NCBI RefSeq assembly: GCF_006345805.1 | Contig: NC_043010.1 | Location: forward strand, 64,976,001-65,040,000 | DNA: 64,000 bases | From: Octopus sinensis | Taxonomy: Eukaryota | Reading direction: 5' to 3' | Shown here: positions 1-64,000 of the stretch, in pieces | How the letters are laid out: each line of letters begins with the position of its first letter | How positions within the stretch are numbered: the stretch's first letter is position 1 | Notes under the pieces: model-generated | Seen by the model: the letters and a program-made list of their open reading frames with translations, nothing else | Told to the model about the DNA's origin: nothing | Database searches by the model: none | Program-made: the position numbers and the translations under genes

Positions 1-860
1 ACAGACAAAACACAGTCTACGCTTTCAGGCTTTTGTATAAAGTTTTCGGGAATAACCCAATAAGTTTACTATTAATTCCATGAAATATTCACGGACCCCA
101 ACAATTTGAATTAGTTCACTTCGGAAAAGAAGCTGCTATATACTGTTCTCTTACATGAAACCTTTAGTGGTATCAATCACTGTAAGGGCCTCGGAATAAC
201 AGTCGATAATAACTTAGAATAGAGTGACCACATAAACAACAAAACTGACATGATCCGTATGTTGTGCTCCTGGATCCTAAGAATTTTCAGGTTCAGAGAT
301 GCTCCTACCATTATCATTCTCTTCCCTACCAAAGCCCGTCCTCATCTAGAATACCGTTGTGCGCTTTGGTCTCTCGACATGAAAGTAAAGATCATAAAAA
401 TTGAAGCATCCCAGAGATCAATCAAAGAAAAAGCAAGACATGTCAGGGCTTGAATACTGGGATCGGCTCCAGAAACACAAACTTTACTCCCTCCAACTTC
501 ACCATGAGCGCTATATCATTCGTATAATGTGGAAAATATTCCAATATTGTTCAAACAGTGTTGTGATCAACTGTAAAGTTCACCCTAGACTTGGACCCAA
601 TGTCATTCGCCCTCTACAAAAATCGTCCTCGCGTCCAATTACAACACTAAGCAGAAGCATTTCACCTCAACTGGCCCTGCTTTCTTTAACATCATGCCAA
701 GACACATAAAAGAAGAAAAGGATCTCATGGTATTCGGACATTCCCCGGATGAATATCCCGAACAAATTCCAGATAAATCAAGTACACCCGGATAAATCTC
801 TGCAAACAATAACTCTTTACTCGCATGGGCTATGGTACCCAAAACATGATTGTAACATGA
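1..860 (+). mobile_element. CR1-like LINE, degenerate 3' part
   Basis: Broken frames give LGITVDNNL, RPHLEYxxALWS, LEYWDRLQKHKLYSLQ..HERYII and GPALxNIMPRHIKEEKD, typical of the CR1-group RT C-terminus. Confidence 0.75.
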
Positions 861-978
861 AGCATGATTAAATGTTTTATTAGTGCTGCTACTAAGTTAG
901 TCATGGCCAGGGTTTATTCTGACCGAAAGTCATTTAAGTATCTAAGTACCCGCATACCCTGAACAAATATGTACTTAC

Positions 979-1122
979 CATATGTTTGCTTGTCACACTT
1001 CTTTCCATGCCATCCATCTTCGCAGCCATATTTACAGATTCCAGTAATTTGGTGACAATATTCCGCTCCAGAACAATGACATTCATTGATACAGTCTTTA
1101 CCATACAATTGTGGTGGACATC
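979..1122 (-). CDS. Gene 2 EGF-like exon
   Basis: caatttag|...G|gtaagt, 144 nt, phase 1-1, CPPQLYGKDCINECHCSGAEYCHQITGICKYGCEDGWHGKKCDKQTY, 8 Cys. Confidence 0.92.
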
Positions 1123-1815
1123 CTAAATTGATAACATCGAAACAGTTTCTTTGTAAATGAGCATTAAAATAAAACAGTTATTGAATATAACATTCAATCT
1201 TACAAGATCTCACATATAATCAACAAGAGATTCTATGTTTCAAGAGTATCTCTTGATATAGAATCTCTTGATGTAGCTAACAAGAGATACTATATATCAT
1301 ATTTACAATCTTAAAATTGCAGAAATTCGCGCACATATAAGAAATCAAAAATTATGCGATTCCTGTACATGTAGAAGCTACATAAGCTACAGTTGAGACA
1401 CTAGCGTATCCAGAGTGTGTGCCTCCCAGGGCGGCCCTTCCGTTTGCCACCCCGTACCTCTCAAAAGCACATATTGCCTATAGTAGACTCAAAAGTGATG
1501 CCACTTTAAAAGTACCGCTATTGGTGGACCACCCCTACCGCCCCCCAAACGTAGCTACGCTAATGAATTAAGAGCACTTTAAAGCATTATAGCCGAGAAG
1601 AGAGACTTGGCTGGCTGGGCTGGCATCCCAACATCCCCCTGAACAGAACACCAGTTTGCCGAAGGTTTATCCATTTACAGCTGAGTGAACTGGGATAACG
1701 TCAAAGAAGAATTTTACTCTAGAACTCAACGCATCACTGGTCCGAGAATTGAAACACCGATTTTACAATCATGGATGCAACACCCTAACCACCAGAACTT
1801 TCATCTCTCTCTCTA

Positions 1816-1869
<54 letters not shown>

Positions 1870-3279
1870 CATTTTCAAATGCAAATTATGTATTTAGTTG
1901 AAATTTATATTTTTATAGGGAAACTTGTTGCAACCTGTAACACAATTTCTACTGAAAGTTATTATCGGGGTAAAAAGTTTGCTCCACAATCAGATTTTTC
2001 TGGGTTCAAGTTCTGTTGCGTAGCACCTTGGATAAATGTCTTCTGCTATAACCTCGAGCCGACCAAAGTGTTCTGGTGTATTTAGCAAACGGAAACTGAA
2101 AGGAGCTTTACTTATGTAACATATGTGTGTGTGTGGGTGTGTGTTGGTCTCCCACAATATCTTGATGACCAGTGTTGGTTTACATTTGCATAATAAGTAA
2201 TGAGGGCGATTCATTCGACCAAATAAAACTTTTCAATACCGTGCCCCAGTATGGCCGCAGTTCAATGACTGAAGCAGAAATATCTGTCATCTTTCGAACT
2301 TATTTCGTATAACAATTAATACATTCTTTTATTATTTGTTTATTTATATTTATATATATAAAATCTTTATCTTAAATTGAAAATTATTTCAAACCGCACA
2401 AAAGATACAATTATTTTATTTTTTCATAAATTAAATCAATAACATGCCTTCTCTTTTAGAGGTCTGCCTTGAGTCAGTCTGAGAATTATTCTTATGCCTC
2501 TGAGCGTGTATGATAGTTTGTGTGTATGTAGATGTGTGGTTACTTACAATGCACTCATACTCACGAATACAAAATCACAAATACAGGCAGACATATGTGT
2601 ATATATACACAACCGCACAGATACACACACACACTTCGTTTATTCTTCCCTCCCCGTCTCTTATAAGCTACTCCTCATCTACATGCACTCATAGAAGCAT
2701 ACCTAAACACAGGCGTAGGAATAATTCTCAGACAGACTCAAGGGAGAAGTTTAAAACAAAGGAAATGTCATTGATGAGGTCAAGAATAGCAACGAAATCA
2801 CCTTGACACACAAGCAAACGATTGCTTAACGAACACATAAAACAAACGATCGGTTAGTTAGTTTGTTAGATATTGAACCGTTTGACTAACAATGAAAATG
2901 TCATTTTGAATCAGTACGTATGTTCACTGGGGCAATGACCCTCCCAACACAACAAGATTTGTTTCCACACACGAATTCGAATCAAGAGTGTTGCAATCCG
3001 CATACAAAAATAAAGTATTTTACAAATTACTTTTTAAAAAGTTAATTCAATGTCAAGAGGCTTAGATGAAAATAAGTATCGTTTCAGTAATAAGGTGCCT
3101 TTTGAAAATACGTTTTCTTAAAGTTTTTTCAATAAACAAATTGTTTTGATGATAAGATGTGTGATAAATTGTCGTTTGATAATAGGTTTTGGTATCACTG
3201 ATTATGCATGATATGAAATACCACAAATACATTCGAATAAACAATTGGAAATCAATTTTAATGTGAGAAATCAACATAC

Positions 3280-3423
3280 CATATAACTTAATATGATAAA
3301 CTCCAGCTTTCCCATCAATATACAAATAAGAATTCTCTACGTCACCGGTACAAATTGTTCTATTTGCGTTTGGTTTTAATTTGCATTCCATATTATATGG
3401 ATAGGTAACTTTCATTGTTGAAT
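3280..3423 (-). CDS. Gene 2 non-EGF extracellular module, exon 2
   Basis: tctctatag|...G|gtatgt, 144 nt, phase 1-1, DSTMKVTYPYNMECKLKPNANRTICTGDVENSYLYIDGKAGVYHIKLY(G). Joins the EGF exon as KLYG-CPPQLYG. Confidence 0.7.
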
Positions 3424-4512
3424 CTATAGAGAACAGAATATACAATATACGTAAAAACAGAAAATTTATATCAGCAAATGTTAAGTTTAAGTAAATATAA
3501 ATAAAACAAGTGTGTGTATATGAGTGTGCGCGTGCCTCTGCGTGTGTGTGTGTATTTATTAAAGTAAATAGTTTTGCTAGAAATAAGAGTCAAATCAACT
3601 CAATAGCCACACATACGCATATATTTATATATATGCGTGGATACGTATGTATCCATATCAGTGTATATGTCACGAGATCTACTTCACAGCCCTTAACTGC
3701 TCCTTTAAAAACTGCAAATCACCATCTTCATCATCAACATCATCATCAACTGGAAATTGAGTATATATGGTATATTTAGCACCCTGTCAGCCAGATCCAT
3801 GACTATATTTCGATACTAATTTACAGTGATTTCATTTTTCTGACATTATCAATGCACTTGAGTAAGTATGACTCTTGCAGTGTCCTTTCTGCTAAATATT
3901 TTGGGCTTTTTATGTCTGCATAGAGAAAACTATTAAATACCACCGACTATTTTTCTTAGACCTGCTCTGAAATCAGCCGACATTCGTGAAATTGATAAAT
4001 ATATTGATGAGAAGAAGAGAAGAGAGAGAGAGAGAGAGAGAGCAAATGGTAAGGAAAGGTCTACCTTTGCACTGAAATACTTGCATTATTAACATTATTT
4101 TAGGTGGCGAGCTAGCATTCATTCCGGCGCTTTCCTCTTAAATTCTGCCGAGTCCGACTTCGCTTCTAATTCTTCTGGGGTCGAAAAATAAGAACCACCC
4201 TGCACTAATTCAAGTTTGGATTTTACACAAACTTGTAAGAATCTACGTATATACCACGTTGCCAATAATTTCAGAGATTCTGCTCACTTGGAATAATCGT
4301 TATAAATTTTCTAATAAGCATTAAAAAACGTGCTCAGTCAACGTGAACCAATATTTTGATACTTTCATAAAATAATATTATATTGTCATTCAATTGATAA
4401 TGTCTGAATACAGTGTATTTAAAACGAATTAATTTCGATTTATTGTCATGAAAAATATAACTACAACAATCATTATCAACAATAAAATAGAATATGAAAT
4501 ATTATTTCTCAC

Positions 4513-4662
4513 CCGCAAAATTACTGTAAATTTCTACAGTACTAAATCTGTATGTGTTTCTGAATCGCATTAGTATTCGGGGTTTCTTTGCCTGTTTGTT
4601 ATCAGAGGAAAATAAATAGGAATACGTGCTCGACTCGTTCTTTATGAATTCATGATATTTTC
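4513..4662 (-). CDS. Gene 2 non-EGF extracellular module, exon 1
   Basis: atatacag|...G|gtgaga, 150 nt, phase 1-1, open: KYHEFIKNESSTYSYLFSSDNKQAKKPRILMRFRNTYRFSTVEIYSNFA. Confidence 0.6.
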
Positions 4663-5322
4663 CTGTATATAAAGAAATAAGTTTAGATTATTAAACTGAA
4701 AAATCGGAAAATGAATGCGAATAGCAACAAACGTGAACAAGTGTTCAGATAAGTAATGGTATATTTTAGAAACAAAAGAGATTTTTTACATTTGAATTAC
4801 GACAAATATTAACACAAAGAAACTACAAGTTTTATTCTGATTATAGAAAGAGATTACAAATATTGTAAAAATGTTCTTTTATTTTCCGAAGATGCGGCTG
4901 TGTTAGTCCTGGTGTATATACTCGAAGGAACAGCCTCTATTCAGTTTATATTTACATTGTGAAAGAAAATACAAAACAATCCTTCCATCACTACGTTATA
5001 GTGAAACATGTCGTGAGATTGTGAGATCTAATACTCTGAAGAAGGAAGGCGCTGAGCTGGGAGAAACGTTATCACGTCGAACAAAATGCCTAACAGCATT
5101 TCGTCTCCTAAAACGGTGAGGTAGGGGAATCGTAAGAATGTCGCGCACGAAGCGCTTAACGGTATTTCATCCGTTTCTGAGTTCAATTTCCATTTTACTT
5201 TTCATCCAGTTGAGGTCGTTAAGCTATCAGTTGATTACTGAGATCAATATTATCAACTTCCCAAGAAATAGTTGCACCTGTACCAGAATTTGAAACCTAT
5301 ATATTTATATAAAAAAGAAATG

Positions 5323-5545
5323 AATGTATGTATGTATGTATGTATGTATGTATGTATGTATGTATGTATGTATGTATGTATGTTTGTATGTATGTATGTG
5401 TGTATGTATGTATGTTTGTATGTATGTATGTATATATGTATGTATCTGTGTGTGTATATATGTATGTATGTATGTATATATGTATGTATGTTTATATAAA
5501 TATATATTAATATATACATACATATATGTACATACCTACATATAC
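5323..5545. repeat. (TATG)n microsatellite
   Basis: Direct reading. Similar tracts at 28832-28900 and 51221-51415. Confidence 0.95.
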
Positions 5546-5894
5546 ATGCATATATGGGTACAGGACATCAAAAAATCGTTCAACACAATGAGAAACTTTA
5601 ACATAAAAACAAAAACATAGAAAACGAATATTTTTTCGAACAACGAGAAAAACAGAGAAACGAGACATGACTACGCGTAATTGATTGGTCAGCTGCAATA
5701 TTTTGAGCTCTTTTATTTTATTTTAGACTTACTCTTCTTGTCCTGTACTTTTCCAGGTTTAGTAAGTACTTAAGAATATTGTCAATCTTGCTCACATTTT
5801 TTAATTTAACATATGGCAAGAAAATAATTTCATTTTACGCAAATAGTTACAATATATTTGAATGACTTTTGTGAATGTTATAATTTTTTCCTTT

Positions 5895-6150
5895 TGACAT
5901 TTGATAGACGTTACTCTTAGTTACTTTAGATGCAAATTGCGCGTAATTTTGTTTCCAGCTGTTATTTCAGTGCGAAAACGGACATTTGCGCCATATTTTG
6001 CTTTTTTTAAAGGCAAGAGAGCTACTGAGAAAGAAATGTACGAAGTTTATGGTGTTGAAGGCACGTCAGAATTTTTTTTTTCACCCAAAGATGACCAACG
6101 TTCTGGTCGACCTGCTGTGACGATAAAGTCCGAATAAAAACCATAATTGA
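5895..6150 (+). mobile_element. Mariner transposase N-terminal fragment
   Basis: KGKRATE..KEMYEVYG...DDQRSGRP (HTH with RSGRP motif). Confidence 0.65.
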
Positions 6151-6699
6151 ATCTGCTTGTCATATAAATGTGCGAAAGATTTCAGAGATTACATCGACCC
6201 CAGAACTCAACTGGTACTAATTTCATCGTTCCCGAATCGGACGGTAAAATGTAAAGTAAACAACAGGGAAATTAGAATTCAGAAGGTGAAGTCAAAATAA
6301 ATATTGCTAAGCAATTTTGTCCGGTGCCCTGTCGATTCTACTTGGTTACCGCCTTACAACAACAACAACAACAACAGTTGCAACAATAATAACGCTTTCA
6401 AATTTCGATAAAAAGGCCAGTAATTTCAGGAAGTTGTTAAGTCGATTACATCGAGAATAATGATGGTGATGATGATAATCTCTTTATCACTCACAAATAG
6501 TTGACAAAATCAACTAATTTGCTGAAAGGCAGCATTTTCTGCTCCCATCTTCCATGTTTGAGGGACAATGAAAAACTTGATATCGTCTTGGCCAAAAGCG
6601 AATCTCGTCCACCACATATTCTCTTCCGCTAGAATTAGCAGGTAGATTCAAACATCCCATCTTTTCCGGTCCAAGGTAAGGCATAATGATGATATTCAC

Positions 6700-7720
6700 A
6701 GTGAATTCAGATGATTACATGATCCACTTATTGTGACAGTAAGCAATGATTCCCACATAACTCTACGTATGAGCAATTCTCGGGACGAGAAGTTTCCGCG
6801 CTCTGCGCGCATCTCGAACAGAGTAGCTGACATCGAGTTTGTAGAGTTTATCTCAAATCGGCAAATCATCCCCAGTCTTTCGGGACCACCACCAAGTCAT
6901 GGATTACTTGAAACTATACATTGTTCCCAGCCCGAAATTTCTTCGACCAGCAAATTATTTCTCCATCACAAATCTTTCCTGGAGCAACAACGTGCAACTT
7001 CCATCTAACGTATTGCTCGACATGTAGAGGGTGTTGAGCACCTGATGATATTCCAGATGCCCATTGTCTTCCCTCGATTTTCGCTTGACGTAGAACTGCA
7101 GTTTTGCCAATAAACAAACTGTAGAACATAGTGACCACACCTGTTCAAAATCAAAAAAATTGTTGATCACGTAGCCTCAGTGTTGGCCACCGTATCATTC
7201 TACATGACATGCCCTCTCCCCTATATACTATGTGCAAATAGCAAATGGATCATTTGTCAACTGGAAAACATTCCCTCCACAAAAAGCGGAAGAACAGTTA
7301 TTTCAGTCTTGTGAAACGCATGGCAAAATGTTCAGGCACGCTGCCCGACCTTTTAGAGACGGCTTCCTATAAATTCTTTTATTCAACGGGTAATTGACCT
7401 CCCTGCTCGCTACGTTGCCCATCTTTTTCTACCTAGAAATAAGGACCAAACAAGACTCTTGGCAATTTAAATCGTCCACCCGTGAAATAAACCAGGTCGC
7501 TGCTGAATGTCATGGATATGAACTCTTCAGGTTCATGACTTGCACCCAAGCATTTTTTCCTGGTTTATTCCTGCTCTTGTCACAGCACCAAAGACACTGA
7601 CAAAGGTGCTGATCACCTCTATGTGCCTGATGGCTGGCTCTATATCTGTGACGTAGTCCACATTTACCTGCGCTGATCTTCTCCATCCTAGTTTCCGTGT
7701 AATTTAGTAGTGTCGCAAAA
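6700..7720 (-). mobile_element. Degenerate LINE (RTE-like) RT C-terminal fragment
   Basis: Broken frames IAKSLVWSLF, VRWKLHVV and RKTGDDL resemble the LINE C-terminal (LRWxGHV, GRPRKTW) region. Confidence 0.4.
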
Positions 7721-7757
7721 TTCCATAGTAATACAAATAAGGCAAGAAAAAAACAAC

Positions 7758-8429
7758 CTTGACAGACTGTGGGCTCGATATTGAATGGTTACAATAGGTG
7801 TCCATTCACCCTAAAAAATGTCGCTGTATGGTTCGGGGAACCGACCGCAGAAGACGGAGCCGAAACCAGTTGCTTTGAGGACAGCTGTCAAGTGTTGGTG
7901 ATAGTTCCTATCGAAAATTTTGATTAATTTAAGTTCATCAGGGCAGCACCAGTGCAAGATACCTTAGGCACTTTATACATGATGTATCACACGAGGTGGT
8001 GCTTACTGTGGAAAAATCTGTTAAGAATAACGCATGTCTACACATGACCAATCACACTACCAACGACAAGCGCCAACCTCTTCGCTAACACCTCAGCCAA
8101 AATCTTGAGTTTATTTTAGTATCATGTGTGGTCAGCAAAGTAACCAACAACAATTCTGTCCATACTGCAAGCTAGATCCATAACCTCCTAGTCCATATCT
8201 ATTTTGAATTCACATTTAAACATGATAAACTATAATTTAAACAAAACTAGGGGACTGCTGCATAAGGGATGACTTCTGACTACATCGCAACAAATTTTCC
8301 AGAAGTTACCATAGTTCTACTTTATCAATGCTGATTTGTGGCTAAGCAATAACTTTTAGAAAACTTTTATTCAGATTAGAAGTTCTCACCTACCATCCAG
8401 ATATTGGAAGAAGAAATATGTGAGATCCA
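7758..8429 (-). pseudogene. Candidate decayed exons of gene 2 (8394-8429 and 7758-8017)
   Basis: A 36-nt phase 1-1 exon (LDLTYFFFQYLD) has good splice sites. A 260-nt block (DFSTVSTTSCDTSCIKC / ELKLIKIFDRNYHQHLTAVLKATGFGSVFCGRFPEPYSDIF*GEWTPIVTIQY / CQ) needs frameshifts and contains a stop. Confidence 0.25.
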
Positions 8430-10092
8430 CTGAAAAGAACAGGAAATTTTCATTCTTGTTCATTGAAGATTTTAGAGATAACCAAAGTTGCAGCTCGATC
8501 AATTTTATTTAAAAAAAGGTATTGGAAAGATTTACTTTGGATTCAACGAAGAATTATTCCTTTCTCTCGTGGTGTATCAACAATTAGTTGTAGACCCCAG
8601 TGTTGAGGGACCACGGTTTGTTGACATGTAAGTGTAAAAGTATTTCATTTGTTTTTCGTTTGTTTGTTTTTTCCACATCTCGAATATGTAGCGGTCTTCG
8701 AAAGACATAAATTCAAAGGTTCTCACAGTTTGTTTTGGTATAAATGCTTGGTAAGGAATACTAAAAGTTGTCCGTCCACAGACTCGGACCTGAATGTCTT
8801 CTGAACACTCTTGTTAACGTGACTTCATTGATACTCAGGGTAACCCCGGGACATTGTTGCTCATATGTCTTCGTAAGAATGTCAACCAGGAATAATATTT
8901 TCTACACTGTGCAGTGTTTTCGGTTGATGAAAATTAAACATATCACCACAGAAGTCATTTATATTGTATATCTACTTTTTCTATTAAACATAGCAAGCGT
9001 ATAGTGGTGGATACCAGTCCTGGATATAAACGTGTTTGTGCAATTCCTTAACCTCAAAGATAACAAATTTCTAAGTCTTTATAGACATTCAGACTGTTTT
9101 CTGAAATTTTCTTCAAACTGACTTCATGTTCCATAGTTGAAATATTCATCTTCCTTTTCAACCTAAAATGTGATTAAATGTGACGGTACTCACTTGATAT
9201 CAAGCATATCAAATTCAATGAAGTCTAGCAAAAATACCAGTTTTAACACTCAAAGATCTGTGCAGTTTCTCATTATCAATATCATAAATTTCACACAGAA
9301 ATATAGCCTTCAATCGCATGAAGTTTGTTAATTGACTGGAAGCTCCTCATAGATTCTCAGATGAGAGGTCGGTCATTCCGCAGTATATTTGTAAGGGGAC
9401 TACCAGATATTTTTTCAGTTTGCTTAATATTAAAAAAGGATATTTCTGTGAAACTGTGAGTACACTTAAACTGCTGAAACATATATACTTAGGTGGTTAT
9501 GGACTTCAAGGAGACCCAAACATGGCCGCCATCTACTAATCGGTAAATGACTTACCGAATAAAAGACAATATATACCATATTTAAATTGAAATATTGTTT
9601 CATATAATTATAAGTTCAATAATCTTCTTATTGGATTTGCGTCTTTAGTTACAATTTGAGTATTGCTAAAGCTTTACATATGTACGTATTCATATTTAAA
9701 CTTCGCGCATAATGTATGGGAGTTAGTGAACACTACATAGATGCCGTACTCTGTGTAAGGAAGACCCCTAAAAGACGTATCATGTTACAAAAGACACCAT
9801 ATTTCAAAGTATCAAAGTATACAAACGAAATCTTTAACGGGGTTTCTTTTTGAGGAAAGATGACAACTCTGTAGCGATTACTAACGCAAATACACTCATA
9901 TGTGATACTGATAGCGTTTACAATATTGAGCATGTTCAAGCGCAAAATTGAAGTTTGTATTCCTTGTGCGACGCTTTTTTACACCAGCAATTAGATGATA
10001 TGTAATTTGTATACACATCTCTGGCTGGCAATAACAAGTCGTTTTGGAAGTTTTGGAATAACAAGTCGTTTCGCGACTTACGAATACAGGCC

Positions 10093-10167
<75 letters not shown>

Positions 10168-10856
10168 CGTGCGTGTCTGTGAGGTACAGAAAGCATTACC
10201 ATCGAAAATTCTTAAGCATTTGTAGGACATGAAGTAAGAAGTTTTAGTAGCAGAAAGAGTAAAAAAGAATATGTATATACTAGCGCTAATCCGGCCTCCT
10301 CCCCGGTTTGTACTGTACTAAATGTATACCTTATACTTATCAGTCAGATCGTAGTTAAGAGCTATTAGTCGCCAGTTTTCACGACAAATAGGTCTAAATT
10401 GCAGCCTGACTTGTTGCCTTAATCTTTCTCGTTCTCTCGAGTGGGTATTTCTGTACTACGAGCATTGCAGCACTACGGTTGTTACTTTAAATAAAGAGCA
10501 ATAAAATAGCTGTGTATTTTTTCATTGTTTTATGATTTTATTTACCGTATTATTTGATTTATTTATTATTTTAAACTTAATTTTATTTTTGATTCAGTCA
10601 ATTTATTTCTGTCCCTATATTATTTTAACAAACGAATATGCATCTGAGTAAAATAAATAATATAAATTGATTGATTTACAAATACATTGACAAATCGTCT
10701 TCGTATTGTAGCTGGTGTTGTCGCGTGCCGTAGCTTATCATAGCTGGTTAGTAAACAAGTGCTAGAGCTCTACTCTAGTGACACCAATTATAGATTTTTA
10801 TTGAAATCTAATTCACCTATAATTCAACAGGGATGCAAAGTACATTAAATATGTGT

Positions 10857-11190
10857 AGGCACCGGAGTGGCTGTGTGGCAAGTAGCTTGCTTTCCAACCA
10901 CATGGTTCCGGGTTCAGTCCCACTGTGTGGCACTTTGGGCAAGTGTCTTCTGCTATAGCCTCGTGAGTGGATTTGGTAGATGGAAACTGAAAGAAGCCTT
11001 GTCGTATATATGTATATATATATATGTGTGTGTTTGTGTTTCTATGTCTGTGTTTGTCCCCCAACATCGCTTGACAACCGATGCTGGTGTGTTTAGGTCC
11101 CCGTAACTTATCGGTTCGGCAAAATAAGTACTAAGCTTACAAAGAATAAGTCCTGGGGTCGATTTGCTCGACTAAAGGCGGTGCTGCAGG
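10857..11190 (+). mobile_element. tRNA-derived SINE, family D
   Basis: ggagtggctgtgtggcaagtagcttgc...ggttcagtcccac...gggcaagtgtcttc. Related copies near 1960-2280 (+) and 50325-50660 (-). Confidence 0.75.
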
Positions 11191-12089
11191 TCACTTTAAA
11201 ATAAAGCCTGTATATTATAAATAATATATATTGGGCATTTCAGTTGATTTATAGGCAAAATATTCCAAATTTAAATTGTGGTACTTTCTGAGCAAAATTT
11301 GATACTTTGATACTGGCAGTTTCATCAAAAGAAGTTTGACAGATCTGATTGAATGAAGAAATTTACAGAGTGCGATGAAAGGAGAGCGGAACATTTCTTG
11401 AAAACCACACAGAACTCCCAGGTTAGTTAACCAGAGGCAAAATAATGTTGTGCCAGGAAGAAGCATCAACGGGAAATATTGTCGACAACTACAAACTAAT
11501 AACCTGTCTGTCCATTATGTGAAAGCTGCTGAGAGGAATACTATATATAAATCAAAGGTAGGACAAAAAGAACATAACAGGTGGAATCGAAGAAAACACA
11601 ACATGCCAAAAATAGACGATAACATAACATGAGTGATACCATAGACAATAACATAAAAAGATGTAAACAGGACGGAAACAAGATAGACGGGCCATTCGCA
11701 GCAAAGTTCCTCATCAGTCGGTTTCTTAAAGGTCATTATAGATTCGAACCGCTTTAATACCGAGACTATTCGAATCCAACAAGGTGCCAGGGACTTAAAG
11801 GAAAAGCATTAAGCCTCCAGGAAAATCAAACGAATATATACAACAACAAAACAAGAACGAAAACGAAGAGAAAGCAAACTTTATGCACATACAAAGCAGA
11901 GAAAACGATGGTACATTACAATACGAAAATATAAATAAAAGAGAGGGTCTCTCTACTATCGGACGAATGTAACATTATAAAAAATGCAATTGCAACAGAA
12001 ACAGAATTATACATTTAAAATGGACAGGCGCCTTTCAGCTATACAACAAAATAAAAACATAGTTGGGACAAACAAGGACAGACAAAGGG

Positions 12090-12380
12090 ATTAAGTCGAT
12101 TACATCGACCCCAGTGCGAAACTGGTACTTTATTTATCAACCCCGAAAGGATGAAAGGCAAAGTCGACCTCCGCGGAATTTGAACTCAGAACGTAGCGGC
12201 AGATGAAATACCGCTAAGCATTTCGCCCGACGTGCTAACGATTCTGCCAGTTCGCCGCCTTACAAGGATAGTTTTTTTAAAATTATTCCGACGCTCTAAC
12301 GATTCTGCCAGTTCGCCGCCTTAAAAGGTTAGGTTTTTATTAATTATTCCGACGTTCTAACGATTCTGCCAGTTTCTCGT
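12090..12380 (-). mobile_element. SINE family A with a tandemly reiterated 5' head
   Basis: Reverse complement of the family A consensus; the 60-bp unit ctaacgattctgccagttcgccgcctt... is repeated about 2.5 times. Confidence 0.8.
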
Positions 12381-13546
12381 CAAATAATTGTCGTATAAAT
12401 AAATAACAAAAACGCTCTTATGTATGTGTATAAGCATGTATGTATGTTTCGCAGAATATTACGAGACTGAAAACAGCATCGCACTCCAGTATCTGCCTTG
12501 GCATGCATCCTATGATTGGTTGTCCCACTTTGTACCAAGCAATTTATAATGTACTGGGTTCTTTTTTTGGGTGGGGATACAGTATTGAGGGATGTGGTTT
12601 CTGTCAGATGCTCAGAGGTATGATAACGGACAGGCACGAGTGTCTTGATGTAAGAGAGATATTTTGCTACCCCTAATGAAAACGAAGGAAGAAATTAGGG
12701 GTTATCCTCAAGGAACAAGTAAGAATAGAGAAAGAAATTCAGAAAGTGTAGGCAAGTAATGGTAAGTTAGCAACTCTGTGAAAAGAGAATGACAAATGGT
12801 TAGTGATGGAGACAGAGGTGGATCCGGTGAGTGTGGAAAACGTGCAAGCATCGTCAAGGCTGAATATCAGTTGGGGGGGGGGATGAAGGGATTAGGAGAG
12901 GATGAGTGAAGAAAAGGAGGAGGAGAAGATAAGTGATAGAACAAAGTAAAGATGGTGGAAAGCAATAGTATAATGAAACCGGGGATAGATGAGATGTAGG
13001 GTGGTTTTATGATGTATGGGGATTTTCGGAATCGGAGTCTAGCGGGAAATAGGGATGGAAATTGCGTATATGTGCGTTTGTGTGTGTTATGTATATATGG
13101 GTGTATGTGATGTCGCGTGCGTGTGTATATTTCAAGAATGTGTTAAATATTATTTGTCAGTATACAATAATAGTGTAACATCTTTTCGTTTATAGGAATT
13201 AAACTGTTGTTTTAAGGAAACAAGATTATTAATGTTATGCTGTTCTGCATATCTCAAACTGTCTTATATTAATAAAGTCTAAAAGGGGTTCCAATTTTTA
13301 TATATTTCTTACATATTCATGCCTTAATATCATTGCGCTTCTTGGTTAAACTTCGTCAATCAGAATTTAAATGTTGGGAAAGAAAGTCACGCTTTAAACA
13401 ATTGTACTTATTATCAGAAATGCGTAGCTGTATGTTCGGACAACTCACTTTGAATGAAATTCTAATTTAAATAGTGTATATCAGAATGTAATCTTCAGCA
13501 ATCCTGCTATTATTTTACTAAAATTTTTAACAATCATTTTACTTAC

Positions 13547-13698
13547 GCTTTTGACAATATGGCTTTTTAATCCAGGTAAGCATCCATTTTCACATTTACT
13601 AAGGATTTGGAACTGGCAGTCACTAAGGTGTTTACAGTTACATTGGTATTTCTGGTCTTTCCCAAACAAGCCAACATCACCATAACCTTTACAACTGT
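13547..13698 (-). pseudogene. Gene 2 N-terminal EGF-like exon with 1-bp deletion
   Basis: ttttcag|...C|gtaagt, 152 nt (153 would keep frame), SCKGYGDVGLFGKDQKYQCNCKHLSDCQFQILSKCENGCLPG. The terminal TAT TGT CAA AAG (YCQK) is one base out of frame. Confidence 0.75.
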
Positions 13699-14553
13699 CT
13701 GAAAACAAATAATATATCAACATTATTAAAACATTTCTTTGAATAATTCTCTTAATAAATAATATTGATTCGTTAATATTAGATAGTATTTAATTTATAA
13801 AAAAAGTTATATATTAAGATAGCGTTATGATTTATACACTGTAAAGAGCATTAGCAATCTCAGTGATGAGAAATAAACTAATCCGTATATTAACATCGGT
13901 TGGCAAACAGTTTGCTTCTACGCTGCTCCATTGTCTGCCCTGAACATTAATATATTATATATCGCATAATTTCGGTGTAAGACATACAATACAAATGATT
14001 AGTGATTAAAACAACATATTCTCAAGTTTATTTACGCATATATTTTCTTCACATCTATTGACACATTTTTAATGCCATTGTTGTTATTTAGCCATCACTC
14101 AGCATTCATTCCGTGGACCAATGATCAAAGATTTTACACCCATGTCTATCTTGTTTCCACTTTATCCAGTATGTTTCTTTCTCAGAACAATAGGGTATGA
14201 TTTTAGCAGGCCAACCAATGAGAAAATGGGTGTCTTTAACCATTGCAGACTTTCAGGTTTTTCATTTTTATCATATATCTTGAATTATTGAAGTTTGTGA
14301 GTCCTTCCATTTGGTATATTTTCTCATTGAAAAGCCGCTGGGAGATACCTAGTAGTACTGGGATAATTTAAAGATATAACATTCATAGAAGAGAATAATA
14401 CACGCATATAGTTTTAAAGTTTTGTTGAGAACTTGACATTGCAGAAAACAACTTGTCAAATTTTACTGCGTGGAGAATAAATCTTTCACAACGTTCAAAA
14501 CTGAGGTCCATTATAAATTTTATAATCTAAAATACACACTTATATTCATAAGC

Positions 14554-14613
<60 letters not shown>

Positions 14614-14643
14614 ATATATATATTTAATTTATTTTATAGAAGG

Positions 14644-14694
14644 AGCTTCTACAGGACTAGAACTGTTTCATTCAAAAGAAATCATCAGGAAGCT
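14644..14694 (-). ncRNA. Type I hammerhead ribozyme (Penelope pLTR-associated)
   Basis: Minus strand: AGCTTC-CTGATGA-TTTC tttt GAAT-GAAA-CAG ttctagtc CTG-TA-GAAGCT. Stem I 6 bp, intact core, stem III closed, only a U-U mismatch at the base of stem II. Confidence 0.75.
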
Positions 14695-14889
14695 AGGTGA
14701 CAAGAGTAGTTTTGGCATTTATACATTTAGGCAGGTTTCAAAGGGGTGGTGGTGGGGGACTTTTTGGGGTAGACATGGCGCAAACTATCATTCTTAGGGG
14801 AGTGGTCAAAGGAATCGGTGGTAAAGTAGATAAAAGAATAAATAAAAGAATAAATAGAAAAATAGAGTTTTAGGTAAATAAGGAGACTC

Positions 14890-15330
14890 TCACTTATACA
14901 TATACATATATATATATATGTACATACACACACACATATATATATATATATATACACACACATGTACATATACACATACACACACACACACATACACATA
15001 TGTATACATATACATACATACATATACACACATATACATACATACACATATACATATATACACATACACATACGTACACATACACACATACACCCATATA
15101 CACATGTACATATGTACCCGTATACATGTATCTACGTACACGCCCATACCCATACTCATACATACACTTATATATGTCTACACACATATATATATAAAAG
15201 GGGATATACACCCCATACACACGCGCTCCCATATCCATATATATATATATATATATATATACATACACATATATATACACACACCCATATACACACATAT
15301 ATATACATACATACACATACATACCTATCC

Positions 15331-15387
<57 letters not shown>

Positions 15388-15860
15388 TATATATACACAC
15401 ACTCACATACATATGCATATACATGCACACACATACACACACATTTCTTCCCTTATTTTAATTTTATTTTAATTTTTTACTTTTGTTTTTATTTTTATTT
15501 TTATCTTGACCTCGGCCAGCCAGCCCGGCACTGAAGTGATGTCGTCCCAAGGGAACTAGTCTAAAGAGTCCATTTATTGCCCCTCTGCCTTCCTTTCTAT
15601 CTTTCTACTCACTGATACGAACACAAACACTCACACACGCACACACACTCACACGTACACTCATACACATTCACACACGCACATGTTATATTCATACATA
15701 CATACATACATCTACATACATGCACGTATATACACATACGTACACGTACCTACAAATTCATATCTACACGCATACACATACATACATCTATACACCCACA
15801 GAAGACTAGTCCATACATATACACAAATAAATATATATACATATACATATACACATACAT

Positions 15861-15901
<41 letters not shown>

Positions 15902-16890
15902 CACATATATACATATATATACTCATATATATATATATATACATATATATATACATACACATATATACATATATACACACATACATACACGTACGCGCAT
16001 ACCTACATATACATACACACATATATACTTACACCAGTCATATGCATACCTACATACCCATACATCCATATATCTATACATATACATACACGTATATATA
16101 CACACAAGCACATACTAATACACACGCACACACATCTAGCTACATATATAAAAAAGAAACCCAACAAGTCCATACATGTACACACATACACATACATACA
16201 TGCATATACACATATATACCCATACACATATACACATACATACACATACACATATATATATATACACACATGTATATATATACATATATACACATACATA
16301 TACATACACACATGCATACACATACACACACACACGCACATCTATATATACACATAAGTACATACATGCATAAATGTATACATATGTTTATACATATGCA
16401 CACACATACACACACACGCGCGCATCCTTATATACATAAATACATACATGCATACTCAAATAATAAATAATAAATAATAAATGTATATACATGCAGTTAC
16501 CCATTATACAGACGGATACATACATATAAACATACACATATATACCTATTTACACATATGTATATATACATACATGCATACCCATACACATAACTCTACA
16601 TACCTACATATACATAAACACACAAGCGTACACACATATATATATATACATATATACATATATATACATATATATATATATATATATCCACACACATACA
16701 TATACACATATACATACACACACACATACATATACACGCGCGTAAATACACGCACTCACATACATGCGTATATTCCTACTAACACCCATACGTTTCTATA
16801 CATATATACAAGTGTACACATACAATATGTGAATAGTCTTAGGAGAAAATATATATACATGAAACAAATGGAAAACAAGAGATACACCAT
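14890..16890. repeat. About 2 kb of cryptically simple (TA/CA) purine-pyrimidine sequence
   Basis: Interspersed TA, CA and TACA motifs; source of many spurious Y/I/H/T and V/C/M ORFs. Confidence 0.95.
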
Positions 16891-16948
16891 AGAGTGACCC
16901 TTCATCAGTTATCGGCCGTTTCTCTCTCTCTTTCTCACTCTATCTATC

Positions 16949-16990
<42 letters not shown>

Positions 16991-17189
16991 TAGCCGACAA
17001 CTGATGAAGGGTCGCTCTTTATGTTGTTTGTCTTGTTTTCCATTTGTTTCTTTTGTTGTCCGCAAAAAAGTTCATATTCCGTGTATTCGTATTTCGGATA
17101 TTTTGTTGTTTACGTTTTGTGACGTCCTGTGCCCACATATGTATATATATATATACATGTAAGTATTTATATATACGTATGTATATATG

Positions 17190-17246
<57 letters not shown>

Positions 17247-17366
17247 AGTATTTATATATACGTATGTATATATGCATCATATATATATATATACATATTA
17301 TTTATATTATAAGATTGAACACCACGCATCCTTTTCCAACTAAGTTTTATCTATCTATCTATATAC

Positions 17367-17416
<50 letters not shown>

Positions 17417-18297
17417 ATAACCAGTTTTTAGTGTTGCATCGAGCTGTACCGATATAATATAGGATAAATACAGTACCAATAGCAATAATGCGTGGATGAA
17501 ATTTATAAGCATTTAATACATCGCTACACACGCTTCCACAAATCACATGCCTCCTAAGACCGCCGTCCGTATTCCTGACACGATTACAGTGTAGTTCATG
17601 ATATTCGTGGACCTCGGGTAAATCACGTCCATGGATTCATTTCTTCAGGTGATATAACATTAATAGATGTTTAACAAAGGGCTGTTTATCCCTTTTAACC
17701 AGTACGAAGGTTCATTAATTTATGTGGCTATTTAGGTGTGTATTTGTGTGTGTGGAGGAGGGACGAAGTGCTGGAAAGAGAGGGAGGAACGGCAGTTATA
17801 TGGGGATGGCGGGTGTCTGGTGATGTTGGGCTGGTGATGTTGGGCTTATTTTGCTATTCCGTCTGTACATTCCTTTGTTCGATCTCATTTATGGCATCAC
17901 TATCTTCAATGAAGTCTGAAGTAAACAGGTCAGTCGTTACAGCCACTACAGCCATCAGCTGTTGGAGTTCGTTGCCCGAATTGATAAATAATTTTTTCTT
18001 AGAGTGACCTTTTATTTGTTTCTGCTATTACAGTTGTATATTGTTTAACATCCTAAACATTGGTTTCTTCTTTCCTTGTTCTCTAATATACTAAGGGTGG
18101 TTGATGTTATTTCGTTCCAAAATGCATTTTTCTTTCAAATTCAGAAACAATGTTTTGCGTCTATGTTTATCTGATGTGATCACCTCGGAGTGTCTATTTG
18201 TGTATTTATCACGTTTTTTCTGAGTGCAATGATTTCCTGAGTTTCTTCAAGGCATAAATTGCATCGGGACATCACCGGTGTGCAACTGTTACATGTG

Positions 18298-18359
<62 letters not shown>

Positions 18360-18792
18360 ATGATACAGGTGACATTCCCATCACTTAATGAAATTTAAGT
18401 AAATCAGAAAAAGAATAAAGTTTAGTATTGGGTATTTATCAGATGAATGCTATAAACAGGAACATGTTAACTATGTTAGCATCATCTGCTTTTTATAACA
18501 AAAGGCATCCATTTTGAAATATTTCAAAATTTTTATTTTTTCCATATTTAAAATTCATATTATTAGTTATATATTTTCTTAAAAGTATGTAGCCTTTGCT
18601 AAAACTTTCCTAATGACTTCTGCCTAAAATTGATTAATCATAGTTATCAATTAATACATATTTTCTCTTGCTCTAAGTCATTCTCTGTCTTCTTATAGAA
18701 TACGCATCGTGGTCCTCTTTGTCTTCTTTACTGTGATGGTAATTTACAGAACGGAATCAGTATTTCAAGCATGTGTGAACATGATCACATAC

Positions 18793-18880
18793 AGATAATT
18801 GCATATAATAGCACCCACAAAGCAATAAGAAACCGCACTCTATTGAAGGAATCTAAAACTATTACAAGATGATGGAACAT
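18793..18880 (-). CDS. Gene 2 putative first coding exon (signal peptide)
   Basis: ATG at 18880, MFHHLVIVLDSFNRVRFLIALWVLLYAII, then T|gtatgt (phase 1). Joins exon 13698 as ...AII-Y-SCKGYG. Confidence 0.45.
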
Positions 18881-19277
18881 GCAAAATATGAGAGTAAGAG
18901 CTGGATCATGCTATTCTATTAAATGATATAAAATAACACTAATACTACTAAACTTACCAGGTTTTCTGAAGCAAGTACTTTTACAATAATCAAGTTCCCT
19001 CTTATTATCTGCGACGCAATCTCCTTTGGTGATATCACATTGGGCTTTAATATAAATAAAAATAGAATTTTTATTTTTAAGAAACCATCAAGTGAGATAC
19101 CTTAGAAATCTAGTAGAATATGAAAATATCATATTCATGTCTTTCTCGGCAATAAAAATGACATAAATCAAAACATTTGTTAGTGAAAATAAAAATGAAG
19201 GGAAAGCTTTTCAGCGAAAATACAGACCGAAACTTTATTGCCGGGATCGTAATAATGTTATAATATTAAAAGGGTAA

Positions 19278-19616
19278 AGGGTAAAGACCCCCTTCGGTCA
19301 TGAATGACCATGGGATTGCACCTAGAAAGTTACCCTCCTAGACACAAGTCCGGGCAAGGTTGTTTATGGAAGACCAGCAGTCGCCCATGCATACCAGCCT
19401 CCTCTCTCCACGCCACCAGTGTTATCCAAGGGAAAGACAAAGGTCGATACAGCTTGGCATCTGTGACGTCGCAACTCATTTCTACAGCTGAGTGAACTGG
19501 AGCAACGTGAAATAAAGTGCCTTGCTCAAGAACACAACTCGCAGCCCGGTCCGGGATTCGAGCTCACAACCTCACGATCGTAAGCTCGACGCTCTAACCA
19601 CTGAGCCATGCGCCTT
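19278..19616 (-). mobile_element. tRNA-derived SINE, family B (full copy)
   Basis: Minus head ggcgcatggctcagtggttagagcg...gagctcgaatccc (A and B boxes). Other copies at 60517-60830 (-), 57361-57657 (+) and a partial at about 1590-1800. Confidence 0.85.
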
Positions 19617-19899
19617 ATAATCATATAAACTATATAAAATCATGAGGTCTGTGTAATAAAATACAGTAGATAGTGATTGGCTTGAGGTTTAGAGCTGGAG
19701 TAAAGAGTAAGACATGTAGGAGAGGGATTTTTATAGCAATGAGCTTAGAGCAGTTCTAGCAGGCTTAGTTTATTATTGAGCATTAGGTAGATAATGGAAT
19801 TTTTGCATTCGATAGAGAATAGAGAACGTTTATGTTAAATGCAAAGTAAAATGTGTTCATACTAGTGTATAATTAAAATGATAATTTCAAAAGATTAAT

Positions 19900-20110
19900 A
19901 AAATTAGTATCATATAATGGAAATGTTTCGTTTAATAGTAAATTACCTAGGCAGCATAGAGGCATTATCATGGGAGTAATTATTGACCTTGTTTTAGCCG
20001 ACTTGTACTTGCTTAAAGATTTAGAAAAAGAAAACATTAAGTCTAGTTAGGCAGCTTAGTGCCTGTCGTAGATATAAAGATGATATTTTCGTTCCAAATT
20101 ATAATTTCTG
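19900..20110 (+). mobile_element. Penelope-like RT remnant
   Basis: RQHRGIIMG, LADLYL and RYKDDIF in broken frames. Confidence 0.5.
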
Positions 20111-20689
20111 AAATGTGTCAAGGCCGACAGGAAGCGTTGCTGCTTTCTAGGGCTAAATAGCAGTGGCGTGATTCCCTTCATGGGACTGTCACATTAAGTT
20201 GACAGTATACAACTACTCTATCGTACCACTACTGCTTATATTATAGAAATGTAATATTTCAATGAATGATTATTAATTTACAGTTTACCATTGGGAGTTT
20301 GAGACTAGCATAATTAGTATGAATGTTAATAAGATTAATTATGACGGACATCGAGTGTTTGCAGCGCAAATAACAAGACATCAAAAAATATTTCAAAGCT
20401 TGGTTTTATTTAGTAGTTATGTCTCTGTCTGATGCTAATTTCTGGTAGTTCGTTTCCATGTTGCTTGTTATTGCTTTCTATTGTTGAAATTTGTGATGAC
20501 TATGCAGCTTCTTAGGTAATATCTCATTCTATGTCCAGATAATTTGTGGAGTTAGTTATAAGGTTAGTTATCATAATATATACGTAACGAGGAGCGTTCA
20601 TTTACGGTTTTCTCTGACCCCCTTCGCGTTACTGCAGGAAACGGAACTTATACATGTATAATCATTCGTCTCTACATGTCACATTATAA

Positions 20690-21365
20690 ATTGCACCGTT
20701 CCACTAGCATTCGTTTATCCTTTACGGCTGCTGAAGTGGACCAAGGTGTTATAGTGGAGGCAGTTTTCAGTGACGAGGTTCTTATATTGGAAAGGTCTTA
20801 CACCAAAAGAGACTTTCAATGAAATTAAAGAAGTTTATGGTGACGATTCACCATCATACGACGTAGTCAAGCTCTAGCCTCACCAGTTCCAATGTGGAAA
20901 CTTCTCCTGTTCCTGAACGACCGTATTCCGCCATTGATGACGACATCATAAAGTGGAAGCCGCTATTTTGGAGGATGGCCGCATAACTATTCGGTAACTC
21001 GCTCAAGAAGTGAAGATAAGTATAGGGTCCGCGGACAAAATCATTCACAGCAATTTGCACATGTGGAGGTTGTCTGCTCGATGGAGTCCCCGGATGCTCA
21101 CACCTTTTCAGAAGCAGGAACGAGTCAAGTGTTCCCAGACAATTTTGGCAATGTGCCAAGAAAACGAGTAGGACTTTTTCAACAGACTTATCACACAGGA
21201 TAAAACATGGGTCCATCACTGATCCTGATACTAAAGTCAACTCGAAGCATGATAACTCACCCTCTCCAAAGAAGGCGCGTGTCTAACTCTCAGTAAGCAA
21301 GAAGATGCTCACATTTTTGGGGACCAGCGCAGAATAGTGGTGATGCATTTTCTGGAAAAGAGCAT
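20690..21365 (+). mobile_element. Mariner transposase 5' half, degenerate, truncated by a LINE
   Basis: KEVYGDDSPSYDVVK, ILEDGRITIR, LSARWSPRMLT and RLITQDKTWVH (WVPR/L and TxDETWV motifs). Confidence 0.85.
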
Positions 21366-21379
21366 CACTTACTCGATGA

Positions 21380-23830
21380 GAGACATATAGATGGTCTCGA
21401 AGAAGACAATAACACTATTGGCTACGTGATAGATGGGCAAAAGGCAATCTACAACAGAATAAAGGCAACGCGACAGAAGAACATCAGTGACATTATTTGC
21501 AACCTTTAAAAGGCTGAACATTGGAAATTGAATCAAGAAACGAAAAATGTGAATGAAATTCTGAAACACACCATAACAAAGAACATCACAGAAACAAATA
21601 ATTCGATCAAGAATTGTTGTAGCAGAAAATGTTGGTGTTGATGTCAAGAAAAAGAAATATATTGGGAGTGACAAAAGAAAAGATCCATGGTAGAAAAGAA
21701 GAATACAGGCGGGGTTAGATATGCTCTCGAATTACATGTTAGACCGAAACGAAAAGGGGGAGCTTTAAAGCGAGCAGAAATACAGGGCACTGAACAGAAA
21801 GTATGGGTATTGAAAGAAAGAGCTTGAAATTGGTAATGGAGACACTGAAACAGCGCCTCGTTGTGGAAAGAAAAACGAAGGAATACCAGCAGAATAGCTT
21901 ATTTCTGTGTAGATCAGAAGAGATTATACAAAGAAATAAATGGAGAGTGTACAGATGAAAAGATGATACCATATAACATTGAAAGTCAAAGGTGGTGTGA
22001 CATCTGGAGCAAAGACAAGGGCACAAGAAGGATGCTAAATGGTTGCATCAGTAGTGTGTCCACAACAGGCAGATCTAGTCATTTCAGTTAGGGAAGTGAA
22101 GAAGATCAACAAAAACATGGGCAACTTGAAGGCCCCAGGTGCAGATGGGGTTCAAGGCTACTTGATCAAAAGCTTAGTGAATGTCATACACGAATAGCTG
22201 CACACATTAACAGCTTGTTATTGCCGACCATGTAATAGCAGAGTGGTTGCAATGGGTAGAATAGTGCTGTGCTTGAAAAACATCGTAAAAGGCAAACCGG
22301 TAGACAATTAGAGGCCGATATCCTGCTTGCTCATATGTGGAAATTATTGACTGGAATAGACGCAGATTCAACGTACGAACATCTGGAAAAAAATGGAGTC
22401 CTGCTACATGAGTGGAAGGGTTTGCAAGCGTAAGTGCAGAGGAACAAGGATCACTCCTGGTAGACAAAATTTTACTTAGAGACTGCAAGAGAAAGAAAAC
22501 TAACTTACCCTCTCATAGATCTATTACGTAAGGCAACCATATGATTCCATACATATGATCCCACATGCTTGGATTATGGTATTGCATCGATGTTGAACGA
22601 TTGCTTGGAAAAGGTATAGTAAGTGGCGAACGGAACTGACAGCATATAGAAGTGTAGGGGAATAGAAATCAGGAGTGGCATCTTCCAAGGGAACTTCCTG
22701 TCCCCATTGTTCTTTGTTACGGTCATGATACCACTAACACTGATTCTGAGGAAAGCAAAGGCTGTGTACGTTATTCAAGAGCCTCCAACAAAGAAGTCAA
22801 CCCCTTGCTATTCGTGGATGACCTCAAACTTATGATAAGCTGAATCCTAAGTCCATTTCCCTGTTGATACGGGTATAACTGTCAGTGTATCAGAATGAGT
22901 TTTCGGACTGAAAAGTGCAGTGTGTTTTGTCTTGAGGAAGCACAAATTAATGTACGGATGGGCTAAGCGATACCGTCCGGGGGAGCTTATGTACCAATAG
23001 AAGAGACGGGCTATAAGTACTTGGGGGATATTGCAATGATAAACTTATGGAGAAAGAATGACAGAAGAATTTAAGGTGGTGTACTTGCGCAGACTGAGCT
23101 AATCCTTAAATCAAATTAAACTTACGGAATAAGATTAATGCTATCAACGCCTGGGCGTTTTCACTCCTTAGATATGGAGCAGGAGTAATCGTATCGGCTG
23201 TAGACGAACTAAACAGTAGATAAAACGACAAGAAAGTTGTAACTAGATTGGAATACTCCACACCAAAAAGGGATGGAGATAGTCTTTATGCACCAAGAAT
23301 AAGTGGAGGAAAAGAACTGATTGGATGCGAACACAGCATTAGAGCAGAAGAAAACAACATGATATGTTAAAATGCCACAGAACCGCTATTCTTGGAAATA
23401 AAAAGATCAGGCTTGTGTAGGATGGAAGATAAAGCACTCTTGAGAATGAATGAAACTGAAAAAGAATGTATGAACAATTTCAATGGGATGTTGAAGATAA
23501 GAAGAAAGAGAAAAAGATGGATGATTAAAACTGATTTTAAATCGGAAACGGAGGTCTAATCTGTACAGTTCAAGAACAAGCATTAAGAACATTTACATCA
23601 AATCCAGCATAGATCGCACATCAGAAAGTGGAAAGTGCAGAATTGCGGACAAATGTTGAAACCGTATGGAATACTACCAGTGAATGTACGCCCGCTAGTC
23701 CAAAAAAAAATATAAGAGACGTCATGACAACATAGTAAGATTGTCATTGGACACTTTGCAATAAGTATGGACTTGACAGAGCAAAACATTGATACCGACA
23801 CACTCGAAGACATATCATCGAAAATGATAA
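21380..23830 (+). mobile_element. R4/Dong-like non-LTR retrotransposon, degenerate
   Basis: GIFQGNFLSPLFF, LLFVDDLKL, INAINAWA..LLRYGAG, LYAPR..GGKELI and RHDNIV...LCNKYGL across frameshifts. Confidence 0.8.
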
Positions 23831-24284
23831 TCCCAAGATCCTATGGGATTTTATGGAGCAGTTGCAGAAAACAGCACTGCTGGAACCCTCCAAATTTTAT
23901 TTTTAGACTAGGAAGAGGTAGTGATGTCTTGTTGAGCCTTGCTTCGGATGAGAATATATACTACTAACTCTGTCCTATTATGTTTCTTCATCTTTTGGAA
24001 GCAGGAATGTTAAACCATTAAGTAGGCAAGAGGGAATCATACTAGGATTTGTAAACATTGTTCTGTAGCAGTTCATCGTTGCGTTTTCCAAGGAATCTAA
24101 TGCTCTTAGCTTAGTTTTTTCTTTGGGGCTGGCCAGATTGGAGCAATCTTAAATTAATCACCGGAATTGCGAGGATGATCCGGTTCTTGACTGAAGATAA
24201 AAGGCTTCGAATGACCCGTCCGTGTTTTATTGTATCGTTTATCTGGATGTTTGTCGTCCCCTTTTGTATCACCTAGTTTCCGAA

Positions 24285-24384
24285 NNNNNNNNNNNNNNNN
24301 NNNNNNNNNNNNNNNNNNNNNNNNNNNNNNNNNNNNNNNNNNNNNNNNNNNNNNNNNNNNNNNNNNNNNNNNNNNNNNNNNNNN
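24285..24384. other. Assembly gap (100 N, true size unknown)
   Basis: Run of exactly 100 n. Confidence 1.
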
Positions 24385-26399
24385 ATAACTCAGGTTTTGT
24401 TTAAAATTATAATTGCAAGTCGATTAATATTTTAGCCTTATTTTGATATAAAACTTGATGGTAGTAGGTCAGATCATCGTTAAGAAATATAAAAATTAAA
24501 TATTTTATCATCACTTTTCATTGAGAAAATAGCATAATTTCTTTAAGGTTGTAATACCATCAGAATGAAAATTTCTTACTAAATCATCGTGGTCATTGCC
24601 GATCCTGGCAAAGTATGACGAAAAAGCGCAAAGTGAAAAATGAGGACTGCGTACTGACATTTTTTTTTCTTTACAATTAAAAAATATTGATGCTATTCTC
24701 GAAACTGATAGATTTCCACTCGGTGAAAGGTCATACGCAAGACGAATTCATGGACTGAAATATCGATTTTGATTCACAGTTTCAAGAAACGAACAAATTA
24801 ATTGTTAAGGAAACATTTCTACGAGAATTCGCACTAAATTGAGTTAAATAGAGCCTTTAGAGTCCCAAATTAACATGCAATCGTCATACTGATAATGTTG
24901 TTTATTCCCTATCGATGTGAACTGAGCGACGTATGAATTCTACCTCTCGCATATTCTTGTACAAGTTAGTTTCTTATTTCTTATAGTAATATTGATTTAT
25001 TTTGTCAATAAAAATTATATTGTGCAATGAATATGTTATTCTATTAAAATCCGATGTTGTTGTTGTTTGTTCCTTGTCGAGCCATGCCTGGCTCATAAGA
25101 GCTGGTTTCCTTGTTTCATTGGCGTATATGTTCCCCAGTTGGATGACACACCGGTCCGTTACAGGTGAGCTGCTAACTGCAACAGTAAAAAGTTTGGGAA
25201 GGCTGTGGCGAATGAGTCAGCAAATGTTCGCCATTACTTTCTGCCGAAACCATGTGGAGCTTAGGTGTTTCGCTCATAAACACATATATCTGAGATTCGA
25301 ATCCGGGATCTTTCGACCGCGACTCCACTACCCTAACCACTAGGCCATGTTCCTCCATTAAATCCGATGTGATATTTTTGAATTTTTTTCCTCAATTTGA
25401 ATACAGTCGGATTTTTTATCATAACGTTTACATTTTAACAGGTGTTGATATACACTTTTATATTTTGTAACGATTATCTGACCTACCACTATCGATATTT
25501 ATATCAAAATAAACCTAAAACATTGCTCTACATGCATGCGTAACTATTAACAGAACTTAAGTTATAGCGCTCACGCTCATTGAACTAGATTGAGGGCTAC
25601 TGGTCAGAAGTAAAAAAAAAAGAAAGAAATACGGGATAAACTTTGTATATGGGTGGAAATACCAGGGCGTTCGGGGGACTCTGATATCTTAAGTAAGTGT
25701 CAGATTTTGATTTAAAATACATAAGAACAAAGTTCACATCCCGAACGTTCAAATGATATATAATGTTTCAAAGGAAATAGGTATTTTATCATGAAAACGA
25801 CGTTGCCAAATTATATCTGTGTCTCTCTCTCTTCTCGGATCTCTCCAACGTACTTACTAAATTATATGTAAGGCTCCAAACTTAGAGAAGATTCAGTTTT
25901 ATACCCCGTACCAATGTATCAAACTGAGCCCCCTTTAGGTCGCTACATAACTGAATTTCATGTCTCAATATACATGAAATGCTGCGAAATGCATTAGAAA
26001 GTCGTAATGGCATGTTTTAGAAACAGCAGCTAAGCCTCCTTTAAATAAAATCGTTTTTCGTCTCAAAATATTTTCATAATTTTCTTCCTAATATAAAGTC
26101 TTCTCCAAGTATCCGTTATCTCAGAATTGTATTGTTTTATGTGGATATCTAAAAATAGTAGGTTACTATAAATGAATTCTACGGTGAATTCCTGAATCAA
26201 TAAATGAATGAAATATCGTCAAATTGTAGTAAAATGTTTGAAGTTCTTCATTTCATGTATCCTACTCTAGTGCTCTATAACTTAAATTGTGATTCTTTTC
26301 GGATTTATAATTTATTGACGATCCATCTCGATCCACGTGGTTTGTGTTAAATATTTGTCCAGCAGGCCAAGCTTCTACATATTCAAGGAAACCACTTAG

Positions 26400-27085
26400 T
26401 CTCTCAAAAATATGGAGAGTCTTGACTTTGGCTATTCCACTAAACCTCGGCTACTCCACTACACCAGTTTACGAGCTGCACACTCGAGCGCTCCTAGAAA
26501 AATGATAGATCTAATAAGAGGAATGCGATAGAAAGCCTTCTACCGCGATCTAATCACGCCATGCCCAGAAAACAACGCATACGGGATTAAATCTAGGAAG
26601 TGCCCACCCAAGATAAGGACCTCGAGCCCTTAGAAGCAGACATACTGGACATTATTCCCAGCCAAAAATTCAGTAAGTCCTCTTACTCCTTCCAACGTAA
26701 GCTTCGTGACGACATTAATTTACTAAAATGATTCCAACATGTGCCTAATCTTCTCAGATAGGACTAAACATTTATATAGGATAGACACCCATACTTATGA
26801 CGGCTGTTAGAAAACATATTACACAGAACTATAGGCTCGCTTCGGCATATACGTACAAACACCAACAATGAAGCCAAACATTAGCCAACGACTTAGATAT
26901 TGAAGATAGGGTAGAAATTTTAATTAAAAGGATCACCTTCATTACTATCAAAGCCCATAAACCCAACTTTGCCTCGAACCTCAAAAGCCGCCTGTCAACC
27001 CGGCAAAATCCAAGATCGGTCTAGCGAGCAAACGCATACTGAAGAAAATCAACAATAACATAAGGAGAGCTACCAACGTCTCCCT
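26400..27085 (+). mobile_element. Penelope-like element ORF remnant
   Basis: DLDIEDRVE, FITIKAHKPNFASNLK..L.NP.K..IGL.SKRIL.KIN pattern of PLE ORFs. Confidence 0.65.
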
Positions 27086-27099
27086 GATTTGGGGTTGTA

Positions 27100-28800
27100 T
27101 GGGAGGTTATTAGGAACACAGTACTTCCTAAAGAGCACACGTAACCCTTAATGTAATTTTATGCTGTTGTTTAGCAAAAGCTTTCTGGGAGAGTTTATGC
27201 GACATTCGATGTCTGTCTGCACTGATCTCAAGCCCCTACCTCCTTTATCTCTTTTTAGTTAGAGCTAGTTTTGTGGAAGTTTCCAATTGATGTTAGAACC
27301 TTGTGGGTCGTAATGCCTATAGAGTGATTTCTTCTACAGACCAGTCAACTAGCCCAAATGTTGGAATCAGCATATTGTCTTGTTGTAAGAGGAGTATTCG
27401 GACTGCCATATTTTCCTAAGCCTTGTGTAATATTCTTAAATCACTCTCACTTTATTTACAGTACCTTGGTATGATATAATGGGTTGGTGCATAATTATTG
27501 CGGCTGCATTTCAACAAATTTTATTCAACAAAAACAATAACTACATGTAACAAAAACATCTTTAAATGATTATTCCGGAGATATTCACCATCTACTTCAA
27601 TTACTGCTTCCGCTCCCATTTGCTTGGCAGACAGTCAGACCGTCATTTAAAGATGTTTTCGTTAAATATCGTTATTGGTTTGTTGGTATAAAGTTTGTTG
27701 TAAAAAAAAGCTGCAATAATTATGCACCAACCCAATAATTTCATCAATACAGTTGTACTTGTAAAATTCCGTGTTTGGGACAGAGATTGTGAGACCACTG
27801 ATTCACAGCTTTGTGTCTGAAAGACTGCTTTTCCCCTTCATAAATTAAATACAAACAACTCTTCTGGCCAAATTCCATTCCTAATTCCTATGTCAACCGA
27901 AAATGTTATTTATTCCAGTTTTTTGACATCGTTAACATGCTTAGCATAAATCGTGAGGTCATCCACATAGATATTATGCTTACATCAATACCTTTGCAGT
28001 TGCAGACCCTAGCATATAGCCATTTAATTTTGCAGCGGGAATGGCAATGGGTTTAACGCCAAAATAAACAGAAGTACAGAGAGATTGTCTCCCTGGAATA
28101 TTCCCTTTGATATATTATGTCATTGGAGACAATCTTTGTCCTGAGTATGAAGATTGTGACTCAGGTCTTTATGAGCCGCTCAATGGCAGCAATTAAGGTA
28201 ACAGGCAGTTTTGTGTAACGGAGACACTTCAGCAGCCATTAATGGAGAATAGAGTCAAATGCCTTCCTATATTGAAGACATACTCTTTTTTTTCTTCAGA
28301 CAGTACAACGTTGTTTATCAGAATTTGTTTGGTACATCCTCATCTAGCCTTCTTTCCACCAGCTTGCACATCAGTTGGACTCACAATGATTCTGGAGGAA
28401 TTGGTTGAGACAACTTGTGTACACTTTACACATACTATTTAGGCTAGCAATGGGCCTATAGTTTTCAGGCAACTCAGTGATTTCATTGTTGGCTACGAGT
28501 TTCGTCCGTGCTATAGCAAACCAATTTGGTGTGTCAATCTGGCTGTCCATAATAATTTTGAATATACTTATTAGTGTTTTCCTGTAAAATGTCAGCATCT
28601 TATACAAGTATACAAGTCCCTTCTAATTGGCTTCCCATTATGCAGTTTTTGACTAGAGCTCTAGTGAAAATTTTCAGGTTTATTGCATATGTTTTATGTT
28701 GATGTTGGCAGAGTATTATCTCTTTACTGCATTCAGTCACAATGCATTGAGGTAGAGATTCCTGTTTTTGTTCCAATTTTTCAACCAAACTGTTTCGAGA
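27100..28800 (-). mobile_element. R4/Dong-like LINE remnant (second copy, opposite strand)
   Basis: NYRPIASLNSMCKVYTSCL, GIFQGDNLSVLLFILALNP, YVDDL and GGRGLRS. Confidence 0.8.
27479..27735. mobile_element. Mariner-derived MITE nested in the LINE
   Basis: TIRs tgggttggtgcataattattgc / gcaataattatgcaccaaccca, flanked by TA. Confidence 0.85.
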
Positions 28801-28830
28801 TATTGTTGAGAAAGGACTTTCTTAATGACA

Positions 28831-28861
<31 letters not shown>

Positions 28862-29784
28862 TGTATGTATGTATGTATGTATGTATGTATATATGTATGC
28901 AATCTCAGATATGTAATATATTTGGTAGAGAAATGTAACGAAGAGAAATGTTCGCAATTAGAAGACAATAGCAACTAGTTGGAATGTAAAACAAACAAGA
29001 CACGTTATCCCAGTAAGGGCTAAACCATGATTTCGGAGAAGAGATCTAGCCAGTTCTACAGTTCAAATTATTGAAAATAATCTAATTTATTAAGTTTTAG
29101 TAACTGTATTGCGTATGTGATCCTTATATAAGAATTGAAATGGGGAAAGTACTTGTCTTTAAAGTACCAAAATTAGATTATTTGATACTATTAAGGTTAT
29201 CACCATTGCTTGTTTTCGATGTTCAACGCACGCAGAATTTTTTATTAATTGCTTGTATTGTATAATTTCATGGAAGTTTTACATGCATTAAATGCATGTA
29301 TGAGACGCTACCGTATGCAAACCCATTTATCTATCCGTATGTACATGTCTATAAATGTTATGTCCATTTAGATCCTGCAACTTGCTGGCACAATAAATAG
29401 TAGGCGGTAAAGTAAGCACCAGACACAAATAATTACTTATATTCTTCGTTAATATGTATAAAACGATACAGACTACTCCGGATGTAGTGTTGAATGTATG
29501 TTATATAAATAAATCAAGTGTAGAGTGGAGATGCATTTATTGTCAGAAACCAGTAAAAGTAGAAAGGGAAAAATATTTCTCCTTTCTCTGTTTATTTTAT
29601 CAATCAAATTTTATATGAGGCTACAAATTTTTCAATGGTCTTCCAGAATTTCATCATTCTTGTTAATGTTTCTCAAATAAAATCTAGAAATATTTCAATG
29701 AACGTTGATTTCACACTGCTACTATTTTAGTCCTTTTAAGAAACATCACTCTTATATAACATGAGATATTATGGAATGCCTTAC

Positions 29785-29907
29785 CTTCGAAATAGTAAAA
29801 CTTCGGTGTATATACGTTGAATGATACATAGTCTTGATATGTGAAATTTGGATTGTTCCAAATGACTCATTATTCTCTTCATCTGGCCAATACTGCATAC
29901 ACTTCAT
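29785..29907 (-). CDS. PTP domain exon 5
   Basis: tttgcag|...AAG|gtaagg, 123 nt, MKCMQYWPDEENNESFGTIQISHIKTMYHSTYIHRSFTISK, with the KCxxYWP motif. It lies inside track ORF 29752..30180. Confidence 0.95.
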
Positions 29908-30773
29908 CTGCAAAATATATACTTCTTTAATATGTTCATAATTAAACCAAAATAAAGAGTATGTCCATTCTATAATCAAACATTTCAAATTATTGAAAAT
30001 AAGCAAATTTATTGAATTTTTAGTAACTGTATTGCGTATGTGGTCCTTATATAAGAATTGAAATGTGGAAAGTACTTGAGTGTAAAGTGTTGTGTGTGAA
30101 CAATTAAATATGACGAAGTGATCATTAATGTAGGAAAAGGTCTGTTTAAAGTGTGTCCTGAACCCTTTAATATATGCCATATTTAAGAGTAGATGGGAAC
30201 TCTGGGCAAATGTTGATTTCTAATATGTAGGGGATCTAAACAGGTTTAAATAATTACAACTAATAAATATCTATTATTAAGTTTCTAAAGTGGCTCACAT
30301 AAACTGCGTTTTCATGAACACACAGTATATGTATCTCTTTAGAGATTTATTTTTTCCCTCATGAAGGAGGAGTGTCCAATAATAGATATAAATATTTTTT
30401 TATATGAATAGATAACCGGATCTCCAGAAACAGGCCATTTGATTATTGACTGGATTATTAATATCCAAACTTTCTTCTTTAGACTCTTAACTCTTTATGA
30501 TTTTTTTTATAATCTATAAGAAGATTTATACATGTAATTGTTTTTTCAATATATTATTAATGCATATTAATATATTTATATATTTTTATATGCATATTTT
30601 TAATGTATTGATTACTCTTTATAGTTTCATTATATTTATATACCTATATAATTTTAATATGTCTAATGAATTAAATATACTCTTAAAGAAATGCATTTAT
30701 GTTGGGTCTATTGCTGAATATATGTATATATGAACTTGATTTGCCTAACTTTGATTCATACTTTTATATTATA

Positions 30774-31148
30774 CAGGGTGATTCAAAAGTCTCTGTACAT
30801 AGGAAAAATTTATCTTTTTATAAGTAAGTTTACAAGATCCCCTAGATTCCCTGATCTGACCCCTCTTGATTTCTATCTTTGGGGGCATTTGAAAGGCATG
30901 GTGTATCGTGGCAAGATAAAAGACATAAATCATTTGAAGGAACGTATCACCAACTCATTTGCACACGTATCACCAAATGTGCTATTACGAGTTCACAGTG
31001 AGTGGGAAAACGTATTGCAATGTATATTCAAAAATTCAAAACAACGGTAACCATATACAGCCTGTTAATAAATAAAATCTGTTATTATAAACTGTTTTTT
31101 ATAAAAAGATAAATTGTTCCTATGTATGGCGACTTTTGAATCACCCTG
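30774..31148 (+). mobile_element. Internally deleted Tc1/mariner element
   Basis: TIRs cagggtgattcaaaagtc / gacttttgaatcaccctg with TA on both sides; internal PRFPDLTPLDFYLWGHLKGMVY. Confidence 0.9.
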
Positions 31149-31152
31149 TACT

Positions 31153-31184
<32 letters not shown>

Positions 31185-32909
31185 AACATATATACGTATA
31201 TATACATGCATATATGTACGTACGTGTCTATGTATGTATAGTTATTCAGTTATTCATGTTTATGCATATGTATATCTATCGTTAGCGTCTAGATTCTCTA
31301 TAATCCTAAAACTAAATTCTTGAGAATCTGTAAAGTATGAACACACTATCACCAGTGTAATTCAGGAGAAGTCTCCATACATTCTAAATGTATTAACGGT
31401 TTAACATATCAATAGGATAGCATCTTAAGGTAGTGAATAATCTAGTTTTTATACTTTTTTCTGAAACTTATGGTTATTCGGGAAGTCTTAGACTCTACTA
31501 AATATACACACAGACATATATGATTATGTATATAAATGAAAAGTTATGCATAAATTGTCCAATTTCCACAAAATTATTTCCTATATTCTTGTCCATAATA
31601 CATTCCTTAAGGATATACTTCATATCTTGTAGCAAGCATATTTTCAGTGATACTACACTCATATCCAAATAATACTGTTAACCAAAGATGATTTACTGAT
31701 CAGATTAAGTACTCACTCACACATTACCCACAAAATTACGAACCAAAAGTATAAAAGGAATAATCTTATGATTTAGTCTGTCATTCATTACTTCTAAAAA
31801 AAATACTGATTGTTAAAATCTTTTTTAATTTACGATCCAGAGACATCCCTAATAATCATGAGTTTTATAAAATCTCCAACAAAATTACAATGAAACTTTA
31901 TTGCAATGCATACCTGGTTCTTCTTACTCATAATCTATCGTTCAATAGTGAGACGTCCTATCGCAGTTTTACGGTACAATACATCTGTACTGTATTTTTC
32001 TTATCAAAGAACTAATATATAGAGCTATAACAAACACAAACTCTTCCTCTTTATCGACGTCAGACTTATCCCATCAACACTGCTAAACATTCAAACAGTA
32101 ACGTCACACTTCGTTTGCTTCTTTAGCTTTCCATTATCGTTTCTTTAATAGATTTCAATGCTACTGGAAAATTCTATTCTTCCCAATAAAATATAACATC
32201 GTAATCACAAGACTTGCCAAAGTTTTAAGGAATTCAAACCTACTATCTTATGTTTTGATCGATTACTTCTGCCGTTTTTGTATATATTGTAACGTTGGAT
32301 GTCTATATTTATGTATACAACTTTATACACATGTCTATCTCCATACATTTTTGAAAGGACAGTATGTTACAAGAGTCGAACATCTTTGTGTATTTATTTA
32401 TGTATGTACTGCTTAAAGACGAGCAATGAAAACTTAACATCTACATTCCCTCTACTGGTTGTCTGCTGGGGAGTTGTGAATCCGATTTCAACGAGTTATG
32501 GCAAGATCACTATCACCCAGTGAGGTCAGTAATCTGCAGCATAATCTAATACAACCATTTGTAGCAGAGGAGCAAGCTGAAAAGATGTATAAAGGAGAAG
32601 AGATTTATACATTATAAGACCACAGGCATAAGCACTTTGACATAAAATTATGAGGTAGAAATCAACTTGACACTGTGTAACAACAGTTGACCAATGTTAG
32701 GCATGTTAATTACAAGTGCACTCCATCCCCTACACTTCTAAATAATGTCCGTCTGAAAAAGTTCCCTCACAACGTTGGATCGACTCGAGACTAAGGCAAA
32801 GAAGCTTGATCAAATATAGCAAGCAGTGGGATCAAACTGGAACTCTCATATTTTATACAGAAATTTCTTCGAAATTCAAGCCGTAAGCGCATCACACACA
32901 CACACAAAC

Positions 32910-32970
<61 letters not shown>

Positions 32971-33194
32971 TTAAATATATATATGTGTGTGTGTGTGTGT
33001 TTGCGAGTATGTATGCATGCTTATATAAATGTGTATGCGTGTTTGTGTTTATGTGTGCATGCATAATATATACATCCATACATATATGTATAAAGGTAAT
33101 TTAACCAGGAATGTTTCTGTTGTAAAAGCTCCCCGATAGACATGATATCATTTCAATAAAATTATAGCTAAAATATTTATTTCTTACAACATAC

Positions 33195-33292
33195 CTTTCC
33201 TGCAGTAATCGTATCGTTTAATGCGATTATAGTATTACATTTTAATTGCCAAATCATCCTCCAAAAGTCTGTCAGTGTACTTTGTGTAGGAC
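33195..33292 (-). CDS. PTP domain exon 4
   Basis: taaatag|...AAG|gtatgt, 98 nt, (G)PTQSTLTDFWRMIWQLKCNTIIALNDTITAGK, with the DFWxMIW motif. Confidence 0.95.
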
Positions 33293-34882
33293 CTATTTAA
33301 ATAAAGAAGTATAAATAAAACCCAAAGAAAATTTCAAGAAATATTATAATATTCCCTGCATTCTGTTCATATCTAACCCTGTTTGTTGTCATTTGTACTA
33401 ATCTGGTTGGCACTGTCCTGTACGTTCTGTTTCCCACAGTCAATAAGCTCTAAAACTTCAACTACGAGCCATGAGATTTGCCTTTCAGAGTCTAACATTA
33501 TAAGTAATTTCCATTGGAAAATAGAGCTATGTTCGATAATTATAGATGTCAATGATATATAAGATATATCATATATGAATATTCTTCAAAGAACAACTAA
33601 ATGATAAACTAGAGTTCATTTTTTCTTTTGCATGCGATTTCAGTTTGCATCCGACGTTTCAACATTGAGTTTGTGCGTATGAGTAGATACGTATACGTTT
33701 GTGAGTAGACAGACGTATATCTGAGTATGTGTGCGTATATTAGTGTTTCTGTGTGCCTCTCTGTGTGTGAGCATAATTGTGTATGTGCAAGTGAAATTTT
33801 TCTCTGCCCTCCCGCCATTTGCCTGTCTTATTTTTCTTCTCCACTTTTGTTTGATGTGTTTCTTTCTCATCCTTGCCTGTCTGATGCCTCGTCCCGTAAA
33901 TCTTCACTTCATCGCTCCTTGCACTAATAAAACTTTTCTCTGTCTCCGTTCTTTCTAAGGTTGCATTTTAGCAGGACAGAAAATGTAATGCACACACAGA
34001 CACACACACGTACGCGTGCTCACACACACACACGTGGCATACATACCACGTATACAGAGAAACGATATAAACATGTAGTACAGTAAATTATACAACGGAG
34101 TTCCCAATATAAACGAGGGAAATCCATGATAGAGAACATGAAAGTTCTTCGTTAGAGCGGATGTTTTCTGTACAGATGAAAGTAAATATCTAGAAATATA
34201 AATCAGGTACCGGTCTTTGGTAACCATTTATGGAGTATTCGTCTTTAGTTACACCTCTAATGACTATGGTATATATAGAAATGGAATACAAAGTAAAACC
34301 TGGAAAATATTATTTCATTTATTTTATTAAGGTTATTTCTACAGAAATCATCCAGCAGCATTGATTTTTTTTGCTACAAATTTTTGTACCGAGATGTCAG
34401 ATGTAATCAATGAGATCGGAGACAAAAATGGGTAATGAGTATATATACTATATTTAGGAAGTTTTCGCACTTTCATCAGCAGACATTTAACCCACTCTTG
34501 CCTCCGAACACACTGTTTATATATCCACCGCATACCAAAGTGTTAAGTAATCAGATATACCAATGTACACATCAAACGCATTCCTGGGGATGGTATGTAA
34601 GCATTAATGACTTACAGGTACGTAGTTTTTCGTTATGCAACCATAATATACGTTAAGGTAAAAGTAAAGAGCACAGCTAACGCAGAAGACATGGTGTTGA
34701 CTCATAAAAACAGTTAATATACTTTATACTATAACGTTTATTGTTCATTATGGTGCATGACGAAATTCCACGTGCCTACAAATCATTATTATTTCTTTTA
34801 TTGAAAGGCCTAAAGAAATTAGGATTCGCACAAAACTTTCAATATGATTATTTTCTTTATCAATATAATTTATAATACATAC

Positions 34883-34907
34883 CTTGACAAGCAATATAAC
34901 GCTGGTT
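34883..34907 (-). CDS. PTP domain micro-exon 3
   Basis: gtttcag|AAC CAG CGT TAT ATT GCT TGT CAA G|gtatgt, 25 nt, NQRYIACQ(G), the YIAxQGP motif. Phase 0-1 fits both neighbours. Confidence 0.8.
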
Positions 34908-35162
34908 CTGAAACAAAGCAAAATTAATTTAAAAGATTAATACACATGTCATTCATTCAAGTATTAAATAGCAAAGAATGAAATAGGAAATTTAATTCAC
35001 TCTCGAGCTTCCATCTTTGTTAATGGTTATGGTTTCTTATCATTTCTTGTTATAGTAAATCTTACTTTGTTAATATTATTGTTGCTGTAACTCATCTTTA
35101 GTGCTACATTGAAATGTGAGCATTGATGATTATAAAATTAACAGAGAATCCAACGAAACATT

Positions 35163-35805
35163 CGTCATCTAGTATATATAAATCGCAGTATGTGTGTGTG
35201 TAGAGTTTTCCATACTTTTTAATCTTTTTATAAAAGTGAAACGATTTTTTCTATTTATCTATTTCCACTATCCACCTATATAAATCACAATATGTGTGTG
35301 TATAATGACTAACGCTTACATTTCCACAGTTCTCATCCGATTTTCACCAAACTTTGCACACACATTACTTATGTTCCAACGATCATCATGCACTATTACG
35401 CGTAATTGGACGTAAAGGGACATAGTGGAAGCATTTTGTCTAATTATTTCCCTTGTCTACATACGACAGTGATTCAGTTGAGTAGGAACACTGTACACGA
35501 TAAATATCCAATACCAAACTATCTTAATCTACATAATTAAGGTGCAGTAAACTTTGGCACGCTTACCTTTACCTATTCTGAGTTTGCACACACATTACTT
35601 ATGTCCCAATGATGGTCATGCACTATAGCATTTTACCCAGAGCTCCAGCGTAATTGGACGTAAAGGGACATAGACTTTTTGTATGGAGAGTTTTCTATCT
35701 TTTTTTCATCTTTTTATAAAAGTGGAAGCATTTTGTCTAATTATTTCCCTTGTCTACTAAAAAAATTGCAAACTCACTTTTGTGAGGTTGCGAATCAGTA
35801 CTTAG
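35163..35805 (+). mobile_element. Non-autonomous Helitron-like element with internal duplications
   Basis: 5' TC..tatatataaa/gtgtgt start, ccgattttcaccaaacttt box, duplicated internal blocks, 3' hairpin gcaaactcac-tttt-gtgaggttgc followed by cttagt. Confidence 0.5.
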
Positions 35806-36005
35806 TATTACGAACAAGTTAGGTTATGAAATATGATAAACACTCTCTACATTTCTTAAAACTACAGAATGATTTTCAAATATTTAAATAGGGAAGATGC
35901 AATGGCCACATATATGCAGCATCAAAACCAAGACGAGCACAGATTACAGAAAAGAATATGTTATGCTAACGCATAAGAAGATTGAAAGAAATATTTTTGA
36001 TATAC

Positions 36006-36079
36006 ATTGATGAAATTTGCATTGATGTAATCTGAGGAAGATATCTCGTCAGGCTGAAGTTTCACACGTGAATGGTCGT
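36006..36079 (-). CDS. PTP domain exon 2
   Basis: atttcag|...AAT|gtatat, 74 nt, (Y)DHSRVKLQPDEISSSDYINANFIN, with the D..RV.L and DYINA motifs. Confidence 0.95.
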
Positions 36080-37000
36080 CTGAAATATGCAACGAAGAAA
36101 TATATATATACTAATTAGCAAATAGTAGTTATATGAGCAAGAAATAGAAATCACAACGACATCTAAAAGCCAGAAAAATATATTGCTTAAATTAGTATTT
36201 AAAAAATTATCAATAAGAGAAAAAAACTTTAAACAAGCATTATGAATGTCAACATTAAGGAAAAAAGAGAAGCATGTGAATTTGCATGAGAGAGAACATA
36301 ACAAGAAATTATGCACTGAGTCAACATTCCAAATCCTGCTCAATTTGAATCATTCAGTATTCATTTATTTGAACTCTATTCTATTACAAACAAGGTGCAT
36401 TGAATCACTTTTATACAAATGTAGAAACTATTGACTCATCTCATGGTATTTTTTCCTTTATTTCAAGGACTCACTAAGCATAAGTTTCCTAATTCATGGA
36501 GGGTACAAAACTATTTGATAGAAACATTTAAATATTGCTTATAGGGATTTCGCACTAATCCATTTTCTTTCAATTTCTATTGTTGTTATAGAGGAAAGGT
36601 TATACTTATTTCTCTGCATATCATGACATAGCAACTTTACTCGGTTCTCATATTGATTAAATAAATAAGAAATAAATAACTGAAATAGTCTAGATTAGGT
36701 AATTACACGCAGCATAGGAGTGTGGTATAATAAAACAGCTGTACTGAATTTTTTCAAAATTGTTTCTATTGATTTTTGAGGTACTTTGAAATTTCCACGT
36801 TAAAATTATTCAGAGTTCTCATCAATGTTCACTGCAGCTATCTGTATCAGCATCAATGTAGTTAGAGAGAGAATATTTTTCGAGTTGAAAGAAAATTTAT
36901 AATATTCAAGACATAAAAAAGGCATACATTTCATTTCAATTGTTTTCATTTGTATAGTGAGTATGAGGCCTTAAAATATATGAAAGAAATCAGTATTTAC

Positions 37001-37088
37001 ATGGAAGTATAAAGTTATGCAAATTCTTCCTTGTATTCTCAGGTTTAGTTGCTTCAGTATAAGGCATTGGTAAGGTCTGTGGCAACCT
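37001..37088 (-). CDS. PTP domain exon 1 (wedge / pTyr-recognition loop)
   Basis: tttgtag|...T|gtaaat, 88 nt, phase 0-1, RLPQTLPMPYTEATKPENTRKNLHNFILP(Y). KNLH stands at the KNRY position. Confidence 0.88.
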
Positions 37089-37158
37089 CTACAAACATAT
37101 GAAAATGAAAGTCGTACAGTTTTAACAACATAAATATTGTTATTATCAGTGACACATA

Positions 37159-37375
37159 AGGCGGCGATCTGGAAGAATCGTTAGCACGCTGGACAAAATG
37201 CTTAGCGGTATTTTGCCCATCACTACGCTCTGAGTTCAAATTCCGCTGAGGTCGACTTTGCCTTTCATCCTTTCGGGGTCGATGAATTAAGTACCAGTTC
37301 AGAAGTTGGGTCGATATAATCGACTTACTCCTCCTCCAAAATTTCAGGCCCTGTGTCTTTAGCAGAAAGGATTAT
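37159..37375 (+). mobile_element. tRNA-derived SINE, family A
   Basis: aaggcggcgatctggaagaatcgttagc...gagttcaaattcc...gcctttcatcctttcggggtcgat. Other copies near 4105, 5045, 6175-6460, 12090-12270, 37500-37680, 41400-41545 and 54920-55300. Confidence 0.85.
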
Positions 37376-38349
37376 TAGTGACACATTATCAAGAATCTAG
37401 TAAATAACAGGAATTAATAACGCATTACTAACAAAATAATCAGTGAAAAGTTATTAACGATATATTTAGTGACACAATGATTTCTGTCCTGAACACAAGA
37501 GCAATTGTTTTGAGGGGAGTGGATAAGTTGATATTGTAGTTCCCAGTATTTGATTGCTGTTATATTTTATCGACCCCTAAAAGATAAAGAGTGACCTCGA
37601 AAGGATTTGAACTAAGAAAATAATGAAAGAACAGAAAGCAGTTTTACCACACACTCTAACGATTCGGCCGGTTACCGGCAATGCAACACAGTAGCGATAA
37701 ATTTAGTGAGAAAATACTAACAAAAGGGCCGATTACTAACTACTCAGTAAATATTAGAGTTCTATCAACACAACACTAGAAATAAAATTAGTGAAACGTT
37801 AACAACATATTTTGTGAAATACTATTAACTATGCAGTAAATGATTCTATAGTAATAATATTATTATAGTATTAACAATGCATTAAATGACACCTAACGAA
37901 CAATATAGTAAATAGGGCAGTACAAATAATTGGCAAGTATTAATTTTATTTAGTGACAGGCTACTGTCAAACAGTGATATGTTGTACAACAAAGTAATGA
38001 GAGACTATTGTCATTACTAAGTAACACTCTACTAATAATAATGTCATTAACAGTTAGCTAATATTGCTATCTAACTTATTTACTTCTACCATGTTAATGT
38101 TAAAATTTCTCATCTTGATATTAGCATTTTAAACAGTGTTAGGTTAAACATAGCTCATATATGGCATTGTACTAACTCGGTTTTCACAAATAATACACAA
38201 CTAGAATAAATGAAGTATCACATCTCTCGGATATATTGATACGTTAAATTTATACTGACACTAATAAGAATAGTGCTTCAGTATTAATAATAAATGAGAT
38301 TACGAATAAACAAAATGTTTGAAAATATTCATAAAAGGCAGTCACTGAC

Positions 38350-38489
38350 CAAGAATTCATCATTATATGGTTCCACTTCCTGTTTCTTCTGAGCAACATA
38401 ATTCAGTAGATATGAGTGAGACGAGGAACTGGCTTCGTTGATGTATACACCTTCGCTTTCCTTCATCTGTATATCCTCATAGATATGTG
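38350..38489 (-). CDS. Juxtamembrane exon 2
   Basis: ttcatag|...TTG|gtcagt, 140 nt, phase 1-0, AHIYEDIQMKESEGVYINEASSSSHSYLLNYVAQKKQEVEPYNDEFL. It ends in the EF motif that typically precedes RPTP D1. Confidence 0.8.
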
Positions 38490-38629
38490 CTATGAATAAT
38501 GATAATAAATATTAATAGGGAAAAAATGCGCATATACACAAATATTAATAGTTACTAAAAAGTATAAATACGCACTCTTCCAGAAATATACACATATATA
38601 TCTCCTGCCCAATTCAAGATCACAACATA

Positions 38630-38960
38630 CATGTACACTGCAACATAATTTCTTTTCCTCAACAGGCCCTGCCCTATTTAACATTGTCCCGAGGGAGATC
38701 AAAGAGGAAAAGGATCCCATCAACTTTAAACAGAGTCTGGATAGATTCCTTCAAAGAATACCAGATAAGCCACCCATAATTGGATACAACTCACCCAACA
38801 AGAACTCACTACTTGAACAAAACTGGATACAACTCACACAACAAGAACTCACTACTTGAACAAAACTTGACTTAAACAGGATTCGAATAATCCTATCAGG
38901 TGGTGCTATTAAGTTAGACATGGCCTGGACCAATCTTTGGTCGAAACATATCTAAGTTTA
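38630..38960 (+). mobile_element. CR1-like LINE 3' end with a 43-bp tandem duplication (38781-38866)
   Basis: GPALFNIVPREIKEEKDP..FKQSLDRFL..IPDKP, same family as 1-860. Unit tggatacaactcac.caacaagaactcactacttgaacaaaac is present twice. Confidence 0.75.
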
Positions 38961-39814
38961 TCTAAGTTCTAAGTTCATATAGACTCACTTAAAGTGTTAT
39001 GTGTGTGTGTTGTCTGTGTGTATGTGCGTGTGTGTGCGAATGTGTGTGCGTGCGAGTATGTGTGTGTGTCTGTATGTATTATGTGTGTGTGTGTGTGCGT
39101 GTGTGCGTGTGTGTGTGTGTGTATTAATCAAAATACCACATTCATTGAAATTTTACTTGACTTCACATTCTCGCTTTAAATATTAGAAAACCACAATTGT
39201 ATTTTATCCTTACATTTAAATTTCTTTGTTTTCCATTCTCGTTCATTAGCTTAATTTCCTATTTTTCACTCAATGCTTTCTGCATTGTCTTTTATCTGTT
39301 AGGTAATAATTGCGATACTTACCACCAAAGATTTGCACGACATTCACTTTTTCCCATTTCTTACCCGTAATGTTTTCTCAACATACTAGACATAGCAGTT
39401 GAACTCCTATCAAATGAATTTTCTTCGTAGATCGAAAACATTTAATTTCCCTCGGCCCTTATCATAACGACTTAAACTTATTGTTGATAGAATACTTCTG
39501 TATACATAATGTTATTTTTCATATGATACATATTTTAAAATAAAATTGTCTTTCTCTTTATAAAGTAACATAATCCATATCTTTTTAAGCATTCAGTCAC
39601 TTGCTCATAACCATCGGAAATCAAATTAAATTATCATCAATATAAAATATTCCGAGTTTCCGATTAGCTTTTAACAATAGAAATTAAAAGTATTCAGTAA
39701 CTTGTGAATTCGAATATTGGGTTAACAGAAGTATTTGTAGGTAAAAATCACAAAATGTTACAAATATGGGCTCATGATACGAGAACATTTTTTGATGTCC
39801 TTCGTTATTCATAG

Positions 39815-40118
39815 CGATGTCATTGTTTGTTTCTTCTCGAGACATACATGTCTCCTAAGGGCTGGTTTCCAAGTTTCATTGGCGTATAGTTTCCCCACCT
39901 GGACGGGACGCCTGTCCGTCGCAGGTGAGTGCTTGATGGAGGGGGAAAGGGTGAGAAAAAGTTGTGGCGAAAGGGTCAACAGAAGTTCGCCATTGCCGGA
40001 GCCACACAGAACTTATGTATTTTGTTAATAAACACACACATCGCTCGGCCTGAGGTTTGAACCCACGATCCTTCGACCGAGAGTCTGCTGCTCTAGCCAC
40101 TAGGCTATTTTCCTCCAC
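39815..40118 (-). mobile_element. tRNA-derived SINE, family C
   Basis: Minus head tagcctagtggctagagcagcagactc...ggttcaaacc. Second copy at 25063-25358. Confidence 0.75.
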
Positions 40119-40699
40119 ATAACCATGTTTTCCAGAAATGAAGAAGCAAATATGTAATGGATCAGATGTCGTCTAAAACTAATCACAGCTGAAAAATAAC
40201 TAAATATTCAGGTTAACAATAGGTACTATATAGCAGTGTCAGAGGTGAATCTCGTTGGGTTAAATATGCTGATTTATATCCTTCTGTCCAATATCTTATA
40301 TACTCGAACTGCAGTACGTTTACTTCAACGCCGATGGTGATGTTGAATACATTCAAAGAATGAAAACAGGTCTACTGATTCACTGAGATTCACAGAGTTC
40401 ACCAAATAGTTCAACAGTGCATAATATAAATTTAACTTAAATATAGTACATACACATAATCAATATACACGATAAAGTAAACATGTTACTGTACAATAAA
40501 ATAAATATCAATACACGTTGTCGTCAACAAAGCATGATCGCGCTATGAGCAATTGTAGCCTTCTTAGAGTTTTTTAAATAAATATTTGTCAACATTTTCA
40601 GTTCGTACACATCCTATAAAGACGCAATTCATTTTGTTTACCATGTGGCAAATGTAGTGAAAGTATGTTTGAAGAAATAGTGAGAGAGAATAAACCTAC

Positions 40700-40785
40700 C
40701 TGTATCATCAGGAATGGCTTGTGAATACATATTTTCTGATGTTTTGCGAATTCTCTTACCACGTTTTGCAATTTGCTTTTTTTTC
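40700..40785 (-). CDS. Juxtamembrane exon 1 (basic stop-transfer segment)
   Basis: tatatag|...G|gtaggt, 86 nt, phase 2-1, matching the TM exon; (R)KKKQIAKRGKRIRKTSENMYSQAIPDDT. Confidence 0.8.
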
Positions 40786-41667
40786 CTATATAAGTATAGA
40801 TTTATTTCATGAACTACTAATGTGTAAATATCAGTGTGACTGTCTGATTAAAACCAAATAGTTAAATATCATATAGTTATAAGTTACAAGTAGCATATAG
40901 TGTACTATTAATATTGATATATCTCACGTAAATCTATATTGATAGATTAAAATAATTAACAAGAGAACACCAAAGTCTTCATCTTCATACGGGAAATCAG
41001 CTGTGTGACACATTACTTCGAATTTAATACTCTTTTATTTATATCATGAATTTCACGACTGATATATCATTGCCAACAGAAAAAAAACTTATTTCTTCAT
41101 TTTTACAAGGATTAAATTTTCATCTATATGAAATACCGTTATCTTAAATATTATTAAATACATAGCGTGGCGCAACTATATTGTCATTGTTTTCATCCCT
41201 ATATTTTCTGAATTCATTCAGTTACCAATAGATATGAGCTTGATTTTCATTGCATCTAGGTTGATAAAATGAATGTTAAACAATTCTATTTTAGTTTTGG
41301 AGATGATTCCAACATGCTACACCTATGTCATGTCAGGTTATATCACGGTGCCAATGTAATGAACTACAATTATTAGTAAAAAGTTTCAAGATTGTAAGGC
41401 GGAGATCAGACAGAATCGTTATCACGCCGGGCAAAATGTTTTGCAGAATTTTGTCCATATTTACATTATAAGTTCAATTTCAACCGTGGTTATCTTTGCA
41501 TTTCATCCTCTCGGGGTAGATGAAATAAGTGCCAGTAATGCTGTCCTTGTACCAACATTCGAAACACGTATATATATCCTTAATGCTTCCGGTTTAACAT
41601 CTCACATGCGTTTTATATTTCTGGATAAAGACTCTTAGCTGCCGATGCTTAAGGATTTATCATAATA

Positions 41668-42860
41668 TCAGGCTGAGTAAAAAGTAAGCAACATTTTGAA
41701 ACATGAAATTCCTCACTATACATTTCAACAATGCGGAAGTACCATTACAATCAACACATTTTTGCCAATGAGTCACACGTTTGTTTATTCCAGTAACATA
41801 AAAATCTGGAGTTCAGGATCTAATGAAATATTTCAGCATCGTTTTGATTTTTGAATGCCTTCTCTCGCAGGAAACCATCAAGGTGTTTGAAAAAGTCATA
41901 GTCAGTAGGACAAAAATCTGGGGAATAAGCTGGGTGTGGAAGAATTTTGTAGCCAAGTTCCCTCAATTTCTGAAGTGTCATTAGTGAAACGTACGGTCGA
42001 GCATTGTTATGAAGAATGATCAGCCCTTTTTTGTTGCCCCGTCTGAGACAGAAGAGTAGCAGTTTTCCGTTCATTTTGGTAATTTCATGGCAAGTTGTTT
42101 CTACAGTAATGGTTTTTCCGGGTTTGAAGAAGTTATATTGGATGAGTCCAGCAGTACACCACCAAACAGTCACCATGACCTGTTTGAAGAGATCGGGATT
42201 ATGGAAAGTTTCCGGTGCTTCATTTTGGTCCAACTACTGCGAAGAACATTTTCTTTTATTGCACAGAATCCACTCTACACCGCAAGTTAGAAAACGGTCG
42301 AGAAACAGATCGGTCACGTTAGGTAGGAGAGGTGACGAGCAAATTTCCTATCTGAGCATCTTCTGATTTTCATTCAAATTGTGTGCTACCCATTTGTTGA
42401 GCCTTTTTGATGCTTTGATCGCACTTGCAGGCAGTTTTCTGGCTAGCCTGAAGTTCTTTTCCCAGTTTTCGAGTGGTTTTACGTGGATCTTACTCAATAA
42501 CGATCTTTAATTGACCGTCATCGATAACAGATGAGCGTCCACAACGTTCGCGATCTGCAAGGCCATTTTGGAGCAGACCAATCACAGGTCATTTCTTAAC
42601 CAAATGTTTCGTTGATATTGCGAGCTGTTTTAGCTGCTTTACGCCCTTTTTTGTAGTTGAAAAGCAAAATTTCTCGAATATCGCGCTTTGACAGTTCCAT
42701 TTCAGATGATTGTAACAACAGTGAAAAAATATCAATATTAATTTATTGATGCATTTGGGCAATTCTATTATCAAACAATTGGTAAAAAAATAAAACTCTT
42801 CAAACATCCGGCACAAATTCTTCATGGTTCAAAACGTTGATTACTTTTTACTCAACCTGA
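41668..42860 (-). mobile_element. Near full-length degenerate mariner
   Basis: Imperfect TIRs tcaggctgagtaaaaagtaagcaac / gttgattactttttactcaacctga with TA; ILHNNARPY and PHPAYSPDFCPTDYDFF. Confidence 0.92.
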
Positions 42861-43344
42861 TATAACTTATGTTTTCGTAAAGCTATCTCATGAAATTTAT
42901 CGTTATTGCGAGAATAATTGTAACAACGATTCATAAAGTATCTGTGAACCATGTGACTTATATATTAAAAAAGGATTTGTAGCGAGAGAAAATATTACCA
43001 ATGGAAATAACTGAGAGCAGTATATTATATGCTTAGTTACGATATTTGACAAGGTACCATATTTTTGATGGAGAAGAGAAATTGGTCGATAAAACTCTTA
43101 TAAAGAGAAGAGGCAAATTATCTCAACCAACATTTTCAGTTATTTATTTCATTGAATGGAATGCTTTACTCCACGAAATACTTTAAACACTATTGCAAAC
43201 TATACCGAAAAATATCTTCTTGACTGTTGAAATATTTTTCAGATACACTGTCTAAATAAACGTAATATCGATTAGACTACATCGACATTATTCAGCGCCT
43301 ATTAAACTGTTCGACAAATATTTGTCATCAATCATATATCAAGG

Positions 43345-45240
43345 TGTACCAAGAATAATTTTTTAATGCTGACTTCAAATATACAATTTGTTTTTTGACA
43401 TCACGTATAGTTTGTAAGATGAGAAAGTCATTTGGTTTTAGCTCACGCATCATAGAGAAATTTCAATTAAAATTAGTGACGTGTATACATCATGGAAATA
43501 CGTTAAAATAAAATACATTATTCATTGTTACATAGTTCAGATGTAATATTTCATCATCTTAAATTAACCATAAAGTTTTGTTTGATAAATAGGTATTTCA
43601 ACATCTCAATTGTCCAGTTATAGTTCTCTGATAAATATCTTCAAATTCATATAACATAATGTTTTATCTATTTCCCGACTTCTTTTCTGTGTTAACAATG
43701 TCAAGACAGTGCAGAATTGTCGTGATGTATTTTGTCATGCCTGTGGACAATTTATTGCCAACGCTCAAAAACGTACAATAACACCAGAGATCAAGAAGAT
43801 TTATAAGCTATACTTTGACTGTCCCTTTGGAGATCAGGACAAATTATGGGCACCACATTTTATCTGCTCAGCTTGCTCAAATGGCTTATGTGACTGGTCT
43901 AAAAAGAAGAAGAATTCTATGCCTTTTGCCATTCTAATGATAAGGAGGGAGCCGAAAGACTATTTTAATGAATGTTGTTCTTGCAAAGTAAATGTCACAG
44001 GATATTCTATGCGGAATAAAGACAAAATTGTGTATCCCACTTTGGATTCTGCAATGAGACCTATGCCTCATAATGGAAGTCTGCCAATTCCAGTTCCACC
44101 AGATGATGGTATTGAAACATCATATGATGATGCTGACTGTCACGATAGTGCTGCTGAGGGTGATTACGAGGCTGATAACGATAGCTTTGAACCTGAGGAA
44201 AGTTTCCCCAGCTGAACTGAATGACCTTGTTTGAGACCTATCCCTCTCAAAAGATAAAACAGAACTGTTGCATGAAGACTGAAGGAGAAGTATCTGATAG
44301 AACACGGTTATCGAATAACTTATTTGCAGCAGAGAAATGTGGTTCTACAAACGTGATTTTCTATTGAGGACTCCCTTTACTTTTGCAGTAACATCGATTG
44401 GCTTTTCGAACGTATATGACAAAGCCATGATCCTGCAGAGTGGCATTTATTTATTGACTCTTCAAAATAAAGTTTAAAAGCTGTACTTCTCCATAATGGT
44501 AATTTGAAGCACTCCATTCCTATTGCACACTCCACTCCTTTCATCTTCATGAATTATATGAGAATATGGAACTTTTACTTCATGCCGTTGCCTATGAAAG
44601 GTATTCATGGAAAATATGGAGATTTGAAAATCATTGGAATGTCAATTGGAAGGCAGTCAGGTTTCACAAAATACTGTTGCTTCTTGTGTCTATGGGATAC
44701 TCGGGCAACTGACAGATATTATTAGGAATCAAACTGGCAAACAAGAACATCAGGACTGTTCAGCATCATGAATACAACTCTTGTAGATCCATGTAATGTC
44801 CTAGTGCCCCCTTTGCATATAAAACTTAGACTGATGAAACTGTTTGTAATGACACCAGGGAAGAAGAATGGCAGAGGGTTTGAGTATATTATAGAAAACG
44901 TACCGAAAATCACTCAGGCGAAGTTGAAAGAGAGTATCTTTGTCGAGCCCCAAATTAGAGAAGTACTCAAAGATATCAACTTCAAGACGACACTGAATGA
45001 ACTGGAATTGCCTGCCTGAAATGTTTTCAATAGTATGTGTAACAATTTCTTAGGCAACAAAGGATGCAAAGGACCACAAGGATGGCCTGAAGAGTCTTCT
45101 GAAATGTTACTCAGTAATGGGTTGTCGTATGCCACCGAAAGTTCACTTCTTGATCTCCCACCTAGATTTCTCCGCAGATAACCTTTGAGTAGTCTCTGAT
45201 GAAAATAGTGGTGAGCAATTCATATATATCTCAATAACCA
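43345..45240 (+). mobile_element. Chapaev3-like (CMC) DNA transposon, degenerate
   Basis: FCHACG...YFDCPFGDQDKLWAPHFICSAC...REPKD...C.C...SAMRP.PH, CCFLCLWD.RA and LVPPLHIKL.LMK.FV. The family name is from my recollection of these motifs. Confidence 0.7.
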
Positions 45241-45343
45241 AATACCTCAGAGAGTAAGGACACTAACCCAAAATTTAGTGCTCGTTCAACCATATTACAT
45301 GTAAAGGTAAAACAATGCAAGAAACAGATAAATATTCACATAC

Positions 45344-45437
45344 CGACACCAAATTGCAGCTGCCATTCCCATGGCTAGAATGACAAACAGAAGCAATGGA
45401 ACTAATACAGACACTAGGATATTCTTGCTTGTTTTCT
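45344..45437 (-). CDS. Transmembrane exon
   Basis: cattccag|...CG|gtatgt, 94 nt, phase 1-2, EKTSKNILVSVLVPLLLFVILAMGMAAAIWCR with a hydrophobic run of about 23 aa. Confidence 0.88.
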
Positions 45438-47053
45438 CTGGAATGTTAAAGAAAAGGTATTGCTTATATACACATATTTACACATATGTGCATCAACATA
45501 TATGTACAAACACAAAAATGCATGCATATATATATATATATACATATATACAAACACACACACACAGACATACATACATACAGTCACCTGAGTATTATAC
45601 TTGATGTACTGGAGCTCTCTCGGTTACAACAGCGAGGGTTCCAACTGATTCGATCAACTTAACATCCTGCTCGCGAAATTAACGTGCAAGTGGCTGAGCA
45701 CTCCGCGGAGACGTGTATACTTAACGCAGTTTTCGGTGAGATTCAGCGTGACATAGAATGGGACAGGGGCAGCCCTTTGTATTATAAGTACTACTCATTT
45801 TTGCCTGATATAGAAACTGGACCAACATGAAATGAAGTGTTCTATGAAGGGCTTGTGAAAGTGTATACACACATCCACTTCTACCTTGTTTTTTTCCTCT
45901 TAACTCAGTATGGCTTATCGATCACCACTAACATTAATGAGATTTGTACATTCAAACAAATTAATATACAGTTTTAATTTTAATGACTGCTATGACCATT
46001 TCAACTTGTACCTGTTCTCCTAATTCATAATGCTAAATTTATCTGTTTTGAAGATTTAAATTTGTCAATATTAAAACATTTTAATTTGTCAACATTGAAA
46101 CTTTTAAAGATATATTCTAATTCATAATATTAAACTTTTACCACTGATAAACAAAAATATTTTTGAAACTAGTTTGGTATATATGGAAATAAATGTATTT
46201 TAAACAATTACGGTTTTTCTAATTTAGGTGCATTTTCAACAACAAATTTGCCTAATATGTATACACACACATATTCTTTTTGTTTATATGTAGTGAAGTA
46301 GATATGCGAGCTAGCATGGTCTCTCCACAACCCCCTCCTACACCGACATGTTAAAAATACATTTCTATCAATAAACATTCCAAAACTAAACTTATATTTT
46401 TTCCTCTCTTTTATAATCACTCTTTTACAAAAAAACATGTATCTTACACCGCATTAACACCATCACTTCCAGACACACACCTAAAGTCATCTTTAACATA
46501 GAAAATTACTGAAGTCTCTCTTTACAAAGAATTTCAAAAACATTGACCACTATCATTTTTAACAAATGTCAGCTATTCAAATGGCATTAACGGGAGGCCT
46601 TAATAAAACACTCTTTAAACACCCCATCACCTTCCAACTCCACCACCAATCATCTTGTTTTTACCATTCACCAATGTCTTTGAGCTCTGGTTCATCAACA
46701 TTCCTTACACCCACTCTTATTAAAAAACCCCAAACCCACCCCATACATACCCAAATTTCTTATATACAGAATTGCACAACACAACCTAAGATCAGTTTGA
46801 CAAGCTCCACAGATAAATGCGAGAAAATTCTTCTGTAAAGTTAACAAGAAAGGCTTAAAAAAATCTTCCCACCAAAGTTAATAGAGAACTTACTAGATCT
46901 ATAAACCAAATTGTAAAATTATATTATTAGAATATTAAATTGATTAGAACTACCAGTAAAGTCATCCTATTTTCAAATATGCCTAACTGCACCGAGGATT
47001 GCACAAACACACACGCACACACGCACACACGCACACACACCACACATACACAC

Positions 47054-47088
<35 letters not shown>

Positions 47089-47092
47089 CATA

Positions 47093-47176
47093 CGAGGGGG
47101 TGTATGAAAAATCTAGAGCCTCAAAAACAAAACATAGTACAAGACTTTAAGGCTCAAAACGTTCATACACCCCTCA
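47093..47176. mobile_element. 84-bp mariner-type mini-MITE
   Basis: cgagggggtgtatgaa / ttcatacacccctca inverted ends with TA either side. Confidence 0.6.
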
Positions 47177-48059
47177 TATATATATATATAGTTATATAAT
47201 ATTCATCGACGAGGAAAGTAAAGTTTTTTATTTAACAATATTATTTAGCTTTTGAATTGTATTATGTTTGATCATTATTATTATTAATGTTGTTAAAATA
47301 CTAATTTTTATATATAATTTCTTGATAATTACTAGTTGCGATATGTATATCTATTTATTTATTATGTTTATTATAGTTTTTATAATGTGATTTAGCGTAC
47401 ATATAATTTAATTTGAGAAATAGTTTTGTAAAACAATATATTATTTAATAGTTAGGGGGTCTATTTATAACGAAGTATTGCATTTAAGTAAATACGTTTA
47501 ATATTAAAAGAGAATGGAGATGTGCTGGGACACCGACATGCAGTATTTTGAGTTTTGCCTTCTCTACTGTTTATGGACGGAGCTGATGCTCTTTGTGCCT
47601 CTTGTCACGATGTGGGTCCAACTGAAATTTTTGATACTAAATTTATCTAAGTGCGTTTTGAAGATTCCCACATCCACACTTTACTAATCTTTTAGGTTAC
47701 TTCACAAGATATTAAATAGTTATTGTTCCTTGACGTCCAATCCTGGGTCATTATATGGAATGAAGAAGATGGTATGTTTGGTATCAGACAATATTGCCCA
47801 GTTCGGTTGCTTCTATAGCTTTTAATTCAAACGTTAGTAGCTATACCTTCCAGAATCTTCTATATTATATCATTGCATACATTTTCGCTTTCTCTCGAGA
47901 GGGGAGAGCGTCGGTTCTTTTATCCTCTCACAGTAGCACATCTGTTTTACCGAGTCAATATTCTTTACATCGACCACAGTTGGGAGTAGTAATCCACTGT
48001 TGGGAGTAGTAATCCAAATGAGTGCTGCAAGCTATGCATATTTCTGGTTCTGAATGATC

Positions 48060-49480
48060 TAAGGATCTATCCAACTACTCGCCTGGGCAACTTTGTTATC
48101 TTGGTAATATGCACATGGAATGTTGCATCATTATTAATTTGGATTCCTAGATAATGCACCGATTCTAACTCCGGAATTGCACTATCGCCTGGTCCTATGT
48201 ATTCCGATTGTAGTCTCTTTATGGGCCAATAATGCTTGAAACTTATGAGCATTGAGCTGCATGTTATTTTTAGCAGCCCATTTTTATATTGCCTGCAAGT
48301 TGTTTTGCAGCTTTTGCATGTTATCATGGCCCTGGACCACCTGAAATACTTTTGTATTATCGGCGTAACTGGTGTGAGCTGCTGACTGTACGACAATGGG
48401 GGGGAGGCATATCTGAGGGAGCCACTACAAACATTGGTGGTCCCAGCACAGTTCTTTGAGGAACTCCACTGCGAATTGATACCACCCCAGAGAAAGCATC
48501 ATTGACTACAACAACCTGACTTCTGTCTTTTAAAAAGTCGTACAGCCACTCTCCCAGTTTTCTAGTGATAACAAGATCAAGTAGTCTGTGATATATCATC
48601 CCATGATTAGCGTTGTCAAAGGCTTTAGGAAAGTTGGGATATATCACATCGGCTTTTGAGTGGTTTTCAGTACGCAATAATAATATTATAGTAGTTGTGT
48701 GAGGTATGTTTTTCAGCAAGTTATTCTCTTCCAAGGAGGTGATCAATCTCTTTCTGACAATGCGTTCCATGACCTTATGCGATGTAAGAGAGATAGGCCT
48801 GTGATTTTTAGCACTTGCTTTCCTTCCTTCATTATATTATAGCCTCTTTTAACAGTCTGGTAGGTTTTCCACATGCAAGGATACTCTGAGAAATTATCTG
48901 CTATGATTTGCGAAAGCTTTCTTACATATTTTCAGGAGAACATCCAGAAATCCATCAGGACCAGTTGCTGAGTTTGAGCTCATCTCAACAATAGCTGTAG
49001 TATTACATCTATCTCTATTGTATCGATGTAATCGATGGCTGGCTTTTCATATTGGTCTGTAAGCTGGCTTACTTTCCTGTTTCCCAGTGGAGAGGTGAAG
49101 ACATTGTGATATTGCTTATTTAGTACTTCACTTATCTTCTTGGAGTCTGCTGTTAGCAAGCCGACTTCTCTAAAAAATGGGCCTATCTTCTAGTGCACTG
49201 TGGCAGATTCTTTCGCTAACTTGTAGAAGGCTTTAGAATTTATTTTTATATTTTCTTCCGCAATGTTTTCTCATCCTATCCTTTCATTTTCATGGGTGAC
49301 TCTGGGTTTATTTTCGATTTCTAATAGTCTCTCTTTGAGGAGGCATTTTTCGCTGTCATTAAGATTTATTTTATATCTCATAAGAACTTTCCTGTCTCGC
49401 GAATGATGCTTATGTATGTGGTCGCTCTCTTCTCTGGGACAAATTGAGTGCAAATGATTCACATTACTGACATAAATTCT
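48060..49480 (-). mobile_element. CR1/L2-like LINE RT fragment
   Basis: MERIVRKRL..LEENNLL, DVIYPNFPKAFD, DFLKDRSQVVVVN, SGVPQRTVLGP and LGIQINND. Confidence 0.85.
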
Positions 49481-51282
49481 TTAAGTTTCATATCAGTGCC
49501 TTGTATAGAGTGACATTTAGGTCGGTTTTGCTGGATAACCCATTTTTCAATTGACTTCCAGTCAGACATTTTAAAGTTCAGATTAAATAGAGTTTGGGTA
49601 CTGTTTGTGTGAAATACAATATTAGATGTCAGTTCTAGTGAACCGGGAACCATGTGATTCAGAAGTGTGCTTCTTACCACACAGCCACTGCTGCGTTCAT
49701 ATATGCGTGTGCGTGTGTGTGTGTATCTGTTTGGGTACCTGTGTTGCTCGCCTACCATCGTTCTTGAACTAAACCTGTCTCTTTTTCTGTCTGCCTCTCT
49801 CTCTCTCTGTCACACACATATGTATATATATATAATATAGATATATATATATATATTATATATATTATATATATATATATATATATAATATAGTCAATTG
49901 ATTGAATATACAATTGAAATAGCAAGTAAAAAACGAAAAAAGGAAAGAAATTAGAAAGAAATCGAACGTGAAGTCTGGCACAAAAACATTAGTTTGACGT
50001 TCAGTGTAAGGGGAGAGTTTAACCTTTCGAGTATAGCTCTTCGTCGGAAAGGTGAATGGGAGAGTCCAGAAGCTTAAGAAAAAGTCGCCAATGTCATAGA
50101 GTTACATTTCTGAAGTCACTTCTGAAGTACATCGATATACATGTATATATGTATATATGTTTACATGTATGTGTGTGTATATGTACACATATATACATGC
50201 ATACACATATACATGTTCTTACACACAATCATATATATATATATAAACGCATACGCAGACACACACACACACATATACACGTAAATTCACCACAATATAA
50301 CTATTGACAGATGTATGTATACATATTCATTTACATATACATACGTAAATACATACAAACACCCATGTGTATATAAGCATGTCATAGACTCTCTCGTTGT
50401 TACATGACGTATGAGGGTTCGGCAAGAAATTGCCGAACAGCCAGACGGATGATTTGATTACAGTGATGAAATATGTTTGTAGGCATTACGTCAGTTCCTC
50501 CATCAAATCGACATTACCTGTGCAGGTGCAACTAGTGCCACATGTCAGATGAGGAAATGATTGCAGAGCAAAGTGAAATGAAGTGCTTTGCTCAAGAACA
50601 CAAACGCAACACACAAGCTGACAATCAAACAAGCGGTCTCCTCGCAATCGTGAGTATATATATATATATATATAATCAAGTAAAGGTAATAAACATCATT
50701 AAGGGATCATAAATCCAATGAAAGTACTGGTGAGTTATTCTTAATATATATATATATATATGTATTGAGCTTTCTCGGTTGGACTACTGTCCGTGCAATA
50801 TCTATATTCCTTCCTGCCCTTGTTAAATCTTATGTCCCTGCCGTAAGGCTATATTTGCACACACGCCAGCTTAATTTAATTCGTCATTAGTCGAACGACA
50901 CCTTTTGTTATATCTTGTTTTATATTTGTGTAACATTTCTGTTTTTTTTTCATCCTTGTTTCGAATACATTCACTGCTTTCTTCCAAGGAATCTAATGCT
51001 CTTAGCTTAGTTTTCTTTGAAACTGGCCAGATTAGAGCAATCTCGAGTATAACCAGCCGAAATTGTAAAGATAATCTGGAACTCGACTGAGGATAGAAAA
51101 CTTCGAATGATCCGTCCTTGTTTTCCTTGTATCGTCTGTCTGGATATTTTGTTTTCGTTTTTTTTATATTTCAACTAAATGTCTGGATGTTTTGCGTTCT
51201 TGTCCCATTCTTGTATTTTATGTATGTATGTATGTATGTATGTATGTATGTATATATGTATGTATGTATTTATGTATGTATG

Positions 51283-51358
<76 letters not shown>

Positions 51359-51362
51359 GTAT

Positions 51363-51402
<40 letters not shown>

Positions 51403-51728
51403 GTATATATACATAATGAAATTAATGAAGATCAGGAGAACAGAGATTTTCACATCTAAATCTTATTGTACAATTATTTTCATCGTTCTTTCCCTGCAGA
51501 ATCTGTGTAGTCCTAAAAAGGACATTCGGATTTATTAAGTGAGGATAATAACCGAGTCTAGTAAATTTTAACTAACTGGAGTTTCACCAACTTTTGCTAT
51601 GGCTAGCAGGCATTGAGAACCGATATAAGTGTTGACACGGTAACTGCCAGAATAAAATGTCACTCGTAAACATATCTGGAATATATATATATATATATAA
51701 TATATATATATATACATACATATATATA

Positions 51729-52108
51729 CACTACCGTCAGAAATTAATTAGCACCCTTGATTTGCTCTTCACTCAAGGTATGTGCTGTCACCTAGTGGCC
51801 ATATCTCGAACTATTGCTTTGTTGCGAGTTCACTGTTGCGCAGAACGATGACGTAACTTTGTTTGCAGAGCAGTTTGAGAGTCTACAGCCTTATGATGTT
51901 GACATAGCAGTGCAACAACAACTTGGAGTGCGGATGCAGACAAATCTTCCTTTGTTTAATAGATATAGGTAGCGCCTCGCAAGGACCGAAATCACACCAT
52001 ACTAAGTTTTCTCATCGCGTAAGATGTTTTGAACAGCTCATAGGTTAATTGATTTAACCTATTTAATGTAGAAATTTGAGAAGTGCTAATTAATTTCTAA
52101 CGCAAGTG
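51729..52108. mobile_element. Tc1-like MITE
   Basis: cactaccgtcagaaattaattagcac / gtgctaattaatttctaacgcaagtg TIRs flanked by TA. Confidence 0.75.
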
Positions 52109-52790
52109 TATATATGTATATATACAAACATGCATAAACGCATATATTCATATATATACATAACCACACATACATTTATATATAATTATGTGTATACACG
52201 TACATAGAATAGACACATATATGCATATACACCCGCATATACACATATATATATGTGTACACAGCTTCACATACTCACGTACGGGTTTATGTGTACGTAC
52301 CCGTTCCTGCCTGTTTCCGAGTTAATTTGAGAATAGCTACAAGTTCCAATGGGAGTTATTCCATGAAGCGTGTCTGATCAAACTAAGCAATTTGATGAAG
52401 CAATAAAATAGTGAACCAACGAGATACTTCTTATTACATCATCTAATTAGACGCTTCTGCACCGAAGGACGCACCACAACTAGTCAAATAGTTTCACACC
52501 CGAGTGGGATGGATGCAGAAATTGTTTTCCATCTTCCGTCTGTATGATTTGTTTTATATTCAACGTACACTGATAAATTCCTGAAGAAGATCCAGCGACA
52601 ATTGTATAATTACCGTAGATGACGTCAAGTAGCTATAGACATCGAACGTACTTTATCGGTATACTACTTGAAATATACCCAACAATTTTATACTAATATC
52701 TGCTTCCCTTGCTTTATGCATCTCGTAAAGAAATATATGTGGTGATGGAAACATATTTTTTACAAAATATAATATAGATTTAAATTATAC

Positions 52791-52925
52791 CTTCTTGACA
52801 ATCGAAGCCTAAATATCCATCAGAACATCCACCTTCACATGATCCATTTACTCTGTTGCAGCTTTCGTTGTCGATACAATGACATGTTCGTTTACAATTT
52901 CGCCCAAATCTACCAACTTCACATT
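52791..52925 (-). CDS. EGF-like exon B
   Basis: ttttcag|...G|gtataa, 135 nt, phase 1-1, ECEVGRFGRNCKRTCHCIDNESCNRVNGSCEGGCSDGYLGFDCQE. Confidence 0.92.
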
Positions 52926-53177
52926 CTGAAAATATTAATATAAGCAAATTGAATTATATATTATTAGCTACATATAATAAAGGCCATGATTGCAATAACA
53001 GATTTAACTGAAATATCAATGATGTTCCTTCTACAGTATGCCCGTGGCTAGGAAAGAAGATTTTTGCTGTGATTAACATAGTATCTTATGATACAGAAGA
53101 GGGTTAACTACGTTTACAAACACTAAATCAAATATAGAGAATTTTAAAATATTCGGAAAAAATTTATTGAAAATAAC

Positions 53178-53306
53178 CTTTTTGGCAGTTGAATCCGGTG
53201 TATCCATTATCGCATTCACCTGGGCACTCTCCATTTATGTGGTTACATGCTACGGAACAATGACAGGACTCATTGCAATTGTGACCAAAGCTACCATCGG
53301 GACATT
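53178..53306 (-). CDS. EGF-like exon A
   Basis: atttcag|...G|gttatt, 129 nt, phase 1-1, ECPDGSFGHNCNESCHCSVACNHINGECPGECDNGYTGFNCQK. Confidence 0.92.
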
Positions 53307-53744
53307 CTGAAATAAATTTTTAAAATGTTAAAAAATGACTTGCCATTACAAGAGTTATCTGATAAAGTATATTTCACTTTATATACTAGAAACTGTAATT
53401 TCTTTTATCGATACAAAGACCGGATATGGTTAAATATTTATTTAATATATAATTGTACTTCTACTTTGGCTAATATTAAAGTTACTGTAGTCAATAGTAA
53501 AGTGAAAATAGAAGCTTTGATGTTAATATGATCAAACAAGGCTGGTAAAATAAAGTTGGTGAAATATAATATATAAATGATTATAAAGAGCAAAACTGTA
53601 CCACATGCCTTCCATCAAAATAATATTCCTTCAGCCCAGCAAACGACTTACGCAGGTAGTAATGCGTGTAAGAGACTTTGAAAGAATATATATATATATA
53701 TGTATGTATGTATGTATATATATATATATATATGTATGTATATA

Positions 53745-53831
<87 letters not shown>

Positions 53832-53847
53832 AAATAAAAATTCTAAT

Positions 53848-54423
53848 GCCCTTATTTTGTATATTATTTATAAATTTAACCTTTAAAGGTATTTTTTGAT
53901 ATGCTGGCCATTGATAAAATTTTTTTTCTCGAAAAAAATTTTATCCTATTATTAGTTATAAATTTAATAGTGTTCACTTCCGGATTCGCTCATTCTGTGA
54001 AAATTTCTAGTTCGAATCACACGTACTCGAGATGTGCCGAAGATTTTCTATTTTGGATATATTTGGGGTTCTTAGGTCAGCTCGGGACTTGGTGCTTGCT
54101 TTTTCCATGGGTATGAGTAAGTATTTCATTTATATCTCACGTATTTATCGCTGAAGAGGGGAAAATTCTTATGAATTAACCCCGAAATTGGGACCAATAC
54201 GGTAATAACGGGTTTTTTAGAAAATTCTATCGGTTTGTTTCAAGACTCATAAATTATAATGGTTATTGACAATTTTGTCTTTTTTTCGGCATATTTGGCA
54301 GTAGAATTTTTGTTTTGCCCTTATTTTGTAAATTATTTATAAATTTAACCTTTAAAGGTATTTTTTGATATGCTGGCCATTGATAAAATGTTTTTCTGAA
54401 AAAAATGTTATCCTACATTAGTT
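53848..54423 (+). repeat. Direct repeat (about 108 bp, period 469 nt) enclosing a hammerhead: Penelope pLTR partial tandem or retrozyme-like unit
   Basis: 53848-53957 and 54317-54423 are near-identical (gcccttattttgta...ttatcct..ttagtt), bounded by (GT)n/(TATG)n and (TA)n. Confidence 0.75.
54145..54205 (+). ncRNA. Type I hammerhead ribozyme
   Basis: TTATCG-CTGAAGA-GGGG(loop with AATTC/GAATT hairpin)CCCC-GAAA-TTG ggac CAA-TA-CGGTAA. All three stems pair; predicted cleavage after A54199. Confidence 0.85.
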
Positions 54424-54669
54424 ATATATATATATATAAGGGAGAATTCACAAGAAAAAACAAAAGACGAAGACATATGGTGTAGACAACAAGCAGATGC
54501 AATAGTTTAATGCTTGGGAAGTGAAAAAGCTTTAATGTTTCGAGCATTCGCTCTTCCACAGAAAGGAACACAGAAAGAAACAAGGAGAGAATAAAGAATG
54601 TATAGTGGCTAGCAATCAATCATGGCGAATGCCGGACAGATATATATATATATGTATATATATATATAA

Positions 54670-54850
54670 AGCTAACACTACCTTTTTATCCATGAAAATC
54701 TGGGAATTCAAGGATAGTAATAGTGAAATTAGCCTAAAATGGGATATAGTCCATGAAGCTCAGCCATACAAAAATTACCGATATAGATGTGAACTATGTT
54801 GTATGGAGATATATGAATTAGGGATAAGCAAAACCTAAATAATAATAAAT
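54670..54850 (+). mobile_element. Penelope GIY-YIG endonuclease C-terminal fragment
   Basis: LKWDIVHEAQPYKNYRYRCELCCME matches the PLE W.I...A..Y....C.LC..E motif. Confidence 0.7.
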
Positions 54851-54919
54851 TAGACCTTAGAGTATCCTGTGTACATAGGATTACACGTACCTTCAAATAC
54901 TTTAGAAGCAAATAATAAT

Positions 54920-55300
54920 CTTCTCTACTCAAGGCACAAGGCCCCAAATGTTGGCGGAGGTGGGGCAGTCGGTTAGATGGATCCCAGAACGCAACTGGTA
55001 TTTAATTTATCGATCCCGAAAGGATGAAAAGCAAAGTTGACCACGACAGAATCTGAACTCAAACCGTAAAGACATTCGAAATACCTATTTCTTTACTGGC
55101 GACAAGGGGCTAAACACAGAGAGAATAAACAAGGACAGACAAACGGATTAAGTCGATTATATCGACCCTAGTGCGTAACTGGTACTTATTTAATCGACCC
55201 CGATGAAAGGTAAAGTTGACCTCGGCAGAATTTGAACTCAGAACGTAGCGGCAGACGAAATACGGCTACGCATTTTGCCCAGCGTGCAAACGCCTTAGAA
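54920..55300 (-). mobile_element. Two adjacent or nested SINE family A copies
   Basis: Two runs of tcgatcccgaaaggatgaaa...gaactca. Confidence 0.75.
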
Positions 55301-56729
55301 ACAAATAAGAATAAGCATATCATACTATGATTTGGTAGCCTGAGTTATCCAGGGTGTCATATCTTTCATAGCATACCCTATATTATCTAGAAATACATGT
55401 AGTATTGCTCTCTAATAGCCCTTAACTACTTCAATCTGCATTCCTTCAATATTTATATTGCAACCTCGGTATTGGGATTATTTTCCTTTATAGTGATAAT
55501 ATATAAATTCGCAATGGATTACCAATTCTTGCGCCTCCCCTAAGTATAAGTTATACCCCATAAGAACTGATATTATTCTAAATAAATCAGTGTCTCTGAT
55601 ATATTTTGCAAATATTTTATAAACCCATTTTCAAAGGTATCTTTATCTTAATTTATTCTTTAATTAGTATTTGATAAGCATATCTTGATTTATCCTTTTT
55701 TTTTCTGTTATAACTTTCATATCATTCGCAATGAAATATTTTATTTTATAAAGTCTTATTAAAAACATTCTTATATAAAAATATTTTAGCTTTATATTTT
55801 TCATATTTTTTATCTTGTATATCTAAATTTTTATATATCTATACACACTCCTGTATATATTGATTGCAAAGGAGGTTATAATTTCTTTTCATAAAACTCA
55901 TTGTATAATATAATACAATATTATATTTATAATTACACATTAGGTTTTATAAAATTTATAAATATTTTATATATATACTTGCCGGGTCATAGTGCTAGTG
56001 CATGTATATATGTGTATATATAAGTGAACATATTACATGTACATCTATATATATACATCTACACAAAATACAAAATACAAAGTTATATCTTGATATCGCT
56101 AGTGATAACAATACTCAAAATATATAACAGACTGGAATTGTTAGCCCGTCTCTTGTAATTTCGATCAATTGTATCTTGTTCTCCCTCTTGTATAGAAGTG
56201 TGGCTACAATCCAGCCTACCTCTACTTCGGGGGGGGGGGGGGCATTAAAAATTTTATTCCAGGGGCGTCCTACGTCCCAGATATAAAGGTAAAAATAAAA
56301 TATTTCCACTTTGCAAGTTCGAGTCGAGTACTCCCTTGCACACTCCATTGACTCGAACCTTGCTTCTATTGTGGTTAATATACTGCCTCTGATTAGATAA
56401 CTTTCATAGTTGCACCAAGACACTTTTCGAAGGTGCTTTCCTCCATGTGTTGAAATCTTTTTTCTCTACATTGTATACTTTATAGACAATAGTCTTTTCT
56501 TTAATTAAATTTTTATATATCCATCTGGACTATTCCATTTCTGCACGCTAATTTTATTTTTAATTTATTGCCATTCATGTGAAACCACTTATTCAAGTTC
56601 AAATCATTGATGCAATTTTATACCAATTGCTATTTCAACTTTTGTTATGTTACGATTATATTATACTTTAGTTTGATTTTAATTATTATTTACTACTTAT
56701 AATTCAATTGTTATTATTATTTTATTGTT

Positions 56730-57140
56730 AAAGTGAAAACATCTGACATAAAATAGAGAAATATTTTTGTTTCACTTTTAACACGTAATACTGAAATAGT
56801 GGAGAAGATATGATATTGCTATGGACTCGCTCTAGGCAAGAAGTTGAACTTTTTGTGCCCATGAAACTACATAGACCATAAGTAACGCATGTGTAAAATT
56901 TGAATGAAATGGGTTGTGTAGTTCTCAAGTTTTAGGGAATCGTAGTGGAGAAGATATGATATTGCTGTGGGCTCGCCCTAGGCAAAAAGTTAAATTATTT
57001 TGCCGATGACACTCCCCGGACCCTAAGTAAGGCATGTGTAAAATTTGAATGAAATTGGTTGTGTAGTTCTCAAGTTTTAGGGAAACACACAGACCGACAG
57101 ACAGACAGACACACATTCTCAGTTTTATATATATAAAGAT
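56730..57140 (-). mobile_element. Non-autonomous Helitron-like element with a tandem internal duplication of about 150 bp
   Basis: Minus start tctttatatatataaaac, (ctgt)n, ccaatttcattcaaatttt box. Block gtggagaagatatgatattgct...gttttagggaa occurs twice. Confidence 0.55.
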
Positions 57141-57360
57141 ATACGTGATATGTTTATACATTCTTACATCCTTTCATGATCTTTTCCTAGTTCTTGTAAT
57201 TTATAAATAATTTTTTTTACAAGATTATTTTATAAAAGTTTAACATATATGGAAATAATTATTTTATTTTATTTTAGTTGCTTTCAAATCATGTATTATT
57301 CAATAAATATTTACATGCCCATATCGGTTTAGCTATTACTTCTGCATGCACTCCATATAT

Positions 57361-57657
57361 AGGCGCATGGCTAACAATCATGCGGTAGTGAGTTCGATTC
57401 TCGGATCGAGCTGAGTGTTGTTTCTTGAGCAAGACACTATATTTCACGTTGCTCCAGTTCACTCATTTGTAGGAATGATGTAGGACATCACTGGTGTCAA
57501 GTTGTATCTGTTTTTGTCTTTCCATTGGATAACATCGGTGGCTTGGAGAGGGGATGCTGGTATGCATGGGCGACTACTGGTCTTCCATAAACTTGTGCTT
57601 CGGAGGGGAATTTTTAAGGTGCATTTCATAGCCATTCGTGACCAAAGGGGGGGTCTT
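57361..57657 (+). mobile_element. tRNA-derived SINE, family B, older copy
   Basis: aggcgcatggct...gttcgattc...tcttgagcaagacactatatttcacgttgctccagttcactc. Confidence 0.75.
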
Positions 57658-57899
57658 AAACATTTTTTTATATACATACGACTATTTCTCCTACTTTGTG
57701 CACTAAGTATATAGTAGTCCCTGTAAATTAATATATATATAAACCTGTATATAAACTTTTATAATCTTAATTTAAGTAGAGACTATAATTTCTGATGAAT
57801 AACTAATTTCGTTGAACTGTATCCACTAAGATCTCTATTATATTATATATACTCACATGATTTAGTTTTTAGGGATTATCACAAATGTCCAATGAACGT

Positions 57900-58560
57900 A
57901 CGTGTTACATTCTGAGTAACAGTTGCTGAAGTCTTTTTAAATCAACACTCCTTGGTCGGATGATCCTTTGGGCCTTCCGTCGTCTCCAACTAGATCCCAC
58001 CACCCACCCCATTTCCCCAACACACCCCTGTCGTCCTTTAAATGCGCCGTAACCTACGCGATCTACTAGTCTGTAGCACCCTCCTCTCTTACCTCCCAAC
58101 CCCATTCGGATGCTTCCCTTACTCTAGATTCTGCTGCTACACTTGCCCTTTCATCAGCAACACCACCTCCCTCACTGGATTCAACCAGCAAACCCTCCAC
58201 ATTAGAAACTCCCCTTGCACTTCTTCAAGTCTTATCTATTGCATTAGAGATAATCTCTGCAATAAACTCTACGTTGGTCAGACGGACTGCTGCCTGGCCG
58301 ACCGGTTCACGGAACATCTACGAGATATTCGGCTACGCACGAACATTCCCGTCGCCCGTCATTTCCGTTTGGCCAACCACTTCACCTCTTATATCTCCAT
58401 TTTTGGCCTCGCCTTGCACCACAGATCCACACTCTCGACTCCGCCTGGAACAGCGTTATATTTTCAGTCAACAAACATAAACTCCCTTCGTACTCAGCAT
58501 AACCCCCTCCTCTTAACGACTGCCTCTAAACCCTTTTCTTTTATTTTATTTTATCTTCTC
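57900..58560 (+). mobile_element. Penelope-like GIY-YIG endonuclease domain
   Basis: CTSSSLIYCIRDNLCNKLYVGQTDCCLADRFTEHLRDIR..PVARHF. Confidence 0.85.
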
Positions 58561-58859
58561 TCATAACCATTTACTTCTTTGCACTGTTACCTATTTTACG
58601 ATTTTTTATTGTTTTTTATCGTTTTTTCTGTCGAATTAAAAAAATTTATTGTATTATTTTTTATAATTTTTAAAATTTCTATTTCATTAATTTAATTTTG
58701 TTTAAATTTTAATTTTTTTACTTTTTATTCTTTACTTTTTATTTTTTATCTTATATCTGTTATTTTTGAATTTTTAAAAATTTTTTTAATTTTTTCATCT
58801 TGTAACCTTCTCCATTTTTGCCCCTTTTTTACCGACCTTCTTTATCATATTTTATTTTA

Positions 58860-60170
58860 TTTCTATATACACGCACACATACATTCACACACGTACATAT
58901 GCACACACATGCACACATATACGCACGCGCACAGGCATGAACTCACATATACCTCACATATATAACCCACACACACACCATACACATACACACAACACAC
59001 ATACATGCACACATATACACACATGCAGGTACACACACATACACACATATACACACATGCACTTACACACGCACACATGCGCATACACACACACACCCAC
59101 GGACGCATACACGAACGCAAATATAACTCCACACACACGACTCCATGCACATACTCACATATACACACACCCATACACACGCATACATAAGCACACATAC
59201 GCGCACATACACGCACGCGCACAGACATGAATACACATGCACCACACATATATATCATACACACACAACATGCACATACAAGCACACAAGCAATGTACAC
59301 ATATACACATACACACACGCACACACACACACAGGCACAGGCACACACATACAAACACACGCACATACATATACACACATCACACACACAACCCCACGTA
59401 CACACGTACACACATATACACACTCACACAGACGCTCATACAAATACATACGCACACACATACAAACACACGCACATACATATACACACACCACACACAC
59501 AACCCCACGTACACACGCACACACATATACACATGCACACACACATATACACACTCACACACACACGCACATACTAATACATACGCACCCACATACACAC
59601 ACACGCACATGAACGCACACACACCTCCCATTCACACAACACAATCATACAAACACGCTCACAATTACACATACAACGACATGCACACACGCACATACAC
59701 ACGCACACGCACACACTCATATACAGGAATGCACATATTACTCCACACACACAAAGCCACGCACATGCATATACACACGAACATACACATACGCACATAC
59801 ACATATGTACACACACGCACGCACACGCACACACACACACAAGACACACACACATCATACACACACAGCATATACATAGACACACACACAGCATATACAT
59901 AGACGCACACATACATACACATGCACACAATACTTCAAACTGCCTCCCAAACACATTTCTACTGACCATTCCTCTACGCACATGTGAAGAGACACATAAC
60001 TCCACAAAGGTCCACCACTCCTGTTACCATGCTACTGAATTTTTCCAACTTTAAGAGACAAAGTTCACTCACACATCCACATATAAACATCCAAGACCAC
60101 ACAAACTCCACACACACACGCATACACACACATACCATTACACCCACACCCACACGCAGACTAGCGCACA
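58860..60170. repeat. About 1.3 kb CA-rich cryptically simple repeat with higher-order units
   Basis: (CA)/(TACA)/(CGCA) mosaic; a unit of about 78 bp recurs near 59343 and 59455. Confidence 0.95.
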
Positions 60171-60301
60171 CGCACATACTAAAAGATACAGAGTCATACC
60201 TCCTTCTCTTACACTCTCCTGTCTTCGAACTGTTTACCGTATTTTCAAAATGTGAATCGTCGGCGATTTTTTCCTCCATCTATTGGACTTTCCAGTCTCC
60301 T

Positions 60302-60336
60302 GTTTCTGAAGAAGAGCGTCGCTCGAAACGTAGAAC
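60302..60336 (+). ncRNA. Minimal (palindromic stem III) hammerhead ribozyme of a Penelope pLTR
   Basis: GTTT-CTGAAGA-A-GAGC gtc GCTC-GAAA-CG-TA-GAAC, with an ACGT palindrome at stem III as in PLE minimal hammerheads. Confidence 0.65.
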
Positions 60337-60439
60337 CACTTTACTTTCCTTCCCTTGAGCATCTGCTAATACTTTGCATGTATCACTCCTTGCGTTGTTG
60401 TTTTTTCTTTCTTGTGTTTGATCTTCGTGGTTTTGGATT

Positions 60440-60442
<3 letters not shown>

Positions 60443-60517
<75 letters not shown>

Positions 60518-60829
60518 GGGTAAAGACCCCCTTCGGTCATGAATGACCATGGGATTGCACCTAGAAAGTTACCCTCCTAGACCAAGTCCGGGCAAGGTTG
60601 TTATGGAAGACCAGCAGTCGCCCATGCATACCGGCCTCCCCTCTCCACGCCAGCAGTGTTATCCAAGGGAAAGACAAAGGCCAATACAGCTTGGCACCAG
60701 TAATGTCGCAACTCGTTTCTACAGCTGAGTGTGAACTGAGAGCAACATGAAATAAAGTGCCGGTCCAGGATTCGAGCTCACAACCTCACGATCGTAAGCT
60801 CGACGCTCTAACCACTGAGCCATGCGCCT

Positions 60830-60880
<51 letters not shown>

Positions 60881-61080
60881 GATCCAAACAAGAAAGCAAA
60901 AAAAACACAACAACGCGAGGACGTGGAACAAATATAGTATTATAGGACGCTCAGGAAAGAAGGAAAGAAGGAGGGTTCAACGTTACGAGCGGAGCTCTCC
61001 GTCGGAAACATAGAAGGAAAGATCCAGAGAAGGGAAGACAAAGGAAAAAAAATCGCCAACGGTACACACGCGGTCACATT

Positions 61081-61145
<65 letters not shown>
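60443..61145. repeat. Three (TA)n tracts (60443-60514, 60833-60877, 61086-61144)
   Basis: Direct reading. Other pure tracts: (AG)n 1817-1862, (GT)n 10095-10165 and 53762-53817, (TA)n 14558-14610 and 18303-18357. Confidence 0.95.
60517..60830 (-). mobile_element. tRNA-derived SINE, family B, inserted in (TA)n
   Basis: Near-identical to 19278-19616 apart from a deletion of about 25 bp. Confidence 0.85.
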
Positions 61146-61153
<8 letters not shown>

Positions 61154-61725
61154 TTGGGTCATTCCATAAATAATGCGGTTTTTTTCAATCGCATGAACTA
61201 AAAGTTGAAATAGGATGGGATAAACTACCTGCATCAACCTGCTATGAAAGCAGATAGTAATTTTCCCTCTTCCTTAATCTTAGGGCAAGTTTTGAAGGGT
61301 GAAGCTCGATTTAAACAGTTATTTTTTCAAAGCTATAATGGAAGTGACAAATGAGCACGTTCGGCATAGTTTGTTTTATTATGAGTTCAACAAAGGCAAC
61401 AAAGAAACGGAAAGTGCGAGGGATATTAATGCAGTGTTTGGGGATTGGACAATAAGTGTAAGCCAGTATCAACGGCGGTTCCAGAAGTTCCGAGCCGGAA
61501 ACAACAACCTAGAAGACGAGCCACATCTTGGAAGATCTGTAGAGCTCGAGAAAGATGTCTTGCAAACTCTGGCGGAACAAAATCCCATCGTAACTGTTGA
61601 GGAACTAGTACAGCAGCTTGGTTTTGGTCATTCAAGATGGAAAAGTATTGTAGAAAATTTTAGATCAAAAAAGTACTTTATCTTAATCTTTTAAAAAATG
61701 AGGGTTAAAAAACCGCATTATTTAT
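61154..61725 (+). mobile_element. Internally deleted mariner
   Basis: TIR ataaataatgcggtttttt / aaaaaaccgcattatttat; MEVTNEHVRHSLFYYEFNKG...FQKFRAGNNNLEDEPHLGRS. Confidence 0.85.
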
Positions 61726-63300
61726 TTTCTTTTACTCTCTTACTGTTTTCAGTCAGGGGCTAGGGCCGTACTGAAGCACCGACTTTCACAAGTTTCGGGT
61801 CTCCCTTCGGTATTATGCTTGACGGCAAAACGAGTTGGATGGAACTGCAGCGCTTGATGTTTCCCAGTGGAGAGAAGACACCCGAGAATTGTTTATTTAG
61901 TACTTCCCTTATCCTCTTTGGGTCTGCAGTTAACAAATCGACTTCAGATTGTTGACCTATCCTGTAGTGCACTGTGGCAGATTCTTTGAATAGTTGGTTT
62001 GGAAAAATACCTGCTCAATTCCGTCATATTGTCTGAGAAAATTGTTGGTGTTATCTTCACGTTATACATTAGAGCTACATTTTTGGTAAAACAGAATTCT
62101 AACCTCCCTCTCTCTTCCTTTCTCTGTATATACATATATATGTAGATATGTGAAGTATTATCACTGTTAGAAACAGTAATAATGAGGTGGCTAGCAAGAC
62201 TTCTACATAAACAGTTATAATATTTGAAAAAAGAAGGGTAAAAATACCGCTTGCAAAAAATTAAAGTGAAAGCTTAAGAAAACCCACCAATTCTGCGATA
62301 AATACACACACGAGCAATTTAATGAACATTTTAAAAATAGGCCTGCCTTCAGGAGGGAAATTGAAGGCAGTTTTATTACATATTCCAACATCAATTGATT
62401 TCATGCTGTGCATGATAAAACATGCCCGGCAATCCTCATTTGAAGGCAGTATTAACATCTATTTCTAAAATATTTAAAGTATTTAACATATTTTTCTAAA
62501 ATATTCATTACGTCAACTCGTGTGCGTTTCTAGCTTTTGGGCAATGAAATGTTACCGAAGTATTTATCACGAATATAGTAGTTACATTACTACCACCCTT
62601 TATCACTATACACCTGTGATAAGTTGTAAGTATGGAAATAGTGGCATTTATTCTGTTCCTGACATTTTTAATAAGTCTATTGTTGCCAGGTCATAGTTCA
62701 GATTGTTTCTATATTACGTGTTTTGCACATTTCTTGCGTTATCATATCAATACATTAATGCGTGTACCTCTACGGACACAGGAAAACTAGTGATTTATTA
62801 ATTACTGTTTTCCTGTTTCAGTAGAACTAAATTTGTTTAAATATTCCATGGCTACTGAATACCTGCAACAAATGACGGTGAAAAAAAAAATCTAGATTTA
62901 AACAATTTAACGTTTCGTCTGATTTTTATCACAACACATGGATGTGAGATGTGATCACGTGACGAACGCCGCAGTTTTGTGACTTTGTGCAGTATATCCA
63001 CGTACATTAAGTAAGAATTATATATATGTGTGTGTGTGTGTATGTTTCCGAATGATTATGTAACACACACACACGCACGCGCACACATACAGATATATAC
63101 ATAGTCATTACGAGTCAAATATTTCCTGATTTTTTTACGAAGATTCTTGTGAATGAATGCTTGAAAAGCATAATTGTTATAAACCGGTGTAGTCCTCATT
63201 TCCACTCGCACATTATTAAAATACCAGGAAATATTTAGAAAGAGACAAATTCACAGGCTGAGACATATTTTTTAAAATATAATGTAGACTTAAATTATAC

Positions 63301-63435
63301 CTTGTTGACAATTGTCACCGTCATATCCAGCAGCACACCCATCTGGACATGTCCCATTTCGTCTGTCGCACTTTTTGTTGTCAACACAGTGACATATATC
63401 TTTACAATTTACACCAAATTTATCTCCTTCACATT
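63301..63435 (-). CDS. EGF-like (MEGF/laminin-type 8-Cys) exon B'
   Basis: tttcag|...G|gtataa, 135 nt, phase 1-1, ECEGDKFGVNCKDICHCVDNKKCDRRNGTCPDGCAAGYDGDNCQQ. Confidence 0.9.
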
Positions 63436-63676
63436 CTGAAAATATTGGTATAAACAAATTATATTAGATATCATTTACTGAATATAATAAAAGGTATATC
63501 TATAATACTTTTCTACTTCAGAAATATAATTAAGATATTGTATGCCTGTAAACAAACATTAAACATTTGTTTCGCTTAACGTAATATGTTATCATAAACA
63601 AGATTGAACAGGTAGAGACATTAATTGAAATATAAAAAATAATTTAATAATTTTGGAATAAAGTATAGAAAATTAC

Positions 63677-63805
63677 CTTCTTGACAGCTGGATCCGCTGT
63701 ATCCTGCATCACAATCACCTGGACATGATCCATGTACGTGGTTACATGGTAGGGAACAATGACAATGCTTTTTGCAACCCTCACCAAAGCTGAATCTGGA
63801 GTATT
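63677..63805 (-). pseudogene. EGF-like exon A' with damaged splice acceptor (probable decayed or skipped exon)
   Basis: 129 nt, EYSRFSFGEGCKKHCHCSLPCNHVHGSCPGDCDAGYSGSSCQE, donor G|gtaatt. Same length as the paralogous exon 53178-53306, but the acceptor reads cgg instead of cag, the first Cys is Tyr, and (TA)n replaces the pyrimidine tract. Confidence 0.7.
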
Positions 63806-63811
63806 CCGTAT

Positions 63812-63866
<55 letters not shown>

Positions 63867-64000
63867 GTGTGTGTGTGTGTGTGTGTGTATGCTCCTACGT
63901 GATTTTGCATGTGCAGAAATGCAGATGCACACACATGCACACGTTATGTCACTGAAATACATTTATTCACAGTTGTATGGATACCTATCCATCCATGCAT

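Follow-up and report, generated by a model that had tools for sequence, protein, structure and literature searches.

Parts of two paralogous EGF-repeat receptor phosphatase genes flank an assembly gap in Octopus sinensis

In Biomphalaria sudanica, SudRes1 comprises clustered receptor-type protein tyrosine phosphatases (RPTPs) with MEGF repeats, galactose-binding domains (GBDs) and tandem PTP domains, and its region is tied to schistosome resistance (PMC12297450, Nat Commun 2025). The octopus family shares with the SudRes1 RPTPs MEGF-type EGFs, a galactose-binding-like domain, a single transmembrane (TM) segment and tandem intracellular PTPs. In both systems, a single chromosome carries a cluster of many paralogues, some of them partial, and copies differ in presence or absence. 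An earlier sequence-only reading of the octopus DNA had drawn a parallel with snail parasite-resistance loci. The parallel is real, as the SudRes1 architecture matches (PMC12297450). There are also differences. Identity between octopus and gastropod members is only ~25–35%, and relative to SudRes1 the octopus genes possess two additional parts, an N-terminal Cys-rich segment and a ~97-aa β module. Antistasin-like neighbours are a SudRes1 feature; none was seen in the octopus window, the whole 64,000-nucleotide stretch that was analyzed. SudRes1 is linked to pathogen resistance, whereas the octopus array is known here from sequence alone. The search with the octopus protein also recovered freshwater snails: Bulinus, Physella and Lymnaea with PTP domains, and Biomphalaria as GBD/MEGF proteins only.

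Vertebrate type IIb RPTPs (PTPRT, PTPRM, PTPRK) share the single membrane pass and the tandem classical PTP domains, of which D1 is active and D2 inactive. In contrast to them, the complete octopus paralogue P0040 had no MAM, Ig or FN3 domain in Pfam, and its ectodomain consists of F5/8-type-C and EGF. The automatic "T-like" name reflects the phosphatase domains only. The MEGF10/MEGF11/Draper/CED-1 receptors share the 8-Cys EGF type (C-x-C...G-x-C...C-x2-G-x2-G-x2-C), and some homologues of the octopus family are annotated as MEGF6/10/11 or draper. The cytoplasmic part of the octopus family consists of PTP domains, whereas MEGF10/Draper/CED-1 have NPxY/ITAM-type tails; compared with these receptors, no EMI domain was detected in the octopus analysis.

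The gene family was known beforehand and is already annotated in public records. One 84.7-Mb O. vulgaris chromosome (OX597827.1) carries an annotated array, CAI9733294 to CAI9733313, named "RPTP T-like" or "mu-like", and both genes of the window belong to it. O. sinensis loci of the family include LOC115219456 and others, and its proteins XP_036365016.1 and XP_029644740.2 are annotated as "MEGF6" and "protein draper", respectively. Complete paralogues have a galactose-binding domain, MEGF-type EGFs, a TM, an active D1 and a dead D2. In the fullest paralogue models, the order is signal peptide, small Cys-rich segment, atypical EGF, ~97-aa all-β module, EGF and F5/8-type-C, followed by a variable number of MEGF-type 8-Cys EGFs, one TM helix, catalytic D1 and degenerate D2. 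The galactose-binding-like domain named for such genes was confirmed as Pfam F5_F8_type_C_2 in complete members: P0040 matched it together with two Y_phosphatase domains, with D1 spanning profile positions 1–234, and P0039 and P0092 also contained F5/8 type C. The 91 homologues (E ≤ 1e-20) were mostly molluscan (chiton, abalone, oysters, clams and freshwater snails), plus the brachiopod Lingula; many joined GBD and PTP domains, and others had a partial architecture only. The public models were fragmentary or chimeric.

Two neighbouring octopus genes of this mollusc-wide family of cell-surface tyrosine phosphatases are each partly contained in the window. The window is very likely a piece of an Octopus (vulgaris-complex) RPTP array, holding the 3' part of gene 1 and the 5' part of gene 2, with the catalytic exons hidden in a gap. 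The evidence supported paralogy of the two genes, both encoding EGF-repeat receptor phosphatases and both oriented the same way. The features are as follows.

63677..63805, minus strand: EGF exon A1, decayed; Tyr in place of the first Cys, GG in place of the acceptor AG
63301..63435, minus strand: EGF exon B1; 8 Cys, 135 nt, phase 1-1, splice sites intact
62532..62624, plus strand: second coding exon of the divergent paralogue CAI9733311/12 (P0132/P0044); 31/31 residues identical by tblastn
53178..53306, minus strand: gene 1 EGF exon A2; 8 Cys, 129 nt, phase 1-1; the encoded EGF repeat recurs unchanged in O. sinensis XP_036365016.1
52791..52925, minus strand: gene 1 EGF exon B2; 8 Cys, 135 nt, phase 1-1; P0041 and P0043 have repeats that match it at 100%
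45344..45437, minus strand: gene 1 TM exon, EKTSKNILVSVLVPLLLFVILAMGMAAAIWCR; acceptor phase 1, donor phase 2; 100% identical to P0045, 94% to P0023
40700..40785, minus strand: juxtamembrane exon 1, RKKKQIAKRGKRIRKTSENMYSQAIPDDT
38350..38489, minus strand: juxtamembrane exon 2, AHIYEDIQMKESEGVYINEASSSS...NDEFL
37001..37088, minus strand: D1 exon 1, RLPQTLPMPYTEATKPENTRKNLHNFILP; the pTyr-recognition motif KNRY reads KNLH
36006..36079, minus strand: D1 exon 2, YDHSRVKL...DYINANFIN
34883..34907, minus strand: D1 mini-exon of 25 nt, NQRYIACQ; also in P0023
33195..33292, minus strand: D1 exon, GPTQSTLTDFWRMIWQLKCNTIIALNDTITAGK
29785..29907, minus strand: D1 exon with the KCxxYWP motif, MKCMQYWPDEENNESFG...FTISK; final gene 1 exon inside the window
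24285..24384, no strand: assembly gap of 100 N; expected site of the gene 1 WPD, P-loop, Q-loop and D2 exons
18958..19044, minus strand: gene 2 Cys-rich N-terminal exon, AQCDITKGDCVADNKRELDYCKSTCFRKP; 87 nt, phase 1-1
13547..13698, minus strand: gene 2 atypical EGF exon C; 152 nt, against 153 implied by paralogues
4513..4662, minus strand: gene 2 non-EGF module exon 1, KYHEFIKNESS...FRNTYRFSTVEIYSNFA; 150 nt, phase 1-1, no Cys
3280..3423, minus strand: gene 2 non-EGF module exon 2, DSTMKVTYPYNMECKLKPNANRTICTGDVENSYLYIDGKAGVYHIKLY; 144 nt, phase 1-1
979..1122, minus strand: gene 2 EGF exon D; 8 Cys, 144 nt, phase 1-1

The minus strand carried six EGF exons (A1, B1, A2, B2, C and D, the decayed and atypical ones included), and no EGF exon was found on the plus strand of the window. 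The exons lay on the strand and at the places given in the sequence-only reading, and their boundaries were verified; the outer ends of D and A1 are positions 979 and 63805, the limits of that reading. Its shared EGF exon type was borne out for B1, A2, B2 and D, each with 8 Cys, AG/GT sites, phase 1-1 and a length that is a multiple of 3. Five exons showed the MEGF-type 8-Cys pattern or a 7-Cys remnant of it (A1), and exon C is an atypical EGF. The EGF exons were 56–100% identical to EGF repeats of family members, and their Pfam matches (EGF_STAB1-2 and EGF_laminin) were all sub-threshold. All ectodomain exons in the window (Cys-rich, both module exons and EGF) were symmetric phase 1-1, so repeats can be gained, lost or skipped without a frame break. 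The assignment to a cephalopod also held: exons of the locus were 93–100% identical to O. vulgaris proteins, and 6.9 kb of intron sequence in the window was 98.6% identical to O. vulgaris OX597827.1. No F5/8 type C domain was found within the window. In paralogues, it directly follows EGF D, which places that of gene 2 off the left edge; that of gene 1 would sit upstream of the window. The region is rich in transposons.

Gene 1 was represented by EGF exons A2 and B2, the TM exon, two juxtamembrane exons and five PTP exons covering the first half of D1, with 93–100% identity to CAI9733301 and CAI9733313. Its non-EGF exons had canonical splice sites throughout and consistent phases. B2 spliced in frame to the TM exon, which in turn joined the juxtamembrane exon in frame. 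A single hydrophobic stretch of ~23 residues, followed by RKKK, lies between the ectodomain and the PTP domain. Spliced together, four PTP exons (36079 to 29785) matched PF00102 with an E value of 5.8e-31 (108 bits, profile 14–123 of 234); the fifth (37088–37001), outside the scored splice, encodes the start of D1. The last exon, 29785..29907, was 100% identical to CAI9733301.1, including the read-through tail of that model. A 41-aa exon was searched against 1.84 billion representatives, and CAI9733301.1 and CAI9733299.1 were found at 100% and 73%, respectively. At the DYINA, FWxMxW and KCxxYWP motifs, gene 1 reads DYINANF, DFWRMIWQ and KCMQYWP. The KNRY to KNLH change was also present in P0023, P0045 and P0047, whereas P0024 and P0040 keep KNRY. 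A "divergent" PTP domain had been proposed, but the first half of D1 is well conserved except for KNLH, and the second half is missing from the window: no WPD, HCX5R P-loop, Q-loop or D2 exon was found in it on either strand.

The missing exons were compared with the collinear O. vulgaris locus (L001, OX597827.1:74126329-74169726). L001 1–6899 matched window 31261–24385 at 98.64%, and the alignment stopped at the first N. Over these 6.9 kb there were 38 substitutions and 38 indels; the window is not identical to OX597827.1 and stems from a different assembly, haplotype or sister species, or from a very recent duplicate, so the gap content is inferred, not seen. Past the gap edge, OX597827.1 has intact WPD and HC-SAGVGRTG exons at 1.9 and 3.0 kb, and then D2. 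In L001, the WPD (8770–8949), HC/SAGVGRTG (9884–10024) and Q-loop (11764–11913) exons were intact and canonically spliced, with the motifs WPDHD, VHCSAGVGRTG and VQKRIQLEF, at a position corresponding to the window gap; D2 exons extended up to 33395. The window left of the gap had no match in the following 36.5 kb of the O. vulgaris chromosome, and no exon or reading frame crossed 24285–24384. The O. vulgaris comparison argues against continuity of the two sides; either the gap conceals 36.5 kb or more, or the sides were misjoined there. Of the proposed head-to-tail pair, the same orientation and the paralogy stood, but the adjacency exists only across this gap. In the public models at the collinear locus, the gene is broken up between one of 522 aa and CAI9733306 (251 aa), which adjoins the 98.6%-identical intron sequence. 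In the L001 gene table, no model covers the KCxxYWP exon, the WPD exon or the P-loop exon upstream of the CAI9733306 start.

That the phosphatase domain looks "broken" is most likely due to the assembly gap. For gene 1, the exons of the WPD loop, Cys-P-loop, Q-loop and D2 would sit, undeleted, in the unassembled stretch at the 100-N gap. The suggestion that the PTP domain was pseudogenised was not upheld, because its absent catalytic half falls at the gap and is intact at the collinear locus. Gene 1 could instead be truly truncated by a deletion or rearrangement at the gap, leaving a pseudogene or phosphatase-dead decoy with gene 2 really next to it. The lack of any WPD, P-loop or D2 exon on either strand of the window fits this, and KNRY has already become KNLH. 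In O. vulgaris, three models of this subtype do without the catalytic exons: CAI9733301 reads through into the intron behind the same exon and ends there, and CAI9733300 and CAI9733313 splice past them. Such models suggest that the catalytic exons are unused or lost in some copies of the subtype. However, public models are visibly fragmentary (P0038 begins within the P-loop exon), and P0047, a close KNLH-bearing homologue from another source, has a complete D1. Homology to OX597827.1 breaks off precisely where the Ns begin, and not at a breakpoint defined by sequence; the intact exons follow just 1.9 and 3.0 kb onward, and all twelve upstream exon boundaries are intact. We consider true truncation unlikely. 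A single very long transcript using all exons from 63.8 kb to 1 kb would explain the shared strand and the common 1-1 phase of the ectodomain exons, but it is contradicted by every homologue, all of which run in the order Cys-rich, EGF C, module, EGF D, GBD, EGFs, TM and PTP. The window places N-terminal-type exons after the TM and PTP exons, and a gap of at least 36.5 kb separates the two sets, so this reading is extremely improbable.

Gene 2 consisted of five exons at the 5' part of a paralogue, in the order Cys-rich, EGF C, two-exon non-EGF module and EGF D, and continues beyond the window. The two module exons together gave an all-β predicted model. Identity to the N-terminal parts of octopus paralogues was 75–92%, and none of the models compared with it exceeded 92%. 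Exon C had a 1-nt deletion in or beside an A5 run (~13575), which shifted the frame before ...PYCQKR; two HSPs lay in different frames. P0041, P0043, P0046 and P0050 begin with MSAVNVIVFCCGILLILSAKQIST, and this signal-peptide exon had no match in the window upstream of gene 2. MLIYYLFS (13723–13700) was the sole Met-hydrophobic stretch attached to an EGF exon; it was rejected as a signal peptide, being the translated polypyrimidine tract of the intron preceding exon C. No alternative candidate with a usable donor was found. For the described signal peptide-EGF-module-EGF arrangement, EGF C, the module and EGF D running off the window stood, and the signal peptide had no matching exon. The gene 2 signal-peptide exon may be located in the unassembled part.

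At the right end, A1 abuts a (TA)n microsatellite. For its residues 6–43, identity to the intact copy carried by CAI9733313.1 (P0045) was 100%, and A1 is probably not spliced. B1 shared 96–98% identity with EGF repeats of P0024/P0130; because it lies past the start of the opposite-strand neighbour gene, it may be an orphan. This CAI9733311/12-type gene starts inside the window, left of 62.5 kb, and its remainder is right of the window. In O. vulgaris, an opposite-strand Y_phosphatase gene of 522 aa ends 71 bp from the P0132 gene start. No 5' end of gene 1 was identifiable in the window, because the divergent neighbour begins left of 62.5 kb. A1 and B1 would be relic or orphan EGF exons within this neighbour. 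The array is thus not purely head-to-tail as had been stated. The genuine signs of decay are the dead exon A1, for which the claimed exon decay held, and the 1-nt frameshift of gene 2.

The copies might also be neutral segmental-duplication by-products of an ordinary developmental or adhesion RPTP, most of those in the window dying and without a recognition function. A1 is dead, and A1 and B1 lie inside the intron of an opposite-strand gene. Gene 2 is frameshifted, lacks a signal-peptide exon and has no annotated protein at 100%; the 5' end of gene 1 is not identifiable, with the divergent neighbour starting left of 62.5 kb, and the region is transposon-dense. On the other hand, the gene 1 coding exons (~1.1 kb) had 0 indels where ~6 were expected at the intronic rate against OX597827.1 (38 events in 6.9 kb), suggesting purifying selection. 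Across molluscs, the family has been conserved together with its architecture, and the same family is associated with parasite resistance in a snail (PMC12297450). We regard neutral duplication as doubtful, although a possibility to be taken seriously.

The birth-and-death array proposed earlier agreed with these results, as the partial, inverted and decayed copies fit such evolution. In a working receptor, the lectin-like domain and EGF repeats would, judging from domain content, bind a glycan or protein ligand. Clustering upon ligand would alter D1 activity on phosphotyrosine substrates, and D2 would act as a regulator. By analogy, we infer a putative variable-recognition or immune role for the array, which may go with high allelic diversity.

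Scanning the whole window in six frames revealed six EGF-like exons, each of them on the minus strand. Their ends were fixed exactly from the DNA as follows:

63805-63677, minus strand, EGF exon A1
63435-63301, minus strand, EGF exon B1
53306-53178, minus strand, EGF exon A2
52925-52791, minus strand, EGF exon B2
13698-13547, minus strand, EGF exon C
1122-979, minus strand, EGF exon D

B1, A2, B2 and D each encode eight cysteine residues in the MEGF pattern. Their lengths are multiples of three, they are phase 1-1, and their splice sites comprise a polypyrimidine tract with an AG acceptor and a GT donor. The sequence-only reading had placed the limits of the cluster at 979, the outer boundary of D, and at 63805, that of A1, indicating that its exon reading was accurate. 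The exon decay that it reported was also seen. A1 is a dead copy in which the first Cys is changed to Tyr and the acceptor AG to GG, with a (TA)n run abutting; an intact counterpart is present in O. vulgaris CAI9733313.1.

B2 of gene 1, the EGF/TM/PTP receptor gene, joins a TM exon in frame; two juxtamembrane exons lie between this exon and five phosphatase exons:

45437-45344, minus strand, TM exon, in-frame splice from B2
37088-37001, minus strand, phosphatase exon 1
36079-36006, minus strand, phosphatase exon 2
34907-34883, minus strand, phosphatase mini-exon of 25 nt
33292-33195, minus strand, phosphatase exon 4
29907-29785, minus strand, phosphatase exon 5

All of these gene 1 exons, TM to phosphatase, have canonical splice sites and compatible phases. 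When four of the five phosphatase exons (36079 to 29785) were spliced, they matched Pfam Y_phosphatase with an E value of 5.8e-31 (108 bits), covering only positions 14-123 of the 234-position profile. The domain had been described as divergent. The half that is present is not very divergent, with one notable change, KNRY to KNLH, in the pTyr-recognition loop (37088-37001, minus strand). CAI9733301 and CAI9733313 share this change, as does P0047, a close homologue whose first PTP domain (D1) is otherwise complete. KNLH is therefore a conserved subtype marker and not random decay.

No exon for the WPD loop, HCX5R loop or Q-loop was found anywhere in the window. The methods were regular expressions, hmmscan of every downstream open segment, and tblastn with three kinds of probe: PTP1B, a consensus sequence and close paralogues' C-terminal halves. 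Pfam scans of the minus-strand open segments returned transposon domains and the first half of D1 from the spliced PTP exons, and neither a second PTP half nor a lectin domain. A weak "WPD-like" match of the PTP1B probe at 735-670 (E 0.67) was dropped, as it had neither HMM support nor a counterpart in any paralogue.

The window contains an assembly gap at 24285-24384, with no exon nearby and repeat-rich flanks on both sides. We fetched the O. vulgaris chromosome DNA around CAI9733306.1 (L001, OX597827.1:74126329-74169726). Positions 1-6899 of L001 aligned to window 31261-24385 with 98.64% identity, and the alignment stopped at the first N. Beyond the gap point, L001 contains a perfectly spliced WPD exon (TDVYLQ...WPDHDIPQ...VVVHC) at 1.9 kb and an SAGVGRTG exon at 3.0 kb, then a Q-loop exon and exons of the second PTP domain (D2) up to 26.5 kb. 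Because homology ends at the first N and the catalytic exons then continue, the missing catalytic half of gene 1 coincides with the gap. A truncated or divergent phosphatase as a biological feature of this gene would agree with the empty searches; it conflicts with the intact catalytic exons at the collinear O. vulgaris locus, just past the gap position. From this sequence comparison, the apparent loss of the catalytic centre is best explained as an effect of the assembly gap.

Dispersed short repeats were all that window 1-24284 shared with the 36.5 kb of L001 past the gap point. The flanks of the gap are thus at least 36.5 kb apart, with the intervening DNA unassembled, or they are misjoined, so that gene 1 and gene 2 are neighbours only as a matter of scaffolding.

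Octopus paralogues mapped onto the window gave five exons of gene 2, which form the 5' part of another family member and are 75-92% identical to the N-terminal parts of the paralogues. Their order is the Cys-rich exon, EGF C, two module exons and EGF D, and all five are phase 1-1. Besides C and D, paralogue mapping placed them at:

19044-18958, minus strand, Cys-rich exon
4662-4513 and 3423-3280, minus strand, two exons of a non-EGF module of ~97 aa

The next exons in the paralogues encode a galactose-binding domain (GBD) and none lies within the window; gene 2 therefore runs off the window, as had been read. The signal peptide assigned to it was not confirmed. Homology search and a splice-aware scan found nothing credible like the paralogues' signal-peptide exon, and the Met-hydrophobic stretch directly before EGF C was rejected as a translated polypyrimidine tract of the intron. 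The module had no Pfam match. Its structure model (pLDDT 72) predicted an all-beta fold, for which Foldseek against PDB found no significant neighbour (best E 0.05); CBM32/galactose-binding-like folds reached only a TM score of ~0.4.

Exon C is 152 nt long and its frame needs 153. One nucleotide is deleted at an A5 run, so that the frame changes ahead of a conserved PYCQKR. C is best read as a conserved atypical EGF with one frameshift, and not as a decaying EGF exon. The aligned 6.9 kb (window 24385-31261 and L001 1-6899) contain 38 substitutions and 38 indel events; 27 of the 38 indels are deletions in the window, and many lie outside homopolymers. The window thus derives from an assembly, haplotype or sister species other than that of GCA_951406725.2. 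At this intronic rate, about 6 indels would be expected in the ~1.1 kb of intact gene 1 exons, and none was found. The indels thus look like real differences that selection has filtered, and the gene 2 frameshift may be real too.

The 41-aa KCMQYWP exon was searched against 1.84 billion representative proteins. The two strong matches were both from O. vulgaris and named "receptor-type tyrosine-protein phosphatase T-like": CAI9733301.1 matched at 100%, with ten residues of intron read-through among the identical positions, and CAI9733299.1 was 73% identical. Word-indexed protein searches with the spliced exons returned fragments of at most 40% identity or nothing, and missed the 100% identical proteins. 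The related genes lie on one 84.7-Mb O. vulgaris chromosome (OX597827.1, GCA_951406725.2; CAI9733294 to CAI9733313), and O. sinensis has counterparts that carry the names LOC115219456, "MEGF6" and "protein draper". In P0040, a complete member, an F5/8-type-C GBD is accompanied by six EGF repeats and a TM helix, with a full D1 that carries WPD and VHCSAGVGRTG and a degenerate D2 that reads HCRKNFHKSG. Homologues with full or partial architecture occur mainly in molluscs and also in the brachiopod Lingula. The family assignment of the window genes is secure. The gene cluster in the window is real and was correctly read; it belongs to a known family that is spread across molluscs and has already been annotated. 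The automatic names "RPTP T-like", "MEGF6" and "draper" conceal that this is a single family.

The public octopus gene models at the locus are split or chimeric. The O. vulgaris annotation is fragmentary, with a 522-aa model and a 251-aa model, CAI9733306.1, which begins at a Met within the P-loop exon. The KCxxYWP and WPD exons carry no listed gene, and neither does most of the P-loop exon, up to the start of CAI9733306.1 (L001 1-10024, OX597827.1 ~74.160-74.170 Mb). Models CAI9733300, 301 and 313 skip catalytic exons or stop before them.

The array had been called head-to-tail. Gene 1 and gene 2 are indeed on the same strand, but the plus strand at 62532-62624 matches an exon of CAI9733311/12 with 100% identity, making a head-to-head junction. 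In the gene table, an opposite-strand 522-aa Y_phosphatase gene ends 71 bp from the gene start of that protein. The array is therefore not purely head-to-tail. The mapping and gene table also place A1 and B1 within the first intron of the neighbour, and 5' exons of its own may be missing from gene 1.

The window is AT-rich animal DNA (GC 0.28-0.42 in 2-kb windows) with abundant TA/CA microsatellites and transposon fragments throughout. Mariner-type remnants were found on the minus strand at ~41820-42700, in the 40.9-43.1 kb chunk (Transposase_1, E 5.6e-10; HTH_48, E 3.9e-07), and on the plus strand at 61299-61694 (a second HTH_48 ORF, E 2.6e-13). RVT_1 reverse-transcriptase fragments below the Pfam cut-off (~48000-48800 and ~27600-28600, minus strand) are LINE-like insertions within gene 1 introns. 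A 174-aa plus-strand ORF (58042-58566) weakly matches the GIY-YIG nuclease (E 0.002) and may be what is left of a Penelope-like element; a 1.2-kb CA/TA-rich block (58.8-60.0 kb) adjoins it. A 168-aa plus-strand ORF (43709-44215) with many CxxC pairs (CHACGQF...CSACSNGLC) had no Pfam match and is probably transposon-derived. A TA/CA microsatellite block of ~3 kb (~14500-17400), in the gene 2 intron that separates EGF C from the Cys-rich exon, yields many spurious long ORFs. Short dispersed SINE-like repeats of 71-87% identity lie on the gap flanks and recur through the locus:

24086-24252 and 50982-51149, dispersed repeat pair
25063-25357 and 39823-40117, dispersed repeat pair
12092-12265 and several places in L001, dispersed repeat

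Birth-and-death evolution is argued from recent duplicate pairs in the CAI9733 series (298/299 with 311/312, and 300/301 with 313), from copies that are partial or inverted, from the dead A1 and from the gene 2 frameshift. The parallel drawn earlier with snail parasite-resistance loci was correct: in Biomphalaria sudanica, the SudRes1 region for schistosome resistance consists of clustered MEGF and GBD RPTPs with tandem PTP domains (PMC12297450). Our search of the cephalopod literature found no paper on this lectin-EGF RPTP family. From the domain content and the snail analogy, we propose that the lectin/EGF ectodomain would bind glycan or protein ligands, and that this binding would modulate the D1 phosphatase. 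The array comprises at least seven loci on one chromosome; some copies are intact and others partial or inverted, and the ectodomain exons are modular and of phase 1-1. We consider it unlikely, though conceivable, that the array is the cephalopod counterpart of SudRes1, a set of copy-number-variable, allelically diverse lectin/EGF pattern-recognition receptors that signal through tyrosine phosphatase, with the KNLH subtype as a functionally re-tuned D1. If the array does serve recognition, gastropods and cephalopods alike would use one architecture of lectin, MEGF repeats and tandem PTP domains, diversified in tandem, to recognise non-self, and the locus would be a concrete candidate for cephalopod immunology.

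What the first reader, a model, noticed from the sequence alone, without database searches (positions are those of the whole stretch)
3280..4662. Uncharacterised extracellular module of about 98 aa, split into two phase-1 exons between EGF repeats
Seen: exons 4662-4513 and 3423-3280 join in frame to each other and to the EGF exon: KYHEF...PRILMRFRNTYRFSTVEIYSNFA-DSTMKV...MECKL...ICTGDVENSYLYIDGKAGVYHIKLY-G-CPP. Alternating hydrophobic residues, one Cys pair and the ..LYG-C junction resemble a much-diverged galactose-binding-like/discoidin (F-type lectin-like) beta-sandwich, without recognisable fucolectin motifs. The EGF exon ends QTY(G), and G plus the module's first bases would give GKY, so the unit may repeat beyond the window edge. 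Inference: a candidate ligand-binding domain specific to this family.
Basis: partly seen in the sequence, partly recalled or inferred. Interest (0 to 1): 0.7.

Follow-up and report, generated by a model that had tools for sequence, protein, structure and literature searches.

The report
Orphan beta-sandwich module in octopus phosphatase receptor
The two exons are real and encode a roughly 98-residue, all-beta extracellular domain, found so far only in a tandemly duplicated octopus receptor tyrosine-phosphatase family and matching no described domain family; it is a modest curiosity rather than a surprise.

Summary
Exons 4662-4513 and 3423-3280 (minus strand) have canonical AG/GT sites and are phase 1-1. 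They join in frame to each other and to the EGF exon 1122-979.

The window is Octopus vulgaris. The module sits in the ectodomain of a receptor-type tyrosine phosphatase. The order is Cys-rich exon, EGF-like exon, module, EGF, then a genuine F-type lectin domain beyond the left edge, more EGFs, a TM segment and the PTP domain.

Relatives turned up only in Octopus (O. sinensis, O. bimaculoides, O. vulgaris). Exon lengths, phases and splice sites are conserved. Between species dN/dS is 0.35 (Fisher p = 8e-4).

No Pfam or PDB sequence match exists. Two AlphaFold runs give an 8-9 strand all-beta fold (pLDDT about 64). Foldseek finds only weak, mixed beta-sandwich hits.

It is not excluded either, because an intron position nearly coincides. 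The "unit repeats beyond the edge" guess is wrong; the lectin domain follows.

The window's copy may be decaying. The upstream EGF exon carries a 1-nt deletion, and recent paralogs show dN/dS of 0.7-1.9.

The parts
18958..19044 (-). Cys-rich exon (87 nt, phase 1-1; QCDITKGDCVADNKRELDYCKSTCFRKP) of the same gene copy ('gene B'). It follows the signal-peptide exon in O. sinensis P0001.
   Evidence: tblastn of P0001/P0002; sequence read.
13547..13698 (-). EGF-like exon immediately upstream of the module. It is 152 nt instead of 153: a 1-nt deletion between 13570 and 13569 (GGAT-TAAA vs GGATATAAA in three other loci) shifts the frame before ...PYCQK. Its last base c plus 'ga' of the next exon gives the junction Arg.
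   Evidence: two tblastn frames; DNA alignment with L002, L003, L004.
4513..4662 (-). Module exon 1 (150 nt, phase 1-1): (R)KYHEFIKNESSTYSYLFSSDNKQAKKPRILMRFRNTYRFSTVEIYSNFA.
3280..3423 (-). Module exon 2 (144 nt, phase 1-1): DSTMKVTYPYNMECKLKPNANRTICTGDVENSYLYIDGKAGVYHIKLY(G). It contains the conserved Cys pair.
979..1122 (-). EGF (MEGF/laminin-type, 8 Cys) exon downstream of the module. The next coding exon (F-type lectin exon a) lies beyond the left edge, about 10.6 kb further on in the closest relative L001.

Best explanation
The two exons encode a compact, disulfide-stapled all-beta (beta-sandwich-type) extracellular domain with no detectable relatives outside the genus Octopus.

It is one bead in the membrane-distal tip of a tandemly duplicated family of type-I receptor protein tyrosine phosphatases. 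The order is signal peptide, small Cys-rich segment, EGF-like, this module, EGF, F-type lectin domain, EGFs, TM, PTP domain.

Each module exon is symmetric (phase 1-1), so the module behaves as a shuffling or skipping cassette. It is intact in some paralogs and has decayed and been skipped in at least one.

The most likely role is inferred, not shown. Together with the adjacent lectin domain it would form the ligand-recognition head of the receptor, or a rigid spacer that positions that head. Ligand engagement would then be read out through the cytoplasmic phosphatase.

Shown: coding reality, architecture, taxonomic restriction, selective constraint between species.
Predicted: the all-beta fold.
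Inferred: ligand binding.
For: **Gene structure and reading frame:**

**Architecture.** It comes from relatives P0001 (O. sinensis XP_029644740.2) and P0002/P0013 (O. vulgaris CAI9733301.1/CAI9733300.1, 'receptor-type tyrosine-protein phosphatase T-like'), together with O. bimaculoides P0006/P0016.
- Pfam on P0001, P0002, P0003 and P0006 finds F5_F8_type_C_2 after the next EGF in all four, and Y_phosphatase in P0002 and P0006. It finds nothing on the module.
- The neighbouring domain's profile hits solved F-type lectins: FBP32 at 4e-24 and eel agglutinin 1k12 at 5e-9.

**Species.** Window exons at 38490-29755 are 94-100% identical to P0002, and the juxtamembrane exon at 40787-40692 is 81% identical, so the window is O. 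vulgaris.

**Conservation.**
- Module identity is 91/77/64% to the L001, L002 and L003 copies, with 56 of 98 positions invariant.
- Exon lengths and splice sites are identical.
- dN/dS vs O. bimaculoides is 0.35, like the flanking EGF exon at 0.39; p = 8e-4.

**Fold.** Two AlphaFold2 runs give 8-9 strands, no helix in the module, pLDDT 64 and pTM 0.57-0.58.

**Orphan status.**
- phmmer over 1.84e9 representatives found only four true hits, all Octopus.
- There is no Pfam hit and no PDB sequence hit.

**Cassette behaviour.**
- P0011 lacks the module. In its locus L004 both module exons carry several frame-breaking indels.
- P0002/P0013 skip exon 2.
Against: - **Model confidence is only moderate.** pLDDT is about 64 from a very shallow alignment, and Foldseek gives no hit better than E = 0.02. 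'Beta-sandwich' is therefore a prediction, not a classification.
- **No transcript data could be examined.** Support for splicing rests on gene models and conservation.
- **Recent copies look unconstrained.** Among them dN/dS is 0.71 (window vs L001) and 1.9 (window vs L002). This fits relaxed constraint as well as diversification; the excess over 1 is not significant (p = 0.13).
- **The window's own copy may be broken.** It has a frameshift in the preceding EGF exon, and no signal-peptide exon was found between 19 and 30 kb.
- **Taxonomic restriction may partly reflect search limits.** One single-sequence HMMER search was run, and the word-indexed searches performed poorly.
Confidence: 0.6

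Rival explanations
1. The module is a degenerate, internally shortened copy of the F-type lectin domain. It would have been created when an [EGF + lectin] unit was duplicated inside the gene, and it has since lost about 45 residues, including the fucose-binding His/Arg region and the outer disulfide. This is essentially the reader's idea.
For: - The best hhalign local match pairs module 23-51 (..PRILMRFRNTYRFSTVEIYSNFAD) with lectin 61-89 (..PYWQVTFDKPYKISQLRIYTRKGN).
- Under that register the module's only intron (phase 1, after ..IYSNFA) falls one codon from the lectin domain's intron (phase 1, after ..IYTRKGN).
- Both domains are preceded by an EGF ending C-x-K-R/Q-T/K-Y.
- By eye, the module's Cys pair would match the inner SLC...IKC pair, and the two missing Cys are partners of each other in F-type lectins. 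This rests on my own alignment plus textbook knowledge of 1k12 and was not tested.
- One CBM32/discoidin-type module (4zxe) appears among the weak Foldseek hits.
Against: - hhalign P = 0.09. 15% of column-shuffled modules score as well, and the reversed module scores higher (18.9 vs 14.8).
- The global hhalign alignment picks a different, meaningless register.
- There is no Pfam F5_F8_type_C hit even at E<=10.
- The lectin profile finds six solved F-type lectins, while the module profile finds none.
- No F-type lectin is among the 50 Foldseek hits listed for either model.
- All exons in this ectodomain are phase 1, so the phase match carries no weight.
- The H-x(22-28)-R-x-D-x4-R/K motif is absent.
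Confidence: 0.2
2. In this particular window the module belongs to a dying duplicate (a pseudogene, or a partial segmental duplication). The sequence would then be a fossil of a real domain rather than part of an expressed receptor.
For: - There is a 1-nt deletion in the upstream EGF exon relative to three other loci.
- No signal-peptide exon is detectable in the 11 kb upstream.
- The upstream tandem copy lacks the WPD and HCX5R exons within the window, suggesting a messy array of partial duplicates.
- dN/dS is about 0.7-1.9 among recent copies, and exon identity to L001 (95-96%) is no higher than intron identity (92-95%).
- A sister paralog (L004) has demonstrably decayed module exons.
Against: - Both module exons, the Cys-rich exon and EGF2 are intact, with perfect splice sites.
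- A single 1-nt indel may be an assembly error.
- The signal-peptide exon is short and could lie further away or be diverged.
- The rest of the gene lies outside the window and could not be inspected.
Confidence: 0.35
3. The module is a highly diverged member of another common small beta-sandwich class used in receptor phosphatase ectodomains, such as fibronectin type III/Ig-like or CUB.
For: - The C-terminal segment ..LYIDGKAGVYHIKLYG resembles an FN3 E-F 'tyrosine corner' by eye (inference only).
- CUB-EGF (1szb) and Ig-like or hybrid-domain structures occur among the weak Foldseek hits.
- FN3 repeats are typical of receptor PTP ectodomains (established knowledge).
Against: - There is no fn3, Ig or CUB Pfam hit at E<=10.
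- All Foldseek E-values are >= 0.02, and the hit lists are heterogeneous and differ between the two models.
- The Cys spacing (11 residues, across a hairpin) fits neither Ig nor CUB.
- No strand would follow the putative F strand.
Confidence: 0.1
4. The exon pair is a chance open frame or a gene-prediction artefact, not a real feature.
For: Only predicted gene models, not transcripts, were available. Some models skip one or both exons.
Against: - Lengths, phase and splice sites are conserved across three species.
- dN/dS is 0.35 at p = 8e-4.
- There are no indels, where about 5 would be expected from the intron rate.
- 56 of 98 residues are invariant.
Confidence: 0.03

Closest known systems
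F-type lectin (fucolectin / FTP; Pfam F5_F8_type_C_2, PF00754) domains, e.g. striped bass FBP32 (3cqo) and eel agglutinin (1k12)
   Same: - Extracellular, all-beta, encoded by two phase-1 exons, and preceded by an EGF ending ..K-R-T-Y.
- It sits one EGF away from a true F-type lectin domain in the same protein.
- There is a weak local resemblance around the '..V.IY.R' strand, and the intron positions nearly coincide.
   Different: - It is 98 aa rather than about 145 aa, with one rather than two or three disulfides.
- It has no H...RxD....R/K motif.
- It matches neither profiles nor solved lectins, and the similarity does not exceed shuffled controls.
MAM domain of receptor PTP mu/kappa/T (the names given to the O. 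vulgaris gene models)
   Same: A beta-sandwich module at the membrane-distal end of a receptor tyrosine phosphatase ectodomain. It is a plausible functional analogue in recognition or adhesion (established knowledge for MAM; inference here).
   Different: MAM is about 170 aa with four conserved Cys. There is no MAM Pfam hit, and the octopus ectodomain is built from EGF and lectin modules, not MAM-Ig-FN3.
Draper / MEGF10-type multiple-EGF receptors (the names RefSeq gives P0001, P0006, P0011)
   Same: The flanking exons are the same MEGF/laminin-type EGF repeats. All exons are phase 1-1.
   Different: Draper/MEGF10 have EMI/NIM domains and an ITAM/NPXY tail. They have no PTP domain and nothing resembling this module, so the RefSeq names reflect the EGF repeats only.
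Small carbohydrate-binding beta-sandwiches (CBM2 xylan/chitin-binding domains 1xbd and 5dhe; ColG collagen-binding domain 1nqj)
   Same: Similar size (87-115 aa) and jelly-roll-like sandwich. They give the best TM-scores to the models (0.45-0.60).
   Different: Foldseek E-values are 0.03-0.4 and sequence identity is 7-14%. The proteins are bacterial or archaeal, so this is a shape resemblance only.

Membership tests
F-type lectin / F5_F8 type C (galactose-binding-like) | Significant match to the family profile (Pfam PF22633/PF00754) or to solved members. | tested here: not met
   No hit at E<=10 for any module copy. The module profile vs PDB gives 0 hits at E<=10. The neighbouring domain passes both tests.
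F-type lectin / F5_F8 type C (galactose-binding-like) | Fucose-binding motif H-x(~24-26)-R-x-D-x4-R/K. | tested here: not met
   A regex search found it absent in all four full-length module copies. The family's own lectin domains also deviate from it.
F-type lectin / F5_F8 type C (galactose-binding-like) | Profile-profile similarity to the lectin domain of the same proteins. | tested here: inconclusive
   hhalign P = 0.09 over 29 columns. 15% of shuffles reach it and the reversed control scores higher. The intron position lies within one codon.
F-type lectin / F5_F8 type C (galactose-binding-like) | Eight-stranded jelly-roll fold superposable on 1k12/3cqo. | tested here: inconclusive
   The models are all-beta with 8-9 strands, but pLDDT is only 64. 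No F-type lectin is in the 50 Foldseek hits listed. One CBM32 appears at E = 0.3.
EGF-like (MEGF/laminin-type) repeat | Spacing of eight Cys, C-x-x-G-x-[FY]-G-x-x-C-...-C-x-C..., in about 45 aa. | tested here: not met
   The module has only two Cys. The flanking exons 13698-13547 and 1122-979 do show the pattern.
Receptor-type protein tyrosine phosphatase (gene-level membership) | TM segment plus a cytoplasmic PTP domain (PF00102) in the same polypeptide as the module. | tested here: met
   Met in relatives: P0002 at 1.9e-33 and P0006 at 1.5e-25, and P0016 carries VIHCSAGVGRTG. For the window's own copy the 3' part lies outside the window and could not be tested.
Fibronectin type III / Ig-like / CUB | Profile match, or the characteristic Cys/Trp/Tyr core. 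| tested here: not met
   No Pfam hit at E<=10. The Cys pair is 11 residues apart, and Foldseek hits to such folds have E>=0.1.

The most novel reading that the evidence does not exclude
The module is a new, cephalopod-born domain family. It could be a new fold variant, or a half-sized derivative of the F-type lectin made by internal duplication. It would serve as a rapidly diversifying recognition determinant in a tandem array of receptor phosphatases, a small-scale analogue of the lineage-specific surface-receptor expansions known in octopus. The high nonsynonymous divergence between paralogs (dN 0.15 vs dS 0.08) would then reflect positive selection on ligand specificity.
Probability: 0.15. 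Interest if true: 0.55.

Novelty: new variant of a known kind. Interest (0 to 1): 0.3.

Why it matters
If confirmed, the module would add an unannotated, lineage-restricted domain to the catalogue of metazoan extracellular modules. It would also correct the current database names ('draper', 'MEGF10', 'RPTP T-like'), which describe only the EGF or PTP parts.

The locus gives a clean example of exon-cassette birth and death. The module is intact, half-skipped or decayed in different tandem paralogs, and frame is preserved because the exons are symmetric.

The biological payoff depends on whether these receptors have a role in octopus neural wiring or immunity, which nothing here addresses. Lineage-specific domains of unknown function are common, so the finding is solid but of moderate interest.

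Tried and rejected
- **Word-indexed protein search with the 99-aa module:** no candidates.
- **The same search with a six-sequence module alignment:** 33 candidates, none significant. Both were unproductive even though close relatives exist.
- **phmmer hits P0004, P0005 and P0007:** these are bacterial or low-complexity repeat proteins, rejected as spurious on inspection.
- **Pfam GldH_lipo hit (E = 0.07-0.2, far below cut-off):** rejected.
The accepted alignment was shallower.
- **hhalign in global mode:** gave a meaningless register.
- **Internal repeat between the two exon halves:** none.
- **Signal-peptide exon of this gene copy:** searched by blastn, tblastn and an ATG/hydrophobicity/donor scan. 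Nothing convincing was found.
- **Remaining PTP exons (WPD loop, HCX5R) in the window:** none found.
- **Loci for P0002 and P0003:** not on record.
- **Two literature searches for this architecture:** returned nothing relevant.

Full report
**1. What is in the sequence**

On the minus strand, 4662-4513 (150 nt) and 3423-3280 (144 nt) are bounded by good acceptors (..ttctttatatacag|..ttctgttctctatag|) and donors (|gtgaga, |gtatgt). Both start and end in phase 1. Together they read KYHEF...SNFA-D-STMKV...HIKLY and continue in frame into the EGF exon 1122-979 (G-CPPQLYGKDC...CDKQTY). A tblastn of the module against the window finds no second copy.

**2. Which gene it belongs to**

A full HMMER scan of 1.84e9 representative proteins found seven hits. 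Four are real: P0001, P0002, P0003 and P0006. The other three are repeat proteins that match by composition.

Cluster look-ups identify the four:
- P0001 is Octopus sinensis XP_029644740.2 ('protein draper').
- P0002 is Octopus vulgaris CAI9733301.1 ('receptor-type tyrosine-protein phosphatase T-like').
- P0003 and P0006 are O. bimaculoides models.

Window exons at 38490-29755 are 94-100% identical to the C-terminal half of P0002, and the juxtamembrane exon at 40787-40692 is 81% identical. The window is therefore O. vulgaris.

The relatives give the architecture: signal peptide, a short Cys-rich segment, an EGF-like repeat, the module, an EGF repeat, an F-type lectin domain, further EGF repeats, a TM helix and a PTP domain.
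- Pfam finds F5_F8_type_C_2 (2e-10) at P0001 288-379 and Y_phosphatase in P0002 and P0006. It finds nothing over the module.
- A profile of the lectin segment hits solved F-type lectins: FBP32 at 4e-24 and eel agglutinin at 5e-9.

In the window the same gene copy contributes four further elements:
- the Cys-rich exon 19044-18958;
- the EGF-like exon 13698-13547;
- the two module exons;
- EGF exon 1122-979.

The lectin domain lies beyond the left edge. The EGF exons at 63.8-52.8 kb and the juxtamembrane and PTP exons at 40.8-29.7 kb belong to the upstream tandem copy. The module is therefore indeed 'between EGF repeats', but not the ones 48 kb away.

The junction residue before KYHEF is Arg (c|ga), as in P0002 ('CQKRKYHEF'), not Gly.

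**3. Is it a real coding module?**

I fetched the O. sinensis loci L001 (unplaced scaffold, 92-95% DNA identity to window 8937-1) and L002 (chromosome CM016872.1), and the O. bimaculoides locus L003.

The O. bimaculoides gene model starts at the Met inside exon 2. The missing exon 1, the EGF-like exon and the Cys-rich exon are nevertheless all present upstream, with canonical splice sites. In every intact copy the exons are 150 and 144 nt and in phase 1.

Evidence for constraint:
- Protein identity to the window is 91% (L001), 77% (L002) and 64% (L003). 56 of 98 positions are invariant, including both Cys.
- Nei-Gojobori estimates for window vs O. bimaculoides give dS 0.65, dN 0.23 and omega 0.35, close to the flanking EGF exon at 0.39.
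- The synonymous excess is significant (Fisher p = 8e-4).
- The flanking introns align at 72-77% with about one gap opening per 58 nt, whereas the 294 exon nucleotides have none.

A chance ORF is excluded.

**4. Recent history**

Among the recent copies omega is 0.71 (window vs L001) and 1.9 (window vs L002; dN 0.152, dS 0.080). The excess over 1 is not significant (p = 0.13).

Exon identity to L001 (95-96%) is no higher than intron identity.

In the O. sinensis locus L004 both module exons carry several frame-breaking indels, and the RefSeq model (P0011) splices EGF to EGF in frame. The O. vulgaris models P0002 and P0013 skip module exon 2 and also the second lectin exon, probably through annotation error.

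The window's own copy has a 1-nt deletion in the upstream EGF exon relative to L002, L003 and L004. I could not find its signal-peptide exon. This copy may therefore be decaying, or the assembly may contain an error.

**5. What fold, what family?**

By sequence the module is an orphan. There is no Pfam family at E<=10 apart from a sub-threshold GldH_lipo match, and no PDB chain at E<=10.

AlphaFold2 was run on the single sequence with the EGF, and on the module alone with a six-row alignment. Both runs gave all-beta models with strands at about 29-33, 40-47, 55-57, 62-66, 72-77, 83-87 and 91-99. Mean pLDDT was 64 and pTM 0.57-0.58.

Foldseek against the PDB returned nothing below E = 0.02. The hit lists are mixed:
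- thiamin pyrophosphokinase C-domain, ColG collagen-binding domain and viral jelly rolls;
- integrin hybrid domain, reeler domain, CBM2 and CBM32 modules.

'Small beta-sandwich, probably jelly-roll-like' is as far as this goes.

**6.

The family's own lectin domain is the most likely donor if the idea is right.

In favour:
- hhalign of the module alignment against the lectin alignment picks module 23-51 vs lectin 61-89, pairing RFRNTYRFSTVEIYSN with TFDKPYKISQLRIYTR.
- In that register the module's intron lies one codon from the lectin domain's intron, and both are phase 1.

Against:
- The score (14.8, P = 0.09) is reached by 15% of column-shuffled modules and is beaten by the reversed module at 18.9.
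- The global alignment chooses another register.
- Phase 1 is universal in this ectodomain, so the phase match carries no weight.
- The fucose-binding motif is absent.

I therefore rate this a live but unsupported hypothesis, at about 0.2.

The 'unit repeats beyond the edge' suggestion is refuted. After ..QTY/RTY every relative continues with VNIA(E/Q)GK.TNQ.., the lectin domain, and each locus has one module.

**7. Mechanism, with status of each step**

- Shown: a conserved, spliced, extracellular coding module in a receptor PTP family restricted, as far as searched, to Octopus.
- Predicted: a compact beta-sandwich whose two Cys bridge neighbouring strands 62-66 and 72-77.
- Inferred: it forms the distal recognition head with EGF1, EGF2 and the lectin domain, or acts as a rigid spacer. 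The variable segments (residues 24-35, 59-61, 66-72 and 78-82) are candidates for a binding surface. Ligand engagement would modulate the cytoplasmic phosphatase, as in other receptor PTPs (established knowledge for the class, untested here).

**8. Verdict**

This is a real, correctly delimited feature. The specific fold assignment is unproven, and one guess (repetition beyond the edge) is wrong. Novelty is modest: an unannotated, lineage-restricted domain in a known kind of mosaic receptor.

Noticed in passing
window 63795-63677, 63435-63301, 53306-53178, 52925-52791 (minus): Four MEGF-type EGF exons (phase 1-1) form two similar pairs about 10.5 kb apart. They match the C-terminal EGF run of O. 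sinensis P0001 and are absent from the O. vulgaris models P0002/P0013. The first one lacks its first Cys, and its 5' end abuts a (TA)n tract.
   Followed up: partly
window 40787-40692, 38490-38350, 37088-37002, 36077-36006, 33293-33186, 29910-29749 (minus): These are juxtamembrane and N-terminal PTP-domain exons of the upstream tandem copy, 81% (juxtamembrane exon) and 94-100% (PTP exons) identical to O. vulgaris CAI9733301.1. The exons for the WPD loop, the HCX5R catalytic loop and the second domain are not in the window. Either this copy is truncated, or the 878-aa model P0013 fuses two tandem copies.
   Followed up: partly
window 13570/13569 (minus-strand exon 13698-13547): A 1-nt deletion (GGAT-TAAA vs GGATATAAA in L002, L003 and L004) shifts the frame of the EGF-like exon just before its last Cys. 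It is either a real pseudogenising mutation or an assembly error.
   Followed up: yes
L004 10970-11157 and 12217-12389 (O. sinensis VCDQ01002497.1): Both module exons persist in this paralog but carry multiple frame-breaking indels. The RefSeq model ('MEGF10', P0011) skips them and stays in frame.
   Followed up: yes
window about 5590-5527 (minus); P0008 residues 1-27: The O. sinensis RefSeq model LOC115230963 starts with 'MEKISAVSHCVERFFDALYLYMHVYVG', spliced onto KYHEF. The equivalent window sequence lies in the intron next to a (CATA)n microsatellite. This is probably a prediction artefact on a short scaffold that lacks the true 5' exons.
   Followed up: partly
relatives P0001 250-398, P0003, P0006 (lectin domain; beyond the window's left edge): The family's F-type lectin domains deviate from the canonical fucose-binding motif. 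The His becomes Gln in the O. bimaculoides copies, and RxD becomes RKG or RMK. Fucose binding should therefore not be assumed.
   Followed up: partly
window 1608/1609 vs L001 12720-19844: The O. sinensis scaffold has about 7 kb that is absent from the window at this intronic point. This is an insertion/deletion polymorphism between the copies, probably a transposon.
   Followed up: no
window 58800-60050: A long, imperfect CA/CACA-type microsatellite block shows extreme GC skew (-0.58 over 58-60 kb). Similar (CA)n, (TA)n, (CT)n and (CATA)n tracts are scattered through the introns.
   Followed up: no
window about 19500-19320, 57760-57460, 60790-60560: Three copies of a short interspersed repeat share the pseudo-ORF '..RGEAGMHGRLLVFH..'. 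It is likely a SINE-type element common in the introns.
   Followed up: no

What the first reader, a model, noticed from the sequence alone, without database searches (positions are those of the whole stretch)
14644..14694. Near-perfect hammerhead ribozyme in sense orientation inside gene 2's first intron
Seen: a full type I fold on the minus strand, the same strand as gene 2, between the putative signal-peptide exon and exon 13698. Known: Penelope-like elements carry hammerheads in their pLTRs. Inference: self-cleavage after position 14650 could sever the pre-mRNA and lower expression, or is tolerated because gene 2 is already dead.
Basis: partly seen in the sequence, partly recalled or inferred. 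Interest (0 to 1): 0.7.

Follow-up and report, generated by a model that had tools for sequence, protein, structure and literature searches.

The report
Weak hammerhead-like motif in octopus repeat
A 51-base look-alike of the hammerhead self-cutting RNA does sit in an intron of a small octopus gene, but it is part of a short retroelement-derived repeat with a nearly unpaired second stem, so it is most likely an ordinary weak or dead relic and not a regulator of the gene.

Summary
The motif is real and is at the stated coordinates, on the minus strand at 14694..14644. It has all 11 core bases, an A15.1-U16.1 pair, a GUA cleavage triplet (cut 14650|14649), a 6-bp helix I and a 4-bp helix III.

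"Near-perfect" overstates it:
- Helix II is three weak pairs on a U.U mismatch (-0.1 kcal/mol).
- Nothing can form the loop-loop contact.
- The best Rfam hammerhead score is 14.8 bits against a threshold of 48.5.
- The hammerhead fold takes 5% of the ensemble alone and 0.2% in its 165-nt context, where a 3' hairpin (-6.3 kcal/mol) buries the cleavage site.

The window is Octopus DNA, 96-99% identical to O. sinensis. The motif lies in sense in a 5259-nt GT-AG intron of the LOC115219451 ortholog. That is intron 2 of the NCBI model, not intron 1.

The motif is part of a ~165-bp dispersed repeat. A paralogous copy exists with an identical motif. The repeat sits in (TA)n and has an inverted 3'-terminal fragment, both Penelope-like insertion hallmarks. 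The window also holds Penelope remnants and two more hammerhead-like motifs.

Best reading: a retroelement-borne hammerhead relic carried as a passenger in the intron. It is ordinary and of low interest.

The parts
14644..14694 (-). Hammerhead-like motif, type I topology (51 nt)
   Evidence: Read directly from the sequence. Found by my descriptor. Identical in the O. sinensis ortholog and in a paralogous copy.
14689..14694 (-). Helix I, 5' strand AGCUUC; pairs with 14649-14644
   Evidence: Six Watson-Crick pairs, pair probabilities 0.72-0.99. The flanking bases cannot extend the helix.
14682..14688 (-). Core box CUGAUGA (C3-A9)
14670..14681 (-). Helix II and loop 2: UUUC-UUUU-GAAU, a U.U mismatch at 10.1/11.1 plus 3 pairs
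   Evidence: -0.1 kcal/mol on its own. Pair probabilities 0.13-0.18.
14667..14669 (-). Core box GAA (G12-A14)
14651..14666 (-). Helix III (ACAG/CUGU, including A15.1-U16.1) with the 8-nt loop UUCUAGUC, which has a central CUAG palindrome
   Evidence: -2.4 kcal/mol. Pair probabilities 0.30-0.35.
14649..14650 (-). Predicted scissile bond, 3' of A17 (14650) and 5' of G1.1 (14649)
   Evidence: Position counted. It lies 951 nt upstream of exon 3.
14635..14653 (-). Competing 3' hairpin UGUAGAAG-CUC-CUUCUAUA; it sequesters the helix I 3' strand and the cleavage site
   Evidence: -6.3 kcal/mol. It is part of the MFE structure of the 165-nt element.
14622..14786 (-). Dispersed repeat unit of ~165 bp that carries the motif at its positions 93-143, followed by the hairpin and an A/T tail
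   Evidence: Ortholog L001 31923-32085, 98% identical. Paralog L001 1243..1082, 94.5% identical, with the same 5' and 3' limits.
14557..14621 (.). (TA)n microsatellite abutting the 3' end of the repeat
   Evidence: The paralog is flanked by (TA)n on both sides.
14787..14895 (-). ~110-bp A/T-rich stretch between the upstream (TA/TG)n tract and the shared repeat. It may be a variable 5' part of the insertion unit.
   Evidence: It is not shared with the paralog.
13699..18957 (-). Host intron (5259 nt, GT-AG) of the LOC115219451 ortholog. Much of it is TA/TG/CA microsatellite.
   Evidence: tblastn of P0002 and the splice-site reading.
18958..19044 (-). Exon 2 of gene 2 (QCDITKGDCVADNKRELDYCKSTCFRKP)
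13542..13698 (-). Exon 3 (the last exon) of gene 2. It has a 1-nt deletion near 13571 relative to O. sinensis.

Best explanation
The 51-nt motif is the hammerhead module of a short (~165 bp) retroelement-derived repeat, most likely a Penelope-type (PLE or PLE-mobilised) insertion. The repeat landed in a (TA)n microsatellite inside intron 2 of the octopus LOC115219451 ortholog before this octopus and O. sinensis diverged.

Because the repeat is in the gene's sense orientation, every pre-mRNA contains the motif. In principle the RNA can pair AGCUUC with GAAGCU (helix I), form helix III, and cut 3' of A14650 by the usual in-line 2'-OH attack.

Four features make this copy at best a slow, rarely folded ribozyme:
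- Helix II is almost unpaired (a U.U base plus three weak pairs).
- There is no loop 1 / loop 2 contact.
- There is no tandem partner for a dimer.
- A stronger downstream hairpin captures the helix I 3' strand.

The copy is therefore a passenger in the intron and has no appreciable effect on the gene.

Shown: the sequence anatomy, repeat membership, the insertion hallmarks, the intron position and the thermodynamics. Inferred: the Penelope origin, the low activity and the lack of effect on the gene.
For: 1. The core and helices I and III are intact. A hit this good occurs in 0.5% of shuffled windows.
2. The motif is part of a repeat. A paralogous copy in O. sinensis (L001 1243..1082) is 94.5% identical, has the same ends and carries an identical motif.
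3. The insertion anatomy matches what is published for PLEs. There is (TA)n on the flanks. An inverted copy of the last ~36 nt (hairpin plus tail) lies head-to-head at the paralog's 5' end. The hammerhead is near the 3' end, followed by a stem-loop and an A/T tail. The papers describe (TA)n targets, inverted 5'-truncated copies and 30-40-bp tails (PMC8557442), and reverse-transcription initiation in a stem-loop with extension of both strands (PMC11167929).
4. PLEs are present in the window.
   - ORF 58042-58563 has the GIY-YIG motif with two internal cysteines (Pfam 18.7 bits, below the 22.6 cut-off; its one homologue is P0003).
   - A PLE-type minimal hammerhead family is at 60306-60340.
   - A second full hammerhead-like motif is at 54145-54205. 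Chance gives a hit as good as that one in 0.25% of shuffles.
5. All three motifs lie upstream of a (TA)n run, at 34, 218 and 103 nt.
6. None of 9 internal substitution or indel events among the three sequences fall in the 51-nt motif. That is P about 0.03 by my arithmetic.
7. A U.U mismatch at the base of helix II has a natural precedent. Axolotl HHR_Amex2 has ~60,000 copies and shows 22% self-cleavage in 1 h (PMC7229834).
8. Low activity is expected. Helix II is worth -0.1 kcal/mol, the fold takes 5% and 0.2% of the ensemble, and the competing hairpin is worth -6.3 kcal/mol.
Against: - No copy was found joined to a PLE reading frame, so the Penelope origin rests on insertion hallmarks only.
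- Only two independent copies could be obtained, and no variation falls in the helices, so there is no covariation test.
- Rfam hammerhead models score 14.8 bits against a threshold of 48.5. However, they also miss the two other motifs in the window completely, so this result is weakly informative.
- A stem-loop plus a simple-repeat tail is also typical of some LINE/SINE 3' ends.
Confidence: 0.55

Rival explanations
1. Fortuitous look-alike. The repeat is the 3' end of some other retroposon (a SINE or LINE tail with a hairpin and a simple-repeat tail), and its CUGAUGA...GAAA arrangement with flanking complementarity arose by chance and was then copied along with the element. It has never been a ribozyme.
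For: - Helix II has no stability and there is no G10.1-C11.1 pair.
- The MFE structure is not the hammerhead and the z-score is 0.04.
- Rfam scores are sub-threshold.
- No covariation is available.
- At 0.5% per 64-kb window, a genome of a few Gb would hold hundreds of chance hits (plus my knowledge of genome size). One chance hit in a repeat progenitor is then multiplied by transposition.
- A LINE with an APE-type endonuclease and RT lies in L001 3131-5682, so non-PLE retroelements are plentiful here.
Against: - Two independent motifs of this quality in one 64-kb window is very unlikely under the shuffle null (0.005 x 0.0025).
- The 11/11 core, the A15.1-U16.1 pair and an allowed H17 sit exactly between two good helices.
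- The position near the 3' end of an element lodged in (TA)n, with an inverted terminal fragment, is the published PLE layout.
- The motif is the least variable part of the repeat.
Confidence: 0.3
2. One reading: an active intronic hammerhead that cuts the gene 2 pre-mRNA 951 nt upstream of exon 3 and so lowers or tunes expression, comparable to the conserved intronic hammerheads of amniote genes.
For: - The motif is in sense orientation inside a canonical GT-AG intron.
- The core is intact.
- Helix I can form during transcription before the competing downstream strand has been made (inference).
- The motif is identical in O. sinensis.
- Intronic hammerheads are a known phenomenon (PMC6155905).
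Against: - Identity with O. sinensis carries no weight, because the neutral flanks are 96-99% identical as well.
- The same motif occurs in a paralogous copy outside the gene, so it came with the repeat.
- The hammerhead fold is a minor conformer.
- There are no tertiary contacts and no dimer partner within the window.
- Animal retrozymes are reported to be depleted from introns, which suggests that active ones are selected against there (bioRxiv 10.64898/2026.07.22.740005 abstract).
Confidence: 0.05
3. A C/D-box snoRNA-like element hosted in the intron. The terminal stem AGCUU/AAGCU and the UGAUGA box would be a C box, not a hammerhead core.
For: - The best Rfam match over exactly 14644-14694 is SNORD102 at 19.3 bits, E 0.32 in a 67-nt search.
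- Intronic location in sense orientation is typical for snoRNAs.
Against: - The score is far below the gathering score of 47 and is not significant at window scale.
- There is no D box: the sequence reads CUGU where CUGA is needed.
- There are no C'/D' boxes.
- 51 nt is too short for a eukaryotic C/D snoRNA with a guide (my knowledge).
- The sequence is a dispersed repeat.
Confidence: 0.03

Closest known systems
[quoted passage not shown]
   Same: - Type I topology.
- Carried near the 3' end of a retroelement-type repeat.
- Mostly found as solitary truncated copies scattered through metazoan genomes.
- Insertion into (TA)n, with an inverted terminal fragment and a tail.
- Low intrinsic activity is expected.
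   Different: [quoted passage not shown]
- This motif has none of the first three. It has a 6-bp helix I and a 4-bp helix III with an 8-nt loop.
- No RT/GIY-YIG reading frame is attached to either copy.
Metazoan non-LTR retrozymes with type I hammerheads (Cervera and de la Pena 2020, PMC7229834), in particular axolotl HHR_Amex2
   Same: - A short (150-450 bp), A/T-rich, non-coding repeat carrying one type I hammerhead.
- HHR_Amex2 also has a U.U mismatch at the base of helix II and a more stable helix III, and still self-cleaves weakly (22% in 1 h).
   Different: - Retrozymes occur as head-to-tail tandem arrays and have loop 1 / loop 2 contacts.
- This element is a single copy at both loci, and helix I has no loop or bulge.
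- Helix II here is shorter and weaker.
'HHR_core' motifs in 3' UTRs of Naiad PLEs (Craig et al. 2021, PMC8557442)
   Same: - CUGANGA, then a 7-17-nt spacer (12 nt here), then GAAA, without a canonical stem/loop fit.
- Naiads prefer (TA)n targets.
- Naiads are present in Octopus only as old remnants.
   Different: - Here helices I and III fit a standard descriptor.
- No link to a Naiad sequence could be tested, because the paper's supplementary consensus sequences are not held.
Conserved intronic hammerheads of amniotes (RECK, CTCL, DTNB; Rfam HH9/HH10)
   Same: A type I motif in sense orientation inside an intron of a protein-coding gene.
   Different: - Those are canonical, with stable helices and tertiary contacts. 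They are conserved at the orthologous site over hundreds of millions of years and are detected by Rfam models.
- None of this holds here.
Schistosoma Sm-alpha SINE-like hammerhead repeats
   Same: A short dispersed retroposon-like repeat whose transcript contains a type I hammerhead.
   Different: - Sm-alpha hammerheads are canonical and fast, with a defined loop-loop contact.
- The element is tRNA-related and transcribed by pol III. No A or B boxes are seen here.

Membership tests
Hammerhead ribozyme (type I) | Conserved core C3 U4 G5 A6 N7 G8 A9 and G12 A13 A14 | tested here: met
   CUGAUGA at 14688-14682 and GAA at 14669-14667.
Hammerhead ribozyme (type I) | A15.1-U16.1 pair and a non-G nucleotide at position 17 before the scissile bond | tested here: met
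   A14666-U14651, A17 = 14650, cleavage triplet GUA.
Hammerhead ribozyme (type I) | Three helices around the core, with helix I open | tested here: inconclusive
   Helix I is 6 bp (-3.4 kcal/mol) and helix III is 4 bp (-2.4). Helix II is only 3 weak pairs (-0.1). All three together hold 5% of the ensemble, or 0.2% in the 165-nt context.
Hammerhead ribozyme (type I) | G10.1-C11.1 pair closing helix II | tested here: not met
   U14681 opposite U14670. The precedent for U.U is axolotl HHR_Amex2.
Hammerhead ribozyme (type I) | Loop 1 / loop 2 (or bulge) tertiary contact that gives activity at physiological Mg2+ | tested here: not met
   Helix I is a plain 6-bp duplex and the flanks cannot extend it. 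Loop 2 is UUUU.
Hammerhead ribozyme (type I) | Score at or above the gathering threshold of an Rfam hammerhead covariance model | tested here: not met
   No match at gathering. The best is Hammerhead_3 at 14.8 bits against 48.5. The models also miss the two other motifs in the window.
Hammerhead ribozyme (type I) | Covariation in the helices with an invariant core across relatives | tested here: inconclusive
   Three sequences (two independent copies) have zero changes in the motif and 9 internal events elsewhere. There are no compensatory pairs to count.
Hammerhead ribozyme (type I) | Site-specific Mg2+-dependent self-cleavage | not testable with these tools
   Needs in vitro transcription or RNA end mapping.
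Penelope-like element hammerhead (pLTR / 3'-terminal) | Lies in the repeat flanking an RT plus GIY-YIG reading frame | tested here: not met
   No coding remnant lies next to either copy. The PLE GIY-YIG fragment in the window is 43 kb away, and its 3' UTR is unrelated.
Penelope-like element hammerhead (pLTR / 3'-terminal) | PLE insertion signature: microsatellite (TA)n target, an inverted 5'-truncated copy at the 5' side, and a 30-40-bp tail | tested here: met
   (TA)n on the flanks. An inverted copy of the terminal ~36 nt is at L001 1248-1283, next to the paralog. The criteria are from PMC8557442.
Penelope-like element hammerhead (pLTR / 3'-terminal) | min-HHR hallmarks: a nucleotide between 9 and 10.1, G10.1-C11.1, and palindromic 15.2-16.2 / loop 3 | tested here: not met
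   The first two are absent. Only a central CUAG palindrome in loop 3 is present. The criteria are from PMC4209133. The motif at 60306-60340 does meet them.
Metazoan non-LTR retrozyme | Head-to-tail tandem copies of a 150-450-bp unit, each with a type I hammerhead | tested here: not met
   No second copy anywhere in the window. The two O. sinensis copies are 31 kb apart on opposite strands.
C/D-box snoRNA | C box RUGAUGA and D box CUGA brought together by a terminal stem; Rfam score at or above threshold | tested here: not met
   A C-box-like UGAUGA and a terminal stem are present, but the D-box position reads CUGU. SNORD102 scores 19.3 bits against 47.
Conserved intronic hammerhead (amniote HH9/HH10 type) | Conservation at the orthologous intron across distant taxa, beyond the neutral level | not testable with these tools
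   Only O. sinensis was obtainable (96-99% identical throughout). No more distant cephalopod DNA could be fetched.

The most novel reading that the evidence does not exclude
The 165-bp unit is the first seen member of a cephalopod family of non-autonomous, Penelope-mobilised elements. Its hammerhead is of an unusual monomer type, with a 4-bp helix III, a U.U-based mini helix II and no loop-loop contact. It would still cleave, perhaps with help from the PLE protein as reported for the anole element. Sense-oriented intronic copies such as this one would then measurably cut host pre-mRNAs.
Probability: 0.12. Interest if true: 0.45.

Novelty: new member of a known kind. Interest (0 to 1): 0.2.

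Why it matters
Hammerhead motifs carried by Penelope-like elements and retrozymes are already known to be scattered by the thousand through invertebrate and lower-vertebrate genomes. One more degenerate copy in an octopus intron changes little. I found no paper describing hammerheads in cephalopods.

The value here is mainly annotation. The motif should be labelled as part of a repeat, not as a regulatory ribozyme of LOC115219451.

If the family turned out to be active, it would add a natural example of a hammerhead that works with an almost absent helix II. It would also give a way to test whether sense-oriented intronic ribozyme insertions are costly to host genes.

Tried and rejected
1. More copies of the repeat.
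   - A protein-database search with the only fully open (antisense) reading frame of the element found nothing.
   - Two scans of metagenome contigs, one with the exact motif and one with helix II left free, found nothing.
   - Look-ups of window ORFs 14697-14873(+) and 13481-13723(-) found no record.
   - No collection of eukaryotic genome DNA is searchable here, so the census stopped at 135 kb of octopus DNA (window, L001, L002).
2. PLE link through proteins. The GIY-YIG ORF found one homologue (P0003, Logan contigs L003 and L004). Its 3' UTR is A/T-rich and unrelated to the element.
3. The supplementary consensus sequences of the Naiad/PLE paper are not held.
4. Similarity between the three hammerhead-bearing units of the window: none outside the core.
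5. snoRNA reading: rejected, because there is no D box, the RNA is too short and the score is sub-threshold.
6. MITE reading: rejected, because the unit has no terminal inverted repeats at its two ends.
7. tRNA-SINE reading: no A or B boxes, and Rfam found nothing in 14500-14850.
8. Alternative registers for helix II, treating the first U as the PLE-type extra nucleotide. Each leaves an unpaired U before G12, so they were rejected.
9. The Rfam negative as an argument against a hammerhead was down-weighted after calibration. The PLE-type motif at 60306 and the motif at 54145 get no hammerhead hit at all.

Full report
WHAT THE SEQUENCE SHOWS

The minus strand from 14694 to 14644 reads AGCUUC CUGAUGA UUUC UUUU GAAU GAA ACAG UUCUAGUC CUGU A GAAGCU. 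In hammerhead numbering this gives:
- helix I of six Watson-Crick pairs (14694-14689 with 14649-14644), left open, hence type I
- the core box C3-A9
- helix II with loop 2
- G12-A14
- helix III of four pairs including A15.1-U16.1, with an 8-nt loop
- A17 at 14650

The weak point is helix II. Positions 10.1 and 11.1 are U opposite U, and only U-A, U-A and C-G follow, closed by UUUU.

IS IT MORE THAN CHANCE?

I wrote a descriptor after seeing the motif. It requires CUGANGA, helix II of at least 3 bp with one mismatch allowed at its base, GAAA, helix III of at least 3 bp ending in U, a non-G at position 17, and helix I of at least 4 bp.
- It finds two hits in the window: this one and an unrelated one at 54145-54205 on the plus strand.
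- Dinucleotide-preserving shuffles of the window give 0.06 hits per window.
- A hit with helices as good as the candidate's occurs in 0.5% of 2000 shuffles, and one as good as the second hit in 0.25%.
- In 71 kb of further octopus DNA the descriptor hits only copies of the same element.

At the scale of one window the motif is not a chance product, and two such motifs in 64 kb is very unlikely under the null. At genome scale (about 2.7 Gb, my knowledge) the same rate would still give a few hundred chance hits, so the descriptor alone does not prove a ribozyme.

HOW GOOD A HAMMERHEAD IS IT?

- Rfam gives no match in the window at gathering thresholds and no hammerhead family at E up to 10 in 14500-14850.
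- In a 67-nt search the best clan member is a partial Hammerhead_3 alignment of 14.8 bits (gathering 48.5, E 0.48). There is no Hammerhead_1 match.
- The minimum-free-energy fold of the 51-mer is not the hammerhead, and the sequence folds no better than its shuffles (z = 0.04).
- The hammerhead structure costs only 0.3 kcal/mol more than the MFE, but it holds just 5% of the ensemble.
- On their own, helix I is worth -3.4, helix III -2.4 and helix II -0.1 kcal/mol.
- In the 165-nt repeat the hammerhead helices drop to 0.2%. Bases 14653-14635 form an 8-bp hairpin (UGUAGAAG-CUC-CUUCUAUA, -6.3 kcal/mol) that takes up the 3' strand of helix I and the scissile bond.
- Helix I has no internal loop and cannot be extended, so the loop 1 / loop 2 contact that gives natural hammerheads their activity at cellular Mg2+ has nothing to form from.

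'Near-perfect' is therefore too strong.

Two caveats work in the motif's favour. First, the Rfam models also fail completely on the two other hammerhead-like motifs of the window, one of which belongs to a clear PLE-type family, so the Rfam negative is weakly informative. Second, a U.U mismatch at the base of helix II is the rule in the ~60,000 HHR_Amex2 copies of the axolotl, which still self-cleave 22% in one hour (PMC7229834).

WHERE IT SITS

Translated exons identify the region as Octopus. The exon starting at 13698 is 96% identical to O. sinensis LOC115219451, a 107-residue uncharacterised protein (P0002). Its locus (L001, GCA_006345805.1 CM016872.1) aligns to window 24282-8410 at 96-99% identity in reverse orientation.

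The NCBI model has three exons. In the window:
- exon 2 is 19044-18958 (minus strand), ending in G|GTAAGT
- exon 3 starts at 13698 after UUUGUUUUCAG
- the intron is therefore 18957-13699, 5259 nt, GT-AG

The motif lies in this intron, in sense, 951 nt upstream of exon 3. The intron is the second of the model. The signal-peptide exon (MPTGNVIVFYFGILLIPSIKQIFTL) is not in the window. Synteny with O. sinensis stops at a 100-N gap at 24285-24384.

Relative to O. sinensis, the window has a 1-nt deletion in exon 3 (GGATTTAAAAAG becomes GGATTAAAAAG, near 13571). This replaces the last ~11 residues, including a cysteine, with 34 others. Whether this is a real lesion or a homopolymer error cannot be told.

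IT IS PART OF A REPEAT

The motif is 100% identical in the O. sinensis ortholog. That means little, because the flanks are equally conserved.

The more telling result is a second, paralogous copy 31 kb away on the other strand, at L001 1243..1082. It is 94.5% identical over 163 bp, begins at the same TTTGCGCC and ends at the same ...CUUCUAUAAAAUAAAU tail running into (TA)n.

The unit is about 165 bp. The motif occupies positions 93-143, followed by the hairpin and an A/T tail. No other copy is in the window.

Among the three sequences there are nine internal substitution or indel events, and none falls in the 51-nt motif. By my arithmetic, (105/156)^9 is about 0.03. This is a modest hint that the 3' part is the constrained part of the source element. 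Because no helix position varies, covariation cannot be tested.

WHAT KIND OF REPEAT?

Both insertion units, each about 270 bp, lie between microsatellite tracts: (TA)n on both sides in the paralog, and (TA/TG)n upstream with (TA)n downstream in the window. Immediately 5' of the paralogous copy sits an inverted copy of the last ~36 nt (hairpin plus tail), head to head.

These are the features described for Penelope-like elements:
- a preference for (TA)n targets, an inverted 5'-truncated copy next to the 5' end, a 30-40-bp tail and hammerhead motifs near the 3' end (PMC8557442)
- reverse transcription that starts in a stem-loop internal to the 3' end, with both DNA strands cleaved and extended (PMC11167929)

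PLEs are present in the window:
- ORF 58042-58563 carries ...LIYCIRDNLCNKLYVGQT...RFTEHLRD..., the GIY-YIG motif with two internal cysteines. Pfam GIY-YIG scores 18.7 bits, just under its 22.6 cut-off.
- At 60306-60340 there is a motif with every hallmark listed for PLE minimal hammerheads (PMC4209133): CUGAAGA, an extra A before helix II, a GAGC/GCUC helix II closed by G10.1-C11.1, and the palindrome GAAACGU. It belongs to a family with decayed copies at 61068..60881 (inverted, 600 bp away) and in L002.

All three hammerhead-like motifs of the window lie upstream of a (TA)n run, at 34, 218 and 103 nt. Only 1.4%, 9% and 5% of positions do so at those distances (a post hoc comparison).

Against a PLE origin:
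- Neither copy touches an RT or endonuclease remnant.
- The 3' UTR of the PLE fragment family is unrelated.
- The motif itself lacks the extra nucleotide, the G10.1-C11.1 pair and the minimal helix III of PLE hammerheads.
- A hairpin plus a simple-repeat tail also occurs at LINE/SINE 3' ends.

MOST LIKELY MECHANISM

The reading I hold at about 0.55 is as follows. A retroelement-borne hammerhead module, probably of Penelope type, was inserted as a short unit into a (TA)n tract of the intron before the two octopus genomes diverged. It is now transcribed passively as part of the pre-mRNA.

During transcription, helix I can close before the competing CCUUCUA strand emerges, so a transient hammerhead fold is possible. 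With helix II nearly unpaired, no tertiary clamp and no tandem partner, I expect cleavage to be slow compared with the seconds to minutes between transcription of the site and removal of the intron. This is an inference from the general behaviour of minimal hammerheads and from the low activity of PLE hammerheads in vitro (PMC4209133). The effect on the gene should be negligible.

Rival readings:
- a chance look-alike amplified with an unrelated repeat (0.3)
- a C/D-box snoRNA-like element (0.03), suggested by a SNORD102 match of 19.3 bits over exactly these coordinates but lacking a D box

COMPARISON WITH WHAT IS KNOWN, AND VERDICT

The nearest known things are:
- PLE hammerheads
- the non-LTR retrozymes of animals, especially the U.U-bearing HHR_Amex2
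- the 'HHR_core' remnants in Naiad 3' UTRs
- by position only, the conserved intronic hammerheads of amniotes

The motif meets the core definition of a hammerhead but fails the G10.1-C11.1 pair, the tertiary contact and the covariance-model thresholds. It meets the PLE insertion signature but not the PLE motif hallmarks. It is not tandem, so it is not a retrozyme array.

A full-text search found no paper describing hammerheads in Octopus, so it is a new member of a well-known kind, and an ordinary one. The decisive steps are a whole-genome census of the 165-bp unit with a covariation test, an in vitro cleavage assay with dead and helix-II-repaired controls, and RNA end mapping at 14650|14649.

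Noticed in passing
window 54145-54205 (+), unit 53847-54432: A second, more canonical hammerhead-like motif: UUAUCG|CUGAAGA|GGGG...CCCC|GAA|AUUG-GGAC-CAAU|A^CGGUAA. It has a G10.1-C11.1 pair and a helix II that extends to ~9 bp. It lies inside a ~469-bp unit bounded by 120-bp direct repeats (53847-53966 and 54316-54432, 92.5% identical) between microsatellites. That layout is pLTR-like or retrozyme-like. A hit this good occurs in 0.25% of shuffles. Rfam gives no hammerhead hit, and the fold takes 2% of the ensemble.
   Followed up: partly
window 60306-60340 (+); related copies at window 61068..60881 (-) and L002 3622-3831: A PLE-type minimal hammerhead: CUGAAGA, an extra A, GAGC/GCUC helix II, the palindrome GAAACGU, then A^GAACC. 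It is followed 103 nt later by (TA)36. It belongs to a small family. The inverted neighbour 600 bp away and the L002 copy both have mutated cores.
   Followed up: partly
window 58042-58563 (+): A 5'-truncated Penelope-like element: an ORF with the GIY-YIG endonuclease motif and two internal cysteines (Pfam 18.7 bits, cut-off 22.6). It has one homologue in Logan contigs (P0003, 52% identity). No RT lies upstream. An A/T-rich 3' UTR and then a long (CA)n-rich tract (58863-60000) follow.
   Followed up: partly
window ~13571 (-), exon 3 of the LOC115219451 ortholog: A 1-nt deletion in a T/A run relative to O. sinensis shifts the frame for the last ~11 codons and lengthens the ORF by 23 residues. 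Either the gene is damaged in this genome or this is an assembly error.
   Followed up: partly
window 24285-24384: A 100-N scaffold gap. Collinearity with O. sinensis CM016872.1 ends exactly here. The signal-peptide exon of gene 2 and the paralogous repeat copy seen in O. sinensis upstream of the gene are not found anywhere in the window.
   Followed up: no
window 14900-17400 and many other places: The host intron and much of the window are dense TA/TG/CA microsatellite. There are 31 runs of (TA) of at least 8 units in 64 kb. These produce spurious long ORFs ([12 protein letters not shown]) and weak miRNA-like Rfam hits.
   Followed up: no
window 41820-42233 (-), 61299-61694 (+), 48357-48770 (-): Mariner/Mos1-type transposase fragments (Pfam Transposase_1 and HTH_48), plus an ORF that looks like a reverse-transcriptase fragment by eye but has no Pfam hit.
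   Followed up: partly
window 29752-30180 (-), 917-1177 (-), 63621-63962 (-): Host-gene exons. One is a protein-tyrosine-phosphatase domain piece (Pfam 19.6 bits, just under the cut-off). Two are cysteine-rich EGF-like exons, and the one at 917-1177 is 82% identical to O. sinensis LOC115227551 (P0001).
   Followed up: no
L001 3131-5682 (+): A non-LTR retrotransposon by eye (APE-type endonuclease and RT motifs; not run against Pfam), 2 kb from the paralogous repeat copy in O. sinensis. It is on the other strand and shares no sequence with the repeat.
   Followed up: no
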